IMG/VR virus record: IMGVR_UViG_3300012006_000003 | Coordinates: 96-64,095 of that record | Length of the DNA stretch: 64,000 bases | Source of the DNA: a virus | Taxonomy: Duplodnaviria > Caudoviricetes | Strand: one strand, 5' to 3' | Shown here: positions 1 through 64,000 of the stretch, piece by piece | Numbering within the stretch: position 1 is the stretch's first letter | Layout of the letters: the number at the start of each line of letters is the position of its first letter | The notes under the pieces: model-generated | Seen by the model: only the letters and a program-made list of their open reading frames with translations | What the model was told of the DNA's origin: nothing | Database searches by the model: none | Program-made: the position numbers and the translations under genes

Positions 1-2003
1 TAGTTTTCACCTTGTTTTTTAATATAAGACTTGATACCTAGTTTATTGGCAAACTTATCTACAATAGCATTACCTTTAGAATTTGTTTCAGCTATTTCTC
101 TATCACCAATGATTGTTTTAAAAAGATTAATCTCTGGTTCAATATTGTTTAAAGCTTCATACTTAGTTGTCATTTGACTGAAAAGCATTACAGATCTTAC
201 TAAATCTAAACTAACTTCATCAGCATCCATGTCTTGTGTATAATACACAGGTAAGAATTTTTTATCACCTTCAGTTAAGTCAGCTGTTCCAAATCTGGTA
301 TCATCAGCTCTTATAGAAGTAGCATCTTTCCATTTATCTTTTAATAAACCTTTTATATCATCTGTTCTTTCCTTATCCTGTTTATGAAGTGAAGGTAATA
401 TATAACCTCTTTTCTGAGCATCCGGTAATCTTTCTTGTGCTTCTAAGTAAGTATCTAGTAAAAACTTATGATATTCACCTTTTGGATTCTTAGGTTTTCC
501 ATCTAAATTATATAAGTCTGTCCATTTACTATTGATATAATCATTTGACGGTTCACTGAATTCTTTCATGTAGATTTTAGTACCATCTTTTTTTATGATT
601 AAAACTGATTTGTACCAATCATCATATTCTTGTTCTGTTAATACACCAGCATTTTTAAGCTTTTGCTTTTCAGCAATAATCTTATCAATCTCTTCATCAC
701 TTTTTTTCTGAGCATTTTTACTATACCAGTTACTCATTATGCTTTTTACATTAGCGTCATGATCTGATTTTGCAAGTAACTCATCTCTTGTAGGATTAGC
801 ACTTAATTGTGGACCTTTTCTGGCAGTACGTTCTGCAGCATGATAATCACTCATGCGGTATTTTTGTACAAAAGCCATTCTAGTAGTTACTACAGGTTCA
901 CCTAATTTATTTGTACTATAAAAAGATAATTTCTCATATATACCTTCATTAAATTTTGCAGTATTATTTCTACTAGCGGAATTGACAGCATTATATTTAT
1001 CAAATTCTTTACCAGCAATCTCTAATATTTTATCATCTTTTAAACGGGCACCTTCCAATTCAGTTTTAACTACTCTAGCAAATAATCCAAGTGATGCATC
1101 TTTAGAAGAGATCAATGGGTTAAACCAAAAGTCAAGCATACTTTCATCCTCAGAAGCAAATTTTAATAACTCTTCCATTGATGCTTGATCATAGGAAAAG
1201 CTTCTAAACTTTTGAATTCTTTCAGTAAGCTTTTTTATTTTTTTATCATTGGGTTTGCTAGAGTTTATTTCTTCTGCAAGTCTTTTCTCTAATAATTCTG
1301 CTTCCTGAAGTACTTGTTTATCAATATCTAAAGATTTATAGTTAAGTAAAAATGAAGCCATTAAGGGTATACCTTGTTGAATATATTTTTCTTTAACTGC
1401 TTTTCTAGTTGATATAGCATCAGTAAGCATTTGTTTTATAGTCTTTGTCTCACCTTCAGGTATTTCATCTGATTCTGCAGAGAAATAATTATAGATATCA
1501 TCTTTACTGATCTCATCAAGTATATTATATCCATTTACAAAAGTGTTAATAGCAGTCAACTCCTCAATCATTTTCTTTTTAAACTCAGGAGTACCATCAT
1601 CAGCTTTACTTACTAAAGCTGCCATCCTTTTATAAACAGATTGTGACTTATCATATGTGTCTTTGACAAACATAGTGATAGCCTCAATACCATCCAGAAC
1701 CTCAAAGTTATCAATTAAGTTTTTCTGTTTTTTCTCTTTATATGATTGATTAGGAATCTTTTGTTTTTCAAGTATATTTAATTGCTTTCTAAGATATACT
1801 CTGATTTTATCAACCATTGTTGATATATCATCTTTTCTCTCTTCAACAGGTACATTAACTGACTCATCAATTAATTCATTCAAGCTCTCATTTTGGTCAT
1901 AACCTTTATCAACCCATAACTCAAGTGCTCTTTCTTCATTACCGTTAACACTATCTAGTAAATCAACCCATTCTTTACTAGTCTTAATTGGACAACTTAA
2001 CAT
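1..2003 (-). CDS. Large internal/ejected virion protein, N-terminal part (runs off window start)
   Basis: Not in the ORF track. ATG at 2003 overlaps the end of the upstream gene (ATGTTAA) and translates MLSCPIKTSKEWVDLLDSVNGNEERALELWVDKGY...; the frame was open in the part I translated. Helical, charged composition like the neighbouring cargo proteins. Confidence 0.8.
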   Translation of the reverse strand, partial: MLSCPIKTSKEWVDLLDSVNGNEERALELWVDKGYDQNESLNELIDESVNVPVEERKDDISTMVDKIRVYLRKQLNILEKQKIPNQSYKEKKQKNLIDNFEVLDGIEAITMFVKDTYDKSQSVYKRMAALVSKADDGTPEFKKKMIEELTAINTFVNGYNILDEISKDDIYNYFSAESDEIPEGETKTIKQMLTDAISTRKAVKEKYIQQGIPLMASFLLNYKSLDIDKQVLQEAELLEKRLAEEINSSKPNDKKIKKLTERIQKFRSFSYDQASMEELLKFASEDESMLDFWFNPLISSKDASLGLFARVVKTELEGARLKDDKILEIAGKEFDKYNAVNSASRNNTAKFNEGIYEKLSFYSTNKLGEPVVTTRMAFVQKYRMSDYHAAERTARKGPQLSANPTRDELLAKSDHDANVKSIMSNWYSKNAQKKSDEEIDKIIAEKQKLKNAGVLTEQEYDDWYKSVLIIKKDGTKIYMKEFSEPSNDYINSKWTDLYNLDGKPKNPKGEYHKFLLDTYLEAQERLPDAQKRGYILPSLHKQDKERTDDIKGLLKDKWKDATSIRADDTRFGTADLTEGDKKFLPVYYTQDMDADEVSLDLVRSVMLFSQMTTKYEALNNIEPEINLFKTIIGDREIAETNSKGNAIVDKFANKLGIKSYIKKQGEN

Positions 2004-3964
2004 ATGCTTTTTAATATTTTAGCCATTATTTTATTTAACTCAGATTCTGTTGTTATAGTGTTTAACTCATCAAATACATCAGCAATATCAATTCCTTTAT
2101 TAGCAAGTAATACATCAGTGTATTCATTCATTAATGTACCTCTTACAAAGTTATCAAATATTTTATTATTGTATGGTTTAATTGATATAGGTTCAGCAAC
2201 TATTTGCATAGTATCTAAATCTATATTTTTTTGCATAGTTGAGTTATTACTTCTATCAATTAAATCATATGTACCATTTGGATTTAAAAGAGCTTTAGTA
2301 CCTTGAATTACAATAACTTTTGGCTTTATGCCATACTTTTCTAGTTCTTCTTTATATGCTGTTTCAATAGGAGACTCTTCTTCAACTTCATTTAATTGGT
2401 AATATGTAAATTCTGGTGATGCTTCATTATAATTAGTTGGTTCACTTAAAACATAATCCTGTTGATCTTTTTCTCTTTGAAATAATCTTTCATTATTACC
2501 TGCAGTTGCTAAAGTAAGTTTACCTTTAAATATGTCATTTGTTGTTTTAAATATCCCTGAAGAAGTACTTTTATCTTCTCCTCTTTTATAAACAAAAAAG
2601 TCTACTGCTACATGATTTTTACTGGTTTTTTCAACAATATCACCATTTTCATTTCTAATATTATATTGAGTTACCCAACCATTACCTCTATTAAAATCTC
2701 TTTCTAATACTTCTACAGTATAACCAGCTTTAGGTATTAAAAAAGCATATGTTGTATAATCTTTTTGAGCATTATCCCAACCATAATGATATGGTATACC
2801 ATTTATTGATTCAACTTTTTCAAGCATTGTTTCATATTCTTCAATACTATTTACATTAAAATCAATATCATGTATTGGTTCTTCTGAACTTCTATATATT
2901 GTATCACCTTGACCTGCAACTGCTAATGAACCAGTAAGTTTACCATTTAAATCAGTAAATGTTTTAATTATATCTTGTGCAAACTCATTACCTTTTAATG
3001 CTTTATCATAATCAAGTTTTTCAAAAGATGTATTAAGTTTAGCAATGTAATCTTTATCACCCATTAATATATTTATAGCAATATGATCAGCAAGATTTTC
3101 AGAGTACTCCATCTGAGCTAATAGATTATTTCTAAATTTTCCAAATAATCTTTCTATAAATTCTTCTATAGCTGCTAATGCTTTTGCAAGTAATGTTTTA
3201 TCAGTACCGCTTGCTTTGTAGTTTTTAACAAGAGATTTAGCAATTATTTTACCAATTGCTTCAATTTTAACTTGTTTTACATTGTTATATATAGGCATAT
3301 ATTGCTCATATATTTTATCATATTCAGACCAGCTAGTAATATTTTCTAAAAGATCTTTTATAATAGGATTAGCCTCACCCATTAACATAGTTACCATGTG
3401 TCCTACTTCTTCTGGTACTGTTTCAGCATTTCTATTTTTAGCATACCAGATAAGCTTATTTAATACATCAGTTGCACCTAATGCATCTACACCAAGTTTA
3501 GACTTTATATCTTCAAACTCTTTAGATTTAACACCAAAAGGTTTTAGAAAATCTAATAAGTACTTATCAAGTTCTTTTAGTGCAGGTTCAAGTACTTCTT
3601 TAGTATCTAATTGATAGTATGTATCATCATCTTCTGTATTTTCTTGATCATACAAAGCTTGATCACCATTGTAGAATGATAAATCTTGTTTAGTACTAAT
3701 ACCCATTTCAGCAAGTTCATCCTCAAGTTCATTTTGTGCGTCAAAGGCTTCATTAGCTATTTTTTCAAATACGGTATCAGATATATCAACTTTAGCTTTA
3801 TCATTTCCAAATCTATCTACTCTAGATAAATTAGCCCAGCGGTCATTGATTTCTCTTGACCGCTTTTGTGCTTCAATATATGAATGAGAGGTGTCTCTAT
3901 AGCCACCAAGTATCTCATCAATTTTATTATTTATATCTTCCTTTATTACATCTATACAAGCCAT
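1997..3964 (-). CDS. Polyvalent-type virion protein with degenerate zincin-like (EEVGH) domain and Pol-beta-family nucleotidyltransferase-like domain
   Basis: 655-aa ORF; PEEVGH...EAIGK zincin-like motif; LTGSLA..G...IHDIDF...VDFF matches the GS/DxD/D nucleotidyltransferase signature. Confidence 0.6.
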   Translation of the reverse strand: MACIDVIKEDINNKIDEILGGYRDTSHSYIEAQKRSREINDRWANLSRVDRFGNDKAKVDISDTVFEKIANEAFDAQNELEDELAEMGISTKQDLSFYNGDQALYDQENTEDDDTYYQLDTKEVLEPALKELDKYLLDFLKPFGVKSKEFEDIKSKLGVDALGATDVLNKLIWYAKNRNAETVPEEVGHMVTMLMGEANPIIKDLLENITSWSEYDKIYEQYMPIYNNVKQVKIEAIGKIIAKSLVKNYKASGTDKTLLAKALAAIEEFIERLFGKFRNNLLAQMEYSENLADHIAINILMGDKDYIAKLNTSFEKLDYDKALKGNEFAQDIIKTFTDLNGKLTGSLAVAGQGDTIYRSSEEPIHDIDFNVNSIEEYETMLEKVESINGIPYHYGWDNAQKDYTTYAFLIPKAGYTVEVLERDFNRGNGWVTQYNIRNENGDIVEKTSKNHVAVDFFVYKRGEDKSTSSGIFKTTNDIFKGKLTLATAGNNERLFQREKDQQDYVLSEPTNYNEASPEFTYYQLNEVEEESPIETAYKEELEKYGIKPKVIVIQGTKALLNPNGTYDLIDRSNNSTMQKNIDLDTMQIVAEPISIKPYNNKIFDNFVRGTLMNEYTDVLLANKGIDIADVFDELNTITTESELNKIMAKILKSIC

Positions 3965-3974
3965 AATATTAATT

Positions 3975-6900
3975 TTATATGTTACAGTTAGGTTTATAAG
4001 TTGTAGCTTTATCTAGTATTATCTTTTTAGTTTCAGCATCAAGTGTTGATTCTTGACCTCCCGTTTCTCCAGAATCAGCTATTGTGTTATCTGAAAGTAT
4101 ATAATACTTTTTGTTGTTAAAGTTAGACATTCTTAGTGTACCATCTTCTAATTCTTTTTTAATATTTATAATATTAATAGATGTTTTATCAGTCAACTCA
4201 GTACCATTTGCATTAAATATTCTTCCATCAGGTTTAATAACAAAACTAGCTTTTTTAGTGCTTATTAGTCTATCCTCTATTTTTTCAACTACTTGTTCAC
4301 CTGATTGACCATCTGGTTCTTCATTAGTTTCACCTACTGGAGCTTGTTGTTGAGTAGATTGAGTACCTCTAAGTTCTTCTCTTACTTCCATAAGTAGTTT
4401 AGGAAACTCTGTACCCCACTTACCTTTATCTTGTGTATGTGTAAGAGTAGCATTACCAGTAGCAAGAAGTTTAGCTAGAGCATCTGGGTTTTGTTCAAAA
4501 GATAATTTAAGTATATTTTTCATTACTCCTGATGAATCTCTATCCCAGGTACCATCTGATAGATCCGTTATTTCTCTACCTAATGCTTTTGCTTGTTTAC
4601 CTGAAGCAGTTTTTAATTTTTCAAGTATTTCTAAATTTTCTTTACTTGTAGGTGTACCTAATAAAACAGCATTAGTAAACCAAATTTTCATAGCTTGATA
4701 AGCACCTTCAGGAGTTCTAAAAGTTTCATTACCAAGTTTAACAGGTCTTTCAGCAAAGTTACTTAACTCAGCATTTTCTCCTGTACCTGCATAAATGTTA
4801 ATTTTAGTATCACTACCTTGTTGTTGAGTATTAAATCTAGCTTTAAAAGCTTGTTCATTTTTAACATTACCTTCATTAGTTCTAAACTCCCAATCTTTTG
4901 GTGCTAATACTATAGTAGGGATACCTAATTTCATACCCGCTTTTGCACCTGCTTCATCAAATCCTGTTTGACCACCACTTCTTATTAATGTGATTTTGTT
5001 TTTAAGGTTTGGTGAATTAACTATACCACTTAATAAAATATACATAAATTCATCAACTTCTTCTTGAGTGCGGCCTTTCATATCATATATACCGTTCCCT
5101 GCAATATTTAAAGTTTTTGCATTGAATTTGTTCAATATATCTACAGCACTGTTAATTGATGCGGACATCTTTTCTTTATTAAATTTACTCAGGTTTTGAT
5201 TAGTTGTTGCTAGCTTAATATAAATCTTATCTTGTTCTTGAACAGATTTTTTAGTAAGTATTTCACCAGGAGTTTCAAAGTTATCTGCTAAATGTATTGT
5301 TGCATCAGCAGAAGCATTAATTCTAGTTCTAGCTGGATAACCACCAGTTTGATTTTCTTCAAAATTAATTTTACCCGTAACATTTTCTTGTTGTTGTTGA
5401 GTAGATATTTTAGTTGGTTGTGTTGGCATACCAGGTTCTAAATCAGCTGCTCTTCTAAATGTAAATGTTACAGTATAGTTACTAGTAACTGTACCATCAG
5501 GCAATGTAATTGGAGGAAAACTTGAATCAGTTTTTGGTGCTTCAATAACATCATGTACAGCTTCAAATCTACCTTTACCATCCATACCAAAGGTATAGAT
5601 ATCACCATTATGTAATGTAAGTGTTTTAGGATTTACCATTTGACCAGCACCTCTTACTGCTTTACCACCATTATCATCTACTCTTACTTTATGTTCATTA
5701 CCTAATACATATACTACAACTGGATAACCTTTTGCAGTATTAGATTCATCAATATCAGTATGTCTGAATAATTTTGTACCCTTAGTATATATATTATTTA
5801 AAGCAATGTCATAGTTAGACATATCCTTACCTAATGTTTTTTCAATATGTTTTTTTAAGAAGTCAAGTTCTTTAATATTTGGTACTGGTGTGCCATCATT
5901 ATATTTAGAGTCATAAAAATAATAAGGTTTAATTGGTTGTAATTTACCAGTAGCATTAAAGTCAACTTGAGCTGGTTGAACTTTTAATTTTTCTCCTGTA
6001 ACCTTTTTAGTATTATTACCTTTCCACTGCCATCCATAACTAAACATTAAATTAGCCGTGCTACTACCGTTTTCAACATAAGCATTTTTCTTAATGTTGT
6101 CTGATATTGCATTTACTAATTTATTATCAAATTCTTTAGTAGGATTTGTTGAAGCTTGTATTACACCATATTGAGGTATAACTTCTTTAACTCCAATAGG
6201 TTGTACTGTAGCTTGAGCAGATGGTTGAGTTGAAGGTGTCCCCCAATCATATTTATTAATTAAATAATCTAAAGCTATAGCATGAGACGGTTCTCCAAGT
6301 TCTGCATAATATTGCAGTTGTCTTCCTTTTAATTTACCTGATTTTAAAACATCTAGAATAAATGCTTTTCTTTTTGGTTTAACATCTTTAAATTTATCAG
6401 TAGTTAACCAATCAATATAATTTATAACTGCTTCTTTAATAGTATTAGTTTTTATAGTACCTGTTCTAATAAAATGAGCCCAAGGATTACTAAAACTATT
6501 TATATCACTAACCATTTCCATAGTATAAACTCTATTATTAGCTTTTGCTTCTTTTATATTAGCATCCCTATCATATTTACCATCTTTAGTTTTAATGTTA
6601 GAAATAACTACATTTTTATTTTCTAATTGAGAATATATATCATTACTATTAACACTAGTAGATGGTTGAGTAGATCTTGTTGCAACTTTACCTACAATAT
6701 AATTATTTACATTAGGATCATTAGCAATCATCATCTCTGTAATCTTATTAAAAGTAACATTGTTCATGTTGTTTTCAATAAATGCTCTTGATGCTGGCTC
6801 AACTATTTCAAAATATGTAGTATCTGGAAGCACATAACTTAATCCGTATTTAGTACTACCTACTCCATTTTGTAAAATAGATATAAGAGGTAATGCTTTA

Positions 6901-9900
6901 AACATATCAGATATCTCTTTATTTTTAACCGGGTCATTTACTTTGATAACTGTATCATCAGCTAAGTCAATTAAGTTTTGGTGATAAGCTGAAGCTAATT
7001 CACCTTTTACTACAGCTTTGTTATTTAAAGTTAAAACTGATATTTGATCTTTTATTTTTTTAGTTTTAGCATCAAATATATTAACAGGAACATCTGTAAT
7101 TTGCTCTAATACAGAGTATAATTCTTTTAAGTGAGTATTCTCACTCAACATACTCATGAATTTAGTAACAAATTCTTGGTGATCCAATGATGTAAGTGAT
7201 TGAGGAATACCTGGAAAAGACTCACCAGTAGATATAATCTCATTTAATCTGTTCTGATAAATGTAATTTACCATTGCATTCTTAAATGATGTAATGAAAT
7301 TTGTTACACCGTCTGCACCATCACCGTATTTAGCAGGGACTGTTTTATTTTTAAGATAGTCAAGTAAGTACTCAGATACTTTTCTATCATCAGTCAATGG
7401 AAATATTGGCTCTACTAAATCTGGAGTAAGCGTGTTATCAAAGAAAGATCCAAGAATAGATTGATTTCTTAATTTACTTATTAAAGCAGGTTCTAACATA
7501 GATGACTCAGTCAACATATCTAAACCAAGACGTTTTTGTAGTATCTCCTGTATAGTTTTAGATGTTGTTGTATCTGGATTAGACTGTCTTTTGAGATCAC
7601 TCATTGCTTTTATTTGTTTCTCATACTCTAGATAGTGCATGAATGCGGCAACAGCTCTTCTACTTGTTGTATCTTTAGTTTCAATGATCTCTTCTAAATC
7701 TGATAAACTAAACTTGTCAATACCTTTAGTAGCTGCTAAAGCAACATCTTTATAGTTTGCCCAAGATAATGGGTGGTAAAACTCATCATTTGGGTTAGCA
7801 ATTATATATTTAAATAGTGGAGCTTCTTTAGTGTTTATACTTTCAATATCATAAAGATTTATTTTATCTTTTTTGATATCACTTTTTAATTTTTTAATAG
7901 TAGTTTTAAAAACTTTACCTTTCTCACTAATACCACTTAGTCTTACAACCACTGCTGTATCAGGTTCAGCATTAGCCAATGCTTTAGTTAATCTTGTTTC
8001 ATTTGCATCATATATTGCATTACTGATATCAGTTTGTCTTAAAGTAGCTTGTAGAGCATTATATTTAGCACTCTCATCTTGTTTAGTTGGTTTACCTGTA
8101 AGATTAGCATATGTACTACCATATAATCTTTGTTGATTAGCATACTCTATTACCAATGGTTGAGATATAAACAGGATTGCTTCTTCTTTTGGAACACCCG
8201 CTTTAAGTAAACCAAGCATCATTGGGATAAGTTCCTTATTAGCTTGGATAAAGAATATCCATGCATCTTTCTCAACATCCACAGATCCATTCATCAAGTG
8301 AGATATTAAATCGGCTATCTTATCTTTGTTATCTTGACTGTTGATTCCAGATAAAGATATTCTACCATCTTTTGTTTTAGTATGATTAAGTAATAATCTC
8401 ATATCATAATCTATTGATGGGTCTTCTTCATACTTTTTAGTTACTTTATTTTTAACTAAACCTTTATATGTTTTTGGAAGAGCAGCACCTAATGATGTAT
8501 ATAATGGATTCAATGCATTCTCAAGAGCAATGATACCTAATACATCTTTACCAATCATGTTAGCCTCATGCTTATGTAAGTTATAACCTACCTCTAATGT
8601 ATTTGTTGGACTAATGGTTTTATATCTGCTGTATTCTGGTAACTGATCTACTAATTTATCAGCAATATCTTTCATCAAGTAAGTGTCATTAGGTCTGATC
8701 AATGTAGCATATGTTTCAGGTAATTCTAAAAGCCCTCTAATTGAGTCAATTAATCTATTTTCTAAAGCAGCTTTATGTAACTTGATTAATCTTGTCATTT
8801 CAGCTTTATCACCTTTCTTTTTAGAAGCAGCAATAAGTCTATCTAAAGTTTCTTCATCCATACCTGACTCAACATATTGACCATTTGCATCTATGTTAGG
8901 CATGAATGTAGTAAGCTTATCAACGTCAAAATCGGCACCTGACTTAGCAACAATCTCTGATGGAGGTATAATAATGTTACCTGCAGCTGGATCCAAGAAC
9001 TCATATACTTCCATAAACTCCATAGAGTTTAATCCTTGTACTGGAATCCTTACAGCAGTCATAGTAACAGCCTTACGGTTATTACCTTTATTTAACCACT
9101 CATCATTCTTGATCATCTCATTTAATCTTTCTCTTGTACCAATAACTTTTCCGTCATTGTCTTTAAGATTTAAAAGATTATTAAAGTCACCTTGTAATGC
9201 AATAGCAACTTTCATTGCAGTTGTTTTACCATCCTCACCTGGATAATAGAATGGTAAATTATTACTACCTAAGTATTTCTCTATATCTTTAGTTTGTGCT
9301 TTATCAAATTTTAAACCTGAATCCCATAAACCATTTGACATAGCACTAGATACTTGTACTAAAGGTTCACCTTTTACTTTTTGTTTTACAATTCTTTTTT
9401 CAATAATTGATGTAATCATTTTTTCAATGTCTCCTGAGAGCATATGTAATGATAAATCTTTTGTAATCTTGTTATCTGAACCAACTTGGATATAGTCAAT
9501 TAAATGCTCAGGTATCTCTTTTCTTTCTAACTCTCTTTGAATTACATCCATGAATTTAGAAAGATCACCACTTACATATTTACCATCTACTTTTTCATAT
9601 CCAATTTCCTCAAGTAATTCTTTTTTAAGAATACTAGTATAGTTGTCAACAGCATTCTCATATGCTCTAATTTGTGACGTATATTGTTTATAGTTTTCAA
9701 CTATTTCACCATTTTCATATAATCCTTCAAGAATAAGTTTTCTTAACTGAGTTGCAAATACAGTTTTACCTTTATATTTATCAGGTACTGCTGTAACATT
9801 TTTAACATACTCTAAGTATACTGTATTAGGAGTAAACTGTATATCAGATCTTAGTGTCTTTTCAACACCGCCATCATTATATATTTTATCAGCTTTACCA

Positions 9901-12900
9901 TCAGATGTTACACTACCAACTTTAGAACCAGTCTGAAATGTAAAGTACTGTATATTACCTTTCATCATTTGATGATGTAAAGACTCTAAGTCAGATCCTT
10001 TAACTACAGTTGGTATCAACGGCATTAAGGCAAACTTATGCATTGAATTAACTGGTAATGCTGTATTAGCTAAGTGACCAAAGTGTTGTAATTTATATAC
10101 AGGAAAGAAATGAGTTATGTCTTCTGCTTTAACAGTTTTACCATTGATGATGTCTTGAAATAATTTCTCTTGATCAGCTGACCAATTTTTCTCAACAAGT
10201 CTTAATGTACGGTATGCATCAAAAGTTATAAAACCTTGACCATCACCCTCTTCCATTTCCTTATAAGCTTTTAGCTCTTTCTTTAATCTATAATCAACTT
10301 CAGCTTGAGTCAAGTCTCTTTTCTTATAGTCATCTCTTAATGCTTTCTCAATATGATTAATGTATATTGATTTTCTTTTAATGTCTTGTGCTATAGCTGT
10401 ATTGTAAGTACCATTATAATTAAACATTGCATAGTCTGCACCAAAGTCAGGAGAATCAGCTAATTTAGCACCATAAGACGTACCATTAATTTTACTACTA
10501 TTAATAAAGTTCTGAGTATAAAGATCTGTCATAAAACCTCTACCACCAGATGTAGAACCTGTATTTCTTTTATGTAACTCTTGTTTAGCATGATTATACT
10601 GCACTATATCACCATATATTAAACTTGCAGTTTCAAAGTTATGAATCCAAGCATTCATTGTATGAGCTTTAATAAGCATCTTCTCTTCTTCTGCAGTGGA
10701 TAACTCGTATCTTTTTAATTTATTAGTTAATGCAGGATCAATCCATTTAGATTTTTGAAAATCTTTTTGGTTAACATATGTTTGGTCATTGAAGTATTTT
10801 GTTATTTGCTTAGTAATATCAGCTTTTAATTCTGAATCAGTTTTTAAGTAATCAATTAAATTACCATCTTTTACTTTATCAATGATCTCATTTTTAGTAT
10901 CCTCAGTTAATACAGCATCAAAAGCAGTAAAGAATTCACCGGCCATTCCTAATACAGTCTTACCATCAGCTGATAAGATCTCTCTATTGTAACCAACATA
11001 CTTTTTAAACTCATCTTTATTAGCTCTTATTTTTTGTATTCTCATTAACTCAGCTTGAATGTACCCTATGAAAATGTTATCTACAGCATATTTATCTGCA
11101 TTACCGTTAGGAACAAACATATCAATATCCACATATAAGTTACTTTTTTTCTTACCTAGTCCACCAATTATATTATTTCCAGACTTCATACCAAAAGATG
11201 ATGACTTAGATGCATGTCTCATAAATTCTTGGAAACCTGATTTTAACATCATGTTTAACTCCTGAATATATTTACTATGAACATCAAGAGAAGTAGTATT
11301 TGCACCTTCATTAGTACCTACCATCTGACTACCAGAGATCATTACAAAATCAATCTTACCATCTTTTCTTCTATCCCATGTATTTTCATCTACATAGAAT
11401 ATACTTTTAAGTAATTGAGACTGCTCAGTGAAACCATTAATTTTAGGATTAAGGTAACGCATATATTTATACTTACTTTTTCTCCATAAGTCTCTACCAT
11501 TATCTACTGTATTGATTGCATTTACAATCATACTTACAGTATTATCTTCAATAAATTCATTAACAAGATTCTTCTCTGCATTTAATACACTGAAACTAGC
11601 ATACTCTGTACCAAATTTACTCTGCAATTTAGCTAGATTCTGTAGAACTCCTTTTTCACTTTCAACCTTTTTATATATACCATCAGGTATTTTACCATAA
11701 AGTGCTTCAACAGGATTAGCTAAAAACTTTTGTATAAACTCTTTCTGTACTTCTGTAGCATTTCCTTTTTTAATTAATGCATGTATAGACTTTGTAATTG
11801 CAAATAAATAAGGTATACCATATTTCTTTTCATTATTACTTAGCTCATCTTTAATGCTTTTTAAATCTTGAAGATCAATTCCAATTGCTCTAGCAAATTC
11901 AATTTGTTCTTTAGCTGTAGATACCGTATTGAATGCAGCTATTACTTTACTTATTTTTAATATAGATTTGTTATCAGCTGTTTTACCAATATACTCTGTC
12001 TCAGCAGATGAATTAAAATTACTTTTAAATCTGTTTATAATATTTTTAAACTCAATAGAAGCATCAGTTACTTCTGATTTATAACCACCAGTATCATTAT
12101 CCTTATCAATTGTTAACTGTTTATATATTAGTTTAGTTTTCTTAAAGTCTTGCCAAAATGCAGCTTTAATATTAAACTCTTCTATTGTATCAATATCTCT
12201 TGGATTTGGGATCTTACTATTAATAAGTTGTACCAACTCAGGATACATGCTACTTGCCTCAACAAGTTTATCATACATTTTATTTGGGTCCTTTTCACCA
12301 CCAATTACTTTAGTAACAATATTCCATGTTTTACTAAAGTCAGCTAGTTCAGGAAAACCTAATGATCCTGTAACTTGTTTACCATCAACTACTTTAAATA
12401 AACTTTTTAAAATATAAAGAGTTTCTTTTTCAGCTAATTGTAATAGTGATTTTTGACCTACTTCATTTTTTGCTACTGCCTCAGATGAATCTACATTTTC
12501 AGGAGCAGATGTATCATTGTCTATTTCTTCCTCTTCTTCAGATATCTCAATGTATTTTTGCTTAATTAAATCAAATGTACTATGCTCTTTGTGAAAAGCA
12601 AGAACACTATCCCAATTACTTATAGCTTTGTCAATGATTCTAATCTTATCATTTAATACAGTTCTTTTATTAAAGTCTTCATCTGGAGTTGCTTCCAATT
12701 CAGCATTAAAGTTTTCAAGCTTATTAGCAAATCTTTTTTTGATTGTAGCATAAGCAGCAGCTCTATTTTTATCATCAGCAAGGATCTGAATAGTACCTGT
12801 TTTATTAGCAGTAACTAGGTTACCTAATGCATCAACAACTTTATCATCACGTCTTTTTACCCTTACTGCGTACAACTGATCAATAAATACAGACATTGCT

Positions 12901-15900
12901 GAGTCAAGCTGATTAGATACTTTAAGACTATCTTGATAGTTTAAAGCTAATTCTTTTGTTTCTGCATTGACAATACCACGTGCTCTATTAAGAGTGTTGA
13001 ACATATGGTTATCAACAAGTGGAGTATATTTGTTTAAAAGTTTAGGATTTTTACCAGCAAAATATAATCTTTCAAATAAATCATCTTGCATAGATCTTTT
13101 ACCAAGTAATGCTTTAATAAAATTCCAGATTTGTCTGAATATAGTATTTCTTATAGGAGCATCACTTTTAGGTGACGGATCTTTAGCATAATCTCTATAC
13201 TCTTCAGCAAGTATTTCTTCTACCTCTTCTGGAGAAAGATCATAATTATTTAATCTTTTTCTAGTTTCAGCATATAACTTAGTTTTTTGGGCTTTAGTTA
13301 AATATAACTGAGTAAATGCATGCCAAGCTTCATGGTATAAATCTACAGCAGAACTACCAGTAGCAGTATCTAATTGTATTTTAACATCCTCTAATCTTTT
13401 ACCAGCTATAACAAATCTTGCATAAACATCAGAGTTAACAATGTTAGCCATGTGTTCAAGCTTAATAAACTTAGACAATGGAGAATTAGCCCACCACTCT
13501 TTAGCAGCAACTATCTGTTCTTTAGTAACACCATTAGGTAGTTTACTTGATCTATTTAAAGTTATGTCCCCTGAATCTAGCAAATCCATTATATCAGACA
13601 TGTCATCTGAAGCATTAATATCAGATGGTGCAAAATACTCAGCATCAATTTTTGGTGCCTCTTCTTTTTTAGCTTCAGGTGTCTTAGGTGTTTTAGGTAA
13701 TAAAGTATAATCAGTTTCACTAACTTGACCTATTTTTTTATTATTTGAGTCATATATTGAAATTACACCTGTTTTTGGCACACCTTTGCTTGTAACAATA
13801 TCATTAACAATAAATGTTACAGGATCACCAGATTTAATACCAGCAATTGGTTTACCACCCTCATATCTACCTTCTACAAGTACACCATCTACAGTTAATG
13901 TAAATGTAGCATCTGTAAGAGATTTAAGAGCTGTTATAGTACCAGATAATTTATCATTTTTCTTAAGTTTGCCTATAAGTTCATCTTTTCTTATTTTTAT
14001 TCTAGACTCTCTATTATTGTTTACCTCTTCTTCAGCAATACTTATTTCATCATTAAAATCAGTATTTATATTAAATTGAAAGTATGGGTTGTTATTACTA
14101 GTTGCAACATCTTTTTTCTTTTGTCCAGCTACACCTACAATTTTTAAATTTTGAGCTAATAAAAAATCAATATATTGAGTTGGTCTTTTAAAAAATTCTT
14201 TGTTTGCAATATCATATAAATTAAATGTTGCAGAACCATTAAGTAAATTTTCATTAATGGTCATGTTTGTAGGATAGTATATTACTTCACTATCACTTTT
14301 TATATATGGACTTTCATATAGTAAAGAGTCAATAATTAATTGTTCCGCTTTAGGTTCTGAAAGAGTTATTTCTTTAGCACTTGTAGATGCATTTGCTTTA
14401 ATCTTAACAGTTAACTCATTAGTAGTTGAATTATAATTTACCCATAATTTTCTTGTAGTTTGAGCATTAATTGCATTATTTGTAAACTGCATATAGAAAT
14501 CATTTTTTACATTGTTTTCTATATTTGGATTCATTAATACAGCAGCAATTTGCTTAATATACTCTTCACCTAAATTAGGTCTATCAATTGTATACTCTAC
14601 ATCATCAACACGGACATAAGCTTCACTTGTTGTAGTATTAATTTGAATATTAGGTTTTTTTATGTTATACTCTTGTAATAACATATCTAATGTTACTGTA
14701 TTACCATGTGAGAATATATCTGATATACCAGCACTTACACCTTTGATACTTAATAATGGTACCTTTTTTGGATCACCTGTTCTTACTTTATTAGTTAAAG
14801 CTTTTAAGTCTTGAAACTGCTCTTGTTGTTTTTTATCTACTATTTCAAGTTGAGCTTCATATGTAGTATTTTGATTCAGTAACCATTTCTTATAGGTATC
14901 AATTCCCATACCCATTTTATAAGCTACTTTCTCAAGGATGTCTTCAGGAGAAAGTATTCTATCTTCAATACCATAGATATCAGTAACTCTTAATCTATCT
15001 GAGTCTTTTTCATTTCTTACATCTCTTAAGAACTGATATACAATTTGACCACCTTCATTCTTTGTAGATATTTTACCAAACTCATCAAAGTATATTGGGT
15101 TACCACCTGCATCAGATACTACTAAAGCAACTATATCTTTTATAGGAGTAATTCCTTTCTTACGTGTAACATCTTCTGAAATAGAATTACCTTTTTTTAA
15201 TAGATTTACAGTTGTTGTATCTAATAAACCTTTTGCATTAAGAGATCCTAATAATTCAGGTTTAAGTTTAATTACTCTACCTTCATATAATAATTCACCT
15301 AATGCAGAATCTCTTTTACTATTGTTTCTTATGCTTCTTATAGTTCTATAGATTCTTGCCTTATTAAGATCTTTTCTTTCTCTACCTAGAGTATCTTTTT
15401 CATCAGGGTTTCTTGGTTCAAGTTCTTGCATAGTGGATGTGAAAGCACTTGATGCTTGCCATCTAAACGGGTCATTTAATATCTCATCTAACTCATCATT
15501 GTTAGTAGATAAAGGATCATTTAAAATATTATTCTGGATTTGAATATCTATTTCTAAATCCTTTGCTGTAGCTTTTGGTCTAAAATATTTTAGTGTTTCA
15601 AGTAAACCCTTATCAACATTTTTAAATTTTGCTATAAGCTCTCTAATAAAGTTTGCATCAAAGTCTAATGTTTCTAACTCAGCTTGATTACTTGCTTTGT
15701 TTATTAAAGTTGGTACAATCTGTAAAAAAGATGATGCTACATTAATATCTTTTCTTGACTCTATTTGTTCAAATAGATTCTTCATAAAAGTGTCAACTTC
15801 AGCCTTAGTAAAAGGTTTTCCTCCTTCTAAAGCTGTCAACATTTCTTTATATACTAACTTGTATAAGTTCTCAACTTGTGCTTCTGATAATGAACAGTGT

Positions 15901-15908
15901 AGCTTCAT
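3975..15908 (-). CDS. Giant virion-packaged DNA-dependent RNA polymerase (crAss-like vRNAP) with zincin domain and C-terminal accessory domains
   Basis: 3977 aa; RIPVQG...SGADFDVDKL catalytic motif (~8911-9050), DGQGFIT, TQLRKLI, GSKVG; HEAWH zincin motif (~13320); position downstream of the tail genes is typical of crAss-like phages. Confidence 0.92.
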   Translation of the reverse strand: MKLHCSLSEAQVENLYKLVYKEMLTALEGGKPFTKAEVDTFMKNLFEQIESRKDINVASSFLQIVPTLINKASNQAELETLDFDANFIRELIAKFKNVDKGLLETLKYFRPKATAKDLEIDIQIQNNILNDPLSTNNDELDEILNDPFRWQASSAFTSTMQELEPRNPDEKDTLGRERKDLNKARIYRTIRSIRNNSKRDSALGELLYEGRVIKLKPELLGSLNAKGLLDTTTVNLLKKGNSISEDVTRKKGITPIKDIVALVVSDAGGNPIYFDEFGKISTKNEGGQIVYQFLRDVRNEKDSDRLRVTDIYGIEDRILSPEDILEKVAYKMGMGIDTYKKWLLNQNTTYEAQLEIVDKKQQEQFQDLKALTNKVRTGDPKKVPLLSIKGVSAGISDIFSHGNTVTLDMLLQEYNIKKPNIQINTTTSEAYVRVDDVEYTIDRPNLGEEYIKQIAAVLMNPNIENNVKNDFYMQFTNNAINAQTTRKLWVNYNSTTNELTVKIKANASTSAKEITLSEPKAEQLIIDSLLYESPYIKSDSEVIYYPTNMTINENLLNGSATFNLYDIANKEFFKRPTQYIDFLLAQNLKIVGVAGQKKKDVATSNNNPYFQFNINTDFNDEISIAEEEVNNNRESRIKIRKDELIGKLKKNDKLSGTITALKSLTDATFTLTVDGVLVEGRYEGGKPIAGIKSGDPVTFIVNDIVTSKGVPKTGVISIYDSNNKKIGQVSETDYTLLPKTPKTPEAKKEEAPKIDAEYFAPSDINASDDMSDIMDLLDSGDITLNRSSKLPNGVTKEQIVAAKEWWANSPLSKFIKLEHMANIVNSDVYARFVIAGKRLEDVKIQLDTATGSSAVDLYHEAWHAFTQLYLTKAQKTKLYAETRKRLNNYDLSPEEVEEILAEEYRDYAKDPSPKSDAPIRNTIFRQIWNFIKALLGKRSMQDDLFERLYFAGKNPKLLNKYTPLVDNHMFNTLNRARGIVNAETKELALNYQDSLKVSNQLDSAMSVFIDQLYAVRVKRRDDKVVDALGNLVTANKTGTIQILADDKNRAAAYATIKKRFANKLENFNAELEATPDEDFNKRTVLNDKIRIIDKAISNWDSVLAFHKEHSTFDLIKQKYIEISEEEEEIDNDTSAPENVDSSEAVAKNEVGQKSLLQLAEKETLYILKSLFKVVDGKQVTGSLGFPELADFSKTWNIVTKVIGGEKDPNKMYDKLVEASSMYPELVQLINSKIPNPRDIDTIEEFNIKAAFWQDFKKTKLIYKQLTIDKDNDTGGYKSEVTDASIEFKNIINRFKSNFNSSAETEYIGKTADNKSILKISKVIAAFNTVSTAKEQIEFARAIGIDLQDLKSIKDELSNNEKKYGIPYLFAITKSIHALIKKGNATEVQKEFIQKFLANPVEALYGKIPDGIYKKVESEKGVLQNLAKLQSKFGTEYASFSVLNAEKNLVNEFIEDNTVSMIVNAINTVDNGRDLWRKSKYKYMRYLNPKINGFTEQSQLLKSIFYVDENTWDRRKDGKIDFVMISGSQMVGTNEGANTTSLDVHSKYIQELNMMLKSGFQEFMRHASKSSSFGMKSGNNIIGGLGKKKSNLYVDIDMFVPNGNADKYAVDNIFIGYIQAELMRIQKIRANKDEFKKYVGYNREILSADGKTVLGMAGEFFTAFDAVLTEDTKNEIIDKVKDGNLIDYLKTDSELKADITKQITKYFNDQTYVNQKDFQKSKWIDPALTNKLKRYELSTAEEEKMLIKAHTMNAWIHNFETASLIYGDIVQYNHAKQELHKRNTGSTSGGRGFMTDLYTQNFINSSKINGTSYGAKLADSPDFGADYAMFNYNGTYNTAIAQDIKRKSIYINHIEKALRDDYKKRDLTQAEVDYRLKKELKAYKEMEEGDGQGFITFDAYRTLRLVEKNWSADQEKLFQDIINGKTVKAEDITHFFPVYKLQHFGHLANTALPVNSMHKFALMPLIPTVVKGSDLESLHHQMMKGNIQYFTFQTGSKVGSVTSDGKADKIYNDGGVEKTLRSDIQFTPNTVYLEYVKNVTAVPDKYKGKTVFATQLRKLILEGLYENGEIVENYKQYTSQIRAYENAVDNYTSILKKELLEEIGYEKVDGKYVSGDLSKFMDVIQRELERKEIPEHLIDYIQVGSDNKITKDLSLHMLSGDIEKMITSIIEKRIVKQKVKGEPLVQVSSAMSNGLWDSGLKFDKAQTKDIEKYLGSNNLPFYYPGEDGKTTAMKVAIALQGDFNNLLNLKDNDGKVIGTRERLNEMIKNDEWLNKGNNRKAVTMTAVRIPVQGLNSMEFMEVYEFLDPAAGNIIIPPSEIVAKSGADFDVDKLTTFMPNIDANGQYVESGMDEETLDRLIAASKKKGDKAEMTRLIKLHKAALENRLIDSIRGLLELPETYATLIRPNDTYLMKDIADKLVDQLPEYSRYKTISPTNTLEVGYNLHKHEANMIGKDVLGIIALENALNPLYTSLGAALPKTYKGLVKNKVTKKYEEDPSIDYDMRLLLNHTKTKDGRISLSGINSQDNKDKIADLISHLMNGSVDVEKDAWIFFIQANKELIPMMLGLLKAGVPKEEAILFISQPLVIEYANQQRLYGSTYANLTGKPTKQDESAKYNALQATLRQTDISNAIYDANETRLTKALANAEPDTAVVVRLSGISEKGKVFKTTIKKLKSDIKKDKINLYDIESINTKEAPLFKYIIANPNDEFYHPLSWANYKDVALAATKGIDKFSLSDLEEIIETKDTTSRRAVAAFMHYLEYEKQIKAMSDLKRQSNPDTTTSKTIQEILQKRLGLDMLTESSMLEPALISKLRNQSILGSFFDNTLTPDLVEPIFPLTDDRKVSEYLLDYLKNKTVPAKYGDGADGVTNFITSFKNAMVNYIYQNRLNEIISTGESFPGIPQSLTSLDHQEFVTKFMSMLSENTHLKELYSVLEQITDVPVNIFDAKTKKIKDQISVLTLNNKAVVKGELASAYHQNLIDLADDTVIKVNDPVKNKEISDMFKALPLISILQNGVGSTKYGLSYVLPDTTYFEIVEPASRAFIENNMNNVTFNKITEMMIANDPNVNNYIVGKVATRSTQPSTSVNSNDIYSQLENKNVVISNIKTKDGKYDRDANIKEAKANNRVYTMEMVSDINSFSNPWAHFIRTGTIKTNTIKEAVINYIDWLTTDKFKDVKPKRKAFILDVLKSGKLKGRQLQYYAELGEPSHAIALDYLINKYDWGTPSTQPSAQATVQPIGVKEVIPQYGVIQASTNPTKEFDNKLVNAISDNIKKNAYVENGSSTANLMFSYGWQWKGNNTKKVTGEKLKVQPAQVDFNATGKLQPIKPYYFYDSKYNDGTPVPNIKELDFLKKHIEKTLGKDMSNYDIALNNIYTKGTKLFRHTDIDESNTAKGYPVVVYVLGNEHKVRVDDNGGKAVRGAGQMVNPKTLTLHNGDIYTFGMDGKGRFEAVHDVIEAPKTDSSFPPITLPDGTVTSNYTVTFTFRRAADLEPGMPTQPTKISTQQQQENVTGKINFEENQTGGYPARTRINASADATIHLADNFETPGEILTKKSVQEQDKIYIKLATTNQNLSKFNKEKMSASINSAVDILNKFNAKTLNIAGNGIYDMKGRTQEEVDEFMYILLSGIVNSPNLKNKITLIRSGGQTGFDEAGAKAGMKLGIPTIVLAPKDWEFRTNEGNVKNEQAFKARFNTQQQGSDTKINIYAGTGENAELSNFAERPVKLGNETFRTPEGAYQAMKIWFTNAVLLGTPTSKENLEILEKLKTASGKQAKALGREITDLSDGTWDRDSSGVMKNILKLSFEQNPDALAKLLATGNATLTHTQDKGKWGTEFPKLLMEVREELRGTQSTQQQAPVGETNEEPDGQSGEQVVEKIEDRLISTKKASFVIKPDGRIFNANGTELTDKTSINIINIKKELEDGTLRMSNFNNKKYYILSDNTIADSGETGGQESTLDAETKKIILDKATTYKPNCNI

Positions 15909-15912
15909 AATA

Positions 15913-18900
15913 TTAACAGTCTAAATCATTTAATAAATCTTCATAAATAGTGTCTAGTGATTTCTCACTAGCCTCAGTCTCAGCTTTCCCAAGGGCACCT
16001 TTTTTATCAATAAAATCTTGCGCCTTCTTAATTGATTCAGCTATTACTTCTTTATCCATTTCATCAATTTTTTGCTCACCTAATTGAGCATCTTTTGCTT
16101 GTTGAATTGAAAGGGTTGTAACATGTTTATCCAACTTAGACAAAGGTAATGTTTTTTTATCTTTTCCATATTGAAATTCTACACCAGTTTCTGTTGATTT
16201 AATAACTGTAATTTTAGAACCTTTATCAGCAAAAAGTTTATCTTTTTCTCCTGGTATAGGTTCTTTAACTATTACAGTATCTCCTTTATGCAAGATTGTT
16301 TTAGATAGCTTTGTATTTGCTAATTTAAACTCTTCTTTTTTAGCATTGACTAAATCAACAATAGCCGGTCTATCTTCAATTGTGATTTGATTGTTTACAA
16401 GACCCTCTCTTAAATTTACTAAATATTCTTCTAATACTGGTCCTTCATTGATAGATTCTAGTTTATTTTTAACCTCTTCAATAGTAATTCTAGGCCCTAC
16501 TTGTTTTTCAACAACATTCTTTTTATTAACAGTTGTGCTTGTAGGTTGTACAGCACCATTCTTTATGTTTTTATTAATTAAATCTAACCATTCATCAAAT
16601 TCTTTATCTGTACCTGAACTATCTAATTCTGTTGTATTTAAACTTGTAATAAGAGCCATTAGTCCTGATTCAGTCCTTGTGTTTTCTTTTAAACCTTTAA
16701 TTTTATAATCTAATTTTGTACCTGTCTGAGATTGAAATTCTTTTTTCCAAAGCCTATTTATTTTAAAATGGTTGTTAAAATCGTATACAACTTTACCAGA
16801 CTGGTCTTTAATTAGATTAGTTGCTCTATTAATATACATATCAGGAAATACAAAGTTTTTGTTTAATAACTCTGCAACCTTATCAATTTCAGGAGAATAA
16901 GGCATTTTACCTGTTGCTTTGTCAACATTGCCTTTAACTAACCATGCTCCTGTATAACCAAAGAATGGATACCAATCACCTTGAATTTTATCAGATGTTC
17001 CAGCTGATGATTTATAGAAAGGTACAAGTTGTCCATTGATTTTTGCTACAACAAATAATCTACCTTGCATTGCTTCAAACACAACTGCACCTTCAGGATT
17101 AAGTTGAGTGTTAACTATTTCTTTATTTGTTTTTTTATCTATTACTGTTAATGTATTATCCGGTACAACAAGTATATCCTTTAAAGGAGCCATGTTGATA
17201 TAAATTCTACCTACTGGATCTTTATCTGCTGTAATGAAAAATTCTTTTGCATCTTTAATTTGATTTGTAACAGGTTTAGTTTTTACCGTGTCAATGATAT
17301 TGTCACCGTTAGATATACTGTTTACAGTAGGAGATTTTTTACTTAAAGCATCATTTTTAGTATAAAGCTTACCATTGCTAAAGTATCCATAATTGAACTT
17401 AGTAGGTATTTTACCTACGGTCATTTCTGGATATGTTTCAAGCATTTGATCTTCTATAGTATCCAGGCTTACCTTTTTTTCAAGAGTAGATTCACCAAAT
17501 TCAGATTTAGGAAAAGCAAGTATAAACATACCAAGCTGACCTCTATGTGGAGACTCACCTTTCTGTAATTTTAATAACGCATTATATAAAGATTCTTTAC
17601 TACCTACACCTACTGTACCTTGAAGTGCAGTACCTAAATTATATTTAAATTGTGTATCATATATATTTTTAGCAACATCGTCACCAGTTACATGTAAACC
17701 ATAAATCATATCATCAGGTAAAGCTCTTACTTGATCTCTCAAGGCTTCTTTATCTGCTAGTGATACTTCTTTTACTTTCTTTACTTGTTTACCTTTAGCT
17801 TCAGCTATTTCATCAGCAAAAGCTAATGCGTTTAAATCATTATCTAATTGTTCTTGGTATTTAATATATGGAATATCATCAGTGATTATATTCTTCTGGT
17901 CTTCTTTGCTTAGTGTCTTGATAACATCTTCTGGGTAACCCAATCTTTCAAACTCAGTTATAAGTTTTGGATTCATTGCTGTTGCAACTTTAATACCTAG
18001 CGTATCACTGATTTTAATTACAGCATCAATCTTAGACTTAGCATCTCTAAACTCTGGATTCAATGGGAAATACCACTTATCAAGTCCAAGTAATTTTTGA
18101 TTACTAGGTTGCTTAACTGAAGCAATCTTATACTCTTTTTGATTAATTGTAATCTCAAGAGGCATGATGTTTATTTCAGCATCAAGACCTGTCATCTTTT
18201 TCAATAATCTTGCATAAGTATATTGTTGAAGTGTATAATCTTCAATTTTATTTAAGCCAGACTCTGTTCTTGTATCTTTTTGAAAACCGTTCCATTTCTT
18301 TTGCTCACCTGTTTTAAAGTCAACAATCTGTAACTTACCTGTTTGATCTATTAATAGTAAATCAATTTCACCAGCAACACCTGACTCTTCATCAAATACT
18401 TTAATATTATCTGCTAATACAAATAACTCACCTGAATCAATCTTTGCCTTAAGAGGTTTAATAAAACTATCTGGTCCAAATAATTCATCATAAGCTTCTC
18501 TAGATATTCTTGCCTCATCAAACTTAGGTGTTTGACCTGGTGTAAAAAAGCTTCTTAACTGTTTATCTAAGTACGTACCTGCAGTTCTTGTATACTCATA
18601 AGCATTTTCTGATATAAAACTTTGAATATCAACAAGTAAATCTTTTTTAGATTTAATAGGAGTTGTTGCTTCTTCTTTTAATAAATCTTTTAAATACTTT
18701 TTAACTAAAGTAGATGTAGATTTAATCCCGTCTATTGTATCTTTAGTATAACCGGAATTACTTAAAGCAGGTAAAGTTGTATCAATTTCTGCCATGAATT
18801 TATTTATACTGTTGGTTGTAAGACCCTCTGTATCAATAGTTTTAGCAAAAGCTTCTGCAATTAATTTATTCCCTTTATATGTATACTTGTCTTCTTTAAA

Positions 18901-21900
18901 CTTTTGTATAAAGTGTGTAACTCTTTCTAATGTTTTACCATTAGTAATATAATTGTCTTCCTTATTTTTTGCAATATTTTTTTGCTGTGCAATAAGTTTT
19001 TCTTTTAATACTTTAATTGTCTCCTGGATGTCTGGTGCAAAGCTTTTTCTTTTACGTGATGTAATAAGTTTTTCAAACTTGCTAATCATTGTAGAGTATT
19101 TCTCCTTAGTTACAGGATCTGTTTCTACATTTTTTAATTGTTTTAATTGATCTGACATTGCAATAAGCTCATCTGTTTTATACTTTGTAGTACTAACATC
19201 TTCACCTTTACGTTTAAAGTTAAATTCATCACCTTCATCAGCTTTTTGTTTTTCAATTGCTTCTTCAGCTTTTGTATTATAAGCATCAATAATTTTTTTA
19301 GCTGCAGGGTTTCTTAAAATATAAGTTGCAAACATGTCGTTGATAATCTCATCATCAAACTCATCTGTTTCTACTGCTTGTGCTTCTTCTGAATTATTAA
19401 AAGCATTTTGTAATTCTTTATATAAGTCTTTAGGTAACTGATCTACTGGAGTATTTACTGAGTATAATTCTGCTTTTCCTGTTTCTTTTTTAGCGTTGAA
19501 AGCATTGATGTTTTCCTCTTTAAGCTTGTTATATTTTTCTTCAATAATTTTAACTTGCTCAGAATCAGCTTTTTGTTCAAGTTTATATATTGTATACTCA
19601 GAGAATTTAGATGTAATATCCTTGATAGAGATTAACTCACCATCTGCATTATCACTTCTTAATCCATCTTCAGAACTGTATAGAGTAAATACATTACCTG
19701 TTTTAGCATCTGTGATATCTACATACTCTTTCATGTTAATCACAACTGCAATGTCTTTAATTGTTAAGCCATCTTTTTTTACAGTTTTAATAACAGTCTT
19801 TACTTCAGTTTTTTCTAACGCATCAAGTTCTTTTTTCTCACTGTTTTCTAAACCTTCAATAGTATCTTGTAGTTTTTCATCAAGTGTCTCTGTACTTACA
19901 TTTTCTCCTTTTAAAGCTTTTGCTTGAGATAACATGAAAAACAATTGCTTGTATTTTTTACTTCCAATTGGAATTACTTGTTTATTTGTCTCATCTAGAA
20001 ATTCTTTTGGTGGTATACCATTTTCCATAAACTCTTGAAATTGATCAAGATCTATGAATATATTCATGTCAGCAAGCTTATTCAATAACTCATTGCTTTC
20101 TAGTGCAGCCATTTGCTTATTAACCATATCTACAAAATAGTCTTTTCTATTATTGTACATATTAGTCATCCAAGCTTGTGTCTTACTTACATGATTCATG
20201 AAAGATTGTGGATCATGTAATAAGTTAATTGATTCTACTAATCTTTTAGATTCAGCAAATAACTTGTAATAATCTTTTACTTTTACAAAGCTCTCATCAA
20301 TATCAGTATCAAATACATAAGACGGATCAATACCATTAGTATTCTTTAAATAGTTTTTATAAGCTATTTCAAATTTTGAATTTAATTGTTGCTCACCTCT
20401 ACTTGAATCAATGATATGTGATATTTCTTCATCACTTAACTCAACACCATATGTCTCTTTAAACATATCTTGAGTTTGATTAAGTATTTCTATTTTTTCT
20501 TCATCAGTTAACTCCTCAAGGTTTTGTTCTTTTTTAACAGCTTCAAATATAGCTTCAGCTGTTTTAACTTTTACAGGTCTTGTTTGAAACTGTTCATGTG
20601 CATCAGCAAACTCTGATAAAGCTTTTAACTTATTTTCTTTTTTAACTAAGTCTGATTTACTTGCTGGATCTGTAGATTGTTTTAAGGTATCTATCTCAGA
20701 CTTAAGTAAATTTAATTCAACATCAATAGTTGATGGGTTCAATATAAAGTTCATGTCTTGTTGAGACATGTTTTTCATTGTAGGATTATTTAATACGCTA
20801 CCAGAGATTTTTAACATTCTCTCTGAAGTATTCCTAAATGCATGATTAGCATAAACATAATCTCTTATACCTACTTTCCAGGCTTTATTCAAAAGAGCTG
20901 CACTTTCAAATTCAGGAGTATTTTCATCATACTTACTTAAGTCAACAGGATTAGGGAATCTTTCTTTAGCATAGTTATAAGATTTTTCTACTGAATCTAT
21001 GTTACCTAAAATAGTATCAATTTTTTGTTGTTCTTTAGCACCAGTACCTTTTTCAAATCCAAGGGCTTCTTCAAACTCTTCTGGAGATAATTCTTTGAAA
21101 GAAGTAATATGTTCTTTAAAATAGTTTAAAGTATTTGTATCTAAAGCTGTATGTATCTGTGATGCAAATGCTTCACTCAACTCATCTTTAGCTTCTTTAG
21201 TATCTGCATTATCAATGTTACTAATTATATTATTCTGTACACCATAGTTAAATATACGGGAGTTGAAGAACTCTTCAGGATTTTTATATAAAGCTGTTAA
21301 CTGATCAGAAACATCTTTACCATGTTTAGCTCTCAAGTCTTTATACTCTTGATACTTTTCTTTATTAAATGTATTATTGTATCCGTAATCAAGACCACCT
21401 TTAACTAAGTTTAATCCACCAGAAAATAATCCCATCAATGCACCAGAAGCAAATGTCTCCAATCCTTGTGAAGAAAACTGATCTTTTAATCCTTCATACC
21501 TTAATGAGCTTAAACTTTTATTGTATAAATGAGCTCCTAACTCTTTATTCATGTAAGCAGTCTCATAATATTTCTCATTAGCAATAGAGATTACATCTTG
21601 TAAGTTTTCTTGTACACCCTCCATTAAGTTAGCTTTCAAATATCTACCGGCTACTTTAGCAGTTACACTTACTGGTGCTTTTTTAAAACCTTTTAATGAA
21701 TTTTTAAATGAGTCTTCAACAAATTTGAATTCCCCTTTAGCAAGTTTTTTACCTACCTCAGCTGTCTTTTCAAGTACAATTTTACCACCTTTAAATGAAT
21801 ATACATCATCTATTCTAGACTGCATTGCTTTTTTAGATACACCTGATTTTAATAAATTTGGTATAACAATTTTATTTGTTAGAAGAATTAAACCTGTATT

Positions 21901-23136
21901 CCACTTTAAAGTGTTCATACCTGCATCCTTTGCTGTTTTAGTTAAAGTATATTGTTCATCATTATTTGGAGCTCTACCATTCTTTTTATAGAACTCATTA
22001 TATAAATCATCATATACTTTATTATCATTCATACCACCTTCAAGTCTAGCTTCAGAAAGGGCCATGTTGATATTCTTTATATCTCTAAATAATCCACCGG
22101 CAGTTTTATTAGTACCTTGAGCTAATCTTGCTAATCCTGTTAAGTTATCAGAGTTTTTTCCAATACCAATTATAGCATCATATGTATTTTCAAGTGGGTT
22201 TAAAAATTTACCTACTTTACTTTTACCAATGTTTTCAGCTGCATTCCACATCTTTCTAGCTCCACCAATTGAATTAGCTTCTTTAAGTGTAGTATTAATA
22301 GCTTTGTAACCATCTGTGGCTAAACCAATTGCATCTCCAATTTTACCAATTTTTCTAGCATTGTTTGCAGTAGCTGCAAAGAAAGATCCACCACCAGTTA
22401 CTGGAGCAAGTAAAGCACCAGCTGCTTCTTCTAGAATAGCTTCACTTATAATACCTGCAGTATAAGCAAAACTCATTGCTGTATTATTAAAGAATGCACC
22501 CATTCCTTTTTTAGATGATTGACCAATAGCTGCTGCATTTTCATATGCTCTTGCATCTTCAAGATCTGCACTGAAATCACCTTGCATCATTTTAATTAAA
22601 CTCTTTGGACCTGCAACAAAACCTCTACCAAGTAATGGCATGAATGAATTCTTCATCATTCTTGTAAAGTCATCACCCATAGTAGTATTAGCATTGAACA
22701 TAGCTTCATTATCTCTTATTGGAGAAAAACCTATAGCATCAAACTTTTCTTGACCATATGCTGCATATCTTTTATAAAATGAATTACCTGAAGGTCCTGC
22801 ATTATAGGCATTTACTTGAGCATATTGATTCTTATCATGATTTGTTGCAATACGCATTTGAAAACTTTTACCAATTGCTTCTTTCAAATCAGTTGGTGAA
22901 ATCTTTTTGTTTGGATTCTGAGAAGCCGGTCTTCCAGGTGCATGTCCTGTGATACCATCCTGTATAACATAGTTAGGATTTGTGCTATTTAATGGAGGTG
23001 TGACTGGAAAATAATCAATTTTATTATCTTTTAAATCATCACCTTCAAAAGCAGACATGCTTTTACTATTAATTGCAGGACCACTTACTTTACCAAATTC
23101 TATTCCTAATGGGTTTAATGAGCTGTTGTTTTCCAT
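15913..23136 (-). CDS. Large ejected/cargo protein with Gly/Ala-rich N-terminal region, PD-(D/E)XK nuclease domain and further C-terminal domains
   Basis: 2407 aa; AGEIDLLLID...IVDFKTG...YTLQQYTY PD-(D/E)XK motif (~18200-18390); N-terminal hydrophobic Gly/Ala segments; lies directly upstream of the vRNAP. Confidence 0.7.
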   Translation of the reverse strand: MENNSSLNPLGIEFGKVSGPAINSKSMSAFEGDDLKDNKIDYFPVTPPLNSTNPNYVIQDGITGHAPGRPASQNPNKKISPTDLKEAIGKSFQMRIATNHDKNQYAQVNAYNAGPSGNSFYKRYAAYGQEKFDAIGFSPIRDNEAMFNANTTMGDDFTRMMKNSFMPLLGRGFVAGPKSLIKMMQGDFSADLEDARAYENAAAIGQSSKKGMGAFFNNTAMSFAYTAGIISEAILEEAAGALLAPVTGGGSFFAATANNARKIGKIGDAIGLATDGYKAINTTLKEANSIGGARKMWNAAENIGKSKVGKFLNPLENTYDAIIGIGKNSDNLTGLARLAQGTNKTAGGLFRDIKNINMALSEARLEGGMNDNKVYDDLYNEFYKKNGRAPNNDEQYTLTKTAKDAGMNTLKWNTGLILLTNKIVIPNLLKSGVSKKAMQSRIDDVYSFKGGKIVLEKTAEVGKKLAKGEFKFVEDSFKNSLKGFKKAPVSVTAKVAGRYLKANLMEGVQENLQDVISIANEKYYETAYMNKELGAHLYNKSLSSLRYEGLKDQFSSQGLETFASGALMGLFSGGLNLVKGGLDYGYNNTFNKEKYQEYKDLRAKHGKDVSDQLTALYKNPEEFFNSRIFNYGVQNNIISNIDNADTKEAKDELSEAFASQIHTALDTNTLNYFKEHITSFKELSPEEFEEALGFEKGTGAKEQQKIDTILGNIDSVEKSYNYAKERFPNPVDLSKYDENTPEFESAALLNKAWKVGIRDYVYANHAFRNTSERMLKISGSVLNNPTMKNMSQQDMNFILNPSTIDVELNLLKSEIDTLKQSTDPASKSDLVKKENKLKALSEFADAHEQFQTRPVKVKTAEAIFEAVKKEQNLEELTDEEKIEILNQTQDMFKETYGVELSDEEISHIIDSSRGEQQLNSKFEIAYKNYLKNTNGIDPSYVFDTDIDESFVKVKDYYKLFAESKRLVESINLLHDPQSFMNHVSKTQAWMTNMYNNRKDYFVDMVNKQMAALESNELLNKLADMNIFIDLDQFQEFMENGIPPKEFLDETNKQVIPIGSKKYKQLFFMLSQAKALKGENVSTETLDEKLQDTIEGLENSEKKELDALEKTEVKTVIKTVKKDGLTIKDIAVVINMKEYVDITDAKTGNVFTLYSSEDGLRSDNADGELISIKDITSKFSEYTIYKLEQKADSEQVKIIEEKYNKLKEENINAFNAKKETGKAELYSVNTPVDQLPKDLYKELQNAFNNSEEAQAVETDEFDDEIINDMFATYILRNPAAKKIIDAYNTKAEEAIEKQKADEGDEFNFKRKGEDVSTTKYKTDELIAMSDQLKQLKNVETDPVTKEKYSTMISKFEKLITSRKRKSFAPDIQETIKVLKEKLIAQQKNIAKNKEDNYITNGKTLERVTHFIQKFKEDKYTYKGNKLIAEAFAKTIDTEGLTTNSINKFMAEIDTTLPALSNSGYTKDTIDGIKSTSTLVKKYLKDLLKEEATTPIKSKKDLLVDIQSFISENAYEYTRTAGTYLDKQLRSFFTPGQTPKFDEARISREAYDELFGPDSFIKPLKAKIDSGELFVLADNIKVFDEESGVAGEIDLLLIDQTGKLQIVDFKTGEQKKWNGFQKDTRTESGLNKIEDYTLQQYTYARLLKKMTGLDAEINIMPLEITINQKEYKIASVKQPSNQKLLGLDKWYFPLNPEFRDAKSKIDAVIKISDTLGIKVATAMNPKLITEFERLGYPEDVIKTLSKEDQKNIITDDIPYIKYQEQLDNDLNALAFADEIAEAKGKQVKKVKEVSLADKEALRDQVRALPDDMIYGLHVTGDDVAKNIYDTQFKYNLGTALQGTVGVGSKESLYNALLKLQKGESPHRGQLGMFILAFPKSEFGESTLEKKVSLDTIEDQMLETYPEMTVGKIPTKFNYGYFSNGKLYTKNDALSKKSPTVNSISNGDNIIDTVKTKPVTNQIKDAKEFFITADKDPVGRIYINMAPLKDILVVPDNTLTVIDKKTNKEIVNTQLNPEGAVVFEAMQGRLFVVAKINGQLVPFYKSSAGTSDKIQGDWYPFFGYTGAWLVKGNVDKATGKMPYSPEIDKVAELLNKNFVFPDMYINRATNLIKDQSGKVVYDFNNHFKINRLWKKEFQSQTGTKLDYKIKGLKENTRTESGLMALITSLNTTELDSSGTDKEFDEWLDLINKNIKNGAVQPTSTTVNKKNVVEKQVGPRITIEEVKNKLESINEGPVLEEYLVNLREGLVNNQITIEDRPAIVDLVNAKKEEFKLANTKLSKTILHKGDTVIVKEPIPGEKDKLFADKGSKITVIKSTETGVEFQYGKDKKTLPLSKLDKHVTTLSIQQAKDAQLGEQKIDEMDKEVIAESIKKAQDFIDKKGALGKAETEASEKSLDTIYEDLLNDLDC

Positions 23137-26084
23137 TATTTTATACTTCTAAAGTTTTCATTATTCATATCTTGTACTTGAGACCAGTAGTTGAATGCAT
23201 CAGTTCTACTTCTTTCTAACTCTTGACCTGAAACAATTCCATTACCAGGTGCTGAAGCTTGCTCATATCTTTTAGTTTCTGGATTATAAAATTTATAACC
23301 AAAGTTATATTTATAACCACCCATAATATCATCTTTTTCAAAAGTGATGTTATTCATGTTATCACCATCATTAGGATCTGATATAGTTACTTTTTTATTA
23401 TAGTTAATATCAGCTTGCAATGGTGTTACATAAGTTGATTGGAATAAGTTATTTGTCCAATTTTTATTATCTGATACTAATGATATACCATTTTGTAAAA
23501 TGTAATCTGCTTGTTGTTGAGATATAAGTCCTGCAGATTTAACACCACTTTCTGTTTTAGTATAAGTTTGTTTCTTTAACCATTCAGCGTCAGGATAAAT
23601 AATCATTGCCCCTTTATTTGTTTTATTTTGAGCTAATGGTTGTGCAGCTAATCTGAATCCTTTAAATGTACTATTGTATTTTGCTGTTTCATTAAACATT
23701 GCATCTAATAATTGTTTACCTTCTTTGTTTCTATTAACTCCGGAAGTAACAGGACCCAAGAATCTTACATCAACATCTTTATCAAAATCAAGACTTTTAA
23801 TATCTTTTTTAAATTCATTCCAGTTAGCAGCTCCAACTGAGTTATAAGCATTAGGGTATACAGTAATACCTTGTTGACCGATAGTAGTTAAACCAGCTCC
23901 TTTCAAATCTGTAAGAGCAGATATACCTGGAGGCGGTGTTAATTTAATATCTGTAGATTGGTATGCGTCATGAATAGCTTTTTTAAGTTCATTATATGGT
24001 GTTTCAGGTTTATTAGGTTTTACTTTACTATCTTTTATTTTAGTACCTGTTACTGGTGATACAGTAAACATTTCATTACTAATATTAGCCCATCTTTGTT
24101 TTTCTGCTTCTACTTTTGGATTTGAGTGAGGAGGTGTAATACCTGAACGCTTAATAAACTCTGCTTCAGAAACTTGATTACCATTCTCATCAAACATGAA
24201 CTTAACATAGTTTTTCATGTCTTTATCAAGAGTTCTTTCAAGATGATTCTTAACATCTTGTATTGTACCTTTTTTCCAGTTTTGTAAATTAGTAGTATAA
24301 GTGTAGTAATCATTTAAACCAGTATTATACTGATTCATATTTTTACCAACTTCATCAAATTCTTTAACTCCTTTATTATAATTTTGAGCAATAACCTTTT
24401 GAAAACCTGATGTTATTTTTTTTAGTTTAGTAGTACCTAATTCACCTTTTATAAACTTATGTGGATCATTTTTTAACTGTTGATTAAATTTCTCAATAGT
24501 CATATTTTTATCACCAAAGATTGTTTGCATATCATCAGCAGATAACTTACCTTTTAGAGACTCAAGTGATGATAACATATTAGTTAAATATGGTGTTACA
24601 CCTTTATCAATAAATCTATTAGAGTATGTAGCAGAAGCATCTTTTAAGTTTATAACATCAGTACTTGCTCCTTTTGTTTTTTGTTCAACAGTATATTGAT
24701 CTGCATCTTCACTAATAATAGCTCTACCATAAGTTGCACTAGCAGGATTCTGATCATAATGATATGCACCAGATTCAACTAAGTGTTTATCCATGTTTGC
24801 AAGACTTGCAGTTTTTGCTGCACGTTCTCTACTAGCATTAGCAGAAGCAACTTCTTGCATTCTGTATTTATGAGCCTCTGCCTGTACAGCATAAGGATTG
24901 GCTGTGATATCTTGTTTAGAATCTTTAAATGCAAATACTTGAGCAGCTTCACCTAAATCTTTTTGCATCAATCTTGAAGCCATTGCATTATCAACTTTGT
25001 ATCTTAAAGATTCAATGTCTCCATATGGATTCTCAAAACCAGTTGTAGTTGAAGGTGTTCCTGATTTTTCAGAAAGAGATTCAACATGACCATCTGTAGT
25101 TGCTAAAAGAGTTGAGTTTACTTGCTTTGCTTCATTTAATCTTTCTAGATAAGATGCTGTTTCAGGTGTAGCTGTGTTATTTGCTACAGCTTTTTCAGCT
25201 TCAGCAGTTTTAGTATTATATACCTTATCATTTTTTTGTAACTTAACTTGTCTAGCTTCATTCTCAGCTTTAAGCATTTTATAACTTTCAGAAAGATAAC
25301 TCATTTCAGCAGCATTTTTATCTCCAGCAAATTGAGCTGCATTAGAATATGCATAATCTTTTCTATTTACATAAGCTTGAGTTTTATATACATCAATTAC
25401 AGCAGGATCAGAACCTAGTGTAGCTTCAAACAAATGAGATAACTTAGGTATTAACACCTCTCCATTTGTTTTTTTAATAATCCATTTACCATCAGGACTA
25501 AACTCTGGTGGTGCTTCAACAGTTAAACCAGCATCTTTAGCAATCTTCTGTGCTTTCTCCATTACATTTACATAAGGAGTATAGTTTGCATTTCCAATTG
25601 ACATTGTCTCCTCAAGAGAAGCGTTTTTAAACTCTTCAGTTTTATATTCAAGTGCTTTTAAACCAGCTTCCCAATATTGTGCTCTTTGTTTTTCATCTCT
25701 GTTATTTTTTAATCCAGCTGCATATGACTTTTGACTATTTATATTTTTAGTCCAAGCCATGTCTTTCATAAGATGCTTATCTTCATAGAAAGGTTTAAAT
25801 ACTTGTTGAGCTTGAGTAACATTTTGTTCAAGAGATAAGTCTAAACCAGAGACACGCTTAAGATTAAAATCAATTGATTTAATTAATTCATCTTTTTTCT
25901 TAAGATTATCACCGTGAGTTAAATCTGCATAAAAATATTGACCATAAACATTGTTTAATGCTTTATAGTTTGTATCATACTGATTTTGCTTAGTCTGCAA
26001 TGCGTTTGCATAAAAGTTTAAATCAGGTTGAAATGGTTGAAACTGAGGTATATAATCGGTAACGCCTGAAATATATGTAGCCAT
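23136..26084 (-). CDS. Internal virion (cargo) protein
   Basis: 982 aa; N-terminal PFQPDLNFYANALQTKQNQYD coiled-coil-like start; located in the cargo block. Confidence 0.55.
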   Translation of the reverse strand: MATYISGVTDYIPQFQPFQPDLNFYANALQTKQNQYDTNYKALNNVYGQYFYADLTHGDNLKKKDELIKSIDFNLKRVSGLDLSLEQNVTQAQQVFKPFYEDKHLMKDMAWTKNINSQKSYAAGLKNNRDEKQRAQYWEAGLKALEYKTEEFKNASLEETMSIGNANYTPYVNVMEKAQKIAKDAGLTVEAPPEFSPDGKWIIKKTNGEVLIPKLSHLFEATLGSDPAVIDVYKTQAYVNRKDYAYSNAAQFAGDKNAAEMSYLSESYKMLKAENEARQVKLQKNDKVYNTKTAEAEKAVANNTATPETASYLERLNEAKQVNSTLLATTDGHVESLSEKSGTPSTTTGFENPYGDIESLRYKVDNAMASRLMQKDLGEAAQVFAFKDSKQDITANPYAVQAEAHKYRMQEVASANASRERAAKTASLANMDKHLVESGAYHYDQNPASATYGRAIISEDADQYTVEQKTKGASTDVINLKDASATYSNRFIDKGVTPYLTNMLSSLESLKGKLSADDMQTIFGDKNMTIEKFNQQLKNDPHKFIKGELGTTKLKKITSGFQKVIAQNYNKGVKEFDEVGKNMNQYNTGLNDYYTYTTNLQNWKKGTIQDVKNHLERTLDKDMKNYVKFMFDENGNQVSEAEFIKRSGITPPHSNPKVEAEKQRWANISNEMFTVSPVTGTKIKDSKVKPNKPETPYNELKKAIHDAYQSTDIKLTPPPGISALTDLKGAGLTTIGQQGITVYPNAYNSVGAANWNEFKKDIKSLDFDKDVDVRFLGPVTSGVNRNKEGKQLLDAMFNETAKYNSTFKGFRLAAQPLAQNKTNKGAMIIYPDAEWLKKQTYTKTESGVKSAGLISQQQADYILQNGISLVSDNKNWTNNLFQSTYVTPLQADINYNKKVTISDPNDGDNMNNITFEKDDIMGGYKYNFGYKFYNPETKRYEQASAPGNGIVSGQELERSRTDAFNYWSQVQDMNNENFRSIK

Positions 26085-26107
26085 AATATTAATGTTTGTC
26101 TATACTG

Positions 26108-26115
26108 TAAATATA
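26108..26115 (-). promoter_or_regulatory. Candidate promoter motif (TATATTTA)
   Basis: In the 65-nt gap upstream of the cargo/vRNAP block. Confidence 0.4.
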
Positions 26116-26149
26116 TTAAAATTTTATAAGTTTACTAAACCTGGAAAGT

Positions 26150-28741
26150 TTAGGTAAACATAAATGGGAATACATTAGAACCCATTACATAACCCATTTG
26201 AGTTGTCCCACCTTTTTTACCATATAGTTTCCCTATCATATCTGGATCAACTGCATCACCATTACCACTACTATTATATCTTTTAATACGATCTTTTAAT
26301 AATATTTGTTGTGACTCAGGATCTAACTTAGAATTTTGTAGTTGCATTGCATACTCATCTAAACTCATTTCATCAGTAGGTTTATAATTTTTACCTTTAG
26401 TAAAACGCATTCTACCACCGCTTCTTGGATCTACTGCATATTGAGGATACATCTGATTCATTGCATCAGTTTTCATCATATTAGTTGTCAATGTATTTTC
26501 TGCATCAGCAAGATTATGTCTAAGAGCACTTTTAGTATTTTTATACTGTTGATTAGCAACTGTATTTTGATCATACAGTTGTTTATTCTGTGCTTGATTA
26601 AATTTTTGTGCCTCATTCATTACTTGTGCATTATTACCTGCAAACTGATTAGCAACACCAACATTCATATTATTATATCTACCAAGTGTATCAGCTGCTT
26701 GTTTAGCAGCTTGACCTTGTGTTGATGCAGATCTTGCAGAAGCTGCTTGTGGTCCTGTAAATTGAGCAAGGGCAGTATTAGCAATATTTGCTTGTTCAGA
26801 TTGAGCTGCTAATTCTCTTGTAGGATCATAAAAAGTAGGAGACATTAATTGTGGTTCATATCTTGCTGCCCATGGTAAAGTTTTATCAACATTAAAATAA
26901 TCACCTGCTGCAAGAGCTAAATTTAATTTATCTTGTTTCCATGCTTCTGGTTCACCTGCATATGCTGCTTCAGGAGTTTCATCTTGAGTTGCAATAGCAT
27001 CTGCTTCAGTAGTATCTTCAACAGGTTGTGCTTCATTTTCATATTGAAACTCTGGTTTACCACCTACTGCATCAAAATGCTCAAATCCTGCTAATTGTTC
27101 ATCTCCAATTGCTGGTCTATAGTCACCTTCACCTAATGAATTTTCAATACCTTTTGTAACATCAGCGTAATTCTTTTTATAGAAATCTTCTGATAATAAT
27201 GCTTTATCATCTTCTGGTACATCTTTGATTCCTAGAGTACCTGCAAATTGTCTTCTAGCTTGTGCTTTTAATTTAGGATCTTTTTGTATACGGTCTGTTT
27301 CATCAAATGCTTCATCATCTGTCATACCTAAACCTTTAGCTTGCTCATATATGAATCTTTGCTCATATAAGTCAGGAGTAAATCCTGCAACAAATGAACC
27401 AGAACCTTTAAGTTTACCATTGTTTAATTTAGAATAAGGACCTGTTGCACCTTGACTAACAACTTTATATTTATCAGTACCAAATACACCTTTAGCATTA
27501 GTAGCATTAAGAGCTCTTGATAATGTTACTCTATCTCTAAAGTTACCATCCCACTTACCTGTAATTTTTACATTACCATTTTTATCTGTAGTAATACCTC
27601 CAGCTTTTATTCCTTTTGCAATAATAGCATTAGCATCCTCAATAAGTTGAGCATTTTCAGGAGACTGTTTTTTAAATTCTTCTACTGATATACCTAAAGA
27701 CTTTGTATCTGCAGTAGGAGTTTTACCAAGTGTTGCTACTGTTACTTTCTTGTATGTTCCATCTTCTTGTTTAACATAGTCACCGGCTCTAGTATCAGTA
27801 GTAATTCTTTCTCTTACAACGGCATCTTTAGGTAAGTTATCTTTAGTGTAAACTTTTGATTTTACTTCACCTTTACTTTGGTATCTATCTAATGAACCAC
27901 CATTTCTGTATAATTGTTGAGCAGGACGACTATAATCACCTGTCATTATACCGTATTGAGCCATAGGAGGTACTTCCATCATCTCTTCTTGAGGATTCTG
28001 CATACCAGGTCCTTGCTCCATCATTTCTTCTTCAGGAGATTGTTGACCCATACCTTGATTCTCATATGGATTTTGCATAGCTTGATTATTCATCTGAGCT
28101 TCTGCTTGAGGTTTCTGTGGTATTAAGTCTTCTTCTCTAATACCCATTTGCTCCATATATGGTTGAGCTACTTCAGGTATACCTTGTGGGAAACCTTTTT
28201 TAGCTTCTTGTGCTAATGCTAATGCACCAAGTTTAAGATTAATATTCTTAATCATTAACTCAGCAGTTTTTTTATCTACTTTATCTGAGTTAGGATCTTC
28301 TAATATCTTTCTATACTTATTGATATCATATGGCTTTGCTAATTCAGCAGGAGTATATCCTTTTTTACCACATGCTTTTCCAAACATTTTTAGAATATTA
28401 CAATCAGTAATTTTCATAGATGCCGTATCACTAAAAATAAATGTACCATCAGGTAAATTTAAAGGTGTTCCTCCTGAATGATGTCTTTTACCACCAATAA
28501 GCATATGTTCAGTGAAACCGTCACCATTGATATCACCAAATGCAGATTCGCCTTTTTCAGCTTCTAGATTAGCTTCATCTCTTGGTACTTGTTTCAAGTA
28601 TCTTGTATTCTCAAGATGTCTTGATGCAGCATTCATATCAGCTCCACCAAAACTAATTACTTGTTTATTTAAATTGTTACCTGTAAAACCTCCCGATTTT
28701 GCTTGTGGTAATCTCTTAGTTATTTTTACTTTAAAGTGCAT
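26150..28741 (-). CDS. Internal virion (cargo) protein
   Basis: 863 aa; EAEKGE...GGKRHHSGG...FIFSD N-terminal domain, Q/A/N-rich C-terminal helix, several xxxGG motifs. Confidence 0.55.
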   Translation of the reverse strand: MHFKVKITKRLPQAKSGGFTGNNLNKQVISFGGADMNAASRHLENTRYLKQVPRDEANLEAEKGESAFGDINGDGFTEHMLIGGKRHHSGGTPLNLPDGTFIFSDTASMKITDCNILKMFGKACGKKGYTPAELAKPYDINKYRKILEDPNSDKVDKKTAELMIKNINLKLGALALAQEAKKGFPQGIPEVAQPYMEQMGIREEDLIPQKPQAEAQMNNQAMQNPYENQGMGQQSPEEEMMEQGPGMQNPQEEMMEVPPMAQYGIMTGDYSRPAQQLYRNGGSLDRYQSKGEVKSKVYTKDNLPKDAVVRERITTDTRAGDYVKQEDGTYKKVTVATLGKTPTADTKSLGISVEEFKKQSPENAQLIEDANAIIAKGIKAGGITTDKNGNVKITGKWDGNFRDRVTLSRALNATNAKGVFGTDKYKVVSQGATGPYSKLNNGKLKGSGSFVAGFTPDLYEQRFIYEQAKGLGMTDDEAFDETDRIQKDPKLKAQARRQFAGTLGIKDVPEDDKALLSEDFYKKNYADVTKGIENSLGEGDYRPAIGDEQLAGFEHFDAVGGKPEFQYENEAQPVEDTTEADAIATQDETPEAAYAGEPEAWKQDKLNLALAAGDYFNVDKTLPWAARYEPQLMSPTFYDPTRELAAQSEQANIANTALAQFTGPQAASARSASTQGQAAKQAADTLGRYNNMNVGVANQFAGNNAQVMNEAQKFNQAQNKQLYDQNTVANQQYKNTKSALRHNLADAENTLTTNMMKTDAMNQMYPQYAVDPRSGGRMRFTKGKNYKPTDEMSLDEYAMQLQNSKLDPESQQILLKDRIKRYNSSGNGDAVDPDMIGKLYGKKGGTTQMGYVMGSNVFPFMFT

Positions 28742-28750
28742 AATACAAAA

Positions 28751-31258
28751 TTATAAGTATTCTAATTCTCCTCCATTAGCCATGAAGTCGTCTATCTCTT
28801 CTTGAGTCATGTATTGAATATCCTCATCTTCATCTTCAGTGTTACCACCCATAGCATAAACACCACCACCATATCTTGAAACATCTTTAAATCCAGTATC
28901 ATCAGGTCTAAAATTACCAGCTTGATCATAATCACCTCTATCATCTTCATTACTAATACCAAAATTAGATTCAGCTGACTTTAAATTATTTATCATTTGA
29001 TTCTCTTGTTTTTTAGCATTAATTTGATTTGCTTGATCTGCAATACCTTTTACTAAATATGAACCGCCTGTAAGATTAGCACCTAGATTGCTTCTATCTT
29101 TTTTAACTTGAAAATCTTGTGAGTATGCATCATCTTCTTTTTTAATTGTAGTATTACCTGGCTGCATACTTTCAGGTACTGTAGCTTGAATTTGATTACC
29201 AGTTACATCTTTTGTAGGGGCTTTATCAAAATAACCTTGAAGATTACTAATACTCATATTATTAGCATTAGGGTCAAAACCTACTTCAGTACCTATTTGT
29301 GCTCTATATAATTCAGGAATAGAAACATCTCCACCATAAGCATATTCTGTATAATCTACAGGGCCTCCATATTCTTTAAGTTTTTCTGGATGTTCAAATA
29401 GATAATGATGACCATATGTATTAGGATTTAATCCCATAGTATACATTTTTTCAGCTTTGTCCTTAGAATATTGAATAGTACCTTCAGGTTGTTGTTGAGA
29501 CCAGAACTCTTCATTTCTTCCATTACTAAAAGCTGGATATTTATTTTGAAATTCTTTAGCACCTCTATCACTACCATAATTATAATTCATGGCTTTTTGT
29601 CTTCTTTCCTCTTTTTCTTTAGCTAATTCTTCATGTGCTTTATCAAAACCTGTCTTAAAGTCAGTTTTAGTTGATTCTTCTTTAGGCATTGATTTTATTG
29701 CAGGAGTTTGTATTTGAACATTTTGTACAGTAGGTGTACCTGTTAAAGAAGAAGCCTGGTTAGCTATTGCTTGTGCTTTATTAGCATCACCAAATGGTAC
29801 ATAACCTGGATTACTTTGTTGTATTCTTGCAACTTCTTTAGGATCATTAAATACATCTGCATCTTTATTACCTAAGAATCTATTAAGTTGTGCATCATCT
29901 CTTCTTTCTCTTCTTTGAGCACGTGCATCCATTGGAGGATAATAAGGCATATCACTTGCTTGTGCTGCAGCAGGAGTTGTAGGTTGTGCACCTTGAGGTA
30001 CTTCAGGTACCATTCCTGACCTAGTCATACGTGCACCCAATTGCTTTATACCAGGAATACCAGATCTCATCATCATATCTGCAACAGGTTGTCTATTACC
30101 TTTTCTGTCTTGAGCAGCGTATTTAGCATCAAGTGCTTTTGCTTCATCTTCAGTAGGCATTTTAATTTGTGGTGTAGTACCCGCTGCTGTTGCATTTGGA
30201 TTACCATAATTTACAGTATATGCTTTTGGTCTACCTAATAATCCTCTTTTAGTTACATCAACACTTGTTACTTGTCTACCTGCAAGATTAGGATTAACTG
30301 CTGCTTGACCTGTAGCAGTATAGTAAGGAGAGTTAACTGCTTGAGTATATTGTCTACCTGATCTTTTAGGCATTTTGAAACCACCTTCAGCATATTCATT
30401 ATAATCTATATCACCATCTTGATATTCTTCATTAACAGATTCATTATCTCCACCACCAATGAATTTATATAAACCGGAATCAGTATCTGTAAACCCACCA
30501 AATTGTTCTCTATTAAAATCTATATTTGTACCTACTTGTGGATTATCAAATATATCATGTATACCAGTCGCATATGCACCAATGTGATGCATTAGATTTT
30601 CTGGATCTGGTTGATTTTCTTGAACACCTCCATTTTGGTATCTACCATACTGAGCTTCAGCTGCTTGTTTTAATGCTGCTTCATTAGCTGTATTTTTAAC
30701 TGCACCTAAGAATCCTTTTACATGTGATTCTCTACCATTAAGTACATCATCTGCACCTGGAGAAGGTGTATCACCACCCTGACCCATTTTAGCAAACTTA
30801 GTATACTCTTTAATAAAACTTCTTTTACTAAGTTTAGAACCACCTTGTTTCATATAGTTAGCTTCATCTTCTGGAGTATCTTCAGTAGTTGACATATCTA
30901 TATCAGTATTATACATAGCTGCAAGTTGTTGCTGTCTTGCTTCTTCCTCAGCTGCTTCTTGTTCTTCAAGTAAAGCTTGTTCTTCTTCTTGTGCTCTTGC
31001 TTGTTCTTCTGCTGCAAGTTGTTGTTCTTCAACAGATACAGTATTTTCATTTAAACCAAGATCATTACTAACACTTGTTATATAATCATCAGCAACGTCT
31101 TCATCAATACCAGCACCAGCTAAGTCATCTCTTAATGTATCAGTATCACCGTCATAATCATCAGCTGACATCTTTTGTGTAAGATATGCTTCAATCTGTT
31201 CTTGAGTAGGTTGGTTAGTTTGCCCACCTGGTTTATATACTCTTACTCTCTTTTTCAT
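28751..31258 (-). CDS. Low-complexity internal virion protein with many xxxGG motifs
   Basis: 835 aa; acidic and likely disordered; about 12 xxxGG motifs (YKPGG, MKQGG, YQNGG, YAEGG, YAYGG, YAMGG, MANGG...). Confidence 0.55.
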   Translation of the reverse strand: MKKRVRVYKPGGQTNQPTQEQIEAYLTQKMSADDYDGDTDTLRDDLAGAGIDEDVADDYITSVSNDLGLNENTVSVEEQQLAAEEQARAQEEEQALLEEQEAAEEEARQQQLAAMYNTDIDMSTTEDTPEDEANYMKQGGSKLSKRSFIKEYTKFAKMGQGGDTPSPGADDVLNGRESHVKGFLGAVKNTANEAALKQAAEAQYGRYQNGGVQENQPDPENLMHHIGAYATGIHDIFDNPQVGTNIDFNREQFGGFTDTDSGLYKFIGGGDNESVNEEYQDGDIDYNEYAEGGFKMPKRSGRQYTQAVNSPYYTATGQAAVNPNLAGRQVTSVDVTKRGLLGRPKAYTVNYGNPNATAAGTTPQIKMPTEDEAKALDAKYAAQDRKGNRQPVADMMMRSGIPGIKQLGARMTRSGMVPEVPQGAQPTTPAAAQASDMPYYPPMDARAQRRERRDDAQLNRFLGNKDADVFNDPKEVARIQQSNPGYVPFGDANKAQAIANQASSLTGTPTVQNVQIQTPAIKSMPKEESTKTDFKTGFDKAHEELAKEKEERRQKAMNYNYGSDRGAKEFQNKYPAFSNGRNEEFWSQQQPEGTIQYSKDKAEKMYTMGLNPNTYGHHYLFEHPEKLKEYGGPVDYTEYAYGGDVSIPELYRAQIGTEVGFDPNANNMSISNLQGYFDKAPTKDVTGNQIQATVPESMQPGNTTIKKEDDAYSQDFQVKKDRSNLGANLTGGSYLVKGIADQANQINAKKQENQMINNLKSAESNFGISNEDDRGDYDQAGNFRPDDTGFKDVSRYGGGVYAMGGNTEDEDEDIQYMTQEEIDDFMANGGELEYL

Positions 31259-31276
31259 ATAATGTGTAATATATAT

Positions 31277-31284
31277 TAAATATA
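31277..31284 (-). promoter_or_regulatory. Candidate promoter motif (TATATTTA)
   Basis: In the 60-nt gap upstream of the 31258 gene. Confidence 0.35.
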
Positions 31285-31318
31285 ATAAATTTTGGTTTAC
31301 TCAATAAACATTAAAAGT

Positions 31319-34141
31319 TTAATCAAGTTCTTCAACAGTATATCCTGCTTTTCTTAATAATGCTATAGTATGTTCATCTAATTCATCTTCCCAAACTTCT
31401 TCTATTGTACCACCTTGTTTTAAATTTCCTTTTATAGCTTCACCTGTTGCTCCTATAATATTAGGAATAAACCCTTCTTTTAAATATTCAGATGGTGCCC
31501 CCATTGCATCTGTAGCACCTTTCATTATTGCCTCTGTTCTTGTAGGAAGATCTACATAGTCATTAGGATCACCATTTTCTAAACGTATTTGATCAGCAAC
31601 ATCTTGATCTTTTACATAACTCATAGGATCATAAGTAGATCCAGCAATTGCACCAGCACCAATACCAGTTGTTAAAGCAGCAGCACCAAATTTTTCTCCT
31701 GCTTTTTGTAAACCTGCACCAGTAGTAGCCCATTGAAACTTATTGTTCATAAGCTTTTCTTTATCAATAGGTACATATCTATTTGAAAAAGGTAACCTTC
31801 TATTCAATGATACGCCAGCATCTGTTAAAGGTACTTGCTTTACACTAGTACCCCAGTTATTTTGAATTGGATATGATGCATTACCTTTTCTAAAATTCCT
31901 ACCTATAAAACCTTGTTGATTAGCAGAACCTAAACCTATTTTAGAACCATCTACTGAACCATCTATTTTAGCTGAGTATATATCTGATGCATTTGTTTTA
32001 CCTACTTTTGTTGTTAAATCAGCATCTGGACCTTTTTTAACTAATCCTTTGGCTTTATTGAATAATGATTTAGATTCTACTAGTTTACCATTTTCAATTG
32101 AGTTACCTATTACATTACCTAATGGTTTAATTGCACCTTCTAATTTTTTACCATAACCTGGAACCCAGTTTAATGGACTAATTCTATTCATTGCTTTATT
32201 TAAAAAAGGCATGTAAGATTTATCAGCAATATTTGCTATTACTTTATTCTTAGGACCAATAGCACCTTGAATAAGTTCAGGAGAGAAACCTGCATTTAAA
32301 TTACCTCCTCCTGTACTTGGTGCACTAGGAACATTAGGAGCTTTTTCAGGTATAAATTTAGCTAACTTACCTTCTGCTTTATTAAGTAAATTTGCACTTC
32401 CTTTTACAAGACCGCTTGCTGTTTTAAGACCTTTTAATCCAAGTAATCCTAATCCCATTTCAGTTACACCAGATGCCACATTTCCTTTATTTATTTCATT
32501 TCTTGAATGTGCTCCCCAGTTTCCAGGATTAAAAGTATTAAATACATCATTGACACCTAAGCCTCTTGTTTGTTTAGTTGCTGCCAACCATTTATCATAG
32601 TCAGGACTTTCTGTATTCATTAAACCTTCATGCATACCTGGTACATAAGCTTGATCACCCGATATAGCATTAGCAGCCATTAACAATGGTTGAGATAATG
32701 CAGCTTGAGTTCTATCTACAAATTTTTCCATTGTAGATGCTTTGTTATATTTTTTCCACTGCTCTCTTTCAAATGCAGCTTGAGCATCTTTTTTAGCTTT
32801 TTCTTGAGCTTTATATTCTGCTGAGTTTAATATTGCAGTATTTTTTATATCACTTACTGCTTGCTTAGGAGTTACAGTACGTGTATTATCACTTACTTGA
32901 GTTTTAGGCACACCCTTCATTAACTCAATTTCTTTTTGTTTAGCAGCAGCTTGTTGTTTTTTCTGTTCTTGTAATTTATAAAACTGTTCTAATTTTTTAG
33001 CATTGGCTACTGAAGGTGAAGTATCTGTTTTTTTAACTTTTGCTTTAGGACTTGATGGACCTTGTAAACCAAACTTAGGACCAGAATATGTTTCTAAACC
33101 ACCTTGAGCTTTAACTAATTCATGTTGTATATAACCTCCTATTTCATGTTCAGGTAATTCTTCTACTATATAACCTCCATCTCTATATGCTTGTATTTCT
33201 TCATCAGTAAGATCCATGTATTCATCTTCATTCTCTCCACCTTCTTGAAAGCTATATGTTAGTCCTGCTTGTACACCTGGCTTAAATAGTTTTCCTGGTA
33301 CCATAGTATTATTAACTCCAGCATTAAAATTAATATGATCACCAAGATTTTTATTATAACCTACACCTGTTGTAAAACTTGGATTAAATTTACTACCTGG
33401 TTCTGTATAATTTTTTAATGTAGCATCAGCATCAAAGTTTTTAAATCTTTTATTATAACCTAATTCTGAATATAGATTACCCATAGCATTTTTATTAAAA
33501 AATGGTAACTCAACATTAGTACTTCCATGTAATCCAGATTTATGTTGAAAGTCAGCACCTAGTCCAATTACTTGTCCTGGTTCTCTATCTTCACTTTGTT
33601 GATTATATGTATATAACCAGGGGTTACTATGTACTCCACCATTTTGTTCAGTTGGTAGATTGTATCCGTAGTTTAATTCATAGTGACTTAATGGATTTGG
33701 ATTAAGATTAATTGGACCTAGTTTAGAACCACCTGACTTAAACTCAGCATTAGGATCAAATATCTTACTCTTCATGTTTTTAAATAACTTATTCTTAGCA
33801 AATAGTTTATTAGTAGCAGACATACTCTTAGAGTACTTCTTACTTTTAAGAGTCCCACCTTTCCTACCAATTTGTGTTTCATCTACATAAGATGCACCTT
33901 TAAAATTATAATTTTTTTCTGGTTCCATTAAGACACCGGGACCTACATTAGGTTGAGCCCACACTGGAGCTTTAACATTATGCATAGTAATCTCATTACC
34001 AGGTACTCTTACTGGTTGTCCTTGATTAGCAGGATTCCAATAACCCATAGGATCAACAGTTATATCTCTTGGCTTTGCCGGTGCTTTTGCTTTACCTAAT
34101 TCTGATACAGCTTTAGATAATACTTTTTTATTGTATGCCAT
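31319..34141 (-). CDS. Modular internal virion protein (xxxGG-separated segments, beta-rich segment, hydrophobic helices)
   Basis: 940 aa; translationally coupled to the muzzle gene (TAATG overlap). Confidence 0.55.
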   Translation of the reverse strand: MAYNKKVLSKAVSELGKAKAPAKPRDITVDPMGYWNPANQGQPVRVPGNEITMHNVKAPVWAQPNVGPGVLMEPEKNYNFKGASYVDETQIGRKGGTLKSKKYSKSMSATNKLFAKNKLFKNMKSKIFDPNAEFKSGGSKLGPINLNPNPLSHYELNYGYNLPTEQNGGVHSNPWLYTYNQQSEDREPGQVIGLGADFQHKSGLHGSTNVELPFFNKNAMGNLYSELGYNKRFKNFDADATLKNYTEPGSKFNPSFTTGVGYNKNLGDHINFNAGVNNTMVPGKLFKPGVQAGLTYSFQEGGENEDEYMDLTDEEIQAYRDGGYIVEELPEHEIGGYIQHELVKAQGGLETYSGPKFGLQGPSSPKAKVKKTDTSPSVANAKKLEQFYKLQEQKKQQAAAKQKEIELMKGVPKTQVSDNTRTVTPKQAVSDIKNTAILNSAEYKAQEKAKKDAQAAFEREQWKKYNKASTMEKFVDRTQAALSQPLLMAANAISGDQAYVPGMHEGLMNTESPDYDKWLAATKQTRGLGVNDVFNTFNPGNWGAHSRNEINKGNVASGVTEMGLGLLGLKGLKTASGLVKGSANLLNKAEGKLAKFIPEKAPNVPSAPSTGGGNLNAGFSPELIQGAIGPKNKVIANIADKSYMPFLNKAMNRISPLNWVPGYGKKLEGAIKPLGNVIGNSIENGKLVESKSLFNKAKGLVKKGPDADLTTKVGKTNASDIYSAKIDGSVDGSKIGLGSANQQGFIGRNFRKGNASYPIQNNWGTSVKQVPLTDAGVSLNRRLPFSNRYVPIDKEKLMNNKFQWATTGAGLQKAGEKFGAAALTTGIGAGAIAGSTYDPMSYVKDQDVADQIRLENGDPNDYVDLPTRTEAIMKGATDAMGAPSEYLKEGFIPNIIGATGEAIKGNLKQGGTIEEVWEDELDEHTIALLRKAGYTVEELD

Positions 34142-37100
34142 TATCTTAGTGATATTTGATTTTTACTATTGCTTAACTTAACTATCATGTTGATATCCTT
34201 AGAATCAATTTTACTCAAAAATAAGAAATTTAAATAGTGTCTAAACTTTTTTCTTTCTAATTGAGGTTTATTATAGTTTAAATTAACAGCATTTAAAGTT
34301 TTAATGTAACCATTTGACTGAGTATTCCATATTACTTCTTGAATATAGTTACCTGCAAGAATAGTAGTACCTGGAAATAGTGGTCCAGTAGGAGGATAAT
34401 TAGAACCTATAGGAAACTCTCCTCTATTTTTAGTTATATCCCAGAACTGGTTAAACCTATATTTGTTTTCTTCTTTACTAAAAAGTATATCAATTGATCC
34501 TGTGTTTATCTTTGGATATGTATTAGCTAGTGTAATATTATTCTTAGGGAATATATTAAGATTCAAGTATCCAGAAACTTGCTCAGTATTATATATTACT
34601 GCTTTATCAAAGTTAAAATCTAATACATGAAATTGATCAACACAATTTAATGTACTATTTTTATAACATTCAAGTATGTATTCCATAGATTTTAAAGTAG
34701 TAACTGTTTGTCCAGTAATTAATGGAATCTCAATCTCAAATGGATATTGTACACCATAAAAGTTACAGTAACTATCACATACATAATTATGTTTCCATAG
34801 TTTACCTCCTTTAGTAGACATAAAGTATTGTCTACCAGGAAACACAAAGTCAGGAGACCAATCATGATGAGAGACCCAATAATCATTTTTAGGGTCAAAA
34901 CTTGTAGTCCAAGATGCATTTTCAAATATAAGGGGATCACCTAAGTCTACTTTAGTAATACCATTAACTAAAAAGTAATTACTATATTCAATATACTCTA
35001 CTCTAGTATTTGCTGGTAAATCTTTTCTTAATTGATAATCTTTTTTAGAGAAATAAATTACACCATTGTAGTTATCATACACGGCTTGTGTACCAATACC
35101 AGCAACAGGATTATCTGTATGTGGATAATTAGGAAAATCTTCAATAAGCTTATAGGGTAAGAATAAACTAAACCACCATTTCATACCTTGTTGAGATATT
35201 TCTTTAAGACCACCTTCAAATGCAAATACTCTTCCTTGATTTTGAGAGATATAATACATACCCGCTGGCGTAGCAATAACACCAAACTTGTTTTGAGATG
35301 AGCCATATTCATATTCAGCATCAGAAATTGTTACATTCTGAGGAGGATTAGCAAATAAACCACCATCACCTATTGTAATCTTAGTACCTAAATCTGTTTC
35401 AAGAGTATCAACACCTTGATAAACTAAAGGACTAGCATTCTGGAATGTAATAAACATACCTGTTTTAGCATATGCTTTTATACTAGTAATTCTATTTTTA
35501 AAATCTTTATAGTTATTTACAAGATATACAAACCATGAATCTTTTGATGATTCATTTTGTTGAGGTAATGAATATATAACTCTATCAGGATAGTAAGTAT
35601 AACATAACTGAGATACAGTAGGATTATAATATCTAGACTGTAAATTACCTTGTGAAAAGTATTGAGTAAACACTTTAGATATACTTAATGAATAGTCATA
35701 TGCATAATAGTTACCCCTTGAAATAGTATCAGGGTTTATATTAAACATTGCATTCAAATTAGTATATGTATATTTATCATAGTGTTGTTCATATACTGCA
35801 GTACCTGGTTGTCTAAAATCTACTAATACATCTGACTCAACAAAGAAATCTCTTACTGATGAGTTAGCTAAATAAAAGTATGAATCTTTAGCACCAAATA
35901 TTCCAGGATATGTATCTGGATTAGGAGGATCATTGTCTGGTGTATCAGTTGCATAATTATATTTTCTACTACTATTTATATAATAATCTAAATTATAGTA
36001 ATCTGTTGGTCTTGGGCCTGCACCTGGGCTAGGATTTACAAAATCTGATGGTGATAATTGTCCGGCATCATATGTTTGACTGTTTGCCCAGAATCTTGGT
36101 TCAGCAATCATACTTCTTAAAATGTAGTTATACTCATATCCATCTGGTTGACCATATAACCAATCATAGAAGAAGAACATGTTATTCTTTTCAGTGTATC
36201 TATTAACATAAGTATCACCTCCAAAGAATACTGGAGTCTGATTAATTACATTTAATGGTACTAGAACAGCTCTATTACCGGCAGGTGTATTTATATTACA
36301 CCAAAATGAGCGCACTAAAACAGGTATATTCTCTCCATTATAATTTAACTTTTGCTCTGATGGAGTAATTGGTATTTGTTTAATAGAATCAAGTTGACCA
36401 TACTGGTTTCTTAATCTTACTTTTATACCACCATAGTGACTTGTAATAGGTAAGTTAAATGAATTACTTTTATTATTAGTCATATCTACAGGAAGGTTGT
36501 TACCTACCTGTATAGCTGTACCCAAAGTTACTAAAGATTTATCTGCTGTAGGACCTGTAATAAAAGCAGGACCATTATCAACTTTAACTGTACTACCTGA
36601 TTGTGTTCTTAATGTAACTGTTGTTTGTCTTTTAAGATTATTAATTATATAATTTATACCACTAAAAGGTTTTACATTTTGAATATTATTTTTTAAGTAA
36701 AAACTATCATCAATAGTAAATCTTTGTATTTGTGATAAATTAGGTGCATTAAAATTACTATAGAAACCTTCAGCTATTGCCTGCAAAGCATATTGTCTAT
36801 AAGGTAAAGCTGCGTAAATTAATCTTGCTGTTGTAGAAGCACCTTCTAAAAAATAAGATAAACCTAGAGGTATACCATATGCAAGACCTAATAAACCAGT
36901 ATAAGCAAGTTTAGGTACTTCTCTTTGATATTCATTTGTTATACCTAATGTTGCATTACTTGGAGCTACAAGATTTACTGCTGAAATATATGTACCATTT
37001 ATTGTAGATAATATTGGATTAAGACCAAAAGTAAAGGCATCACCAATTGCACCACTACCTACTAGATAAGTTTTCATTGCAGTATTATAAGCTGCTTGAG

Positions 37101-39414
37101 CAAGTCCTGTAGCAGTAGAACCAACAGTTGCAGCAGCATATGCTACACCAAGTGAGTCACTGGCACCTGATCCTGTAGCAGGTTTACCAAGTGTAGTTGT
37201 CATTTTACCTACATTCTGTATAACAAGTTCAATGATACCGCCAATGAACATTGCAAATAGTGCAATATCAGCTATTAATTTAAAGTTAGGATGTTGATCC
37301 GGTTCTTGAAAGTATTGTACTGATGTACCAGATAGTGAACCATATAGTTTTAACTCAGTAATAGATAAGTATGGATTTCTAAAATTAGTATCAGGAGAAT
37401 GAAAAGTTGTCATATTAAGTGGCACACTTTGATCTACAATTCTAGTAAAAGGAAATGTACCATCTGTTATTCTAATATAAGGATCATTTTGACCAGCTAC
37501 AGCTCCACCTAATGATGCTGACAATGGTTCAATAGTATTAAAAGGATAGTTAGGATATAATCCAATTCTCCCTTGAGCACTATTACCTTTAATTTTATAA
37601 GTACGCATGTTATTAAGCATACCTTTAGCTATGATAGATCTATTACCTTCTCTTGAACCTCTTAGTATTTCATAACCTACTATTCCTGGTATATCAAAAC
37701 CATCATTATCTTTTGGTAAAATAATATTCACAAAGTTAACACCCATCAGTCTAATTGCTTGACCTCCTTGTGCATAATGATTAGTTAAATCAGAACCATT
37801 AGTTATATTATCAGGAAACTTGTGATGTCTTATTGGTTTACCACATAAGTCAAACTGAGGATCAGTTGTTCCTGTCCAACAATGAGATGATGCATTCCAT
37901 ACTTCATCTTTATTATCTGGATACTTTTCAGTAGATTCCCAGTAACCCATAGTACCTTGAGCCTTTATTATACCCCCGTCTGGTAAAGTTCCAGATGCAG
38001 CATTTGCTGTAGCTGTATTATATATTTCAAATACTCTATCATCTGTATTAATTGCATTTTGATCACTTAAAGGTGATGTTTCAGGTAATGTACCTCCACC
38101 TGGAACATTAAAGTCTACTGGAGCTCTACCTGGTATATGATATGATGCAGACTTATCACCTGTATTATATATCCATCTTATAAAGAATGTATATACTTCA
38201 TCTCTTAAGTAACTAGTATTACTTCCCCCTTGTACATAATAATCTGCAGGATACTCAACAGAAACCCATTGAGCTTGTATTTGATTAGCTAAAGGCTGAT
38301 AGTTAAAATCAAACTTAGACCTTGGAGCTATTCTTAATAGATAATTATTAACCTCAGTAATTTGATCTGATGTTTCATACACAGCATTTCTCAAAGGTAT
38401 TTGCTCAATAGGAACAGCTATTAAATCAGTTTTAATCTGATCAAGATGTATTACTGAAGTCTTAGTAGAATATAAACCAATTCTTTTTGCTACTGCACCT
38501 TGGTTAATAATCTGTACTATTACTAATTCAAATTCATCAAAATTAGTTGAGTCAGCTGTAATAAGAATATCTATAGCTCCTTGTGAGTTATCAACACTCC
38601 AGATAGGTTGTGTATTACTTGGTGAAAAATAATCTGTAACTTTTTGTCCTTTTATAGTATATGCAATAGTAGCAAAGTAAGACCCATTTAATAATACCCC
38701 ACCACCAACTCCTGGTTTAACCTGAATTGTCGGTGTTTGCATTAAACGTGCAAGTCTTATATCTTCACAATTTAATGTAGTTAAGTCAGTACATATTATA
38801 CAATCATTAATTGTTTGACAGTTCTGATTCCATGCTACACCTGGCCATTGTAATGTAGCTGATGTACCATTACTATATGTATTATTTCCAATCCATTGAT
38901 ATGTATCTCCTGGCCATAATGCATTATCACCAATGTTTAAATATCTATCTGGATTATTTCCATCAGCAAAGTATACAGCCCAAGAGCAATCTTCTTTTTC
39001 TCTTGATGCTCCTGTTATTAAATATCTTTTGTCAAAGTTTAAACAAGCATCTTGTACAATAATTCTATACTTACAAGTATCTTCTTCATATAATCCTATT
39101 TCATGTCCTGTAGGTAAACCTATACCATTAGACGGATAAGCCACTGTAAATATTATCCATTTATCAGAATATAAATGTATTGTACCTATAATATATTTTT
39201 TACCAGATAGTGTTGCACCTGCTTCACCACATAAGACATTAGATACTTCATTAGATAAAGTACCTATGTTACCTTCAATAGTATTGTTCACAGCATTACG
39301 TGCATGTGTCCACATACCTTCAGCAATGAATGTAGGATCAGAATCTTTATTTAATCCTTTTACAAAGGTGTTTGTTTTATTTTGACTAGTATCTTGTATA
39401 TTTTTCTTTGCCAT
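34141..39414 (-). CDS. Tail muzzle / tail stabilization protein (P22 gp10-like, crAss-like)
   Basis: 1757 aa, beta-rich; N-terminal FVKGLNKDSDP..W.HARNA, YFADGNNPDRYLN, FFGGDTYVNR and WVSHHDW motifs; follows the ring-protein genes. Confidence 0.75.
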   Translation of the reverse strand: MAKKNIQDTSQNKTNTFVKGLNKDSDPTFIAEGMWTHARNAVNNTIEGNIGTLSNEVSNVLCGEAGATLSGKKYIIGTIHLYSDKWIIFTVAYPSNGIGLPTGHEIGLYEEDTCKYRIIVQDACLNFDKRYLITGASREKEDCSWAVYFADGNNPDRYLNIGDNALWPGDTYQWIGNNTYSNGTSATLQWPGVAWNQNCQTINDCIICTDLTTLNCEDIRLARLMQTPTIQVKPGVGGGVLLNGSYFATIAYTIKGQKVTDYFSPSNTQPIWSVDNSQGAIDILITADSTNFDEFELVIVQIINQGAVAKRIGLYSTKTSVIHLDQIKTDLIAVPIEQIPLRNAVYETSDQITEVNNYLLRIAPRSKFDFNYQPLANQIQAQWVSVEYPADYYVQGGSNTSYLRDEVYTFFIRWIYNTGDKSASYHIPGRAPVDFNVPGGGTLPETSPLSDQNAINTDDRVFEIYNTATANAASGTLPDGGIIKAQGTMGYWESTEKYPDNKDEVWNASSHCWTGTTDPQFDLCGKPIRHHKFPDNITNGSDLTNHYAQGGQAIRLMGVNFVNIILPKDNDGFDIPGIVGYEILRGSREGNRSIIAKGMLNNMRTYKIKGNSAQGRIGLYPNYPFNTIEPLSASLGGAVAGQNDPYIRITDGTFPFTRIVDQSVPLNMTTFHSPDTNFRNPYLSITELKLYGSLSGTSVQYFQEPDQHPNFKLIADIALFAMFIGGIIELVIQNVGKMTTTLGKPATGSGASDSLGVAYAAATVGSTATGLAQAAYNTAMKTYLVGSGAIGDAFTFGLNPILSTINGTYISAVNLVAPSNATLGITNEYQREVPKLAYTGLLGLAYGIPLGLSYFLEGASTTARLIYAALPYRQYALQAIAEGFYSNFNAPNLSQIQRFTIDDSFYLKNNIQNVKPFSGINYIINNLKRQTTVTLRTQSGSTVKVDNGPAFITGPTADKSLVTLGTAIQVGNNLPVDMTNNKSNSFNLPITSHYGGIKVRLRNQYGQLDSIKQIPITPSEQKLNYNGENIPVLVRSFWCNINTPAGNRAVLVPLNVINQTPVFFGGDTYVNRYTEKNNMFFFYDWLYGQPDGYEYNYILRSMIAEPRFWANSQTYDAGQLSPSDFVNPSPGAGPRPTDYYNLDYYINSSRKYNYATDTPDNDPPNPDTYPGIFGAKDSYFYLANSSVRDFFVESDVLVDFRQPGTAVYEQHYDKYTYTNLNAMFNINPDTISRGNYYAYDYSLSISKVFTQYFSQGNLQSRYYNPTVSQLCYTYYPDRVIYSLPQQNESSKDSWFVYLVNNYKDFKNRITSIKAYAKTGMFITFQNASPLVYQGVDTLETDLGTKITIGDGGLFANPPQNVTISDAEYEYGSSQNKFGVIATPAGMYYISQNQGRVFAFEGGLKEISQQGMKWWFSLFLPYKLIEDFPNYPHTDNPVAGIGTQAVYDNYNGVIYFSKKDYQLRKDLPANTRVEYIEYSNYFLVNGITKVDLGDPLIFENASWTTSFDPKNDYWVSHHDWSPDFVFPGRQYFMSTKGGKLWKHNYVCDSYCNFYGVQYPFEIEIPLITGQTVTTLKSMEYILECYKNSTLNCVDQFHVLDFNFDKAVIYNTEQVSGYLNLNIFPKNNITLANTYPKINTGSIDILFSKEENKYRFNQFWDITKNRGEFPIGSNYPPTGPLFPGTTILAGNYIQEVIWNTQSNGYIKTLNAVNLNYNKPQLERKKFRHYLNFLFLSKIDSKDINMIVKLSNSKNQISLR

Positions 39415-39426
39415 AATGTAAAAGTA

Positions 39427-40443
39427 TTATAATATTCTTGTGCTATTGTAGTTATAACTTTTAAACATGTCATAATACTTAGCATACTGTGCTCTTCTGT
39501 TAGCCATCCATAAGCCTTTCATTTCTGCAAAGTTTGGAGTATTCACAATTGATAAAGCATAATTTCTAGCAGCTTTAAGTCTTTGCTCAATAAGTGATAA
39601 CTTTTGAGATACATCCTCACCATTAAGATACAAGTTTTCAAATATTCTTTGCTTCATAGCATACTCATAGTATTCATTGATCTCATCATGATCTGGAACT
39701 AATAAGTTACCATCAGTATCTTCTAGTGCTCCTTGGTAATTAAGATATACTTTACCACATTCAAATGTAGTATGTAAAAATCCGTCTTTAAGCCATGCAG
39801 TATTTGCTGCATTTAAATAAAGATTTGGACAATCACATTCTATATTCTGAGATGCTTTAAATCTTAATGGTAGTATTGCTGTATAAACTCTTGTTACTCC
39901 TGTAGGTAATACTTGTATCAATTCAAATTGTTCACCTTTACAGTTAGAGAATACCCTAGGTTTAATACATGTATCACCAAATGGGTTATTAGGATCAAAT
40001 CCAGGAACTACTACTGGAGAACAATCTGTAACATGACCTTGACAAGCTGCAGTATGATTACATGGATTAGCATTACATGTTCTACAGTTAACAGTTGGAG
40101 GAGCACATTGATCTATAGTACTTGGTACCTCATTATACGGTACTTCCATTATAGTAGTACCACCGTGTTGGTAACCCACATGTTCTTCAAAAGTACCACA
40201 TATAGATCCAAAGTTCATAGTAAAGAAATCATCAGGTAATTTAACCTTATGATGCTCTACTTCTAATATAACTTCTTTAGTCATATTGATTCTTAACCCT
40301 AAGTCATATGTGACTCTCCTAGCAACTTTAATAAGTTGTTGAGGCTCTATCATATTTTCAAGAGCAAATGTGTTTAAATCAATTGTAACATCTTCCAGTA
40401 GCTGGTCAAATGTTCTTAGCTTTAGAGTATAATTAAAGTCCAT
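39427..40443 (-). CDS. Tail ring/tubular protein with Cys-rich insertion
   Basis: 338 aa; GKVYLNY...DGNLLVPDH motif; synteny just upstream of the muzzle gene. Confidence 0.65.
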   Translation of the reverse strand: MDFNYTLKLRTFDQLLEDVTIDLNTFALENMIEPQQLIKVARRVTYDLGLRINMTKEVILEVEHHKVKLPDDFFTMNFGSICGTFEEHVGYQHGGTTIMEVPYNEVPSTIDQCAPPTVNCRTCNANPCNHTAACQGHVTDCSPVVVPGFDPNNPFGDTCIKPRVFSNCKGEQFELIQVLPTGVTRVYTAILPLRFKASQNIECDCPNLYLNAANTAWLKDGFLHTTFECGKVYLNYQGALEDTDGNLLVPDHDEINEYYEYAMKQRIFENLYLNGEDVSQKLSLIEQRLKAARNYALSIVNTPNFAEMKGLWMANRRAQYAKYYDMFKSYNYNSTRIL

Positions 40444-41114
40444 TATCTTAATGAGTTTTGACTATCATCTGAACCATTAGTAGGTATACTGATAGACATA
40501 GTTAATTCTTTTAATACATATTGTTCAATCTCACCAAATAGATAATCTGGAAAAGGTAATTGATCATCATTTCTAAACTTGCATTCCTCTGAAGTATCAC
40601 AGGTAAAACCTGATATATTACCTTCAAATACACCTTCAACTTTAATTGCTTCCCACTGTACATTTGGCATATATAAGTAACCATTCAAATACCAGAAATA
40701 TTTTCTAGTATTATATTTAAAACTTGTAACTTTAGTCATTGATGAATATGTACCTGGATCAGTTCTGAATAATTCTACTGATGTATCTAATGAAGATACA
40801 GTACGTATAAGTGGACCATTAAGTCCATCAAAAAACTTAGGTAGCTTTTCTTTAGTTCTTTTTATATAGCATCCAGATGTAATTCCTACACATCCAGCTT
40901 CAACTTTATCTATGTCAATTAACTCAACATAAGTCAATGTAGAAAATATTGAACTAATCTTCATTAACCTATTCTGATTGTCTTCTCTTTTTAATAGAGA
41001 CTTGCCATATTTAGATATAGCAAAGTATATAGTTCTATCAGTTAAGAATGGATCTTCCTTAACTGCTTTAAGAGCATTTCTTACTCTTGATATTGCTTCT
41101 CCTATAGTTGTCAT
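40443..41114 (-). CDS. Tail ring/adaptor protein
   Basis: 223 aa; KYFWYLNGYLY motif; sits between the IHF-like and tubular protein genes as in crAss-like phages. Confidence 0.6.
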   Translation of the reverse strand: MTTIGEAISRVRNALKAVKEDPFLTDRTIYFAISKYGKSLLKREDNQNRLMKISSIFSTLTYVELIDIDKVEAGCVGITSGCYIKRTKEKLPKFFDGLNGPLIRTVSSLDTSVELFRTDPGTYSSMTKVTSFKYNTRKYFWYLNGYLYMPNVQWEAIKVEGVFEGNISGFTCDTSEECKFRNDDQLPFPDYLFGEIEQYVLKELTMSISIPTNGSDDSQNSLR

Positions 41115-41698
41115 ATGTCAAATTCATTATATGTTTCTAATCTTTTATTATCTCTATCTTGTGCATAGCTTTTTTTAATAGCATACTCAAACATCTTACG
41201 TATTTTTTTCATTGGATCAACCTGAATATAAATAGGCCAATTTGTTGAATATGTTTTAGCAACTCCTCTTTTAAATAATCTACATCCATTGAATGCCCAG
41301 CATTCTCTATTGCTGAATCTGTATTTATTTTGTAGTGTTGTATAAAATATCTTTGCTAGTTTACCGTCTGTATCCCAGTTATTATTTGTAACTATTACAC
41401 CGTACTTAGTTGACTTAGCAAAATCAATATTTTTTTTCTTGCTTGTTTGACAGGTCCCTATAAATATGTGCCCAATGTTTTCTGGTAACTCTACACCATC
41501 TCTTGTATCAATTACAGTTTCCCAAAACACTTTATGAAAAGTATTGCAAATAGTTCTTAGGTCTTTATCACTTACATCTTTAAATCTTTTATGCTTTTCT
41601 CTAAATGCATTGAAGAATTTTTGATTCAAGATGTGATGTACTTCAGGTCTAAATCTTTTACCTTTTACATCTGGCCCTTTAAATACTTTACTTTCCAT
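41111..41698 (-). CDS. IHF/HU-like DNA-binding protein
   Basis: 195 aa, basic; two helices followed by GVELPENIGHIFI, resembling the HU/IHF beta-arm start; IHF-like genes are conserved at this position in crAss-like phages. Confidence 0.55.
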   Translation of the reverse strand: MESKVFKGPDVKGKRFRPEVHHILNQKFFNAFREKHKRFKDVSDKDLRTICNTFHKVFWETVIDTRDGVELPENIGHIFIGTCQTSKKKNIDFAKSTKYGVIVTNNNWDTDGKLAKIFYTTLQNKYRFSNRECWAFNGCRLFKRGVAKTYSTNWPIYIQVDPMKKIRKMFEYAIKKSYAQDRDNKRLETYNEFDI

Positions 41699-41709
41699 AT
41701 CCTATATAT

Positions 41710-41717
41710 TAATATAC
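41710..41717 (-). promoter_or_regulatory. Candidate promoter motif (GTATATTA)
   Basis: TTTTTAGTATATTA upstream of the IHF-like gene, following a terminator. Confidence 0.45.
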
Positions 41718-41781
41718 TAAAAATTTCAGACTTATAAAAGTTTACAAGTCAAAACAAATATAGTACTTATAACTCATATAT

Positions 41782-41816
41782 AAAAAATAACCCCGGTAAT
41801 GAGCACATACCGGGGT
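41782..41816 (-). terminator. Rho-independent terminator
   Basis: Minus strand ACCCCGGTA-N9-TACCGGGGT followed by TATTTTTT, just downstream of the 41858 gene. Confidence 0.75.
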
Positions 41817-41857
41817 CTTGTTGTTAGCCACAGAAACCAACAAACTGCGACATATTT

Positions 41858-42886
41858 TTAAACTATACTAGTTATTAATCCATTGGTTACTGTAATTGTT
41901 TGAGCACCTACTACAAAAGAACCTGAAGCTCCAGTTGTATATGCTGAAGTAACTTTATTCCAATTTGCTTCCCCATTTCCAGTAACATCAGTTAACACTT
42001 TACCTATACCTTCAGTACCGTCAACTAATTTTAAAGAATAATTTAAAGCAGCACCAGTAGCAGAAAATATAGCTCCTGTATTTTTAGTTCCTGCACCTGT
42101 AAGAAAACTAAAAACACCAATATTAGTACCTGAAGAACCCACAACAGTATTATATATACCTATTCCTTGACCAGCCAAAGATGCATCTAAAGTTGTGCGA
42201 ATACCTGTGTTATTAAGAACATTTGCAGTATTTTCTAAAAATAAAATAGCTGGTCTATTAGTAGCATTTAGTATTTTAACATAACCATCTTGTGCTGCTG
42301 GTGCAGGAGCAACTCCAATACCTATAGATGAATTGTTATCTTGAATCAAACCGGTTCCTAATGCAGTACCACTTGGAGTCCAACGTGCAAGATAATTATT
42401 TGTACCTGAACCTGTAATACTACTAGTAGAAGATAAAACTCCTGACCCATCAATACTTAATCCAGTTCCAACTTTTATACCTCCTAATACTGTAGAACTA
42501 GCTGTTGGTAGTGTGTATGGAGTACTAGTTGCAACAAGTGGACTAGCTGGTGTACCAAGACCAGTGATAGTTGTACCATCTACTGAAATTCTAATAATAG
42601 GGTTTCGTGGATCAGTATTATCAGTATTTAAACCTGTAACAGATTGAACAAGTCCAGATATTTCTTCACAGAAATAAGACACAATACTATCTAGTGCTTC
42701 AGCTACTGAAGAGTCTTGTGCTACTACAATATCTAAACCACATTCTATATCAGGTAATGTAAATACGATACACTGTGCATCAAATACTTCTGAACACGGT
42801 TGAGGATTTGGACAAGCCGCTGGAGTTGGGCATGGTGGTAAAGAAGGATAAGCTTCTTGACAACCGCATTTTATACATGTATTCAT
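41858..42886 (-). CDS. Tail/head fibre protein
   Basis: 342 aa; Cys-rich N-terminus, YTLPTASSTVLGGIKVG fibre motif, GSGTNNYLARWT, G/A-rich beta-helix-like repeats, C-terminal ITVTNGLITSI. Confidence 0.65.
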   Translation of the reverse strand: MNTCIKCGCQEAYPSLPPCPTPAACPNPQPCSEVFDAQCIVFTLPDIECGLDIVVAQDSSVAEALDSIVSYFCEEISGLVQSVTGLNTDNTDPRNPIIRISVDGTTITGLGTPASPLVATSTPYTLPTASSTVLGGIKVGTGLSIDGSGVLSSTSSITGSGTNNYLARWTPSGTALGTGLIQDNNSSIGIGVAPAPAAQDGYVKILNATNRPAILFLENTANVLNNTGIRTTLDASLAGQGIGIYNTVVGSSGTNIGVFSFLTGAGTKNTGAIFSATGAALNYSLKLVDGTEGIGKVLTDVTGNGEANWNKVTSAYTTGASGSFVVGAQTITVTNGLITSIV

Positions 42887-42894
42887 AATATTTT

Positions 42895-44343
42895 TTATTT
42901 AACTTTTTGAATTGTCATTCTTGCTGTATCACTTGCGTTTGATACATATGAAGCATCTGTAAAATTAACTATTGTAAGACATAATTGAGTACCTGCTGTA
43001 ATTGTAACGCCTAACATACAACCGTTTAAATAAACAAGTCTTGTAATGTTTCCTATTGCAACAGTTGATGCTATTTCAATATCTGTTGCACCTACATTAG
43101 TTATACCAGCTACTACAGAACCACTATTAAAACATGATACTGGTTTTTGAAGTTGTATAAAAAAACTTAAATTATATACGCCTGTAGCAGGACAAGTCCA
43201 TATACCTGTTATTGGATTATATGCATTATCTTCATCATAAATCTCAGGCATTATTTGTATAGTACCATCTGCTAAACTAGTAGATATTGTAGGAGTAATA
43301 TTAGCAAGATCAGTTGGAGCACCACTTGCAAACATAGCACCTGGTACAATAACATCAGCTGTTAAAGTATACGTTGGTCCTACACCTACTGATAAATTAA
43401 CAGTAGCTGTATCAGCTATTGATGGAGCTTGAGGTATTACATCGGCACTTACTATATAAGTTGGCCCACCTGTAACAGTCATATTGATTGTTGTAGTATC
43501 TAATGCAGCTACTGTAACTGGAGTTTGATTTCTTAAATCCTCTATACATGCCCAGATATTATTTATTGTACCAGCAATAGTTCCAGTTGGTGCAGTCCAT
43601 AAACCTGCATACTGTGCAGACATTTGTGCAGCTGGATTAACTTTAGATAAGTCAGTAGATGCAACAGTTTGATTTGAAATTGTTGCAGCTAATTGGCCAC
43701 TGTTACCAGTAATAGCAACAAAAGGAAACCATATTTGATTAATGTATGATTGAACAACAGTTTCAACAGGTTGTGTACCACTTAATGATGGTATTGAAGG
43801 TAATGTTTGAGATAATGTTACTTCTAATACTGGAATAACAGGAGCAGGTGCATCTTCTAATGTAGTTACCCTAACATCCAAATCATTAATAGCAGCTTGT
43901 TGTAATGTATTTGTATCAATGATTGCACAAACCTTTTCTCCAATAGCAATTGCATATTCAGTAAGAGTCATTGTTGTTGCAGTTCCTACAACAAAACAAG
44001 AAGCTACAGTAACAATACAATCAGTTGGACAACCAGTTGAATCACCAGGTGTACTTGGCGTACTTGGAACATTTTCAAGTTCACAAATCTTTACAATTAA
44101 AAAGTTAATTAAATCAGTAAATGTTTGTGGAGCACAGTTGACTAAATTGAAACAACTTATATCATATGCTGAAATATTAAATGTATCTAACAGAGTACAT
44201 AGTTCAGTAGCTAGTTTTGCAACTACATCTGTAACACTATCACCTTTACATACATTTATACATGCTAAATCAGGACCACCCCAAATTACACAATTTGAAG
44301 ATGTTGGTGAGCATGGAGAATTATCAAAGTTTAATGGTTTCAT
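42895..44343 (-). CDS. Fibre/spike protein with C-terminal C1q/TNF-like domain
   Basis: 482 aa; N-terminal CVIWGGPDLAC motif, short coiled coil, C-terminal YNPITGIWTCPATGVYNLSF typical of C1q-like domains. Confidence 0.65.
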   Translation of the reverse strand: MKPLNFDNSPCSPTSSNCVIWGGPDLACINVCKGDSVTDVVAKLATELCTLLDTFNISAYDISCFNLVNCAPQTFTDLINFLIVKICELENVPSTPSTPGDSTGCPTDCIVTVASCFVVGTATTMTLTEYAIAIGEKVCAIIDTNTLQQAAINDLDVRVTTLEDAPAPVIPVLEVTLSQTLPSIPSLSGTQPVETVVQSYINQIWFPFVAITGNSGQLAATISNQTVASTDLSKVNPAAQMSAQYAGLWTAPTGTIAGTINNIWACIEDLRNQTPVTVAALDTTTINMTVTGGPTYIVSADVIPQAPSIADTATVNLSVGVGPTYTLTADVIVPGAMFASGAPTDLANITPTISTSLADGTIQIMPEIYDEDNAYNPITGIWTCPATGVYNLSFFIQLQKPVSCFNSGSVVAGITNVGATDIEIASTVAIGNITRLVYLNGCMLGVTITAGTQLCLTIVNFTDASYVSNASDTARMTIQKVK

Positions 44344-44377
44344 ATCTTTTGTATATATTATAATATAAGTATTTTAA

Positions 44378-45898
44378 TTAAGAATTACAACCACATCCAC
44401 AATCATTATCTCTTTGACAACAGTTGCTTGTTGGCGCACATAAATAATCAGGGTTGTTAATTGCTTGTAATTCAAGTAATTGGAACTTGATGTCAAGGCG
44501 CATGATTTCTTCTTCAGGACAACATGGTGCTATACCATATCTTTGTGATATAACATCTCTATAAAGTATCTCAGAATACTCACATGCAATTCTTTCATAG
44601 TATTGAGTTGTACACGCAGGTGAATTATATCCTGGTCTTACACTTCTTATAGGTTTTGGAACTACACATTGACCATCTACACAGTCTCCACAGTTTGTAG
44701 TTATTTTTGGTAAAGTCCAGTCTCCTGGAAAGATCCATTTTAATACACACTGTTGTGCACTTTGTTCACCAGCTGTAAGTATAATGCTTCCATAAACATT
44801 ATCACAATCCAAATATCCAAATGTTTGAGTAGTAGTAGAGTTATTAGTTATAGCACTACATATACATGGAGAAGTAAGTGCACACTCTAAACATGTAGCA
44901 TAAGTATCTCCAACTATTACTAAATCATCTGATGTATTAACTGTAGTTTCCTCAATAGTCCAACATGTATCAGGGTAAAATGTAAGTTTAATTATTTGAC
45001 CAACATATACTGCTAAATTTGTTGTTGTGTAGATAGCACCTCTTATTTCATCACAATCATATAAAACATATCTTTGAGCTTCACACTCAGGACAACTATC
45101 AAAACTACTTATTATAGTTACTACTGATGGTGAAGGGTAAATACTTGAAAATACAGTAACATTAAAACATCCTGGATGTTCTTCCATTGTTACAGTCTTA
45201 CCTATATAAGCAGATAAGTCTTGTTGAGTAAATACTGTTAATGGGTTTGATGTTCCACAAGATTGTAATTTATAATAATTAGGAGGATTACATGTAGCAC
45301 ATGAATCAAATGTTTGTGTAACTGTTGTACTTACATAAGGCAACTCTTCATCACATGCTAGCAATAAAACAATTGTCCAGCATCCTGTAAATTCTGCTAA
45401 CTTAACAGTTTCATTTAATGCATAAGGAAAAGCAAGATCTTGATTGTATGAATATATTACTTCATCTGTATCACAGTTTGTTAATTCATAACATGATGTT
45501 GGACAACCTGATATTAAATTACATGTTTCACCTACAAATATTTCATTATCTAATCCTGATACTATAGGATAAGAGTATGAACAAATTTTAACTGGTGCTG
45601 TTACTGTTTCAACAACATAACCATCATTAATTGTAATATAAGAAACATTACCTGTACCTGTAATAGTATAGCATTTAGGCACACAAGCACCACAGGGTAT
45701 TTCATAGAATATTGAAACCGGAGTAATAATACTTGGTGCAGAATCATAATTTAATATATACCAACAGGGAACTGGGTCTAAATTAGTATAGGCTAAGTCA
45801 CCAACATTAGCTGCACACTCTGGACAACCTGCATCATCAGTATATACAACTTGATCATTAATACAATTGACTAACTTATAAAAAAAATTTCTTGCCAT
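44378..45898 (-). CDS. Cysteine-rich structural protein with tandem ~65-70-aa repeats
   Basis: 506 aa, roughly 10% Cys; repeats of YxLxxC...LxxYxGxxxxL...CWxI...FDSCxxC. Confidence 0.6.
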   Translation of the reverse strand: MARNFFYKLVNCINDQVVYTDDAGCPECAANVGDLAYTNLDPVPCWYILNYDSAPSIITPVSIFYEIPCGACVPKCYTITGTGNVSYITINDGYVVETVTAPVKICSYSYPIVSGLDNEIFVGETCNLISGCPTSCYELTNCDTDEVIYSYNQDLAFPYALNETVKLAEFTGCWTIVLLLACDEELPYVSTTVTQTFDSCATCNPPNYYKLQSCGTSNPLTVFTQQDLSAYIGKTVTMEEHPGCFNVTVFSSIYPSPSVVTIISSFDSCPECEAQRYVLYDCDEIRGAIYTTTNLAVYVGQIIKLTFYPDTCWTIEETTVNTSDDLVIVGDTYATCLECALTSPCICSAITNNSTTTQTFGYLDCDNVYGSIILTAGEQSAQQCVLKWIFPGDWTLPKITTNCGDCVDGQCVVPKPIRSVRPGYNSPACTTQYYERIACEYSEILYRDVISQRYGIAPCCPEEEIMRLDIKFQLLELQAINNPDYLCAPTSNCCQRDNDCGCGCNS

Positions 45899-45904
45899 TA
45901 TGTT

Positions 45905-46039
45905 TTATTTTTTTGGTTGTTGCTTAAGCTTCACTTCATATGCTGTAATACAGTTAGTACATACTTGAGCTTTATTTGATGCAACTCTTTTTTGACATCC
46001 GCAAGAAAGAGCTTTTTTACAATTAGGACATGCTGCCAT
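45905..46039 (-). CDS. Small Cys-rich (zinc-finger-like) protein, 44 aa
   Basis: Not in the ORF track; translates MAACPNCKKALSCGCQKRVASNKAQVCTNCITAYEVKLKQQPKK* and fills the gap between two minus-strand genes. Confidence 0.7.
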   Translation of the reverse strand: MAACPNCKKALSCGCQKRVASNKAQVCTNCITAYEVKLKQQPKK

Positions 46040-46058
46040 TTTTATTGGTTTTAATGGG

Positions 46059-46601
46059 TTAACAACTTTTACAATTAATTTTTTTCATCAACTTTACAGC
46101 ATAGTTGTAAAGAGACATTCCTTGATTAGCTTCATGACAGAATTCTACTTTTGCTTTAGCAGCATCCAAGTACATCTTAGCCATTTTAAGACTCTCAAGT
46201 TTTTGTTGAATTACTTGAGACGGTTCACATGCAGCAAGATCTAAGTTACATAAAATAGTATTATAAGTATTTAATGCTTTAGATATTCTTAAGTGATTGT
46301 ATTCTACAAATACTATATCATTAGGTGATACACTATACTTGATAACGTATATACCATCAGGTATATCAGCTAATACAGTTGCACAATTCTGTGTTTGTAA
46401 TTGTAAATCACATGCTGTAAGTATTGTATTATCACCTGGTACAATTGTAAGTTGTGTAGAATAATTAAATCCTGGTACCGTTACATTTAATGTAGGGCAC
46501 GTAACTGGAATTAACGGTGTATAAATACTTGTATCAAGTATAGACATGATGCAAGGATTTAATACAGTTGGGACTTCTAAACTTAATATATGTTGAGCCA
46601 T
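46059..46601 (-). CDS. Structural protein (possible tail hub/fibre-attachment protein)
   Basis: 180 aa; IPDGIYVIKYSV motif and C-terminal helical Cys-containing region; structural module context. Confidence 0.5.
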   Translation of the reverse strand: MAQHILSLEVPTVLNPCIMSILDTSIYTPLIPVTCPTLNVTVPGFNYSTQLTIVPGDNTILTACDLQLQTQNCATVLADIPDGIYVIKYSVSPNDIVFVEYNHLRISKALNTYNTILCNLDLAACEPSQVIQQKLESLKMAKMYLDAAKAKVEFCHEANQGMSLYNYAVKLMKKINCKSC

Positions 46602-46611
46602 AATGTTTTAT

Positions 46612-46646
46612 AAAAAAAGGGAGGGAAAACTAATTCACCTCCCTTT
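46612..46646 (-). terminator. Rho-independent terminator
   Basis: Minus strand AAAGGGAGG-loop-CCTCCCTTTTTTT, directly after the 46672 gene. Confidence 0.75.
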
Positions 46647-46671
46647 GTTAGTATTGTAAGATAACTACTTA

Positions 46672-47976
46672 TTAAGCAGTAATGTCAATTAAAGGAACAC
46701 AAGCTGTGATAGCTTCAATTACTTCTAACTCAACACATTGACCACAGTTTGCAGTCCACTCATTAACAAATTGTTCAAATGTAGCATCAGGACCATTAGT
46801 AATAATCTCTAATAAATATTGATCATTATCAAATGTACCAGTTGGGTTATTGAAACGTGGAACTGAATGTTGTAAATAGTATCTTGTATAGAAAGCTGTT
46901 CTATTGATAGTATTTAAGATTTGATCTCCTTGAGTCACCTCTCTGATTCTGAAATCTGTAGCAAAGAAGTTTTGTCTGTATCTCTCAGATAAGATTACAT
47001 CTCTAGCAACTGATTCACCAAGACCCATTGCTTGTAAACCTGTACACTCAGTAACAACACATAATCCTTCAAATTCACATGGAGCACCATTGTAATCAAC
47101 TAATGAAGCATACAATTTAACTGGCTCTTTTTCAAAGAAGTCAGAAGTTTGGAATGTACAGTCATTGAAGTCTGTACCAACATAAGCACCAAATAAAGTA
47201 ATACCTGCGTATTGACCTATTACGTGTCCTGGAGATACATAGTTATCCCAAGTACCACCGATTGTGTAACCAGCTGGAGCAACAAATGTACTTGTATCTG
47301 TTCCTGGAGCATACCATAAAGAATTATCTTCAGCAGTAACTACTGGTAATACAAATGGAGAGATAACTGTTCTTGCAGAATTTACAATTGTATTTGGTAA
47401 AATCTCACCAACAATTGCTTGAGCCCATTGGATCATTACTAAAGTACCATCAACATCTACTGGAGCAATTGCTCCTGCTGGACAACATCCTGTGTAAGCT
47501 TCAACAGTTAAGTATGCATTGTGATTTAAGAATCTTAATGCTGGAGATCCTTTAACGTCAATACGTAAAGAATAAGTCTCATCACATAAAAAATCTCTTT
47601 CACATGTACCACCTTGAGCTTCAGTGAATGGAGTGAATCCAATGTTAATTACATTTTGTTGAGCTGGATTAGGATCTACTCTGTAAAATCTATTAATGTA
47701 TTTAGGATTAATAGTTTTAGATTTGTTAGATTCTAAGTACCCACCATGAGAACCAATCTTGTCTTTAGAATACAATGATCCTGAAGCAAGAATTAAAGGG
47801 CAACATCCTGTAGGTGCTGAGTTAATATTAACTAAATCCCAAGTTTTTGGATCAACAAAAGCAAAGTCACCTGTAGCAAGAATGTTACCTGGTGTACCTA
47901 GTTGTCCATTTCCTAAATCTGTGAAACCTTGTGTTCCAACAAAAGCCTTTTGAAAGGCATGATTAAAATAAGCCAT
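46672..47976 (-). CDS. Abundant virion structural protein (auxiliary capsid protein candidate)
   Basis: 434 aa; has its own promoter-like leader and terminator; codon usage resembles the MCP gene (many TTC/AAC/TAC); in the capsid-tail module. Confidence 0.55.
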   Translation of the reverse strand: MAYFNHAFQKAFVGTQGFTDLGNGQLGTPGNILATGDFAFVDPKTWDLVNINSAPTGCCPLILASGSLYSKDKIGSHGGYLESNKSKTINPKYINRFYRVDPNPAQQNVINIGFTPFTEAQGGTCERDFLCDETYSLRIDVKGSPALRFLNHNAYLTVEAYTGCCPAGAIAPVDVDGTLVMIQWAQAIVGEILPNTIVNSARTVISPFVLPVVTAEDNSLWYAPGTDTSTFVAPAGYTIGGTWDNYVSPGHVIGQYAGITLFGAYVGTDFNDCTFQTSDFFEKEPVKLYASLVDYNGAPCEFEGLCVVTECTGLQAMGLGESVARDVILSERYRQNFFATDFRIREVTQGDQILNTINRTAFYTRYYLQHSVPRFNNPTGTFDNDQYLLEIITNGPDATFEQFVNEWTANCGQCVELEVIEAITACVPLIDITA

Positions 47977-48008
47977 AACTTTTTAATTTTAATTTATAAA
48001 CATATATA

Positions 48009-48016
48009 TAATATAC
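48009..48016 (-). promoter_or_regulatory. Candidate promoter motif (GTATATTA)
   Basis: TTTTAGTATATTA upstream of the 47976 gene; the same string occurs at ~41710-41722. Confidence 0.45.
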
Positions 48017-48039
48017 TAAAACATTTTGTTTTAGCAAAA

Positions 48040-48492
48040 TTATTTTAAAAATAATAATTTATACTTAGCTGAGTTAAGAGATGACTTAACTAAATCTAAA
48101 TCATTTACTATCTCAGAGTAAGGCATTTTAGATTGCAAACTTGTTACCATTGTAACTAAGTCTCTAATATAACTTAAACCTTCTGTAGGTGATGCAAGAG
48201 TTCTTGGTGCTACTTCTGAATACTCAAGTATTCTTTCTGCTGCTCCTTGATATCCTTCTGCTAGGTCATCTGCATGTCCTGGTAAGGCATCATATAATTC
48301 ATTTAAAGCTTTATGTGCAGCAAATGCTCCGGCACCTTGAACTTTTAAATGTAGTTTATGAAAACTAGTTGCAGCATTCATTAATTCAGTTACACAAGCA
48401 GCGGTAGTAGAATCTATTGATCCTCCACTTGGAGCTGAATAAGATGCAGTAGATGATGTAGTATCTCTTTTAAGTAATTTGGGTTTTTCCAT
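48040..48492 (-). CDS. Ferritin/Dps-like four-helix-bundle protein (DUF5856-like)
   Basis: FHKLHL...AHKALNELYDAL..HADDLAEGYQG matches the Dps-type H..H/D...E ferroxidase-site pattern. Confidence 0.7.
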   Translation of the reverse strand: MEKPKLLKRDTTSSTASYSAPSGGSIDSTTAACVTELMNAATSFHKLHLKVQGAGAFAAHKALNELYDALPGHADDLAEGYQGAAERILEYSEVAPRTLASPTEGLSYIRDLVTMVTSLQSKMPYSEIVNDLDLVKSSLNSAKYKLLFLK

Positions 48493-48503
48493 TGTTATAT
48501 ATA

Positions 48504-49202
48504 TTAATTATTTCTTTCTGCTGTTTCTGTTCCTCTAGAGAATTGGTTACCAGATTCAATATCACCAGCTAATACACTTACAGCCTCATCAATTAAAACC
48601 TCTACAATATCATCTTTAAATTCACATTCAACATTAGTTACCGTTTGTGTTCCTGTATAAGGATCTACACAACCTTGTACTTCTATTCTTACTGGTTGTC
48701 TGTAATACGTTAATGCACCAGAACTAATATCAAAATCATTATTGGTATATACATTAACTCTATTACTCTTTAAAGTAGCAAATGTTTCTGCCCATTCAAA
48801 GCTAGGTTTCTTAGCATCATCAAAAAGCAACTGATTTAAGTTACCTTCCTCTGCAAGATACACTGACATTCTTCTATCATCACAACATCCTTTCTTAGCA
48901 GTAACATCTACACGTTTCCATTGTAGATAATCAGCAGGTAAGTCTGAGTAAGATGATATATCAGATTTAACAAATGGTATATTAATAGTACCTAGTAATA
49001 ATTGTAAATCATCTATTCTTCTAGTTGATTGTTCATCACCTTCTTGCACAACATTAATACCGTGAAGTTGTCTTCTGACCCATTCTACTTGAGCTTTATT
49101 AAACGCCTCTACAACCTGCCAACATTCAATGTTGTCATAGTCTTGACTATCTAATTTGTTTAGCCTTTGTTTTACTTTTATTACTAATACACTATTTTGC
49201 AT
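48504..49202 (-). CDS. Head-tail connector / ring protein
   Basis: 232 aa; LNKLDSQ...FNKAQ...LPADYL...LTYYRQP...CE pattern typical of crAss-like ring proteins. Confidence 0.65.
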   Translation of the reverse strand: MQNSVLVIKVKQRLNKLDSQDYDNIECWQVVEAFNKAQVEWVRRQLHGINVVQEGDEQSTRRIDDLQLLLGTINIPFVKSDISSYSDLPADYLQWKRVDVTAKKGCCDDRRMSVYLAEEGNLNQLLFDDAKKPSFEWAETFATLKSNRVNVYTNNDFDISSGALTYYRQPVRIEVQGCVDPYTGTQTVTNVECEFKDDIVEVLIDEAVSVLAGDIESGNQFSRGTETAERNN

Positions 49203-49205
49203 GTG

Positions 49206-49580
49206 TTATCCTTTTACACGTTTAAGTCTTGGATTTTTAGCTTTAGCTTTAGCACTAGCTTTTCTAGTTGATGCAGCTAATATAGCTCCAGCAGCTTGTT
49301 TACTTACACCTTGTTTAGCAGCTATCTTAGATTGTACAGCTTTAAAACCTGGATGTGTAGTACCTCCAGCTTTCATTTTTTTATTTTGCATTTTAGCTCC
49401 AGAAATTCTATCAGCTGCAGTTGGTTTAGGATTATTATCTATACCAGCTATAATAGATAAGATACCAAATGTAGACCCACCTTTTTTCATAGTAGGTCTT
49501 TCAGTTACACATTTACGTGAAGCTGATCTTACTTTAGCATTTTTGCAAGATGTTAAAACTGCTTTATTTGTAGTTGCCAT
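49206..49580 (-). CDS. Small basic protein
   Basis: 124 aa, K/R/A-rich; MKKGG and MKAGG motifs; HPGFKAVQSKIAAKQGVSKQAAGAILA segment. Confidence 0.6.
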   Translation of the reverse strand: MATTNKAVLTSCKNAKVRSASRKCVTERPTMKKGGSTFGILSIIAGIDNNPKPTAADRISGAKMQNKKMKAGGTTHPGFKAVQSKIAAKQGVSKQAAGAILAASTRKASAKAKAKNPRLKRVKG

Positions 49581-49582
49581 AA

Positions 49583-50497
49583 CTATTTCTTTTTAGATTT
49601 AACTACTCCACCTTTCTTTTTTGTCATGTCATATACCTTCTTAGCTACATAACCTATAGGACTACCAGAAATTACACCTTCTTTGAACGCTGCTGCTGCA
49701 CTTCTAGGTTTTGGTTTTGCGTCTCCAGCTATTTTACTTTTAAGGGCACTATATTTTTTTATATTAGCTTCACGCATCTCATCTACTGAAGGTCTTGGAC
49801 CAACAGTTTTTTTAATAGGTGCTGTTGCACCTCTCTTTGGTATATTACCACTAGTTTTAGTAGATGGAGATTTAGTATTTATAACAGCATCTTCATATTT
49901 AGTTTTAGGCAGAGGTTTGTTATACTTAAAACCAACATTTGGATCTCCAAATTCTATACTTGGTTTTCTAACTGGTTCAGTACTTTTAGGAGCAGCTGTT
50001 GTTTTAGCACTTACGCCAGCTCTTACTCTTGATGAATCAACTTTTGACTTAATACCTTTTGAGTTAGGACCTTTAGGAGAAGTAGCGTTTATTCTTGTCA
50101 TTGCTGCTCTTGGAGTTTCACCAGGTATACTTGTTGGTGTTGTTTCAAACATTCCTACACCAGCATTAGAAGCTCCTTTTTTTGGTGTTGCTTTAGCAGC
50201 TGGTTTTCTAGGATAACCCGTTGACATACCATCTTCAGCTTTAGGTAAAGATTTCATTACCATTGCATTTCTAGCATCATTAGCTTTTCTAAAAGTAGTT
50301 AATACATGTTCTTTTTTTACTGAACCACCTTTTCTACCAAATCCCATTTGACTTGATGTACCCATATTTTCTTGTGGAATACCAAATATATTTACTGGAG
50401 CTTTTGCTACTGCAGAACCTCCTAGTTTCATTTTCATTGCACCACCGCATTTAGCGCATCCTAACTTTTTCATAATATATAAATTTAACAGTTCCAC
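49583..50497 (-). CDS. Basic low-complexity protein
   Basis: 304 aa (true start probably the Met at ~50473, MKKLGCAKCGG); K/P/T-rich; xxxGG motifs at both ends. Confidence 0.55.
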   Translation of the reverse strand: MELLNLYIMKKLGCAKCGGAMKMKLGGSAVAKAPVNIFGIPQENMGTSSQMGFGRKGGSVKKEHVLTTFRKANDARNAMVMKSLPKAEDGMSTGYPRKPAAKATPKKGASNAGVGMFETTPTSIPGETPRAAMTRINATSPKGPNSKGIKSKVDSSRVRAGVSAKTTAAPKSTEPVRKPSIEFGDPNVGFKYNKPLPKTKYEDAVINTKSPSTKTSGNIPKRGATAPIKKTVGPRPSVDEMREANIKKYSALKSKIAGDAKPKPRSAAAAFKEGVISGSPIGYVAKKVYDMTKKKGGVVKSKKK

Positions 50498-50757
50498 TTT
50501 CTTAAAGCAAGAGCCTTTCTAGTTGGCTTTCCTTTTTCATCTTTCATTGGTCCATCAACTCCTGACATTCTAGCACAAAAACTTTTACGTCTCTTAGCAT
50601 CTTTGCTATCAGGATTTAATTTAGATGGTTTAGTAGTAACTGCCATCTTAAGTTTAGAACCAGGATTAGCTTTTCTATAGGAAGCAACACCTTTAGCATT
50701 TAAGCCTCCGGTTTTGCTTTTTCCTACAGATCTTGTCCATGCAGGTGTCTTTGCCAT
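50485..50757 (-). CDS. Small basic phage protein (DUF6321-like)
   Basis: 90 aa; AWTR..GK..GGLNAKG..SY...NPGSKLK...RRKSFCARM...LRKWNC resembles a widespread phage protein family. Confidence 0.65.
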   Translation of the reverse strand: MAKTPAWTRSVGKSKTGGLNAKGVASYRKANPGSKLKMAVTTKPSKLNPDSKDAKRRKSFCARMSGVDGPMKDEKGKPTRKALALRKWNC

Positions 50758-50759
50758 GG

Positions 50760-52301
50760 TTATTTCTTTTTATTTCTTTTAACAATACCACCTTTTTTCA
50801 TCATCATTTTTTTCTCTGTCTCAGAAATCTTTTCTTTTAATCTTTCTGATCTATCTTCATTACCTCTTGAAGCAGCTCTTCCTGCTCTTCTTTCTCTACT
50901 TTCATTCAACATACCTCTTACCTTATTACCAAAAGTTGCTCTTGGTTGTGCACCACTTACAGGGTTTGAACTTGAAGGTGTACTTGATGAAGTACTTGGA
51001 CTTGTACTTGTACTTGCAGTTGATGTTGCTGCAGCTTTTGGTTGAATGATTTCTTTTTTAGCTTCAATAGTATTAGCAATTGGTGCTATAGGTTTCATTT
51101 CCATTTTGTCAACCTTATTATCTGCTTTTGGAGTTGCAGGTGTTACAGGTTTTTTAACTACAGGTTTTTTAACTACAGGTTTAGTTTCAGCTTTCTTAGT
51201 ATCCGCTTTCACCATTGTTGGTGCTTCATACTTTTTCTTATCTGGATTAAAACCATACCATTTATCTGATGGAGATCTACCCCACTTATCTTTTCCAGCA
51301 ACTTTGCTTCTGTCACCTGTGAATTTTACTGAACTACCATCACCTTTTTTATTACCGGCAAGTTTATCAAGCATATCTGGAATTGTACTTTTTTTAGATT
51401 TACTTTTATCATCAACAACAGGTTTAGTATCTTCTTTCTTTTTACCAGCTTCAGGTTTTTTAGTATCTTTTTTAGCTTTATCCTCTTTGCTTTTAGAAGA
51501 GTCATATAGTTTTTTAATACCATATGCTGCTGCTGCAGCACCTACAATAGTAGCACCTATTTTACCAGCTTTAACTAGTTTAGCTTTTTTAGCAAGTTTA
51601 ATAGCAAGTTGATTACCTTTAGTTACACCACCTCTATTGGTATTCTTACCTAATGTTTTTTTAAGTACTTCTTTAGGCTGTTTTAATGGATCTCTTGTAA
51701 CACCTCTACTTACACCACCTCTTGTTCTAGGTTTAGATACACTAGTTGCAGATTTTTCAGCAGTTGCTTTTTCAGAAGCAAGTCTTTCATTTGCTCTTGC
51801 TTTTATATCAGCTAAAGCTTTTCTTTTAGAACCTACACCTGGAGTTTCACCTTTAGAAGCACCTGCACGAGTTCTTGGTTTAGTGTCTACTAGTGGTTTC
51901 TTTTCTAATGGTGTTTTCTTTGCATACTTACCAGATGTACCTGGAGTATTTCCTTTACTTACACCACCACGTGTTCTTGGAGTAGTTGCAGTAGTTGTAG
52001 TAGTAACTGGTTTAGATGCAATAGGTTTAACTGGTTTTTTAACTGCAGGTTTAGGTGCTGGTTTAGAAGCCGTAGTAGTTGGTCTAACAGGAGCTTTATA
52101 TCCTTGACCTTTTACAACTTGTCCCATAGTTTTTGGATCAGTAGGTTTTAATTTAGTTGAACTTACTACAGGTTTGGGAGCTGGCTTAGGCTTAGGCGCA
52201 GGTTTGTTATTTATCCCACCAGGATTAATACCTTTTGGGTTAGGACCTTTAGATCTTGAGTTAGATTTTAATATCCCTTTTGGATTTATTTTACTTGCCA
52301 T
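50760..52301 (-). CDS. Very basic, disordered protein with internal repeats and one hydrophobic helix
   Basis: 513 aa, K/P/T/S-rich; PRTRGGVSKG repeats; IGATIVGAAAAAYGI helix; ends MMMKKGGIVKRNKKK. Confidence 0.6.
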   Translation of the reverse strand: MASKINPKGILKSNSRSKGPNPKGINPGGINNKPAPKPKPAPKPVVSSTKLKPTDPKTMGQVVKGQGYKAPVRPTTTASKPAPKPAVKKPVKPIASKPVTTTTTATTPRTRGGVSKGNTPGTSGKYAKKTPLEKKPLVDTKPRTRAGASKGETPGVGSKRKALADIKARANERLASEKATAEKSATSVSKPRTRGGVSRGVTRDPLKQPKEVLKKTLGKNTNRGGVTKGNQLAIKLAKKAKLVKAGKIGATIVGAAAAAYGIKKLYDSSKSKEDKAKKDTKKPEAGKKKEDTKPVVDDKSKSKKSTIPDMLDKLAGNKKGDGSSVKFTGDRSKVAGKDKWGRSPSDKWYGFNPDKKKYEAPTMVKADTKKAETKPVVKKPVVKKPVTPATPKADNKVDKMEMKPIAPIANTIEAKKEIIQPKAAATSTASTSTSPSTSSSTPSSSNPVSGAQPRATFGNKVRGMLNESRERRAGRAASRGNEDRSERLKEKISETEKKMMMKKGGIVKRNKKK

Positions 52302-52312
52302 GATCTTTCAGA

Positions 52313-52507
52313 TTAACATTTTTTACCTTTACTTCCACCCATCTTCATTTTAGGTGAAGCTTGTGGTTTGTTAACTTTACCCGGTGTTTTACCACCTGCA
52401 TTTTTTAATGCATAAACTGGAGTGTTGGTTCCACCAACTCTACCTGTTGCTTTTTGCTGTACGTTTACTTTTGCGTTAGCCATGATATATAGTTTTAAAA
52501 AAAGCAT
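52313..52507 (-). CDS. Small basic protein
   Basis: Probable start MANAKV at ~52483; ends MKMGGSKGKKC. Confidence 0.5.
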   Translation of the reverse strand: MLFLKLYIMANAKVNVQQKATGRVGGTNTPVYALKNAGGKTPGKVNKPQASPKMKMGGSKGKKC

Positions 52508-52537
52508 ACCAGCATTACTGGTATACTCTAGAGTTAT

Positions 52538-53548
52538 TTACATATTCCACAGTTTTTCAACTTGTGCATTTAAATCTTTTAAAATATCCTCATTTAAAGG
52601 ACTTTTTAAGAACTCAATTACATCTGATACATTTCTACCTAACAAGCTATTTGTTCTTGCATGGTAGATATAACCATCTGCCTTATTTATAATATACTTA
52701 AAAAATATGGAATCTTTAACAATTGCTTTGATTTTTAATGTTTCCATATCTAAAGCTGCTGCATCTAAGAAACCTTTTGCTGCTCTTTCTTTGTTACCTT
52801 CAGTACCTTCACCATTAATATGTCTATCCATGTTGTCATAGATAACATCATTAGGTGTATGTTTTTTATACTGTACACTAGCTGTATCAACTGCTTTTGC
52901 AATATAGAATAACTTAGTACTATTTTTATCAAATAGTTTCTGTAACTCAGCAAGTGCTTTATTTTTAAGTTTTTTGTATTCAGTTTTAACACCACTTGTT
53001 TCAGTTACTTTATCCAAGTAAAATTTTGGTGGTACTGCTTTTGATCTAGCATCTTCATAACTTCTTGATATAAGTGAGAATCCACCTGCTTCAACAGCAT
53101 ATAGTTTAATTCTATCATATGGATTTGCAGGATCTAAATATACTGGATCATTACCACATGACATTGTAATCTTATTCCAGAATTCTTTATTACTTGGTTT
53201 AAGTAATACTACATCATTCCAGAATGTTGGACTGTTAACATCCAATACATTTGCAGCTAATTCTCTTTCTAGTTCAGCAACTGCATTTCTAATTTCTCTT
53301 ACCTTAGCTTCTTTCTCTTCAGCAGGTAATAATTTAATCTCAGGAGCAAACTCATTCAATCCTGTTACATATCTTACTACTCCATTTTGTTCTAAGCAAG
53401 CTAATTGCTCAAAATGTTTAACACCATCAAATAATGATTGGCCATAATGTTCTAATCCCATGTTTGACATTGAGTTGTCAAAATAAGGTTTAACAGAGAT
53501 CTTGTTACTCTTGTTAGTGTTTAATACTTCTACGTGTGTGAAATCCAT
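52538..53548 (-). CDS. Conserved crAss-like structural protein downstream of MCP
   Basis: 336 aa; YVTGLNE, FWN..., LDPANPYD motifs; conserved position right after the major capsid gene. Confidence 0.6.
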   Translation of the reverse strand: MDFTHVEVLNTNKSNKISVKPYFDNSMSNMGLEHYGQSLFDGVKHFEQLACLEQNGVVRYVTGLNEFAPEIKLLPAEEKEAKVREIRNAVAELERELAANVLDVNSPTFWNDVVLLKPSNKEFWNKITMSCGNDPVYLDPANPYDRIKLYAVEAGGFSLISRSYEDARSKAVPPKFYLDKVTETSGVKTEYKKLKNKALAELQKLFDKNSTKLFYIAKAVDTASVQYKKHTPNDVIYDNMDRHINGEGTEGNKERAAKGFLDAAALDMETLKIKAIVKDSIFFKYIINKADGYIYHARTNSLLGRNVSDVIEFLKSPLNEDILKDLNAQVEKLWNM

Positions 53549-53578
53549 TTTGTGTTGGTTTTAAAATGTTTATAATTG

Positions 53579-53586
53579 TAAATATA
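53579..53586 (-). promoter_or_regulatory. Candidate promoter motif (TATATTTA)
   Basis: Directly after the MCP terminator; resembles the Bacteroidota -7 element TAnnTTTG. Confidence 0.45.
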
Positions 53587-53587
53587 T

Positions 53588-53621
53588 AAAAAAAGGAGGA
53601 GAATAAACCCCTCCTTTTTTT
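53588..53621 (-). terminator. Rho-independent terminator after MCP
   Basis: AAAAAAAGGAGG-N-CCTCCTTTTTTT inverted repeat with T-tracts on both strands. Confidence 0.8.
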
Positions 53622-53639
53622 ATTTTCTAGTTTGACATA

Positions 53640-55256
53640 TTAGAATGATCCACCTGTGATTGGATTTCTCATAACAATTTTCAATACTTTAGTTGGATCT
53701 TTAACCCAAATAGCTGGCATTGTTTGAGACATCATTACACGGTAACCGTTGAATTGTCCAGAAGATTGGAATCCTTGAGATCTACCCATGTAATCCATTG
53801 TTCCATTTTGGTACCACCATTTCAATTGATTATCCCAAGATAATTTCAACATGTAAATGTTGTCATTAGTGTTATCTGTGATATCAAAGATAATGAATGA
53901 GTAAGAAGATAATGGGAAACCATCAATGATTGGGTTCTCAATATCATTAGTATGAACATTGTCAAATGCAGGATTCAATACAAATTTCACATTAGCCAAG
54001 AATGGAATAACGTAAGAAGTGTAAGCAAATCCAAAGTTTAAGTCCATACCTTTACCAGTGATAGCACCGATATCAGCAGCTTGAATCAATAAACCTGAAG
54101 AAATAGCTTCTTGTTTAATTGCTTCATTAACCATTCTCATACCACCCATACCTGTTTGAACAACAAGTTGACGTTTAGGATCTGGTCCTTGGAACTCAAC
54201 TTTACCATTGAAGAAGTTATATAACTCTCCTCTGAATAAATCTAAGTTAAAGTTGTTTTTGTTGTAGATACGTTTGAAAGAGTTATCTAACTGTTTCCAT
54301 AAACCTACAGATAATCTTACATCATCTGGTCCGTCTTGACGTACTCTACCCCCGTGACCCCACATAAGGTAAGTCTCAATATCAGAAGCAATCTTAGTTA
54401 AGTGAGCAGCCTCCATGTTAGTTAAGAAAGTTCTTGATAAATCACCATTATCAAATGCTTTTTTAACTGAGTCTTTACCCATTACTTTAACCATATCATC
54501 CAAAGATGAAATAGATGGATCTAATCCTTTCAAGTGAGATCTCCAGATTTCAGTTACAGGAACTGTACCATCTGCATTCATACCACCTTTGATCATTAAA
54601 TCTGCTCTAGAAGAGATAGAGTAATGAACGTGAGCTTCAGCACCACCAACAAAGTTATAATACTCACGGAATCCTGTGTTAGTTTGGATGTCTGAGAATC
54701 TCTCACCATACTCACCTCTAGCAGAACCTTTACGGAATACTTTAGTACCATTAGCTAAATAAGCATTATCAATGTACTTGTAGTTATCATTGTTAACTAA
54801 CTGTACTGTATAGATGAATCCGTCACCAATTGGTAAGATATCATCAGCAGTAATGTACATCTCAACTCCATTGTATTTGTCATAAGTGATGATATCACCA
54901 TGTCCAAATTCTCTTTTGTTAAGCTTGATTTTGAAAGTAGTACCTTCAATACCTTTAGCATCATTACCTGGTTCAATGTCTTCAACAATGTAAGGAAGAT
55001 CAATTGAAACTGGAGTTTGCCATTTGTACTCACCTCTTGCGTTATCTACATTGATAACGTTTTTTCCACCAAAAGAAGATAACTGGTATAAAGGCATTTC
55101 AACTTTCTGAGCCATAGCCCATAAGTCTACTGGACCTAAATCCATTGGTTCTGCATCTTTTAGCATGTTTTGTAAATGGTAAGAATCAACATGTGAACTA
55201 GCATTGTATGCTGTATCACGTAGGAAAATACCATTATTTAATACTGGAGTTGCCAT
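53640..55256 (-). CDS. Major capsid protein (crAss-like, HK97 fold)
   Basis: 538 aa; portal-scaffold-MCP synteny; high-expression codon bias; VVQTGMGG, FGFAYTSY and WVKDPTK motifs typical of crAss-like MCPs; followed by a terminator. Confidence 0.85.
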   Translation of the reverse strand: MATPVLNNGIFLRDTAYNASSHVDSYHLQNMLKDAEPMDLGPVDLWAMAQKVEMPLYQLSSFGGKNVINVDNARGEYKWQTPVSIDLPYIVEDIEPGNDAKGIEGTTFKIKLNKREFGHGDIITYDKYNGVEMYITADDILPIGDGFIYTVQLVNNDNYKYIDNAYLANGTKVFRKGSARGEYGERFSDIQTNTGFREYYNFVGGAEAHVHYSISSRADLMIKGGMNADGTVPVTEIWRSHLKGLDPSISSLDDMVKVMGKDSVKKAFDNGDLSRTFLTNMEAAHLTKIASDIETYLMWGHGGRVRQDGPDDVRLSVGLWKQLDNSFKRIYNKNNFNLDLFRGELYNFFNGKVEFQGPDPKRQLVVQTGMGGMRMVNEAIKQEAISSGLLIQAADIGAITGKGMDLNFGFAYTSYVIPFLANVKFVLNPAFDNVHTNDIENPIIDGFPLSSYSFIIFDITDNTNDNIYMLKLSWDNQLKWWYQNGTMDYMGRSQGFQSSGQFNGYRVMMSQTMPAIWVKDPTKVLKIVMRNPITGGSF

Positions 55257-55288
55257 TTGTTTTTATTTATTTATTTATATTATTTATT

Positions 55289-56542
55289 TTAAAATCTTTT
55301 AAACATACTACTACCAGATGATCTTGATATTGTATTGTTACTTGTAGTTTTTCTTGCTTGTTGTTTTTCATCTACAGTATTTGAAGATGCAATCTTTTTA
55401 GCCTCTTCAGTTTTTAACATTCTTACTGTTTTTTCTGTTGCAACTTTAGTACCCTGATCTTTTATCTTAGCTCTGTATCCTTCTGGATCTGCTAATAACC
55501 ATAGTGCTTCAGCAATAAGATCATGTCTTGGTTCTACAAACTGATACTTCTCTAATAGGTGACCTAACATATTTGTAGGCTTACCTGATATTGAAGGATA
55601 GTTTGGTTGAACTAATCCACTATACAGCATGTTCTGTGTTTTCTTATCAAGCTTAACTCCATCAAGTTCTCCTGTTGACAATACGTTATATACATTATCC
55701 GTATATACTTTTGCAGCTTGAACTTGTTGCTCTTTCTTAGTTTCTTGTTCTGCTAGTTTTCTAGATACAATCTCTTCCTGCATTCTATCCAACTTAGGTT
55801 TAAACTGTTTAGCTTTTTGTCCTAACTTATCTACATCTGCCCAGTCTTCAATCTCTGACTCTATTTCCTCTGGTGTACCAAAGTTTGTAGCGTATAAGTA
55901 TTGTCTAGCAATCTCAGCTTGATGATTCTCATCTTCTGGATCTAATTCAAATACTTCTTCTACTTGAGCAAGAGTTCTAAACAATCCTTTAAGATCTTGT
56001 CCACCATCAGCTACATATTTAGCTGCAGTTTTCAATTCATCTGGTAAAGCATTAAAAAACTCTTTTGGCACATCTTCTTTAATCTTTCTCTCTTTCTCTT
56101 GAAAGTTAGCTTCAAACAATTCTCTAAAGTCTTTAGTTGTATATTCCTCTAGATCTTTGTCATCATCAAAACCAAAAAGTGTACCTTCTTCAATCATCTT
56201 AGAAGCTAACTCATATAAACCTGATTTATCTACTTTAGGTCTACCTTTATTACCTGCTTCTTCTTCCTGAGCAATAAGTCCATCCAATTCATCAATTGTT
56301 TCTTGAACTTCTTCCTTAGTGATTGTTTGCTCTGCTGTATCTGGTTTAGTTGTTACACCAGTTTTACTATCAAGGAACTCATAATCAGTTTTAGCATCTT
56401 TAGAAAAAAGAGACTTTTTCTCTTCTTCCTCTTCTGGTAGCATCACGTTATCCGCTCCAGGCATTCCAAATAATTCATCCAAGTTTACATCTACCTGTGA
56501 AACGGTAGTGTTGTCTTGTGTTGCTTGCTCATCAGTATTCAT
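55289..56542 (-). CDS. Acidic scaffold-like protein
   Basis: 417 aa; very acidic N-terminus, coiled coil, located between portal and MCP. Confidence 0.6.
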   Translation of the reverse strand: MNTDEQATQDNTTVSQVDVNLDELFGMPGADNVMLPEEEEEKKSLFSKDAKTDYEFLDSKTGVTTKPDTAEQTITKEEVQETIDELDGLIAQEEEAGNKGRPKVDKSGLYELASKMIEEGTLFGFDDDKDLEEYTTKDFRELFEANFQEKERKIKEDVPKEFFNALPDELKTAAKYVADGGQDLKGLFRTLAQVEEVFELDPEDENHQAEIARQYLYATNFGTPEEIESEIEDWADVDKLGQKAKQFKPKLDRMQEEIVSRKLAEQETKKEQQVQAAKVYTDNVYNVLSTGELDGVKLDKKTQNMLYSGLVQPNYPSISGKPTNMLGHLLEKYQFVEPRHDLIAEALWLLADPEGYRAKIKDQGTKVATEKTVRMLKTEEAKKIASSNTVDEKQQARKTTSNNTISRSSGSSMFKRF

Positions 56543-56567
56543 ATGTTGGTCTTTATGTTACTATTAA

Positions 56568-56575
56568 TAATATAA
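56568..56575 (-). promoter_or_regulatory. Candidate late promoter motif (TATATTA)
   Basis: Shared TATATT(T)A motif ~25 nt upstream of the scaffold ATG; also present in six other intergenic gaps. Confidence 0.45.
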
Positions 56576-56655
56576 GTATTTTTTTTACAAATAAACTTCA
56601 TATATTTAAAATAGACTATTTTTTAATATTGTTTTTTGCCACTATATAGCTAAGT

Positions 56656-59409
56656 CTATTTCTTCTTATTATCAGTTTTGCTTTTAGCATCAAATTTGTT
56701 CTTATTCTCTCTAGCAATTTGTAATTGTTTATCTGCTATTGACTGTTGTGCTTGTAGTTTTTCTCTTTCAAGTTGCATCTTTTGAGAATCTGAAGATTGT
56801 CTATTTGATTCTTTTTGTCTTTCAAGATTCATCTGACTAGTAAATTGCTCAGATTTTTGTATATCTCTTAATGAATCATTATAGTCAGACATCTGATTTT
56901 GATTAATATCTTGAGTAGCACCAAATCCAGCAGCTCTAATTTCAGCAACAAGTATATCTCTTTGTCTATTTTTCTCTTCTCTGATGTCTGTATTATCAGC
57001 TTTAAGTTTTTCTGCTTGAGCTTGAGCTTGTAATTGCTGTTCTTGCATTTGTTGTTGATGTTGCATTTCTGCATCTTTCTGCGCTTTGATTTTTTGCTCA
57101 GAATCTTTAAGTACTGTATTTAACTCAGCTATACTTTCTGATTGTACTAATTTACCTAAGTCATAGATAGATGCACCTGTAGTATTATTATTTAAGGCCA
57201 TATTTTTTAACTGTTCTAATACGGCTCTGTAATTAGCTTTAGTAGTTGCAAATATGTTTAAGTCTCTCATAAGCAAATCTGTACCATTAATCTGGAAGTT
57301 TACTTTCTCGTCTGCACCAGTAACATAAGTTAATCTTGCTGATGGTTTAGTTGAGTGATAGAATTGAGCTAAGTCAGTTCTCATCTGATGTACTCTTGGC
57401 ATTAAGTAATCTGAGTGTTGTATGAAATACATTTCAGTCTGTGCATAAGAAGCACCTACTGCTTGCTCAACTCCTGTTGCAGTTTGTTGAGATAGTTGTT
57501 GACCCATTCTTTGTGGGTTAATACCTATAACTTCATATGCTTGTTGTTTCATATATGTAGCTAACTGGATCCTTGACATTAACCTATTAGTCTGTTCTAG
57601 GTCTAATTTCTGAAAGTGTTGAAAGTTAAGAGCATTCTCTGTATTAGTAATACTGGTATCTAAAGGGAGCATCTGAAAATTCTTCATTGCTACATATGCT
57701 TTAGCTAAGTTGTTCTTACCCCAATCTTCACCCATTGAGTGTCTTGGTAATGCATTCTGATCAAGTAAGATAACTGTACCTAGTTCATCTACTAGTATAT
57801 CCGCTATTTGGTTATTAACAATGTTATATCCTATCTGGAATGGTTTCATTAAATCAATCAATGCTGTAGACTTAGTATTTCTATCTGAGAATACTGCACC
57901 CTCTACTGGTAGTTTACATCCGTAGATAGAGTTATCACCTTTAAATTGAAATCTTAATGGGCCTATATTTTGTTTATCAATACCAATATACAGAGGAGTA
58001 AAACCACCAGGATTATTCATACCCCAGAATGATGGAATATTAGGTCCAATTTTTACACCACCCCATACTTCATTAATCCAGATCCAATCTATGTGCTCTC
58101 CATATACTAGATTATCTTTAGTTTTGTTTTTAAAGAGTCTTGTATCATATATAGGATTATCAGTTACTTTATAGTCTTCTGTAATAATCTCTGTTATTAC
58201 TTCACCTGAGTCAGTAATTTTAGTTAGGTGACCTACTTTTCTCTGAGATTTCCAGTAACCTGTAGTTACTCTCAACAAGTATGCAGTACCTTGATCATAA
58301 TAATCTTCACCTTCTCTTAAGATGTAGTTTACAATATCACCCGCGTTGAAAATATTATTAGCTGCTGCAGTAGAATATTGACGCATACCTAGTGAAGGCA
58401 TGTTAGTATTCCACTCATGTGATTTAGTAGCATCATAAAATGATCCATCATTTTGTACACCACCAATATTATATCCTGCTGATCTAATTGGATAGATAGC
58501 TTCTAGTGATGCCATCTGATCTTCATTCATCATATAACCATACTTATCAATAACATCTGATACTGTAAGCATATCTGTTTTACCAACCCAGTTAGATTGT
58601 GATATATATCTTGCATCAGGAGATTTGTGATAAAATGTAAGTACAGGATTCCATAACTCAACATCATAGTCATCTTCCATCATACGCATATGCCAGAATT
58701 CTCTATCTGTAATAAGCATATCTCTGAAACCTCTTTCCTCTAACTCATCCATTCTAAATCTTTCAACATCTACTTCATGTTGGTGAGTAGCCCATTGCTC
58801 TACCATTGATCTATAATCCTTTTTAAAGAATTGTTCAATCTCTGGTAATGATTTTAATTTTTCTGGATTCAATTGTTGTTGTGCCTCTTCAGATTCAGGA
58901 TCCATACCTTGTTCTACCATTGCAGCAATAATTTTCATGCTTGCATCAGACATAAGTACATCCTCTACCATCTGTCTTTTTTGTTCCATCATCTCATTAT
59001 AAGATCCTTCATCTACTGCACGGTAAGATAACTTACTTGATCTTTTAGCAAACTCAGCTACAAGAACATTAATAACATTAGGAATAATTGGATAAAACTT
59101 TAACTCAAGTGCGGATGCATCTTCTTTAGTAAGCGTCTCAATGATATCTCTGTAGTCATTGTCTTCTTCAACTATATAGTCAGTTCTATCAATAACACCT
59201 TTAGCTAACTTATAGTTTTTCATTAGCCTACGCGCATTTCTTTTAATCTGTTTAAGACCATTCCACTCTAACCAATCAAGATTCCATGCAGCCCACTTGT
59301 CATCTTTTTCCTTTTTAGGAATAAACTGTAATGGTTGCGTAATACTACCTAATCTATTGTGTTCTGTTTTAGCTCCGTTTTTGAGCTGTAATGCGTTGAA
59401 AACCTGCAT
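56656..59409 (-). CDS. Portal protein
   Basis: 917 aa; YPIIPNVINVLVAEFAKR, YWKSQRKVG, WINEVWGG, LIDLMKPFQIGYN motifs; Q-rich C-terminal barrel helix; follows TerL. Confidence 0.9.
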   Translation of the reverse strand: MQVFNALQLKNGAKTEHNRLGSITQPLQFIPKKEKDDKWAAWNLDWLEWNGLKQIKRNARRLMKNYKLAKGVIDRTDYIVEEDNDYRDIIETLTKEDASALELKFYPIIPNVINVLVAEFAKRSSKLSYRAVDEGSYNEMMEQKRQMVEDVLMSDASMKIIAAMVEQGMDPESEEAQQQLNPEKLKSLPEIEQFFKKDYRSMVEQWATHQHEVDVERFRMDELEERGFRDMLITDREFWHMRMMEDDYDVELWNPVLTFYHKSPDARYISQSNWVGKTDMLTVSDVIDKYGYMMNEDQMASLEAIYPIRSAGYNIGGVQNDGSFYDATKSHEWNTNMPSLGMRQYSTAAANNIFNAGDIVNYILREGEDYYDQGTAYLLRVTTGYWKSQRKVGHLTKITDSGEVITEIITEDYKVTDNPIYDTRLFKNKTKDNLVYGEHIDWIWINEVWGGVKIGPNIPSFWGMNNPGGFTPLYIGIDKQNIGPLRFQFKGDNSIYGCKLPVEGAVFSDRNTKSTALIDLMKPFQIGYNIVNNQIADILVDELGTVILLDQNALPRHSMGEDWGKNNLAKAYVAMKNFQMLPLDTSITNTENALNFQHFQKLDLEQTNRLMSRIQLATYMKQQAYEVIGINPQRMGQQLSQQTATGVEQAVGASYAQTEMYFIQHSDYLMPRVHQMRTDLAQFYHSTKPSARLTYVTGADEKVNFQINGTDLLMRDLNIFATTKANYRAVLEQLKNMALNNNTTGASIYDLGKLVQSESIAELNTVLKDSEQKIKAQKDAEMQHQQQMQEQQLQAQAQAEKLKADNTDIREEKNRQRDILVAEIRAAGFGATQDINQNQMSDYNDSLRDIQKSEQFTSQMNLERQKESNRQSSDSQKMQLEREKLQAQQSIADKQLQIARENKNKFDAKSKTDNKKK

Positions 59410-59410
59410 A

Positions 59411-60055
59411 TTATAAAAATTTTAAATTAAATCTATTGTCTTTAATAAGTCTTGTCATATGACTTGGTGATTTTTTAAAAACACTAGCCACGTCTTGAAT
59501 TGAATTGTAAATAATATTATTAACTGTATCTATTACTTTTTTTCTAGTTTTTGAATAAATTTTTTCTTTTTCTTCTTGTGTTTTTACACGACCTATTTGA
59601 GCATTACCTATTATTACTTTTTGATTTTGAGAAATGGTTTTACCAAAATTAGGATTATTTATACCAGTCATACGGTTTATCATGTATTCTCTTTTTTCTA
59701 TTGACCAGGTTTTACCATACATGGGATTTTTACTCCCTTTTTTACTTTCTGATATTTTTTTAATTATATCAATATTTGGCTCAAATAAACCTTCTCCACC
59801 ACTTGTTAAATTTACTAATTTTATATTGCATGCTTTATAAAGTTTAATAAATTCCTTTTCTTTTTTGCAAGCAGTTTCCCATGATATATCAGTAATTAAT
59901 ATATCAATACTATAATCAATTTTATTAGTTACATTTTTCCAATATTTGTTTCTACTATGTTTTGAATAAGCTCTTTTAAAAAAAGCATCAGAACCTATAC
60001 CAATATAAAATGGTAAATTTGTATCTTTTCTTATATGTCTATATAAATATGGCAT
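59411..60055 (-). CDS. Free-standing GIY-YIG-like homing endonuclease with NUMOD3/NUMOD1-like DNA-binding repeats
   Basis: YLYRH..D...FYIGIG...R...E...LVNLTSGGEG catalytic domain; KNPMYGK and NPNFGK repeats; C-terminal YNSIQDVA HTH-like segment; more AT-rich than its flanks. Confidence 0.75.
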   Translation of the reverse strand: MPYLYRHIRKDTNLPFYIGIGSDAFFKRAYSKHSRNKYWKNVTNKIDYSIDILITDISWETACKKEKEFIKLYKACNIKLVNLTSGGEGLFEPNIDIIKKISESKKGSKNPMYGKTWSIEKREYMINRMTGINNPNFGKTISQNQKVIIGNAQIGRVKTQEEKEKIYSKTRKKVIDTVNNIIYNSIQDVASVFKKSPSHMTRLIKDNRFNLKFL

Positions 60056-60061
60056 ATCTTT

Positions 60062-62266
60062 TTATTTTAAATTTTTAAATGGTGACCGGTTTAGTTTTTG
60101 ACCTTCACCTAATCCACTTCTTCCCATATGTCTAAAAGGACTACTCTTTAATTTATACAAATTTTTTGACTTATCCAATTTTAAACTTGCATCATCCATA
60201 ACAACTCTCTTTGCATAACCAATATTTGCTTGTTGTATTTTTAAGAAAGACACTAATGCAGCAAAGGCTACAAGCCTATCCACGTTGAGTCCATCTTGAT
60301 AAGCTTGCATTTCTTTAAGTAACATAATATCTGGAATCCTTTCTACTCCATAATGTATCTTAACAGTAGTACCATCATCTTTCTGTATATGATCTATTTC
60401 TTCAGATAAGAAATCTTGAGTATAACTGATCATATGATTCTTGAATAGTACACCTGTATTTCTCCATCCATACTCTTGGAATACATTAGCATTAGCTCCT
60501 AAATCTTTTAAGAATACTATTTGAGTTCTTGGTACTAGATATCTCTGTTTCTTTCTTGCTATCATATGATTAATAAACTGAGATATGTTATTCTCTACTA
60601 TAGTCCAGGCGTTATACCATTCAATAATAAGTTCTAGTCTCTCATGTGTTTTATTGATATCATCAAATCTTCCACACCATGCTGCTACAATCTTGTCTCT
60701 TTCTATAAATGTCTCAGGTTCACCATTGGTAATCTTAGTCACTTCAACCGGTGCTTTCATTACATATATGGAACATAGTGATTCTGAGGTTGTTGTGCGA
60801 CCCTCTGCAACAGGGTCAATACTTGCATAGTACATTCCATATGTAGGATCCGGTACTGGTCTTTCCCATACTACTAGTGTACCAGTTTTATCTTCTGTCT
60901 TTTTAGATATAGGAAACTCAGATATAGGTAATTTACTTGTACCTTTTACTTTTACTTTACCTGTTTCATCTCTAGATATATCTAAGTGCTCTGATGAATA
61001 TTCTTTATCTTCAATTCTTCTTATCTGTGCATTTACTAAGTGAGGAGGAAACTTAGCTGCTTTTCTAAATGCAAATGCTTCTTCTATATTTCTTGGATGC
61101 TGAGATACTTCAAGTTGATAATCTTTAGCTTCTTTGCTTCTTTTTATCTCTTCAAAATATTCATCTAATGCTACTAATGCTTCTTCAACAAGTGAATTAC
61201 CATAGTCATCTATGTAAGGTGGCATTGACCATTGCTCAGGTATAAATAAACCTGACTGACCTATTGTACCATCCTTATCTATAAGATTAGTGTCTACAGG
61301 ATATATATCATTACTAGTAGGATCAAGTATCATTTTCTTCAAAGGACCACATTGATCCAAATCCCCAACTGATCCTGCAGCTATAAATAACCCAGTAGTT
61401 ATCATACCAGATTTAAGTGCAGGTTTAATATATCCAAATGTTGTATCCATCTTAGGAGCAATTCCTGCTTCCTCATGAAAGAAGAACTTAACGGGACCCC
61501 CTACACCATTTGTTGGATCTTTCTCAAATGACATACCTTGCATAGTACCTTTAAGTCCTACTTCAGCTTTTCTATCACCTTTTCTTATCTCAATCTTTTG
61601 TTGCCACATCATTACTTTGTCTGGAGACATAGGTCTATACCATGCCGTGTGCTCATTTAAGAATGCTGCGTACTCTGATAAAAATTTCCATGTACCTTTC
61701 TCATTAATGTAATCTTTCAGAGAGGCACCCATCTTTAAAGTAACCCCTGCTTCAAACCATAACTGATTAATAAGCTTACCTGCGTGAAAATATGATGATG
61801 CTATCTGACGTTTTTTAAGAATAGCTACGTGCATGTAATTTATCTCTGCAAGTATTTCATATAACGCCATATGATACTGTGCATCTCTTATCTTAGCAAA
61901 TCCAAACTTTTGCTCCTCCTTATCAAAGATAGGTAAGAAGTTTAACCACATGTAATAATCTCTAGTAAGATACCAAGACTTATTATTTGCTTTAACTATT
62001 ACACCTAATCTGCATTTAGCTTTCTGATCATCCCAGTATTTAATAAAATCTTTAGATTTAAATGGAGCTACACAATATACCTTATCCCTGTTGAATTTTG
62101 TAGACTCAGAATTAAATACAATATTAGTACTTTCATCAAATTCATACTCACCTGGTTCTCTAAATATTGACTTTATATAATCACCAAAATCTTTTCTACT
62201 ATCAAATGTAGTAGTAGTCCAGGTACCATTATCCCAGGTTGGTATATTTGTATATATGTTTTCCAT
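60062..62266 (-). CDS. terL: Terminase large subunit
   Basis: 734 aa; LKKRQIASS Walker A, FFHEEAG Walker B, YYASIDP nuclease Asp, NVDRL; upstream of portal. Confidence 0.9.
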   Translation of the reverse strand: MENIYTNIPTWDNGTWTTTTFDSRKDFGDYIKSIFREPGEYEFDESTNIVFNSESTKFNRDKVYCVAPFKSKDFIKYWDDQKAKCRLGVIVKANNKSWYLTRDYYMWLNFLPIFDKEEQKFGFAKIRDAQYHMALYEILAEINYMHVAILKKRQIASSYFHAGKLINQLWFEAGVTLKMGASLKDYINEKGTWKFLSEYAAFLNEHTAWYRPMSPDKVMMWQQKIEIRKGDRKAEVGLKGTMQGMSFEKDPTNGVGGPVKFFFHEEAGIAPKMDTTFGYIKPALKSGMITTGLFIAAGSVGDLDQCGPLKKMILDPTSNDIYPVDTNLIDKDGTIGQSGLFIPEQWSMPPYIDDYGNSLVEEALVALDEYFEEIKRSKEAKDYQLEVSQHPRNIEEAFAFRKAAKFPPHLVNAQIRRIEDKEYSSEHLDISRDETGKVKVKGTSKLPISEFPISKKTEDKTGTLVVWERPVPDPTYGMYYASIDPVAEGRTTTSESLCSIYVMKAPVEVTKITNGEPETFIERDKIVAAWCGRFDDINKTHERLELIIEWYNAWTIVENNISQFINHMIARKKQRYLVPRTQIVFLKDLGANANVFQEYGWRNTGVLFKNHMISYTQDFLSEEIDHIQKDDGTTVKIHYGVERIPDIMLLKEMQAYQDGLNVDRLVAFAALVSFLKIQQANIGYAKRVVMDDASLKLDKSKNLYKLKSSPFRHMGRSGLGEGQKLNRSPFKNLK

Positions 62267-62268
62267 AA

Positions 62269-62784
62269 TTAACTATCATAAGATAAACCAATTCCTCCAC
62301 GTACTTTACTAGACTGCTCATCTTGTAAATCTTTATATACACCTTTGAAAGATAATCTTATCTGATCAAAGTTTTTAGCTGCTGCTACTAGTGAGTTTAT
62401 ATTCCCATCTCTACCTGCAGTAATAGGTGTAGTTTCCATGTATCTAGCTAATCTATCTAACATAGATGCCATACCTTTATACGCTCTAGATGTTGCAGTA
62501 CTATACATATCATCACAGAATCTTAATGCATTTCTGATTGCTTCATCTTCTGTAGAGAAATCTGCTTCTATCTCTTGTAGTACAATCTCTTCTTTATCTA
62601 TTTCTGGAGTATGAAAAAATGGATTAGAGTCTGGACTAGGACAAGTCATATAAAATAAATATTGATATATCTTAAGATAATTATCAGGATACTTATCCAT
62701 TATATTTTTAAGAGTACTTAGAGTATAACAATGTTCTGTAGGTATTACAACCCCGTTATCAATGTCAAATAGTTTAGTGTACAT
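62269..62784 (-). CDS. Putative terminase small subunit / conserved protein upstream of TerL
   Basis: 171 aa helical protein ending ...VRGG...; immediately upstream of terL. Function inferred from position only. Confidence 0.45.
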   Translation of the reverse strand: MYTKLFDIDNGVVIPTEHCYTLSTLKNIMDKYPDNYLKIYQYLFYMTCPSPDSNPFFHTPEIDKEEIVLQEIEADFSTEDEAIRNALRFCDDMYSTATSRAYKGMASMLDRLARYMETTPITAGRDGNINSLVAAAKNFDQIRLSFKGVYKDLQDEQSSKVRGGIGLSYDS

Positions 62785-62785
62785 G

Positions 62786-63592
62786 TTATAAGCTTTTTAA
62801 AATTGCTATTACTTCTTCTTTTAAATATGGCATCTCCATAGGTATTACCTGTTTGATTACAGGATCACCTCCGTCATCATATTTGGTAATAGGATAACCA
62901 TTATTATCTTCACCTTCTAATTCAAATAGTACATGGTGTATAAACATCTTTCCTGGTTTTAATCTAGGATTATGCTTTAACATAATATACATGTAAATAC
63001 TTAATTGTAATGCATAATGATTAAAGTTACAGTCATCTAAATGAGATACCGGATGTTGTAGTTTATCACTGATACCATCCCAGTCTTTATATGATTCTGT
63101 ATCAATTTTCTTATTAGTCTTGTAATCTATGATGTTTATCTTATCATTTACTACTTCTACTAAATCTGATTGTCCACATATTCCAACTGATTTTAAATAT
63201 ACCATATGCTCAGGATATACACCTGGATCTAATTTCTGTAATGGTGCATACTTTAAACTGTTCTCTTCAGGTACAGGAGGTACAATAGGAATGATAACTC
63301 CATCCACTTCTAATGAAGATAGACTGCATAGATCAGCTTCTCTTTGATTATGGTAGTAAGTACCAAGAGTAGTAGCTCTAAGGGCTTCATTATCCCATAT
63401 CTTAATGATATCTTCAGGTTTAATACCGTACCATTTAGATTTTTTATTCTTAGAAACCTTTTTAGCTACACCTTCTTTATCAAAATGCTTCTTTAGTTTT
63501 GATATAAGACTTGTTACACTAGTCCATTTGATTTGTTCTTCACCTTCAATGCTAGTGTAACTGTGATCATCTGCTTTAAATACTATACTCAT
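62786..63592 (-). CDS. PD-(D/E)XK (Cas4/RecB-like) nuclease
   Basis: SVTSLI, GTYYH, GQSDLV...IIDYKT, HYALQLSIY motifs. Confidence 0.8.
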   Translation of the reverse strand: MSIVFKADDHSYTSIEGEEQIKWTSVTSLISKLKKHFDKEGVAKKVSKNKKSKWYGIKPEDIIKIWDNEALRATTLGTYYHNQREADLCSLSSLEVDGVIIPIVPPVPEENSLKYAPLQKLDPGVYPEHMVYLKSVGICGQSDLVEVVNDKINIIDYKTNKKIDTESYKDWDGISDKLQHPVSHLDDCNFNHYALQLSIYMYIMLKHNPRLKPGKMFIHHVLFELEGEDNNGYPITKYDDGGDPVIKQVIPMEMPYLKEEVIAILKSL

Positions 63593-63888
63593 GCTGTCTC
63601 AAGATTATCAATTATTTCTTTAGCTAATATTACAGATGCTTCATCATTTGATTCCAACATAGCTTTTAAATTAGCACATTCTTCTTTAGTCATTTTATTT
63701 TCAAGTTCTATAATACGTATACTTTGTTTATATATTTTTAACCCAAGTTTTTGAATATAAACTGATATACCGTCATGACGAGAAATACCATCCATTGCAA
63801 ATGCACTACTACCTATATCAGTAGCAACACTACCAATATGATTAGATGTATATAGACCTTGTGCTGTTAAATTTCCTAGAGTTGCCAT
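63589..63888 (-). CDS. Hypothetical protein
   Basis: 99-aa ORF coupled to the downstream gene (ATGA overlap). Confidence 0.55.
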   Translation of the reverse strand: MATLGNLTAQGLYTSNHIGSVATDIGSSAFAMDGISRHDGISVYIQKLGLKIYKQSIRIIELENKMTKEECANLKAMLESNDEASVILAKEIIDNLETA

Positions 63889-63890
63889 AA

Positions 63891-64000
63891 TTATAATGCG
63901 TTAAGTTTATCTTCTTCTTCTTCTGTAAGTACTGCATGCCATCTTAAGTCTGGACACTCTGCTGATAATGATCTTAACTTAATAGTAAATGAGCATCCAC
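63891..64000 (-). CDS. C-terminal end of a small Cys-containing phage protein (partial)
   Basis: Translates ...GCSFTIKLRSLSAECPDLRWHAVLTEEEEDKLNAL*; the GC..K.RS...CP..W pattern is common in phage Zn-binding proteins. Confidence 0.6.
   Translation of the reverse strand, partial: GCSFTIKLRSLSAECPDLRWHAVLTEEEEDKLNAL

What the first reader, a model, noticed from the sequence alone, without database searches (positions are those of the whole stretch)
1992..23136. Terminal-only cysteines across four consecutive giant ejected proteins: candidate disulfide-linked head-to-tail ejection chain
Seen by manual scan of the translations. The 2407-aa protein has one Cys, its last residue (...LLNDLDC*, 15916-18). 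The 3977-aa vRNAP has two, C5 (MKLHC) and C3975 (...KPNCNI*). The 655-aa protein has two, C3 (MAC) and C655 (...LKSIC*). The next gene starts MLSC. About 7000 residues thus contain five Cys, all within 5 residues of a terminus. Each C-terminal Cys pairs by gene order with the N-terminal Cys of the next gene, and the first protein lacks an N-terminal Cys, as a chain start would. Inference: the cargo proteins could be covalently concatenated (disulfides formed after lysis, or a metal bridge). They would then be packaged in fixed stoichiometry, threaded through the narrow tail as one ordered polymer, and released by reduction in the host cytoplasm. I am not aware of this having been described.
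Basis: partly seen in the sequence, partly recalled or inferred. Interest (0 to 1): 0.9.

Follow-up and report, generated by a model that had tools for sequence, protein, structure and literature searches.

The report
Cysteine-tipped ends chain crAss cargo proteins
Four consecutive giant proteins that this crAss-like phage probably packs for injection, its RNA polymerase among them, have no cysteine except one at each end that faces the next protein; relatives keep this rule, which points to untested end-to-end disulfide links.

Summary
Four minus-strand genes (2407, 3977, 655 and at least 667 aa) hold six Cys in 7,706 residues, all within 5 residues of a terminus.

- **Conservation.** The rule is strongly conserved. 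In 79 related IMG/VR loci, 161 of 169 gene junctions were concordant: 122 had Cys on both facing ends and 39 on neither.
- **Fused forms.** Relatives in which the genes are fused lack the junction pair.
- **Model phages.** phi14:2 (g067-g066-g065) and crAss001 (gp47-gp50-gp49) obey the rule. In crAss001 gp47 lies on the strand opposite its partner, so this is a protein-level feature.
- **Comparators.** The N4 ejection proteins and T7 gp15/gp16 have no Cys.
- **Precedent.** Cyanopodophage A4 shows a cryo-EM disulfide between Cys1715 of gp27 and Cys5 of gp26 (PMC12002296). Each is that protein's only Cys, and 4 of 4 sampled relatives keep the pair.
- **Best reading.** The proteins are joined head to tail by disulfides. 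The bond itself, threading through the tail and release by reduction were not tested here.
- **Prior notes and print.** This scan has noted the same rule before on other DNA (180 earlier notes). My searches found it nowhere in print for Crassvirales.

The parts
15913..23136 (-). First chain member, 2407 aa, gp47/g067-like. It has no N-terminal Cys; its only Cys is the last residue (codon 15916-15918).
   Evidence: BLAST to crAss001 gp47 gives E 7e-10 and to phi14:2 g067 E 1e-9; tblastn agrees.
3975..15908 (-). Second member, 3977 aa: the virion RNA polymerase with long N- and C-terminal extensions. It has C5 (15894-15896) and C3975 (3984-3986) only.
   Evidence: DFDVD at residues 2326-2330 (8919-8933). 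BLAST to phi14:2 g066 gives E 2.6e-24 and to crAss001 gp50 E 1.3e-16. In the 18-sequence alignment A3, C3975 is invariant and C5 is kept in at least 90% of rows.
13320..13334 (-). HEAWH (HExxH, zincin-like motif) in the N-terminal extension of the polymerase, residues 859-863.
   Evidence: motif; Y858, H859, E860 and H863 nearly invariant. That the motif means a zincin-like peptidase is recalled knowledge; activity was not tested.
4401..5975 (-). C-terminal enzyme modules of the polymerase: AlkB-like 2OG-Fe(II) oxygenase (residues 3312-3459), cpYpsA SLOG (3514-3605) and NADAR (3712-3836).
   Evidence: Pfam: NADAR 42.9 bits (cut-off 35.1); cpYpsA 29.2 (26.2); 2OG-FeII_Oxy_2 29.8, which is below its cut-off of 31.2. 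PDB YbiA 2b3w gives E 1.7e-7.
1997..3964 (-). Third member, 655 aa, a connector protein with C3 (3956-3958) and C655 (2000-2002). Its end segments (1-84 and 524-655) also occur as 245-256 aa mini-proteins with both Cys. The central domain (about 110-530) is optional.
   Evidence: P0155, P0164. C655 is invariant in alignment A1.
3..2003 (-). Fourth member, gp49/g065-like, with C4 (1992-1994) only. It is cut by the contig end (at least 699 aa). In close relatives the homologue is about 1100 aa with no C-terminal Cys.
   Evidence: BLAST to phi14:2 g065 gives E 5.8e-7. L021 has a 1104-aa and L024 a 1099-aa homologue starting MYCPIKTS / MLTCPIKTS with the N-terminal Cys only.
23136..34141 (-). Context: four proteins (982, 863, 835 and 940 aa) between the muzzle gene and the chain. 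They hold two Cys in all (C114 and C124 of the 863-aa protein), none terminal.
   Evidence: No Pfam or PHROG match.
34141..39414 (-). Context: crassvirus muzzle protein, 1757 aa, 16 Cys. It marks the window as Crassvirales.
   Evidence: Pfam PF25731 crAss_MUZ, E 2.6e-28.

Best explanation
The four proteins are the RNA-polymerase cargo block of a crAss-like phage: a gp47-like protein, the virion RNA polymerase, a 655-aa connector and a gp49-like protein.

**Proposed mechanism**
- Their interiors are kept free of cysteine.
- Each end that faces the next protein carries one cysteine.
- In the finished particle the C-terminal Cys of one protein bonds to the N-terminal Cys of the next, most likely as a disulfide. 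This joins the set into one linear covalent assembly of more than 7,700 residues.
- A bond within a few residues of the chain ends keeps the joined proteins thread-like. They could then leave through the narrow portal and tail still joined, and be separated by the reducing host cytoplasm.

**Shown here**
- The pairing rule, its conservation, and its gain and loss with gene splits and fusions.

**By analogy**
- The disulfide itself, from the phage A4 structure.

**Inferred**
- When the bond forms, threading through the tail, release by reduction, and any role in stoichiometry or order of ejection.
For: 1. **Window.** Six Cys in 7,706 residues, all within 5 residues of a terminus.

2. **Homologues of the polymerase** (best 120 of 1,352 hits, 2,247-6,047 aa).
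   - 115 of 120 have a Cys in the last 10 residues and 73 of 120 in the first 10.
   - 95 of 120 have 2 Cys or fewer.

3. **Homologues of the 655-aa protein** (best 150 of 388 hits).
   - 119 of 150 have an N-terminal Cys, mostly at position 3.
   - Proteins with both end Cys have median length 948 aa (n=42). Proteins with only the N-terminal Cys have median 1,706 aa (n=77).

4. **79 IMG/VR loci found with the polymerase core**, 51 clusters at 50% identity.
   - Of 169 junctions, 122 have Cys on both facing ends, 39 on neither and 8 are discordant. Fisher p is 1.9e-29, or 8.6e-19 on the 51 representatives.
   - In 192 ORFs of 1,000 aa or more (476,046 residues) there are 260 Cys, and 236 of them lie within 10 residues of an end.
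   - Wherever the ends are visible, the chain proteins of each locus read '-C, (N+C)n, N-'. Two loci (L063, L093) add one extra N-Cys ORF that is not a chain member.

5. **Fusion loses the pair.**
   - gp47+polymerase fusions of 4,100-4,900 aa carry 1-3 Cys (one in most) and none at an N-terminus.
   - P0126 (2,097 aa, single C4) contains both the 655-type domain and a region like the window's fourth protein.
   - P0003 (58% identical polymerase) has the tail of the 655-aa protein fused on, with Cys only at 5 and 4116.

6. **Not a DNA-junction effect.**
   - crAss001 gp47 (only Cys at -3) is on the + strand, while gp50 (C5, C1334, C2404) and gp49 (only C5) are on the - strand.
   - Small Cys-rich genes or gaps of about 550 nt sit between partners in L013, L019, L063, L071 and L066-L073.

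7. **phi14:2.** g067 has its only Cys as the last residue, g066 has C3 and C2179 of 2180, and g065 has only C3.

8. **Comparators.** N4 gp50/51/52 have 0 Cys in 4,294 aa, and T7 gp15/gp16 have 0.

9. **Precedent.**
   - In A4 a cryo-EM disulfide joins Cys1715 of gp27 to Cys5 of gp26 (PMC12002296, passages read; PDB 9k3a).
   - These are the sole Cys of a 1717-aa and a 1114-aa protein.
   - Pf-WMP3, Pf-WMP4, CHP58 and TR020 keep the pair, 4 of 4 sampled.
Against: - No bond has been observed in any crassvirus. [quoted passage not shown]
- Gut crassviruses live without oxygen, so spontaneous oxidation after lysis is not assured there, yet the rule holds in crAss001.
- Some chain proteins carry extra internal Cys, such as crAss001 gp50 C1334. 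24 of the 260 Cys in long ORFs are not terminal.
- 4 of the 120 polymerase homologues lack a Cys in the last 20 residues. One of these (P0101) looks like a polymerase fused to the last protein. P0042 and P0043 could not be placed in context.
- The phi14:2 authors suggest that fused forms are cleaved into parts. If continuity can be given up in fused forms, a thread is not obligatory.
- The A4 pair has no detectable sequence relation to the window's proteins (best BLAST E 0.052). The precedent is therefore analogy, not homology.
- Sequences in my counts are related, so the p-values overstate independence.
Confidence: 0.6

Rival explanations
1. The disulfides exist but act only as static staples. 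They would lock an ordered internal body in the capsid, as described for the A4 pre-ejectosome ring, with no role in threading or order of ejection.
For: In A4 the bond is described as stabilising the insertion of the gp27 C-terminal helix into a cleft of gp26, within a pentameric ring.
Against: A staple could sit anywhere in an interface. Here 236 of 260 Cys in long ORFs lie within 10 residues of an end, across 51 clusters at 50% identity. A particle holds no known reductant, so a bonded pair must still pass the channel joined; this last point is inference.
Confidence: 0.18
2. The facing thiols pair through something other than a disulfide, for example a bridging metal ion or another covalent cross-link.
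For: The pairing statistics do not say what the bond is. The rule also holds in phages of anaerobic gut hosts.
Against: The one solved case is a disulfide. One thiol per end gives only two ligands. No conserved His or Cys partner is visible in the end motifs listed.
Confidence: 0.1
3. The terminal Cys do not pair with each other. Each would act alone, for example as an anchor to capsid, portal or DNA, or as a packaging or processing signal.
For: Other small proteins of the window also end in Cys (a 90-aa and a 64-aa protein), so C-terminal Cys may have other uses in this phage.
Against: - C-terminal and N-terminal Cys balance across junctions (161 of 169 concordant).
- Chain starts lack the N-terminal Cys and chain ends lack the C-terminal one.
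- Fusions lose both Cys at once.
- Many capsid-module proteins of the window have no Cys to pair with.
Confidence: 0.07
4. Chance, a neutral relic, or a by-product of DNA signals at gene junctions such as overlapping stop and start codons.
For: At one junction in the window the last TGT overlaps the next ATG (ATGTTAA).
Against: - Chance probabilities are 8.8e-15 and 3e-7.
- The Cys are kept at 23-30% identity.
- Spacing between partners runs from -11 to +580 nt.
- The crAss001 partners are on opposite strands.
Confidence: 0.02

Closest known systems
Cyanopodophage A4 (Anabaena phage A-4L, Saffermanviridae) ejection proteins gp27 and gp26, joined by a Cys1715-Cys5 disulfide in the pre-ejectosome (PMC12002296; PDB 9k3a)
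   Same: The upstream giant protein has its only Cys 3 residues from the C-terminus. The next gene's protein has its only Cys at residue 5. The genes are adjacent and co-directional, and both are internal virion proteins. Four relatives at 23-27% identity keep the pair.
   Different: A4 has one link between two proteins, not three links among four. It includes no RNA polymerase. There is no detectable sequence similarity to the window's proteins. In the passages I read, the paper treats the bond as a local stabiliser and does not generalise it.
RNA-polymerase-associated cargo block of Crassvirales: phi14:2 g067-g066-g065 and crAss001 gp47-gp50-gp49
   Same: Homologous proteins in the same order, with the same end-Cys pattern. 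The papers report them in virions.
   Different: The window has a fourth member, the 655-aa connector. Its polymerase is nearly twice as long and carries added HExxH, AlkB-like, cpYpsA and NADAR modules. The words cysteine and disulfide do not occur in the phi14:2 preprint. 'Cysteine' does not occur in the crAss001 paper, where 'disulfide' refers to tail proteins in the passages shown.
Ejection proteins of N4 (gp50 vRNAP, gp51, gp52) and T7 (gp15, gp16)
   Same: Large internal proteins that must leave through the tail, with interiors free of Cys.
   Different: They have no terminal Cys (T7 gp14 has a single C2), so there is no possible chain.
Polyvalent proteins of phages and conjugative elements (Iyer et al. 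2017; recalled, not read here; mentioned in PMC9503650)
   Same: Giant injected multi-domain proteins combining NADAR, AlkB-like, SLOG and peptidase modules. The module order is shuffled between relatives.
   Different: In my searches no paper links polyvalent proteins to end cysteines. Here the modules ride on a virion RNA polymerase.

Membership tests
Crassvirales RNA-polymerase cargo block (gp47 / gp50 / gp49 type) | Two-barrel virion RNA polymerase with a DFDxD catalytic motif | tested here: met
   DFDVD at residues 2326-2330. BLAST to phi14:2 g066 (residues 513-1666) gives E 2.6e-24 and to crAss001 gp50 E 1.3e-16.
Crassvirales RNA-polymerase cargo block (gp47 / gp50 / gp49 type) | Flanking gp47/g067-like and gp49/g065-like proteins | tested here: met
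   The 2407-aa protein matches gp47 (E 7e-10) and g067 (E 1e-9). The fourth protein matches g065 (E 5.8e-7) and gp49 (E 2e-4). These are short local matches.
Crassvirales RNA-polymerase cargo block (gp47 / gp50 / gp49 type) | Position in a crassvirus structural module | tested here: met
   Muzzle protein PF25731, E 2.6e-28, lies upstream on the same strand. A weak P22-like portal match lies at 56656-59409 (23.5 bits, below the cut-off of 26.1).
Crassvirales RNA-polymerase cargo block (gp47 / gp50 / gp49 type) | Proteins present in the virion | not testable with these tools
   Known for phi14:2 and crAss001 from the papers. Inferred here by homology.
Disulfide-joined ejection protein pair (A4 gp27-gp26 type) | Cys within a few residues of the C-terminus of one protein and of the N-terminus of the next, in otherwise Cys-free proteins | tested here: met
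   Window. A4. Relatives.
Disulfide-joined ejection protein pair (A4 gp27-gp26 type) | A physical disulfide between the two Cys in the particle | not testable with these tools
   Needs virions. Seen only for A4.
Disulfide-joined ejection protein pair (A4 gp27-gp26 type) | Sequence homology to A4 gp26 or gp27 | tested here: not met
   Best BLAST E is 0.052. I therefore claim that this works like the A4 pair, not that it belongs to that protein family.
Polyvalent protein | A giant protein combining several unrelated enzyme modules | tested here: met
   NADAR and cpYpsA score above their Pfam cut-offs. The AlkB-like domain scores 29.8 bits against a cut-off of 31.2. An HExxH motif is present. The definition itself is recalled.
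Pol-beta-type nucleotidyltransferase (central domain of the 655-aa protein) | G-S ... D-x-D motif on the nucleotidyltransferase fold | tested here: inconclusive
   G345, S346, D366 and D368 are invariant in A1. The model has mean pLDDT 60, with a confident core around residues 310-470. No Foldseek hit reaches E 0.001; the best are DNA polymerase lambda (E 0.007) and MenT1 (E 0.015, TM 0.49 on the target). Reading the motif as this family is recalled.

The most novel reading that the evidence does not exclude
A general 'cysteine-coupler grammar' for injected phage cargo. Gene splits in giant cargo proteins would be tolerated because a disulfide at the new ends replaces the lost peptide bond. 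The whole set (here more than 7,700 residues) would leave the particle single-file in a fixed order as one redox-labile polymer. Reduction by the host cytoplasm would both uncouple the proteins and signal that they have arrived, perhaps switching on the polymerase. The same solution would have arisen independently in Crassvirales and Saffermanviridae.
Probability: 0.3. Interest if true: 0.9.

Novelty: new variant of a known kind. Interest (0 to 1): 0.8.

Why it matters
How podophages store several giant proteins in fixed amounts, and get them through a narrow tail in order, is an open question. [quoted passage not shown]

A conserved end-to-end coupling rule gives a concrete mechanism. It can be tested at once on two cultured phages, phi14:2 and crAss001, with a gel run with and without reductant.

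It would also explain three things:
- why these proteins are kept free of internal cysteine;
- why their genes split and fuse so freely;
- why tiny 'connector' proteins with nothing conserved but their two ends persist.

Crassvirales are reported as the most abundant viruses of the human gut (abstract of PMC10172136), so the rule would bear on a very common infection process.

Tried and rejected
**Steps that led nowhere or gave no answer**
- Megablast of window 1-20000 against the phage collection found no match.
- PHROGs on seven proteins gave one family of unknown function.
- tblastn of the 655-aa protein against phages gave only a weak partial hit.
- A search for the 2407-aa protein in record G001 found no match.
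- Complex prediction on polymerase residues 3700-3977 with the whole 655-aa protein, each with an alignment, scored 0.03 against a mark of 0.32. The verdict was 'no answer', so it counts neither for nor against binding.
- The structure model of the 655-aa protein had mean pLDDT 60, and the Foldseek PDB search gave no hit at E 0.001 or better. The nucleotidyltransferase reading stays tentative.
They may be truncated predictions.

**Readings considered and rejected**
- N-terminus to C-terminus pairing within one protein. Many members have only one Cys (the 2407-aa protein, gp47, gp49, g067, g065, the G001 proteins).
- Lipoprotein-type or prenyl-type signals. The Cys sit at positions 3-7 with no signal peptide and at -1 to -10. 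This judgement is recalled knowledge, not a test.
- Junction DNA motifs.

**Discordant junctions resolved**
- Five of the 8 were small genes inserted between partners (L063, L071).
- Two were Cys-rich proteins downstream of the chain (L093, L099).
- One had its Cys at -19 (L084).

**Literature**
- Searches found no paper on end cysteines in crassvirus cargo.
- Supplements were closed. The mass-spectrometry tables of the crAss001 paper, which might show how the terminal peptides behave, were not seen.
Full report
**1. The observation**

The window carries one long run of minus-strand genes.
- The 2407-aa protein (15913-23136) has one Cys, its last residue.
- The 3977-aa protein (3975-15908) has C5 and C3975 (...KPNCNI*).
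- The 655-aa protein (1997-3964) has C3 and C655, its last residue.
- The next gene starts MLSC. It has no further Cys in the 667 residues inside the window, nor in the 699 residues up to the contig end.

That is six Cys in 7,706 residues (0.078%), against 0.78% over the 33 ORFs of the window. A cluster of likely tail-fibre genes at 39427-47976 has 1.8-8.1% Cys.

With uniform placement, the chance that all six fall within 5 residues of a visible terminus is 8.8e-15. Even at the window's overall Cys frequency, six or more Cys in those 35 positions has probability 3e-7.

**2. What the proteins are**

- The 1757-aa protein upstream is a crassvirus muzzle protein (Pfam PF25731, E 2.6e-28), so this is a crAss-like phage. 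The record is a 64-kb fragment rated 53% complete.
- The 3977-aa protein is the virion RNA polymerase.
  - It has DFDVD at residue 2326.
  - It aligns with phi14:2 g066 (E 2.6e-24) and crAss001 gp50 (E 1.3e-16).
  - It is much longer than those two. It has an N-terminal extension with a conserved HEAWH motif.
  - Its C-terminal extension carries AlkB-like, cpYpsA and NADAR modules.
- The 2407-aa protein has short matches to crAss001 gp47 and phi14:2 g067. The fourth protein has short matches to g065 and gp49.
- The 655-aa protein is an extra member.
  - Its central region (about 110-530) is a widespread domain, with 388 hits in the representative library.
  - That domain has invariant G-S...D-x-D residues and weak fold hits to nucleotidyltransferases.
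  - Its two end segments (1-84 and 524-655) also occur on their own as 245-256 aa proteins that keep both Cys (P0155, P0164). One such protein of 252 aa sits in the chain of L021.

**3. Conservation**

- Polymerase homologues (best 120 of 1,352, found with residues 3300-3977; 2,247-6,047 aa):
  - 115 have a Cys in the last 10 residues and 73 in the first 10.
  - 95 have at most two Cys.
- Best 150 of 388 relatives of the 655-aa protein:
  - 119 have an N-terminal Cys (position 3 in 72).
  - 61 have a C-terminal one.
- In the 18-row alignment of polymerases, which goes down to 23% identity, C3975 is invariant and C5 is nearly so.

**4. The pairing rule**

I fetched 79 IMG/VR loci with the polymerase core. 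They form 74, 68 and 51 clusters at 90, 70 and 50% identity. I called plus-strand ORFs of 200 aa or more from the first ATG. All adjacent pairs within -120 to +700 nt gave these counts:

| Facing ends | Junctions (n=169) |
|---|---|
| Cys on both | 122 |
| Cys on neither | 39 |
| Cys on one only | 8 |

- Fisher p is 1.9e-29, or 8.6e-19 with one locus per 50% cluster. The sequences are related, so these p-values overstate independence.
- Of the 8 discordant junctions:
  - five are small genes inserted between two partners that do match each other (L063, L071);
  - two are Cys-rich proteins after the chain (L093, L099);
  - one has its Cys at -19 (L084).
- In the 192 ORFs of 1,000 aa or more there are 260 Cys in 476,046 residues, and 236 lie within 10 residues of an end.
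- Wherever the ends are visible, the chain proteins of each locus read: first protein C-terminal Cys only, middle proteins both, last protein N-terminal only. Two loci (L063, L093) add one extra N-Cys ORF that is not a chain member.
- Twelve further loci found with the 655-aa family mostly show the same; L014 and L019 depart from it and are described under 'Noticed in passing'.

**5. Splits and fusions**

- Where gp47 and the polymerase are one protein (4,100-4,900 aa; for example L059, L080, L086, L088, L090-L092, L094, L095), that protein has a single Cys, at its C-terminus. The next protein has one at its N-terminus.
- The window's own junctions can be compared with fused relatives:
  - P0003 is the polymerase of the complete relative G003, 58% identical over 3,342 residues. 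It ends with a segment that aligns to residues 536-655 of the window's 655-aa protein. It has Cys only at 5 and 4116.
  - P0126 (2,097 aa) holds both the 655-type domain and a region like the window's fourth protein, with a single Cys at position 4.
- In the 655-aa family, proteins with both end Cys are short (median 948 aa, n=42). Those with only the N-terminal Cys are long (median 1,706 aa, n=77).
- G001, a relative at about 53% identity, has a 4,998-aa polymerase with one Cys at -3. The next protein (about 2,252 aa) has one Cys at position 3.

**6. Model phages and comparators**

- phi14:2: g067 (1,797 aa) has its only Cys as the last residue. g066 (2,180 aa) has C3 and C2179. g065 (1,421 aa) has only C3.
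- crAss001: gp47 (2,341 aa) has its only Cys at -3. gp50 has C5, C1334 and C2404 of 2,412. gp49 has only C5.
- gp47 is encoded on the opposite strand from gp50 and gp49. With partner spacing running from -11 to +580 nt, this rules out a junction-DNA artefact.
- N4 gp50, gp51 and gp52 (4,294 aa) and T7 gp15 and gp16 have no Cys at all. Cys-free interiors look general for ejected proteins, and the end pairs are an addition.

**7. Precedent**

I read the relevant passages.
- I checked the genome. These are the only Cys of a 1,717-aa and a 1,114-aa protein.
- The pair is kept in Pf-WMP3, Pf-WMP4, CHP58 and TR020, 4 of 4 sampled at 23-27% identity.
- There is no detectable sequence relation to the window's proteins. 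The same pattern thus occurs in two phage groups with no detectable sequence relation between these proteins, and in one of them the bond has been seen.

**8. Mechanism**

- Shown: the ends are under selection as facing pairs.
- By analogy: they form disulfides in the particle.
- Inferred:
  - A particle contains no reductant, so a bonded pair has to cross the portal and tail still joined.
  - Only a bond close to the chain ends leaves a thread-like topology. This would explain both the strict end position and the purge of internal Cys.
  - The host cytoplasm would then separate the proteins.
  - The persistence of 250-aa connectors consisting of little more than two Cys-tipped ends fits a role as links.

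**9. Rivals**

The rivals are a static staple, a non-disulfide bridge, independent roles for each Cys, and chance. Each is weighed in its own section of this report.

**10. Novelty**

- Searches found no paper on end cysteines in crassvirus cargo.
- 'Cysteine' does not occur in the crAss001 paper, the phi14:2 preprint or the 2026 N4 paper.
- The scan itself has recorded the same rule before on other DNA: 180 notes in at least 161 genomes. I re-derived the rule here with my own calls.
- Specific to this window:
  - a four-member chain with three links;
  - the connector-plus-domain make-up of the 655-aa member;
  - a polymerase loaded with likely counter-defence modules.

**11. Limits**

- Nothing here observes a bond.
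- ORF calls used the first ATG and code 11.
- Hits are the best-scoring subsets of larger sets and include fragments.

Noticed in passing
window 50485-50757 (-) and 52313-52507 (-): Two small basic proteins also end in Cys: a 90-aa DUF6321 protein (...RKWNC*, plus C61) and a 64-aa protein (...KGKKC*). They flank a Cys-free 513-aa gene. The C-terminal Cys is kept in 3 of 3 relatives that have the 90-aa protein and in the 1 relative that has the 64-aa protein. In all, 5 of 32 complete ORFs of the window end in Cys.
   Followed up: partly
window 1997-3964 (-): The 655-aa chain member looks like a 250-aa 'connector' (ends 1-84 and 524-655, also found alone as P0155 and P0164 with both Cys). An inserted domain at about 110-530 has invariant G-S...D-x-D residues and weak fold hits to pol-beta-type nucleotidyltransferases (MenT1, DNA polymerase lambda).
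   Followed up: partly
window 3975-15908 (-): The polymerase carries HEAWH at residues 859-863 and AlkB-like, cpYpsA and NADAR modules at residues 3312-3836. In the 58%-identical P0003 the cpYpsA and AlkB-like segments are in the opposite order, as in shuffled polyvalent proteins.
   Followed up: partly
L013 11956-12741; L019 12249-14062; L063 11711-13050; L071 10024-10641: Small Cys-containing genes (205-382 aa) sit exactly between two chain partners whose end Cys still match. They may be mobile insertions at the junctions. Their identity was not examined.
   Followed up: no
L019 9593-12244 (= P0209); also P0205 and P0250: This is a variant in which the second Cys lies about 65 residues before the C-terminus, followed by a conserved tail ending ...GLVIPK. 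It is unexplained.
   Followed up: no
window 26150-28741 (-); crAss001 gp45; phi14:2 g069: The only internal Cys upstream of the chain form a close pair (C114/C124). crAss001 gp45 (C390/C398) and phi14:2 g069 (C369/C378) show a similar pair. BLAST found no similarity between these proteins.
   Followed up: no
window 39427-47976 (-): Eight consecutive proteins have 1.8-8.1% Cys (41 Cys in a 506-aa protein ending CGCGCNS). This contrasts sharply with the almost Cys-free genes from 3 to 34141.
   Followed up: no
L014 1-9393: An upstream ORF of at least 857 aa ends without Cys (...TKKK), although the next protein starts MAKSC. The partner may be encoded elsewhere, as gp47 is in crAss001. This was not resolved.
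   Followed up: no

What the first reader, a model, noticed from the sequence alone, without database searches (positions are those of the whole stretch)
4345..6690. Array of nucleic-acid repair / counter-defence domains appended to the virion RNA polymerase
After the RNAP core, four modules follow in series. (1) DUF4326-like, ~6245-6650: SNPW..EAVINYIDWL..LKGRQL..HAIAL. (2) AlkB-like 2OG-Fe(II) dioxygenase, ~5440-6195: HTD...H...TFRR. (3) SLOG/YpsA-type domain, ~4825-5385: YPART, LNIAGNG, SGGQTGFD. (4) NADAR, ~4365-4810: LSNF..EGAYQAMK..AKALGR..LLATG..W..LMEVREEL. Established knowledge: NADAR proteins remove ADP-ribose from guanine in DNA (DarT1 antitoxin activity), AlkB enzymes reverse alkylation, and SLOG domains bind or process nucleotides. 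Inference: the injected vRNAP carries a toolkit that repairs or protects the entering template against host modification-based defences before any phage gene is expressed.
Basis: partly seen in the sequence, partly recalled or inferred. Interest (0 to 1): 0.75.

Follow-up and report, generated by a model that had tools for sequence, protein, structure and literature searches.

The report
Swappable enzyme cassettes on phage polymerase
The giant RNA polymerase of this crAss-type phage, a kind of protein that related phages pack into their particles, ends in a string of four small enzymes of types that strip ADP-ribose or methyl marks from nucleic acids or handle ADP-ribose compounds, and related phages swap these enzymes like cassettes.

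Summary
Observation confirmed. The 3977-aa ORF (window 3975-15908, minus strand) is a crAss-type virion RNA polymerase. It has a DFDVD motif, and its core matches 81 phage records, all crAss-like.
- a DUF4326-like domain, below Pfam's cut-off but supported by fold;
- an AlkB-like 2OG/Fe(II) oxygenase;
- a circularly permuted YpsA SLOG domain;
- a NADAR domain;
- an unassigned 117-aa end domain.

Catalytic or signature residues are invariant in 34-64 aligned relatives.

New here: the modules behave as cassettes. Among 120 related giant proteins, their presence, order and position (N- or C-terminal) vary, and none has all four. The AlkB module is 92% identical to one on a polymerase whose core is about 36% identical. 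Nucleotide matches to other viral contigs (up to 99%) start and stop at the S/T/Q/P linkers, which are short DNA repeats.

Function is inferred, not shown: early-acting counter-defence enzymes delivered with the polymerase. The target may be ADP-ribosylated or alkylated single-stranded nucleic acid, or ADP-ribose-derived signals.

Closest concept: Aravind-group "polyvalent proteins". The scan noted a similar cassette on another genome (e1-6106732). This is a new variant of a known kind.

The parts
3975..15908 (-). Single ORF of 3977 aa (P0001): a crAss-type giant virion RNA polymerase protein with a C-terminal enzyme array.
   Evidence: The core (aa 2100-2700) matches 81 phage records by tblastn, all crAss-like, under features named RNA polymerase or RNAP catalytic subunit.
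8919..8933 (-). DFDVD catalytic motif of crAss-type vRNAP (aa 2326-2330).
   Evidence: The motif form DFD[I/V]D is described for all crAss-like vRNAPs in 10.1101/2020.03.07.982082.
13320..13334 (-). HEAWH (HExxH) zincin-type motif, aa 859-863.
   Evidence: The motif is seen only in sequence, with no Pfam hit. The surrounding region is conserved in 59 of 120 relatives.
6225..6647 (-). Module 1: DUF4326-like domain (aa 3088-3228). Motifs FSNPW, KEAVxNYIDWL and YYxELGEPSHAxALDYLINKY.
   Evidence: The family has 854 cluster representatives at E<=1e-3.
5409..6197 (-). Module 2: AlkB-like 2OG/Fe(II) oxygenase (aa 3238-3500). Key residues H3383, D3385, H3452, R3485 and R3486.
   Evidence: The HxD...H triad and R3485 are invariant in 57 of 57 sequences.
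4824..5396 (-). Module 3: circularly permuted YpsA-type SLOG domain (aa 3505-3695). Motifs NIAGNG and SGGQTGFDE.
4365..4808 (-). Module 4: NADAR domain (aa 3701-3848). Key residues E3734 and K3741.
   Evidence: Both residues are invariant in 64 of 64 sequences. It matches E. coli YbiA (2b3w) at E 1.7e-7.
3978..4328 (-). Module 5: unassigned 117-aa C-terminal domain (aa 3861-3977), predicted as beta-beta-beta-alpha twice.
   Evidence: It is found in 4 of 120 relatives, at or within 21 residues of the C-terminus. No family or fold match.
6645..6680 (-). Linker TRSTQPSTSVNS, before module 1.
   Evidence: A 24-nt stretch is 100% identical to the linker that follows the AlkB module in L008.
6198..6242 (-). 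Linker GTPSTQPSAQATVQP, between modules 1 and 2.
5385..5429 (-). Linker MPTQPTKISTQQQQE, between modules 2 and 3.
   Evidence: The exact 16-nt repeat at 5391-5406 equals 4344-4359.
4809..4835 (-). Linker FNTQQQGSD, between modules 3 and 4.
4329..4370 (-). Linker RGTQSTQQQAPVGE, between modules 4 and 5.

Best explanation
The gene encodes a crAss-type virion RNA polymerase built as a 'polyvalent' cargo protein. It has a zincin-type HExxH region and a two-barrel polymerase core with a DFDVD motif. Five independently folding modules then follow, joined by short S/T/Q/P linkers: a DUF4326-like domain, an AlkB-like 2OG/Fe(II) oxygenase, a cpYpsA SLOG domain, a NADAR domain, and a small unknown end domain.

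Shown here:
- the identity of the modules;
- conservation of their key residues;
- purifying selection on the AlkB and NADAR modules;
- gain, loss, reordering and exchange of modules between distantly related polymerases, with breakpoints in the linkers.

Inferred: the whole protein is packed in the capsid and ejected with the DNA, as its homologues are. The modules would then be present in the cell before any phage gene is expressed.

Most likely action: NADAR removes ADP-ribose from bases of single-stranded DNA or RNA, the lesion made by DarT1-type defence toxins. The AlkB-like module removes alkyl lesions from single-stranded nucleic acid. The SLOG and DUF4326-like modules bind or further process ADP-ribose-type products. 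All four are tethered to the enzyme that first opens and reads the incoming genome. The cassette turnover fits an arms race with varying host defences.
For: ORF and motifs.

Polymerase identity: DFDVD motif (motif rule). The core matches 81 phage records, all crAss-like, including 2 Cellulophaga records.

Modules: Pfam and NCBIfam, PDB sequence matches, and the module 1 model with BFVD matches.

Conserved residues:
- AlkB-like H3383, D3385, H3452 and R3485 in 57 of 57.
- NADAR E3734 and K3741 in 64 of 64. Their spacing equals E36/K43 of T4 AdfN.
- SLOG GGQ..G.DE in 34 of 34.

dN/dS is 0.10-0.18 for the AlkB module and 0.22-0.27 for NADAR.

Shuffling: 831 giant proteins match the array at E<=1e-3. 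In the best 120, module 1 is in 50, module 2 in 57, module 3 in 34 and module 4 in 63. Orders differ, some arrays are N-terminal, and none has all four.

Mosaic identity: the nearest core relative, P0023 (core 90%), has only modules 1 and 5. The best match to module 2 is 92% identical, on a core that is 36-38% identical.

Nucleotide matches begin and end at module borders: module 1 is 99.1% identical to L011/L012 while the adjacent core is 76.5%, and module 2 is 95.1% identical to L008 with nothing else shared.

Homologues in isolates: the PhiCrAssBcn2 DFDVD protein has an N-terminal SLOG. The cr126_1 DFDID protein has an N-terminal NADAR.

Packaging of homologues.

Phage NADAR as an anti-DarT1 factor.
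Against: - There are no data on packaging, processing or activity for this protein or any close relative.
- The linkers, together with the HExxH motif, could mean that the modules are cut off.
- The published prediction for viral SLOG, NADAR and DUF4326 favours soluble ADP-ribose derivatives over DNA adducts.
- In one study, T4 NADAR and YbiA removed guanine-ADPr in vitro but did not rescue cells from DarT1.
- Module 1 is below Pfam's cut-off.
- The AlkB-like module has Thr at the first Arg of the RxxxxxR pair. That position is T in 47 and R in 10 of 57 sequences.
- SLOG shows dN/dS of 0.48-0.74, which could mean relaxed constraint.
- The 120 relatives are the top of a list ranked by likeness to this very array, so the module frequencies are biased upward.
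Confidence: 0.6

Rival explanations
1. Signal-quenching kit. The SLOG, NADAR and DUF4326-like modules act together on low-molecular-weight ADP-ribose derivatives made by host TIR, sirtuin or ART-type immunity (cyclic ADPR variants and the like). They would not act on nucleic-acid adducts. The AlkB-like module would be an unrelated passenger.
For: [quoted passage not shown] SLOG and NADAR are direct neighbours, in either order, in many relatives such as P0019, P0040, P0039 and P0102.
Against: This does not explain why AlkB-like modules, which are nucleic-acid enzymes, sit in the same arrays in 57 of 120 relatives. Nor does it explain the SF1 helicase domains in relatives. Every NADAR tested in PMC11125620 removed guanine-ADPr from DNA. 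Tethering to a polymerase brings no obvious gain for a soluble substrate.
Confidence: 0.2
2. Transcript care. The modules act on the nascent early RNA rather than on DNA. They would remove ADP-ribose or methyl groups that host defences put on phage transcripts. This parallels the AlkB and NADAR/Macro domains embedded in RNA-virus replicase polyproteins.
For: AlkB domains sit in plant RNA-virus replicases and repair RNA (PMC2553587, search listing and start of abstract only). NADAR is embedded in RNA-virus polyproteins alongside the RdRp. The listing also shows a paper on NADAR reversal of cytidine ADP-ribosylation (PMC12945103, search listing only).
Against: There is no evidence on the substrate. 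The same data fit action on the single-stranded DNA template.
Confidence: 0.1
3. Polyprotein expression device. The linkers are cleavage sites, perhaps for the protein's own HExxH peptidase. The modules would be released in the producing cell, work late in infection, and never be packaged.
For: The motif [ST][TQ]Q[PQS] occurs only at the five module borders of P0001. There are 7 overlapping matches against 0.27 expected from 2000 shuffles. An HEAWH motif is present. Drobysheva et al. suggest that fused giant proteins are probably cleaved. P1 DdrB is cleaved before packaging.
Against: N4 vRNAP carries a peptidase domain yet is packaged unprocessed. Only 69 of 378 module borders in relatives carry the strict motif. 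The linkers are also explained as flexible spacers and recombination joints, as shown by a 24-nt identical linker in a different context.
Confidence: 0.1

Closest known systems
Polyvalent proteins of phages and conjugative elements (Iyer, Burroughs, Anand, de Souza, Aravind 2017, PMC5512222), including N4-like virion RNAP fused to a zincin peptidase, ART, lysozyme or PBECR domains
   Same: A very large protein encoded among virion genes. It combines an early-acting polymerase, an HExxH region and several effector domains, and is predicted to enter the host with the DNA. Relatives of this protein carry the Pfam family ART-PolyVal (P0085, P0117, P0050).
   Different: The polymerase here is the two-barrel crAss type, not the T7-like N4 type. 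In that paper's text the words NADAR, YpsA, SLOG, AlkB, 2OG, dioxygenase, DUF4326, Cellulophaga and Bacteroides occur 0 times. Cassette exchange at linker repeats is not described in the passages I read.
Viral NAD+/ADP-ribose network fusions of SLOG, NADAR, Macro and DUF4326 (Iyer et al. 2022, PMC9503650)
   Same: The same domain families, reported as fused to one another in DNA viruses and predicted to act early in infection.
   Different: That paper calls these domains 'typically standalone proteins' outside RNA-virus polyproteins. The word crAss occurs 0 times. Here they are part of the virion polymerase and are joined to an AlkB-like oxygenase.
T4 AdfN (gp30.3), a NADAR that counters DarTG1 (PMC11825919)
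   Same: A phage NADAR with the conserved Glu and Lys seven residues apart. Module 4 also gives a weak Pfam Phage_30_3 hit (E 0.0015).
   Different: AdfN is a free protein made after infection. Module 4 is closer to YbiA (E 1.7e-7) and is tethered to a polymerase. The activity of module 4 is untested.
crAss-like transcription block giant proteins (Yutin et al. 2021, PMC7886860; phi14:2 gp66, Drobysheva et al.)
   Same: The same gene family. The papers describe 'several large, multidomain proteins', one with DxDxD, and note fusion into huge polyproteins.
   Different: The text passages I read name none of these accessory domains. Figure 3 of PMC7886860 shows 'recognized conserved domains' but could not be seen. 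Yutin et al. 2018 is not held. GenBank names for such genes ('DUF1768 domain-containing protein', 'DNA helicase', 'DprA-like...') show that annotators met the domains without commenting on them.
AlkB and Macro/NADAR domains in RNA-virus replicase polyproteins (PMC2553587; PMC9503650)
   Same: Lesion-reversing enzymes fused to the viral polymerase.
   Different: Those are RNA viruses of eukaryotes, with no virion delivery and no cassette array.

Membership tests
NADAR (PF08719) | Profile score above Pfam's gathering cut-off | tested here: met
   42.9 bits on the whole protein and 51.5 bits when excised, against a cut-off of 35.1. The genome search gives 47.6 bits.
NADAR (PF08719) | Conserved catalytic Glu and Lys (E36/K43 in T4 AdfN, per PMC11825919) | tested here: met
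   E3734 and K3741 are seven residues apart and invariant in 64 of 64 aligned modules. They align with the E...K of YbiA in the HMMER alignment. No direct alignment to T4 AdfN was made.
NADAR (PF08719) | [quoted passage not shown] | tested here: inconclusive
   The segment THTQD has H3824 and Q3826 in 64 of 64 and D3827 in 59 of 64. I could not decide which column is the equivalent one.
NADAR (PF08719) | Hydrolysis of base-linked ADP-ribose | not testable with these tools
   A biochemical assay is needed.
cpYpsA SLOG (PF12694) | Profile score above the cut-off | tested here: met
   29.2 bits on the whole protein and 39.3 bits when excised, against a cut-off of 26.2. It also matches phrog_10774 at E 2.6e-21.
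cpYpsA SLOG (PF12694) | Circular permutation relative to YpsA | tested here: met
   In the weak match to 3imk (E 1.2), piece residues 136-171 (SGGQTG) align to chain residues 5-40, and piece residues 15-62 align to chain residues 54-102. The E-value is poor, so this rests mainly on the Pfam family assignment.
cpYpsA SLOG (PF12694) | Gly-rich nucleotide loop conserved | tested here: met
   G3645, G3646, Q3647, G3649, D3651 and E3652 are invariant in 34 of 34. NxAGNG is present in 33-34 of 34.
AlkB / 2OG-FeII_Oxy_2 (PF13532) | Profile score above the cut-off | tested here: inconclusive
   35.4 bits when excised, which is above the 31.2 cut-off. Only 29.8 bits on the whole protein, which is below it. 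The NCBIfam AlkB equivalog scores 32.4 bits against a cut-off of 231, so this is not an AlkB orthologue.
AlkB / 2OG-FeII_Oxy_2 (PF13532) | HxD...H iron triad | tested here: met
   H3383, D3385 and H3452 are invariant in 57 of 57.
AlkB / 2OG-FeII_Oxy_2 (PF13532) | RxxxxxR pair that binds 2-oxoglutarate (R204/R210 of E. coli AlkB; numbering recalled, not from a call) | tested here: not met
   The second Arg is present (R3485, 57 of 57). The first position is T3479 in the window, and is T in 47 and R in 10 of 57 sequences. An extra Arg, R3486 (56 of 57), and the invariant R3447 might substitute.
DUF4326 (PF14216) | Profile score above the cut-off (25 bits) | tested here: not met
   The window module has no hit. 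Family members reach at best E 0.0026 (8 of 25) and 17.7 bits (5 of 15).
DUF4326 (PF14216) | Same fold as DUF4326 proteins | tested here: inconclusive
   The model has pLDDT 87. In BFVD, 26 of the 50 rows shown are named DUF4326, with best E 9.3e-3, probability 0.99 and TM 0.43-0.51, but none reaches E<=0.001. No PDB match was found. The best VIA-align rows are NADAR structures at Z 3.5 and 3.0, which is too weak to use.
crAss-type virion RNA polymerase (phi14:2 gp66 family) | DFD[I/V]D motif | tested here: met
   DFDVD lies at aa 2326-2330.
crAss-type virion RNA polymerase (phi14:2 gp66 family) | Sequence homology of the core to known crAss RNAP genes | tested here: met
   81 phage records match, all crAss-like, at 23-30% identity and best E 2e-17. 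There is no phmmer hit to a solved gp66 chain and no PHROG hit for the core.
crAss-type virion RNA polymerase (phi14:2 gp66 family) | Presence in virions and ejection into the host | not testable with these tools
   Known only for homologues.
Polyvalent proteins (Iyer et al. 2017) | 2 to 15 effector domains in one polypeptide, encoded with virion genes | tested here: met
   Five C-terminal modules plus the polymerase. The gene lies on the same strand as, and downstream of, the terminase, portal, capsid and tail genes.
Polyvalent proteins (Iyer et al. 2017) | Zincin-like metallopeptidase domain | tested here: inconclusive
   Only the HEAWH motif and a region conserved in 59 of 120 relatives. 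No profile hit.

The most novel reading that the evidence does not exclude
The C-terminal (in some relatives N-terminal) end of crAss-type virion polymerases is an in-gene 'cassette dock'. Short conserved S/T/Q/P linker repeats would serve as recombination joints, letting phages plug counter-defence enzymes in, unplug them or reorder them. The enzymes include NADAR, an AlkB-like oxygenase, SLOG, a DUF4326-like domain, ART, an SF1 helicase and DUF7831. The docked enzymes would work co-transcriptionally, cleaning ADP-ribose and alkyl lesions from the single-stranded template or nascent RNA exposed by the very first polymerase on the injected genome.
Probability: 0.25. Interest if true: 0.8.

Novelty: new variant of a known kind. 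Interest (0 to 1): 0.55.

Why it matters
crAss-type phages are among the most abundant viruses of the gut and of many environments. How they get past host immunity in the first minutes of infection is largely unknown.

A polymerase that brings its own swappable set of lesion-reversing and ADP-ribose-handling enzymes would give a concrete, testable route. The module boundaries are defined, so each module can be expressed and assayed.

It would also extend the polyvalent-protein idea to a second, unrelated class of virion polymerase.

The sharp cassette boundaries, with 99% against 76% nucleotide identity across a linker, offer a natural system for studying domain shuffling inside a gene. They also offer a way to mine new counter-defence domains, such as the unassigned modules in relatives, by their position in these arrays.

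Finally, this explains misleading database names for crAss polymerase genes, such as 'DNA helicase' and 'DUF1768 protein'.

Tried and rejected
**Module 1**
- A megablast of 5 kb of the gene against 50,697 phage records found nothing.
- Foldseek against PDB gave no match (best E 4.8).
- VIA-align against 48,161 chains gave a best Z of 3.5 (NADAR 8bat). This is too weak to claim a link between NADAR and DUF4326.
- I could not test the published placement of DUF4326 in the rhodanese-phosphatase superfamily.
- Only 4 homologues of 85-272 aa were found.

**Module 5**
- No Pfam or NCBIfam hit.
- No usable ESM Atlas hit.
- Foldseek against PDB gave a best E of 0.23.
- VIA-align gave a best Z of 3.4.
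- It is not DUF7831. A profile built from 25 relatives gave no hit on P0001.

**Polymerase core**
- phmmer of the whole protein against PDB found no polymerase chain.
- PHROGs found nothing for the first 3500 residues.

**Other searches**
- Pfam found nothing in the upstream 2407-aa ORF or the two downstream ORFs.
- Yutin et al. 2018 could not be read.
- Figures were not visible, and I did not open any supplements.

**Literature searches for this architecture in crAss phages**
- crAss-like + NADAR (4 papers)
- crAss + SLOG + RNA polymerase
- crAss-like + virion RNA polymerase + domain
- crAss-like + AlkB (1 paper)
- polyvalent protein + crAss (4 papers)
- Crassvirales + ADP-ribos (16 papers)

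Judged from titles and the starts of abstracts, none of the listed papers dealt with these domains on the polymerase. I opened only those cited in this report.

**Reading considered and rejected**
- The modules as decaying remnants. This is rejected because the key residues are invariant and dN/dS is 0.10-0.27 for modules 2 and 4.
Full report
**What the window is.**
The window is nearly all of a 64,095-base linear IMG/VR virus record that CheckV estimates at 53% complete. GC content is about 30% throughout. Almost all long ORFs lie on the minus strand. PHROGs identifies a large terminase, portal, major head protein and virion structural proteins in the crAss order. Downstream of them lie a 2407-aa ORF (15913-23136) and then a 3977-aa ORF (3975-15908), translated as P0001. 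No plus-strand ORF of 80 aa or more lies inside the finding's coordinates.

**The host protein is a crAss-type virion RNA polymerase.**
- P0001 has DFDVD at aa 2326-2330. Drobysheva et al. (preprint, passages) state that all crAss-like vRNAPs carry DFDxD with Ile or Val in the fourth position. They also show that each Asp is essential in phi14:2 gp66, that gp66 is a virion protein, and that it transcribes early genes.
- tblastn of aa 2100-2700 against 50,697 phage records hit 81 records, all crAss-like. Among them were Bacteroides crAss phages, IAS virus and 2 Cellulophaga records. The hits lay under features named RNA polymerase or RNAP catalytic subunit, at 23-30% identity and best E 2e-17.
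- Against this, the core has no PHROG hit, no Pfam hit and no phmmer match to a solved chain. That fits the extreme divergence noted by Yutin et al. 2021 (passages).
- An HEAWH motif sits at aa 859. I have only the motif, with no profile support.

**The four modules.**
All the quoted motifs are present at the stated places. Scores on excised pieces:

| Module | Pfam family | Bits | Cut-off | E-value |
|---|---|---|---|---|
| 4 | NADAR | 51.5 | 35.1 | 1.8e-13 |
| 3 | cpYpsA | 39.3 | 26.2 | 6.8e-10 |
| 2 | 2OG-FeII_Oxy_2 | 35.4 | 31.2 | 1.7e-8 |

- On the whole protein the oxygenase falls just below its cut-off, at 29.8 bits.
- NCBIfam gives sub-threshold AlkB and NADAR-type hits.
- NADAR matches E. 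coli YbiA (2b3w) at E 1.7e-7.
- The SLOG piece matches the YpsA-like 3imk in two swapped pieces. This is the expected circular permutation, but the E-value is poor at 1.2.

**Module 1.**
- Module 1 gets no hit by itself.
- I aligned it with 24 stretches from related giant proteins (A1). DUF4326 was the commonest Pfam family among the members: 8 of 25, best E 0.0026, all below the cut-off.
- The AlphaFold model has pLDDT 87. In BFVD, 26 of the 50 rows shown are DUF4326 proteins, with best E 9.3e-3 at probability 0.99 and none at E<=0.001.
- PDB gave nothing.
- A profile search of 1.84 billion representatives found 854 proteins at E<=1e-3 and 519 at E<=1e-10. Most of the best 150 are large proteins, with the domain at varied positions.
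- Of 15 short representatives, 5 gave sub-threshold DUF4326 hits.
- Module 1 is therefore a real, widespread domain that resembles DUF4326 remotely. It is not a member by Pfam's rule.

**Conserved residues and selection.**
In local alignments of modules from the related proteins:
- AlkB-like: H3383, D3385, H3452 and R3485 are invariant (57 of 57).
- NADAR: E3734 and K3741 are invariant (64 of 64). Their spacing equals that of E36/K43 of T4 AdfN, which are called key catalytic residues in PMC11825919 (passages).
- SLOG: the loop GGQxGxDE is invariant (34 of 34).
- One departure: the first Arg of the AlkB RxxxxxR pair (numbering recalled) is Thr in the window. That column is T in 47 and R in 10 of 57 sequences.

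Nei-Gojobori estimates against viral contigs:

| Segment | dN/dS | Note |
|---|---|---|
| AlkB-like (module 2) | 0.10-0.18 | purifying selection |
| NADAR (module 4) | 0.22-0.27 | purifying selection |
| SLOG (module 3) | 0.48-0.74 | faster protein change, or relaxed constraint |
| Module 1 | not meaningful | only two differences |

**The modules are exchanged as cassettes.**
- A search with aa 3080-3977 among proteins of 2187-6960 aa gave 831 proteins at E<=1e-3 out of 1773 scored.
- I mapped the pieces of P0001 onto the best 120 with phmmer. This is a sample biased towards likeness to this array. The polymerase core was found in 84, module 1 in 50, module 2 in 57, module 3 in 34, module 4 in 63 and module 5 in 4.
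- Orders differ: 1-3-2, 4-2, 4-2-1, 1-2-4, 4-3 and 3-4. Some arrays are N-terminal (P0008, P0039, P0102). None of the 120 has all four.
- Relatives carry other domains in the same places: ART-PolyVal, SF1 helicase and DUF7831.
- Identity is mosaic. The nearest core relative, P0023 (core 90%, flanks 61-80%), has only module 1 (95%) and module 5 (57%).
- Module 2 is 92% identical to that of P0005, whose core is 36-38% identical. Module 3 is 81% identical to that of P0036 (core 35%). Module 4 is 89% identical to that of P0059 (core 55%).
- At nucleotide level, matches to IMG/VR contigs start and stop at module borders.
- L008 shares 95.1% over 801 nt, exactly aa 3238-3505, and nothing else apart from a 24-nt linker.
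- L011 and L012 share 99.1% over module 1, 89% over module 3 joined directly to it, and only 76.5% over the adjacent core.
- dS between the window and L012 is 0.013 in module 1, 0.157 in module 3 and 0.70 in the core flank. Three neighbouring segments therefore have three different histories.

**The linkers.**
- The pattern [ST][TQ]Q[PQS] occurs at only five places in P0001, each at a module border. That is 7 overlapping matches against 0.27 expected in 2000 shuffles.
- In the 120 relatives its density is 5.0 per 1000 aa within 20 aa of module borders and 0.13 elsewhere. Only 69 of 378 borders carry it.
- The linker DNA forms direct repeats. One is an 18-nt family of four copies. Another is an exact 16-mer at 4344-4359 and 5391-5406.
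- The 24 nt before module 1 recur, 100% identical, after the AlkB module of L008.
- I read the linkers as flexible spacers that double as recombination joints. Cleavage sites remain possible.

**Precedent in named phages.**
- tblastn of the array hit 181 phage records. None covered 80% of the query, and the listed rows each covered only a sixth to a fifth of it, a single module.
- In PhiCrAssBcn2 (Kehishuvirus) the SLOG lies at the N-terminus of the 2608-aa protein that has DFDVD.
- In cr126_1 a NADAR lies at the N-terminus of the DFDID protein, which is named 'DUF1768 domain-containing protein'.
- In cr10_1 a SLOG lies at the C-terminus of a giant ORF with a DFD motif.
- PhicrAss001 virions contain three RNAP-associated proteins by mass spectrometry (PMC10172136, passages). 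Which one matches the SLOG-bearing protein was not checked.

**What it most likely does.**
- Shown: the architecture, the conservation and the cassette turnover.
- Inferred: packaging and ejection, by homology.
- Inferred: function.
  - NADARs remove ADP-ribose from guanine in ssDNA (PMC11125620, passages), and T4 AdfN uses this against DarTG1.
  - AlkB enzymes reverse methyl lesions in single-stranded DNA and RNA, and occur in RNA-virus replicases (PMC2553587, abstract start only).
  - phi14:2 gp66 transcribes single-stranded or denatured DNA far better than duplex in vitro.
  - Enzymes for single-strand lesions tethered to the first polymerase on the genome therefore make mechanistic sense.
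- The main rival comes from PMC9503650. [quoted passage not shown]
- The two readings are not exclusive.
- Caution: in PMC11125620, T4 NADAR and YbiA were active in vitro but did not rescue cells from DarT1.

**Novelty.**
- The general idea comes from Iyer et al. 2017: injected multidomain 'polyvalent' proteins, including N4-type vRNAP fused to a peptidase and ART (passages).
- The same laboratory described the domain set as a viral network in 2022.
- The texts I could read name none of these domains on crAss polymerases.
- I could not see the figures, and I could not read Yutin et al. 2018.
My tests on this window agree with it.
- I rate this a new variant of a known kind. The added points are the sharp cassette borders and the linker repeats.

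Noticed in passing
window 4824-5396 (module 3, SLOG): dN/dS against two viral contigs is 0.74 and 0.48. The AlkB-like and NADAR modules in the same protein give 0.10-0.27. The signature loops nevertheless stay invariant. This could be diversifying selection on a ligand- or inhibitor-facing surface, or relaxed constraint.
   Followed up: partly
window 4344-4359 and 5391-5406; also 4341, 5400, 6216 and 6657: The exact 16-nt repeat TTGTTGTTGAGTAGAT encodes STQQQQ on the minus strand. An 18-nt four-copy repeat family is also present. Both lie in the inter-module linkers.
   Followed up: yes
window 3978-4328 (aa 3861-3977): An unassigned end domain with a confident model (pLDDT 80, two beta-beta-beta-alpha units) and no family or fold match. 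In the 4 relatives that have it (P0023, P0028, P0038, P0108), it ends at or within 21 residues of the C-terminus.
   Followed up: partly
window 6225-6647 (module 1): The best solved-structure rows for the DUF4326-like model are two NADAR structures (8bat at Z 3.5 and 8bau at Z 3.0). Module 1 has FSNPW where NADAR has LSNF. This is too weak to claim kinship but may be worth a profile-profile test.
   Followed up: no
relatives P0067, P0120 and P0057 (proteins, not in the window): In P0067 a NADAR module maps inside the polymerase core region (aa 2621-2765, between core pieces). In P0120, modules 1 and 4 sit between the core and its usual C-terminal flank. The cassette sites are therefore not only terminal. 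Some representatives hold 2-3 copies of module 1.
   Followed up: no
relatives (25 of 120), e.g. P0019 aa 4470-4595: DUF7831 (PF25176), a family of unknown function, is another frequent cassette in these arrays. It is often near the C-terminus and is absent from this window's protein.
   Followed up: partly
window 59411-60055, minus strand: A 214-aa ORF between the portal and large-terminase genes matches homing or HNH endonuclease families (phrog_314 at E 2.2e-19). It is probably a mobile endonuclease inserted in the packaging module.
   Followed up: no
window 3-2003, 1997-3964 and 15913-23136, minus strand: The two ORFs after the polymerase gene (667 and 655 aa) have no Pfam or PHROG hit. 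The 2407-aa ORF before it matches only phrog_32390, of unknown function.
   Followed up: partly
GenBank records MT774391.1, MT774379.1, NC_055901.1 (L002 and hits H41, H51): crAss polymerase genes are named after their accessory module in public records ('DUF1768 domain-containing protein', 'DNA helicase'/'exonuclease V', 'DprA-like DNA recombination-mediator protein'). This hides their polymerase identity.
   Followed up: partly
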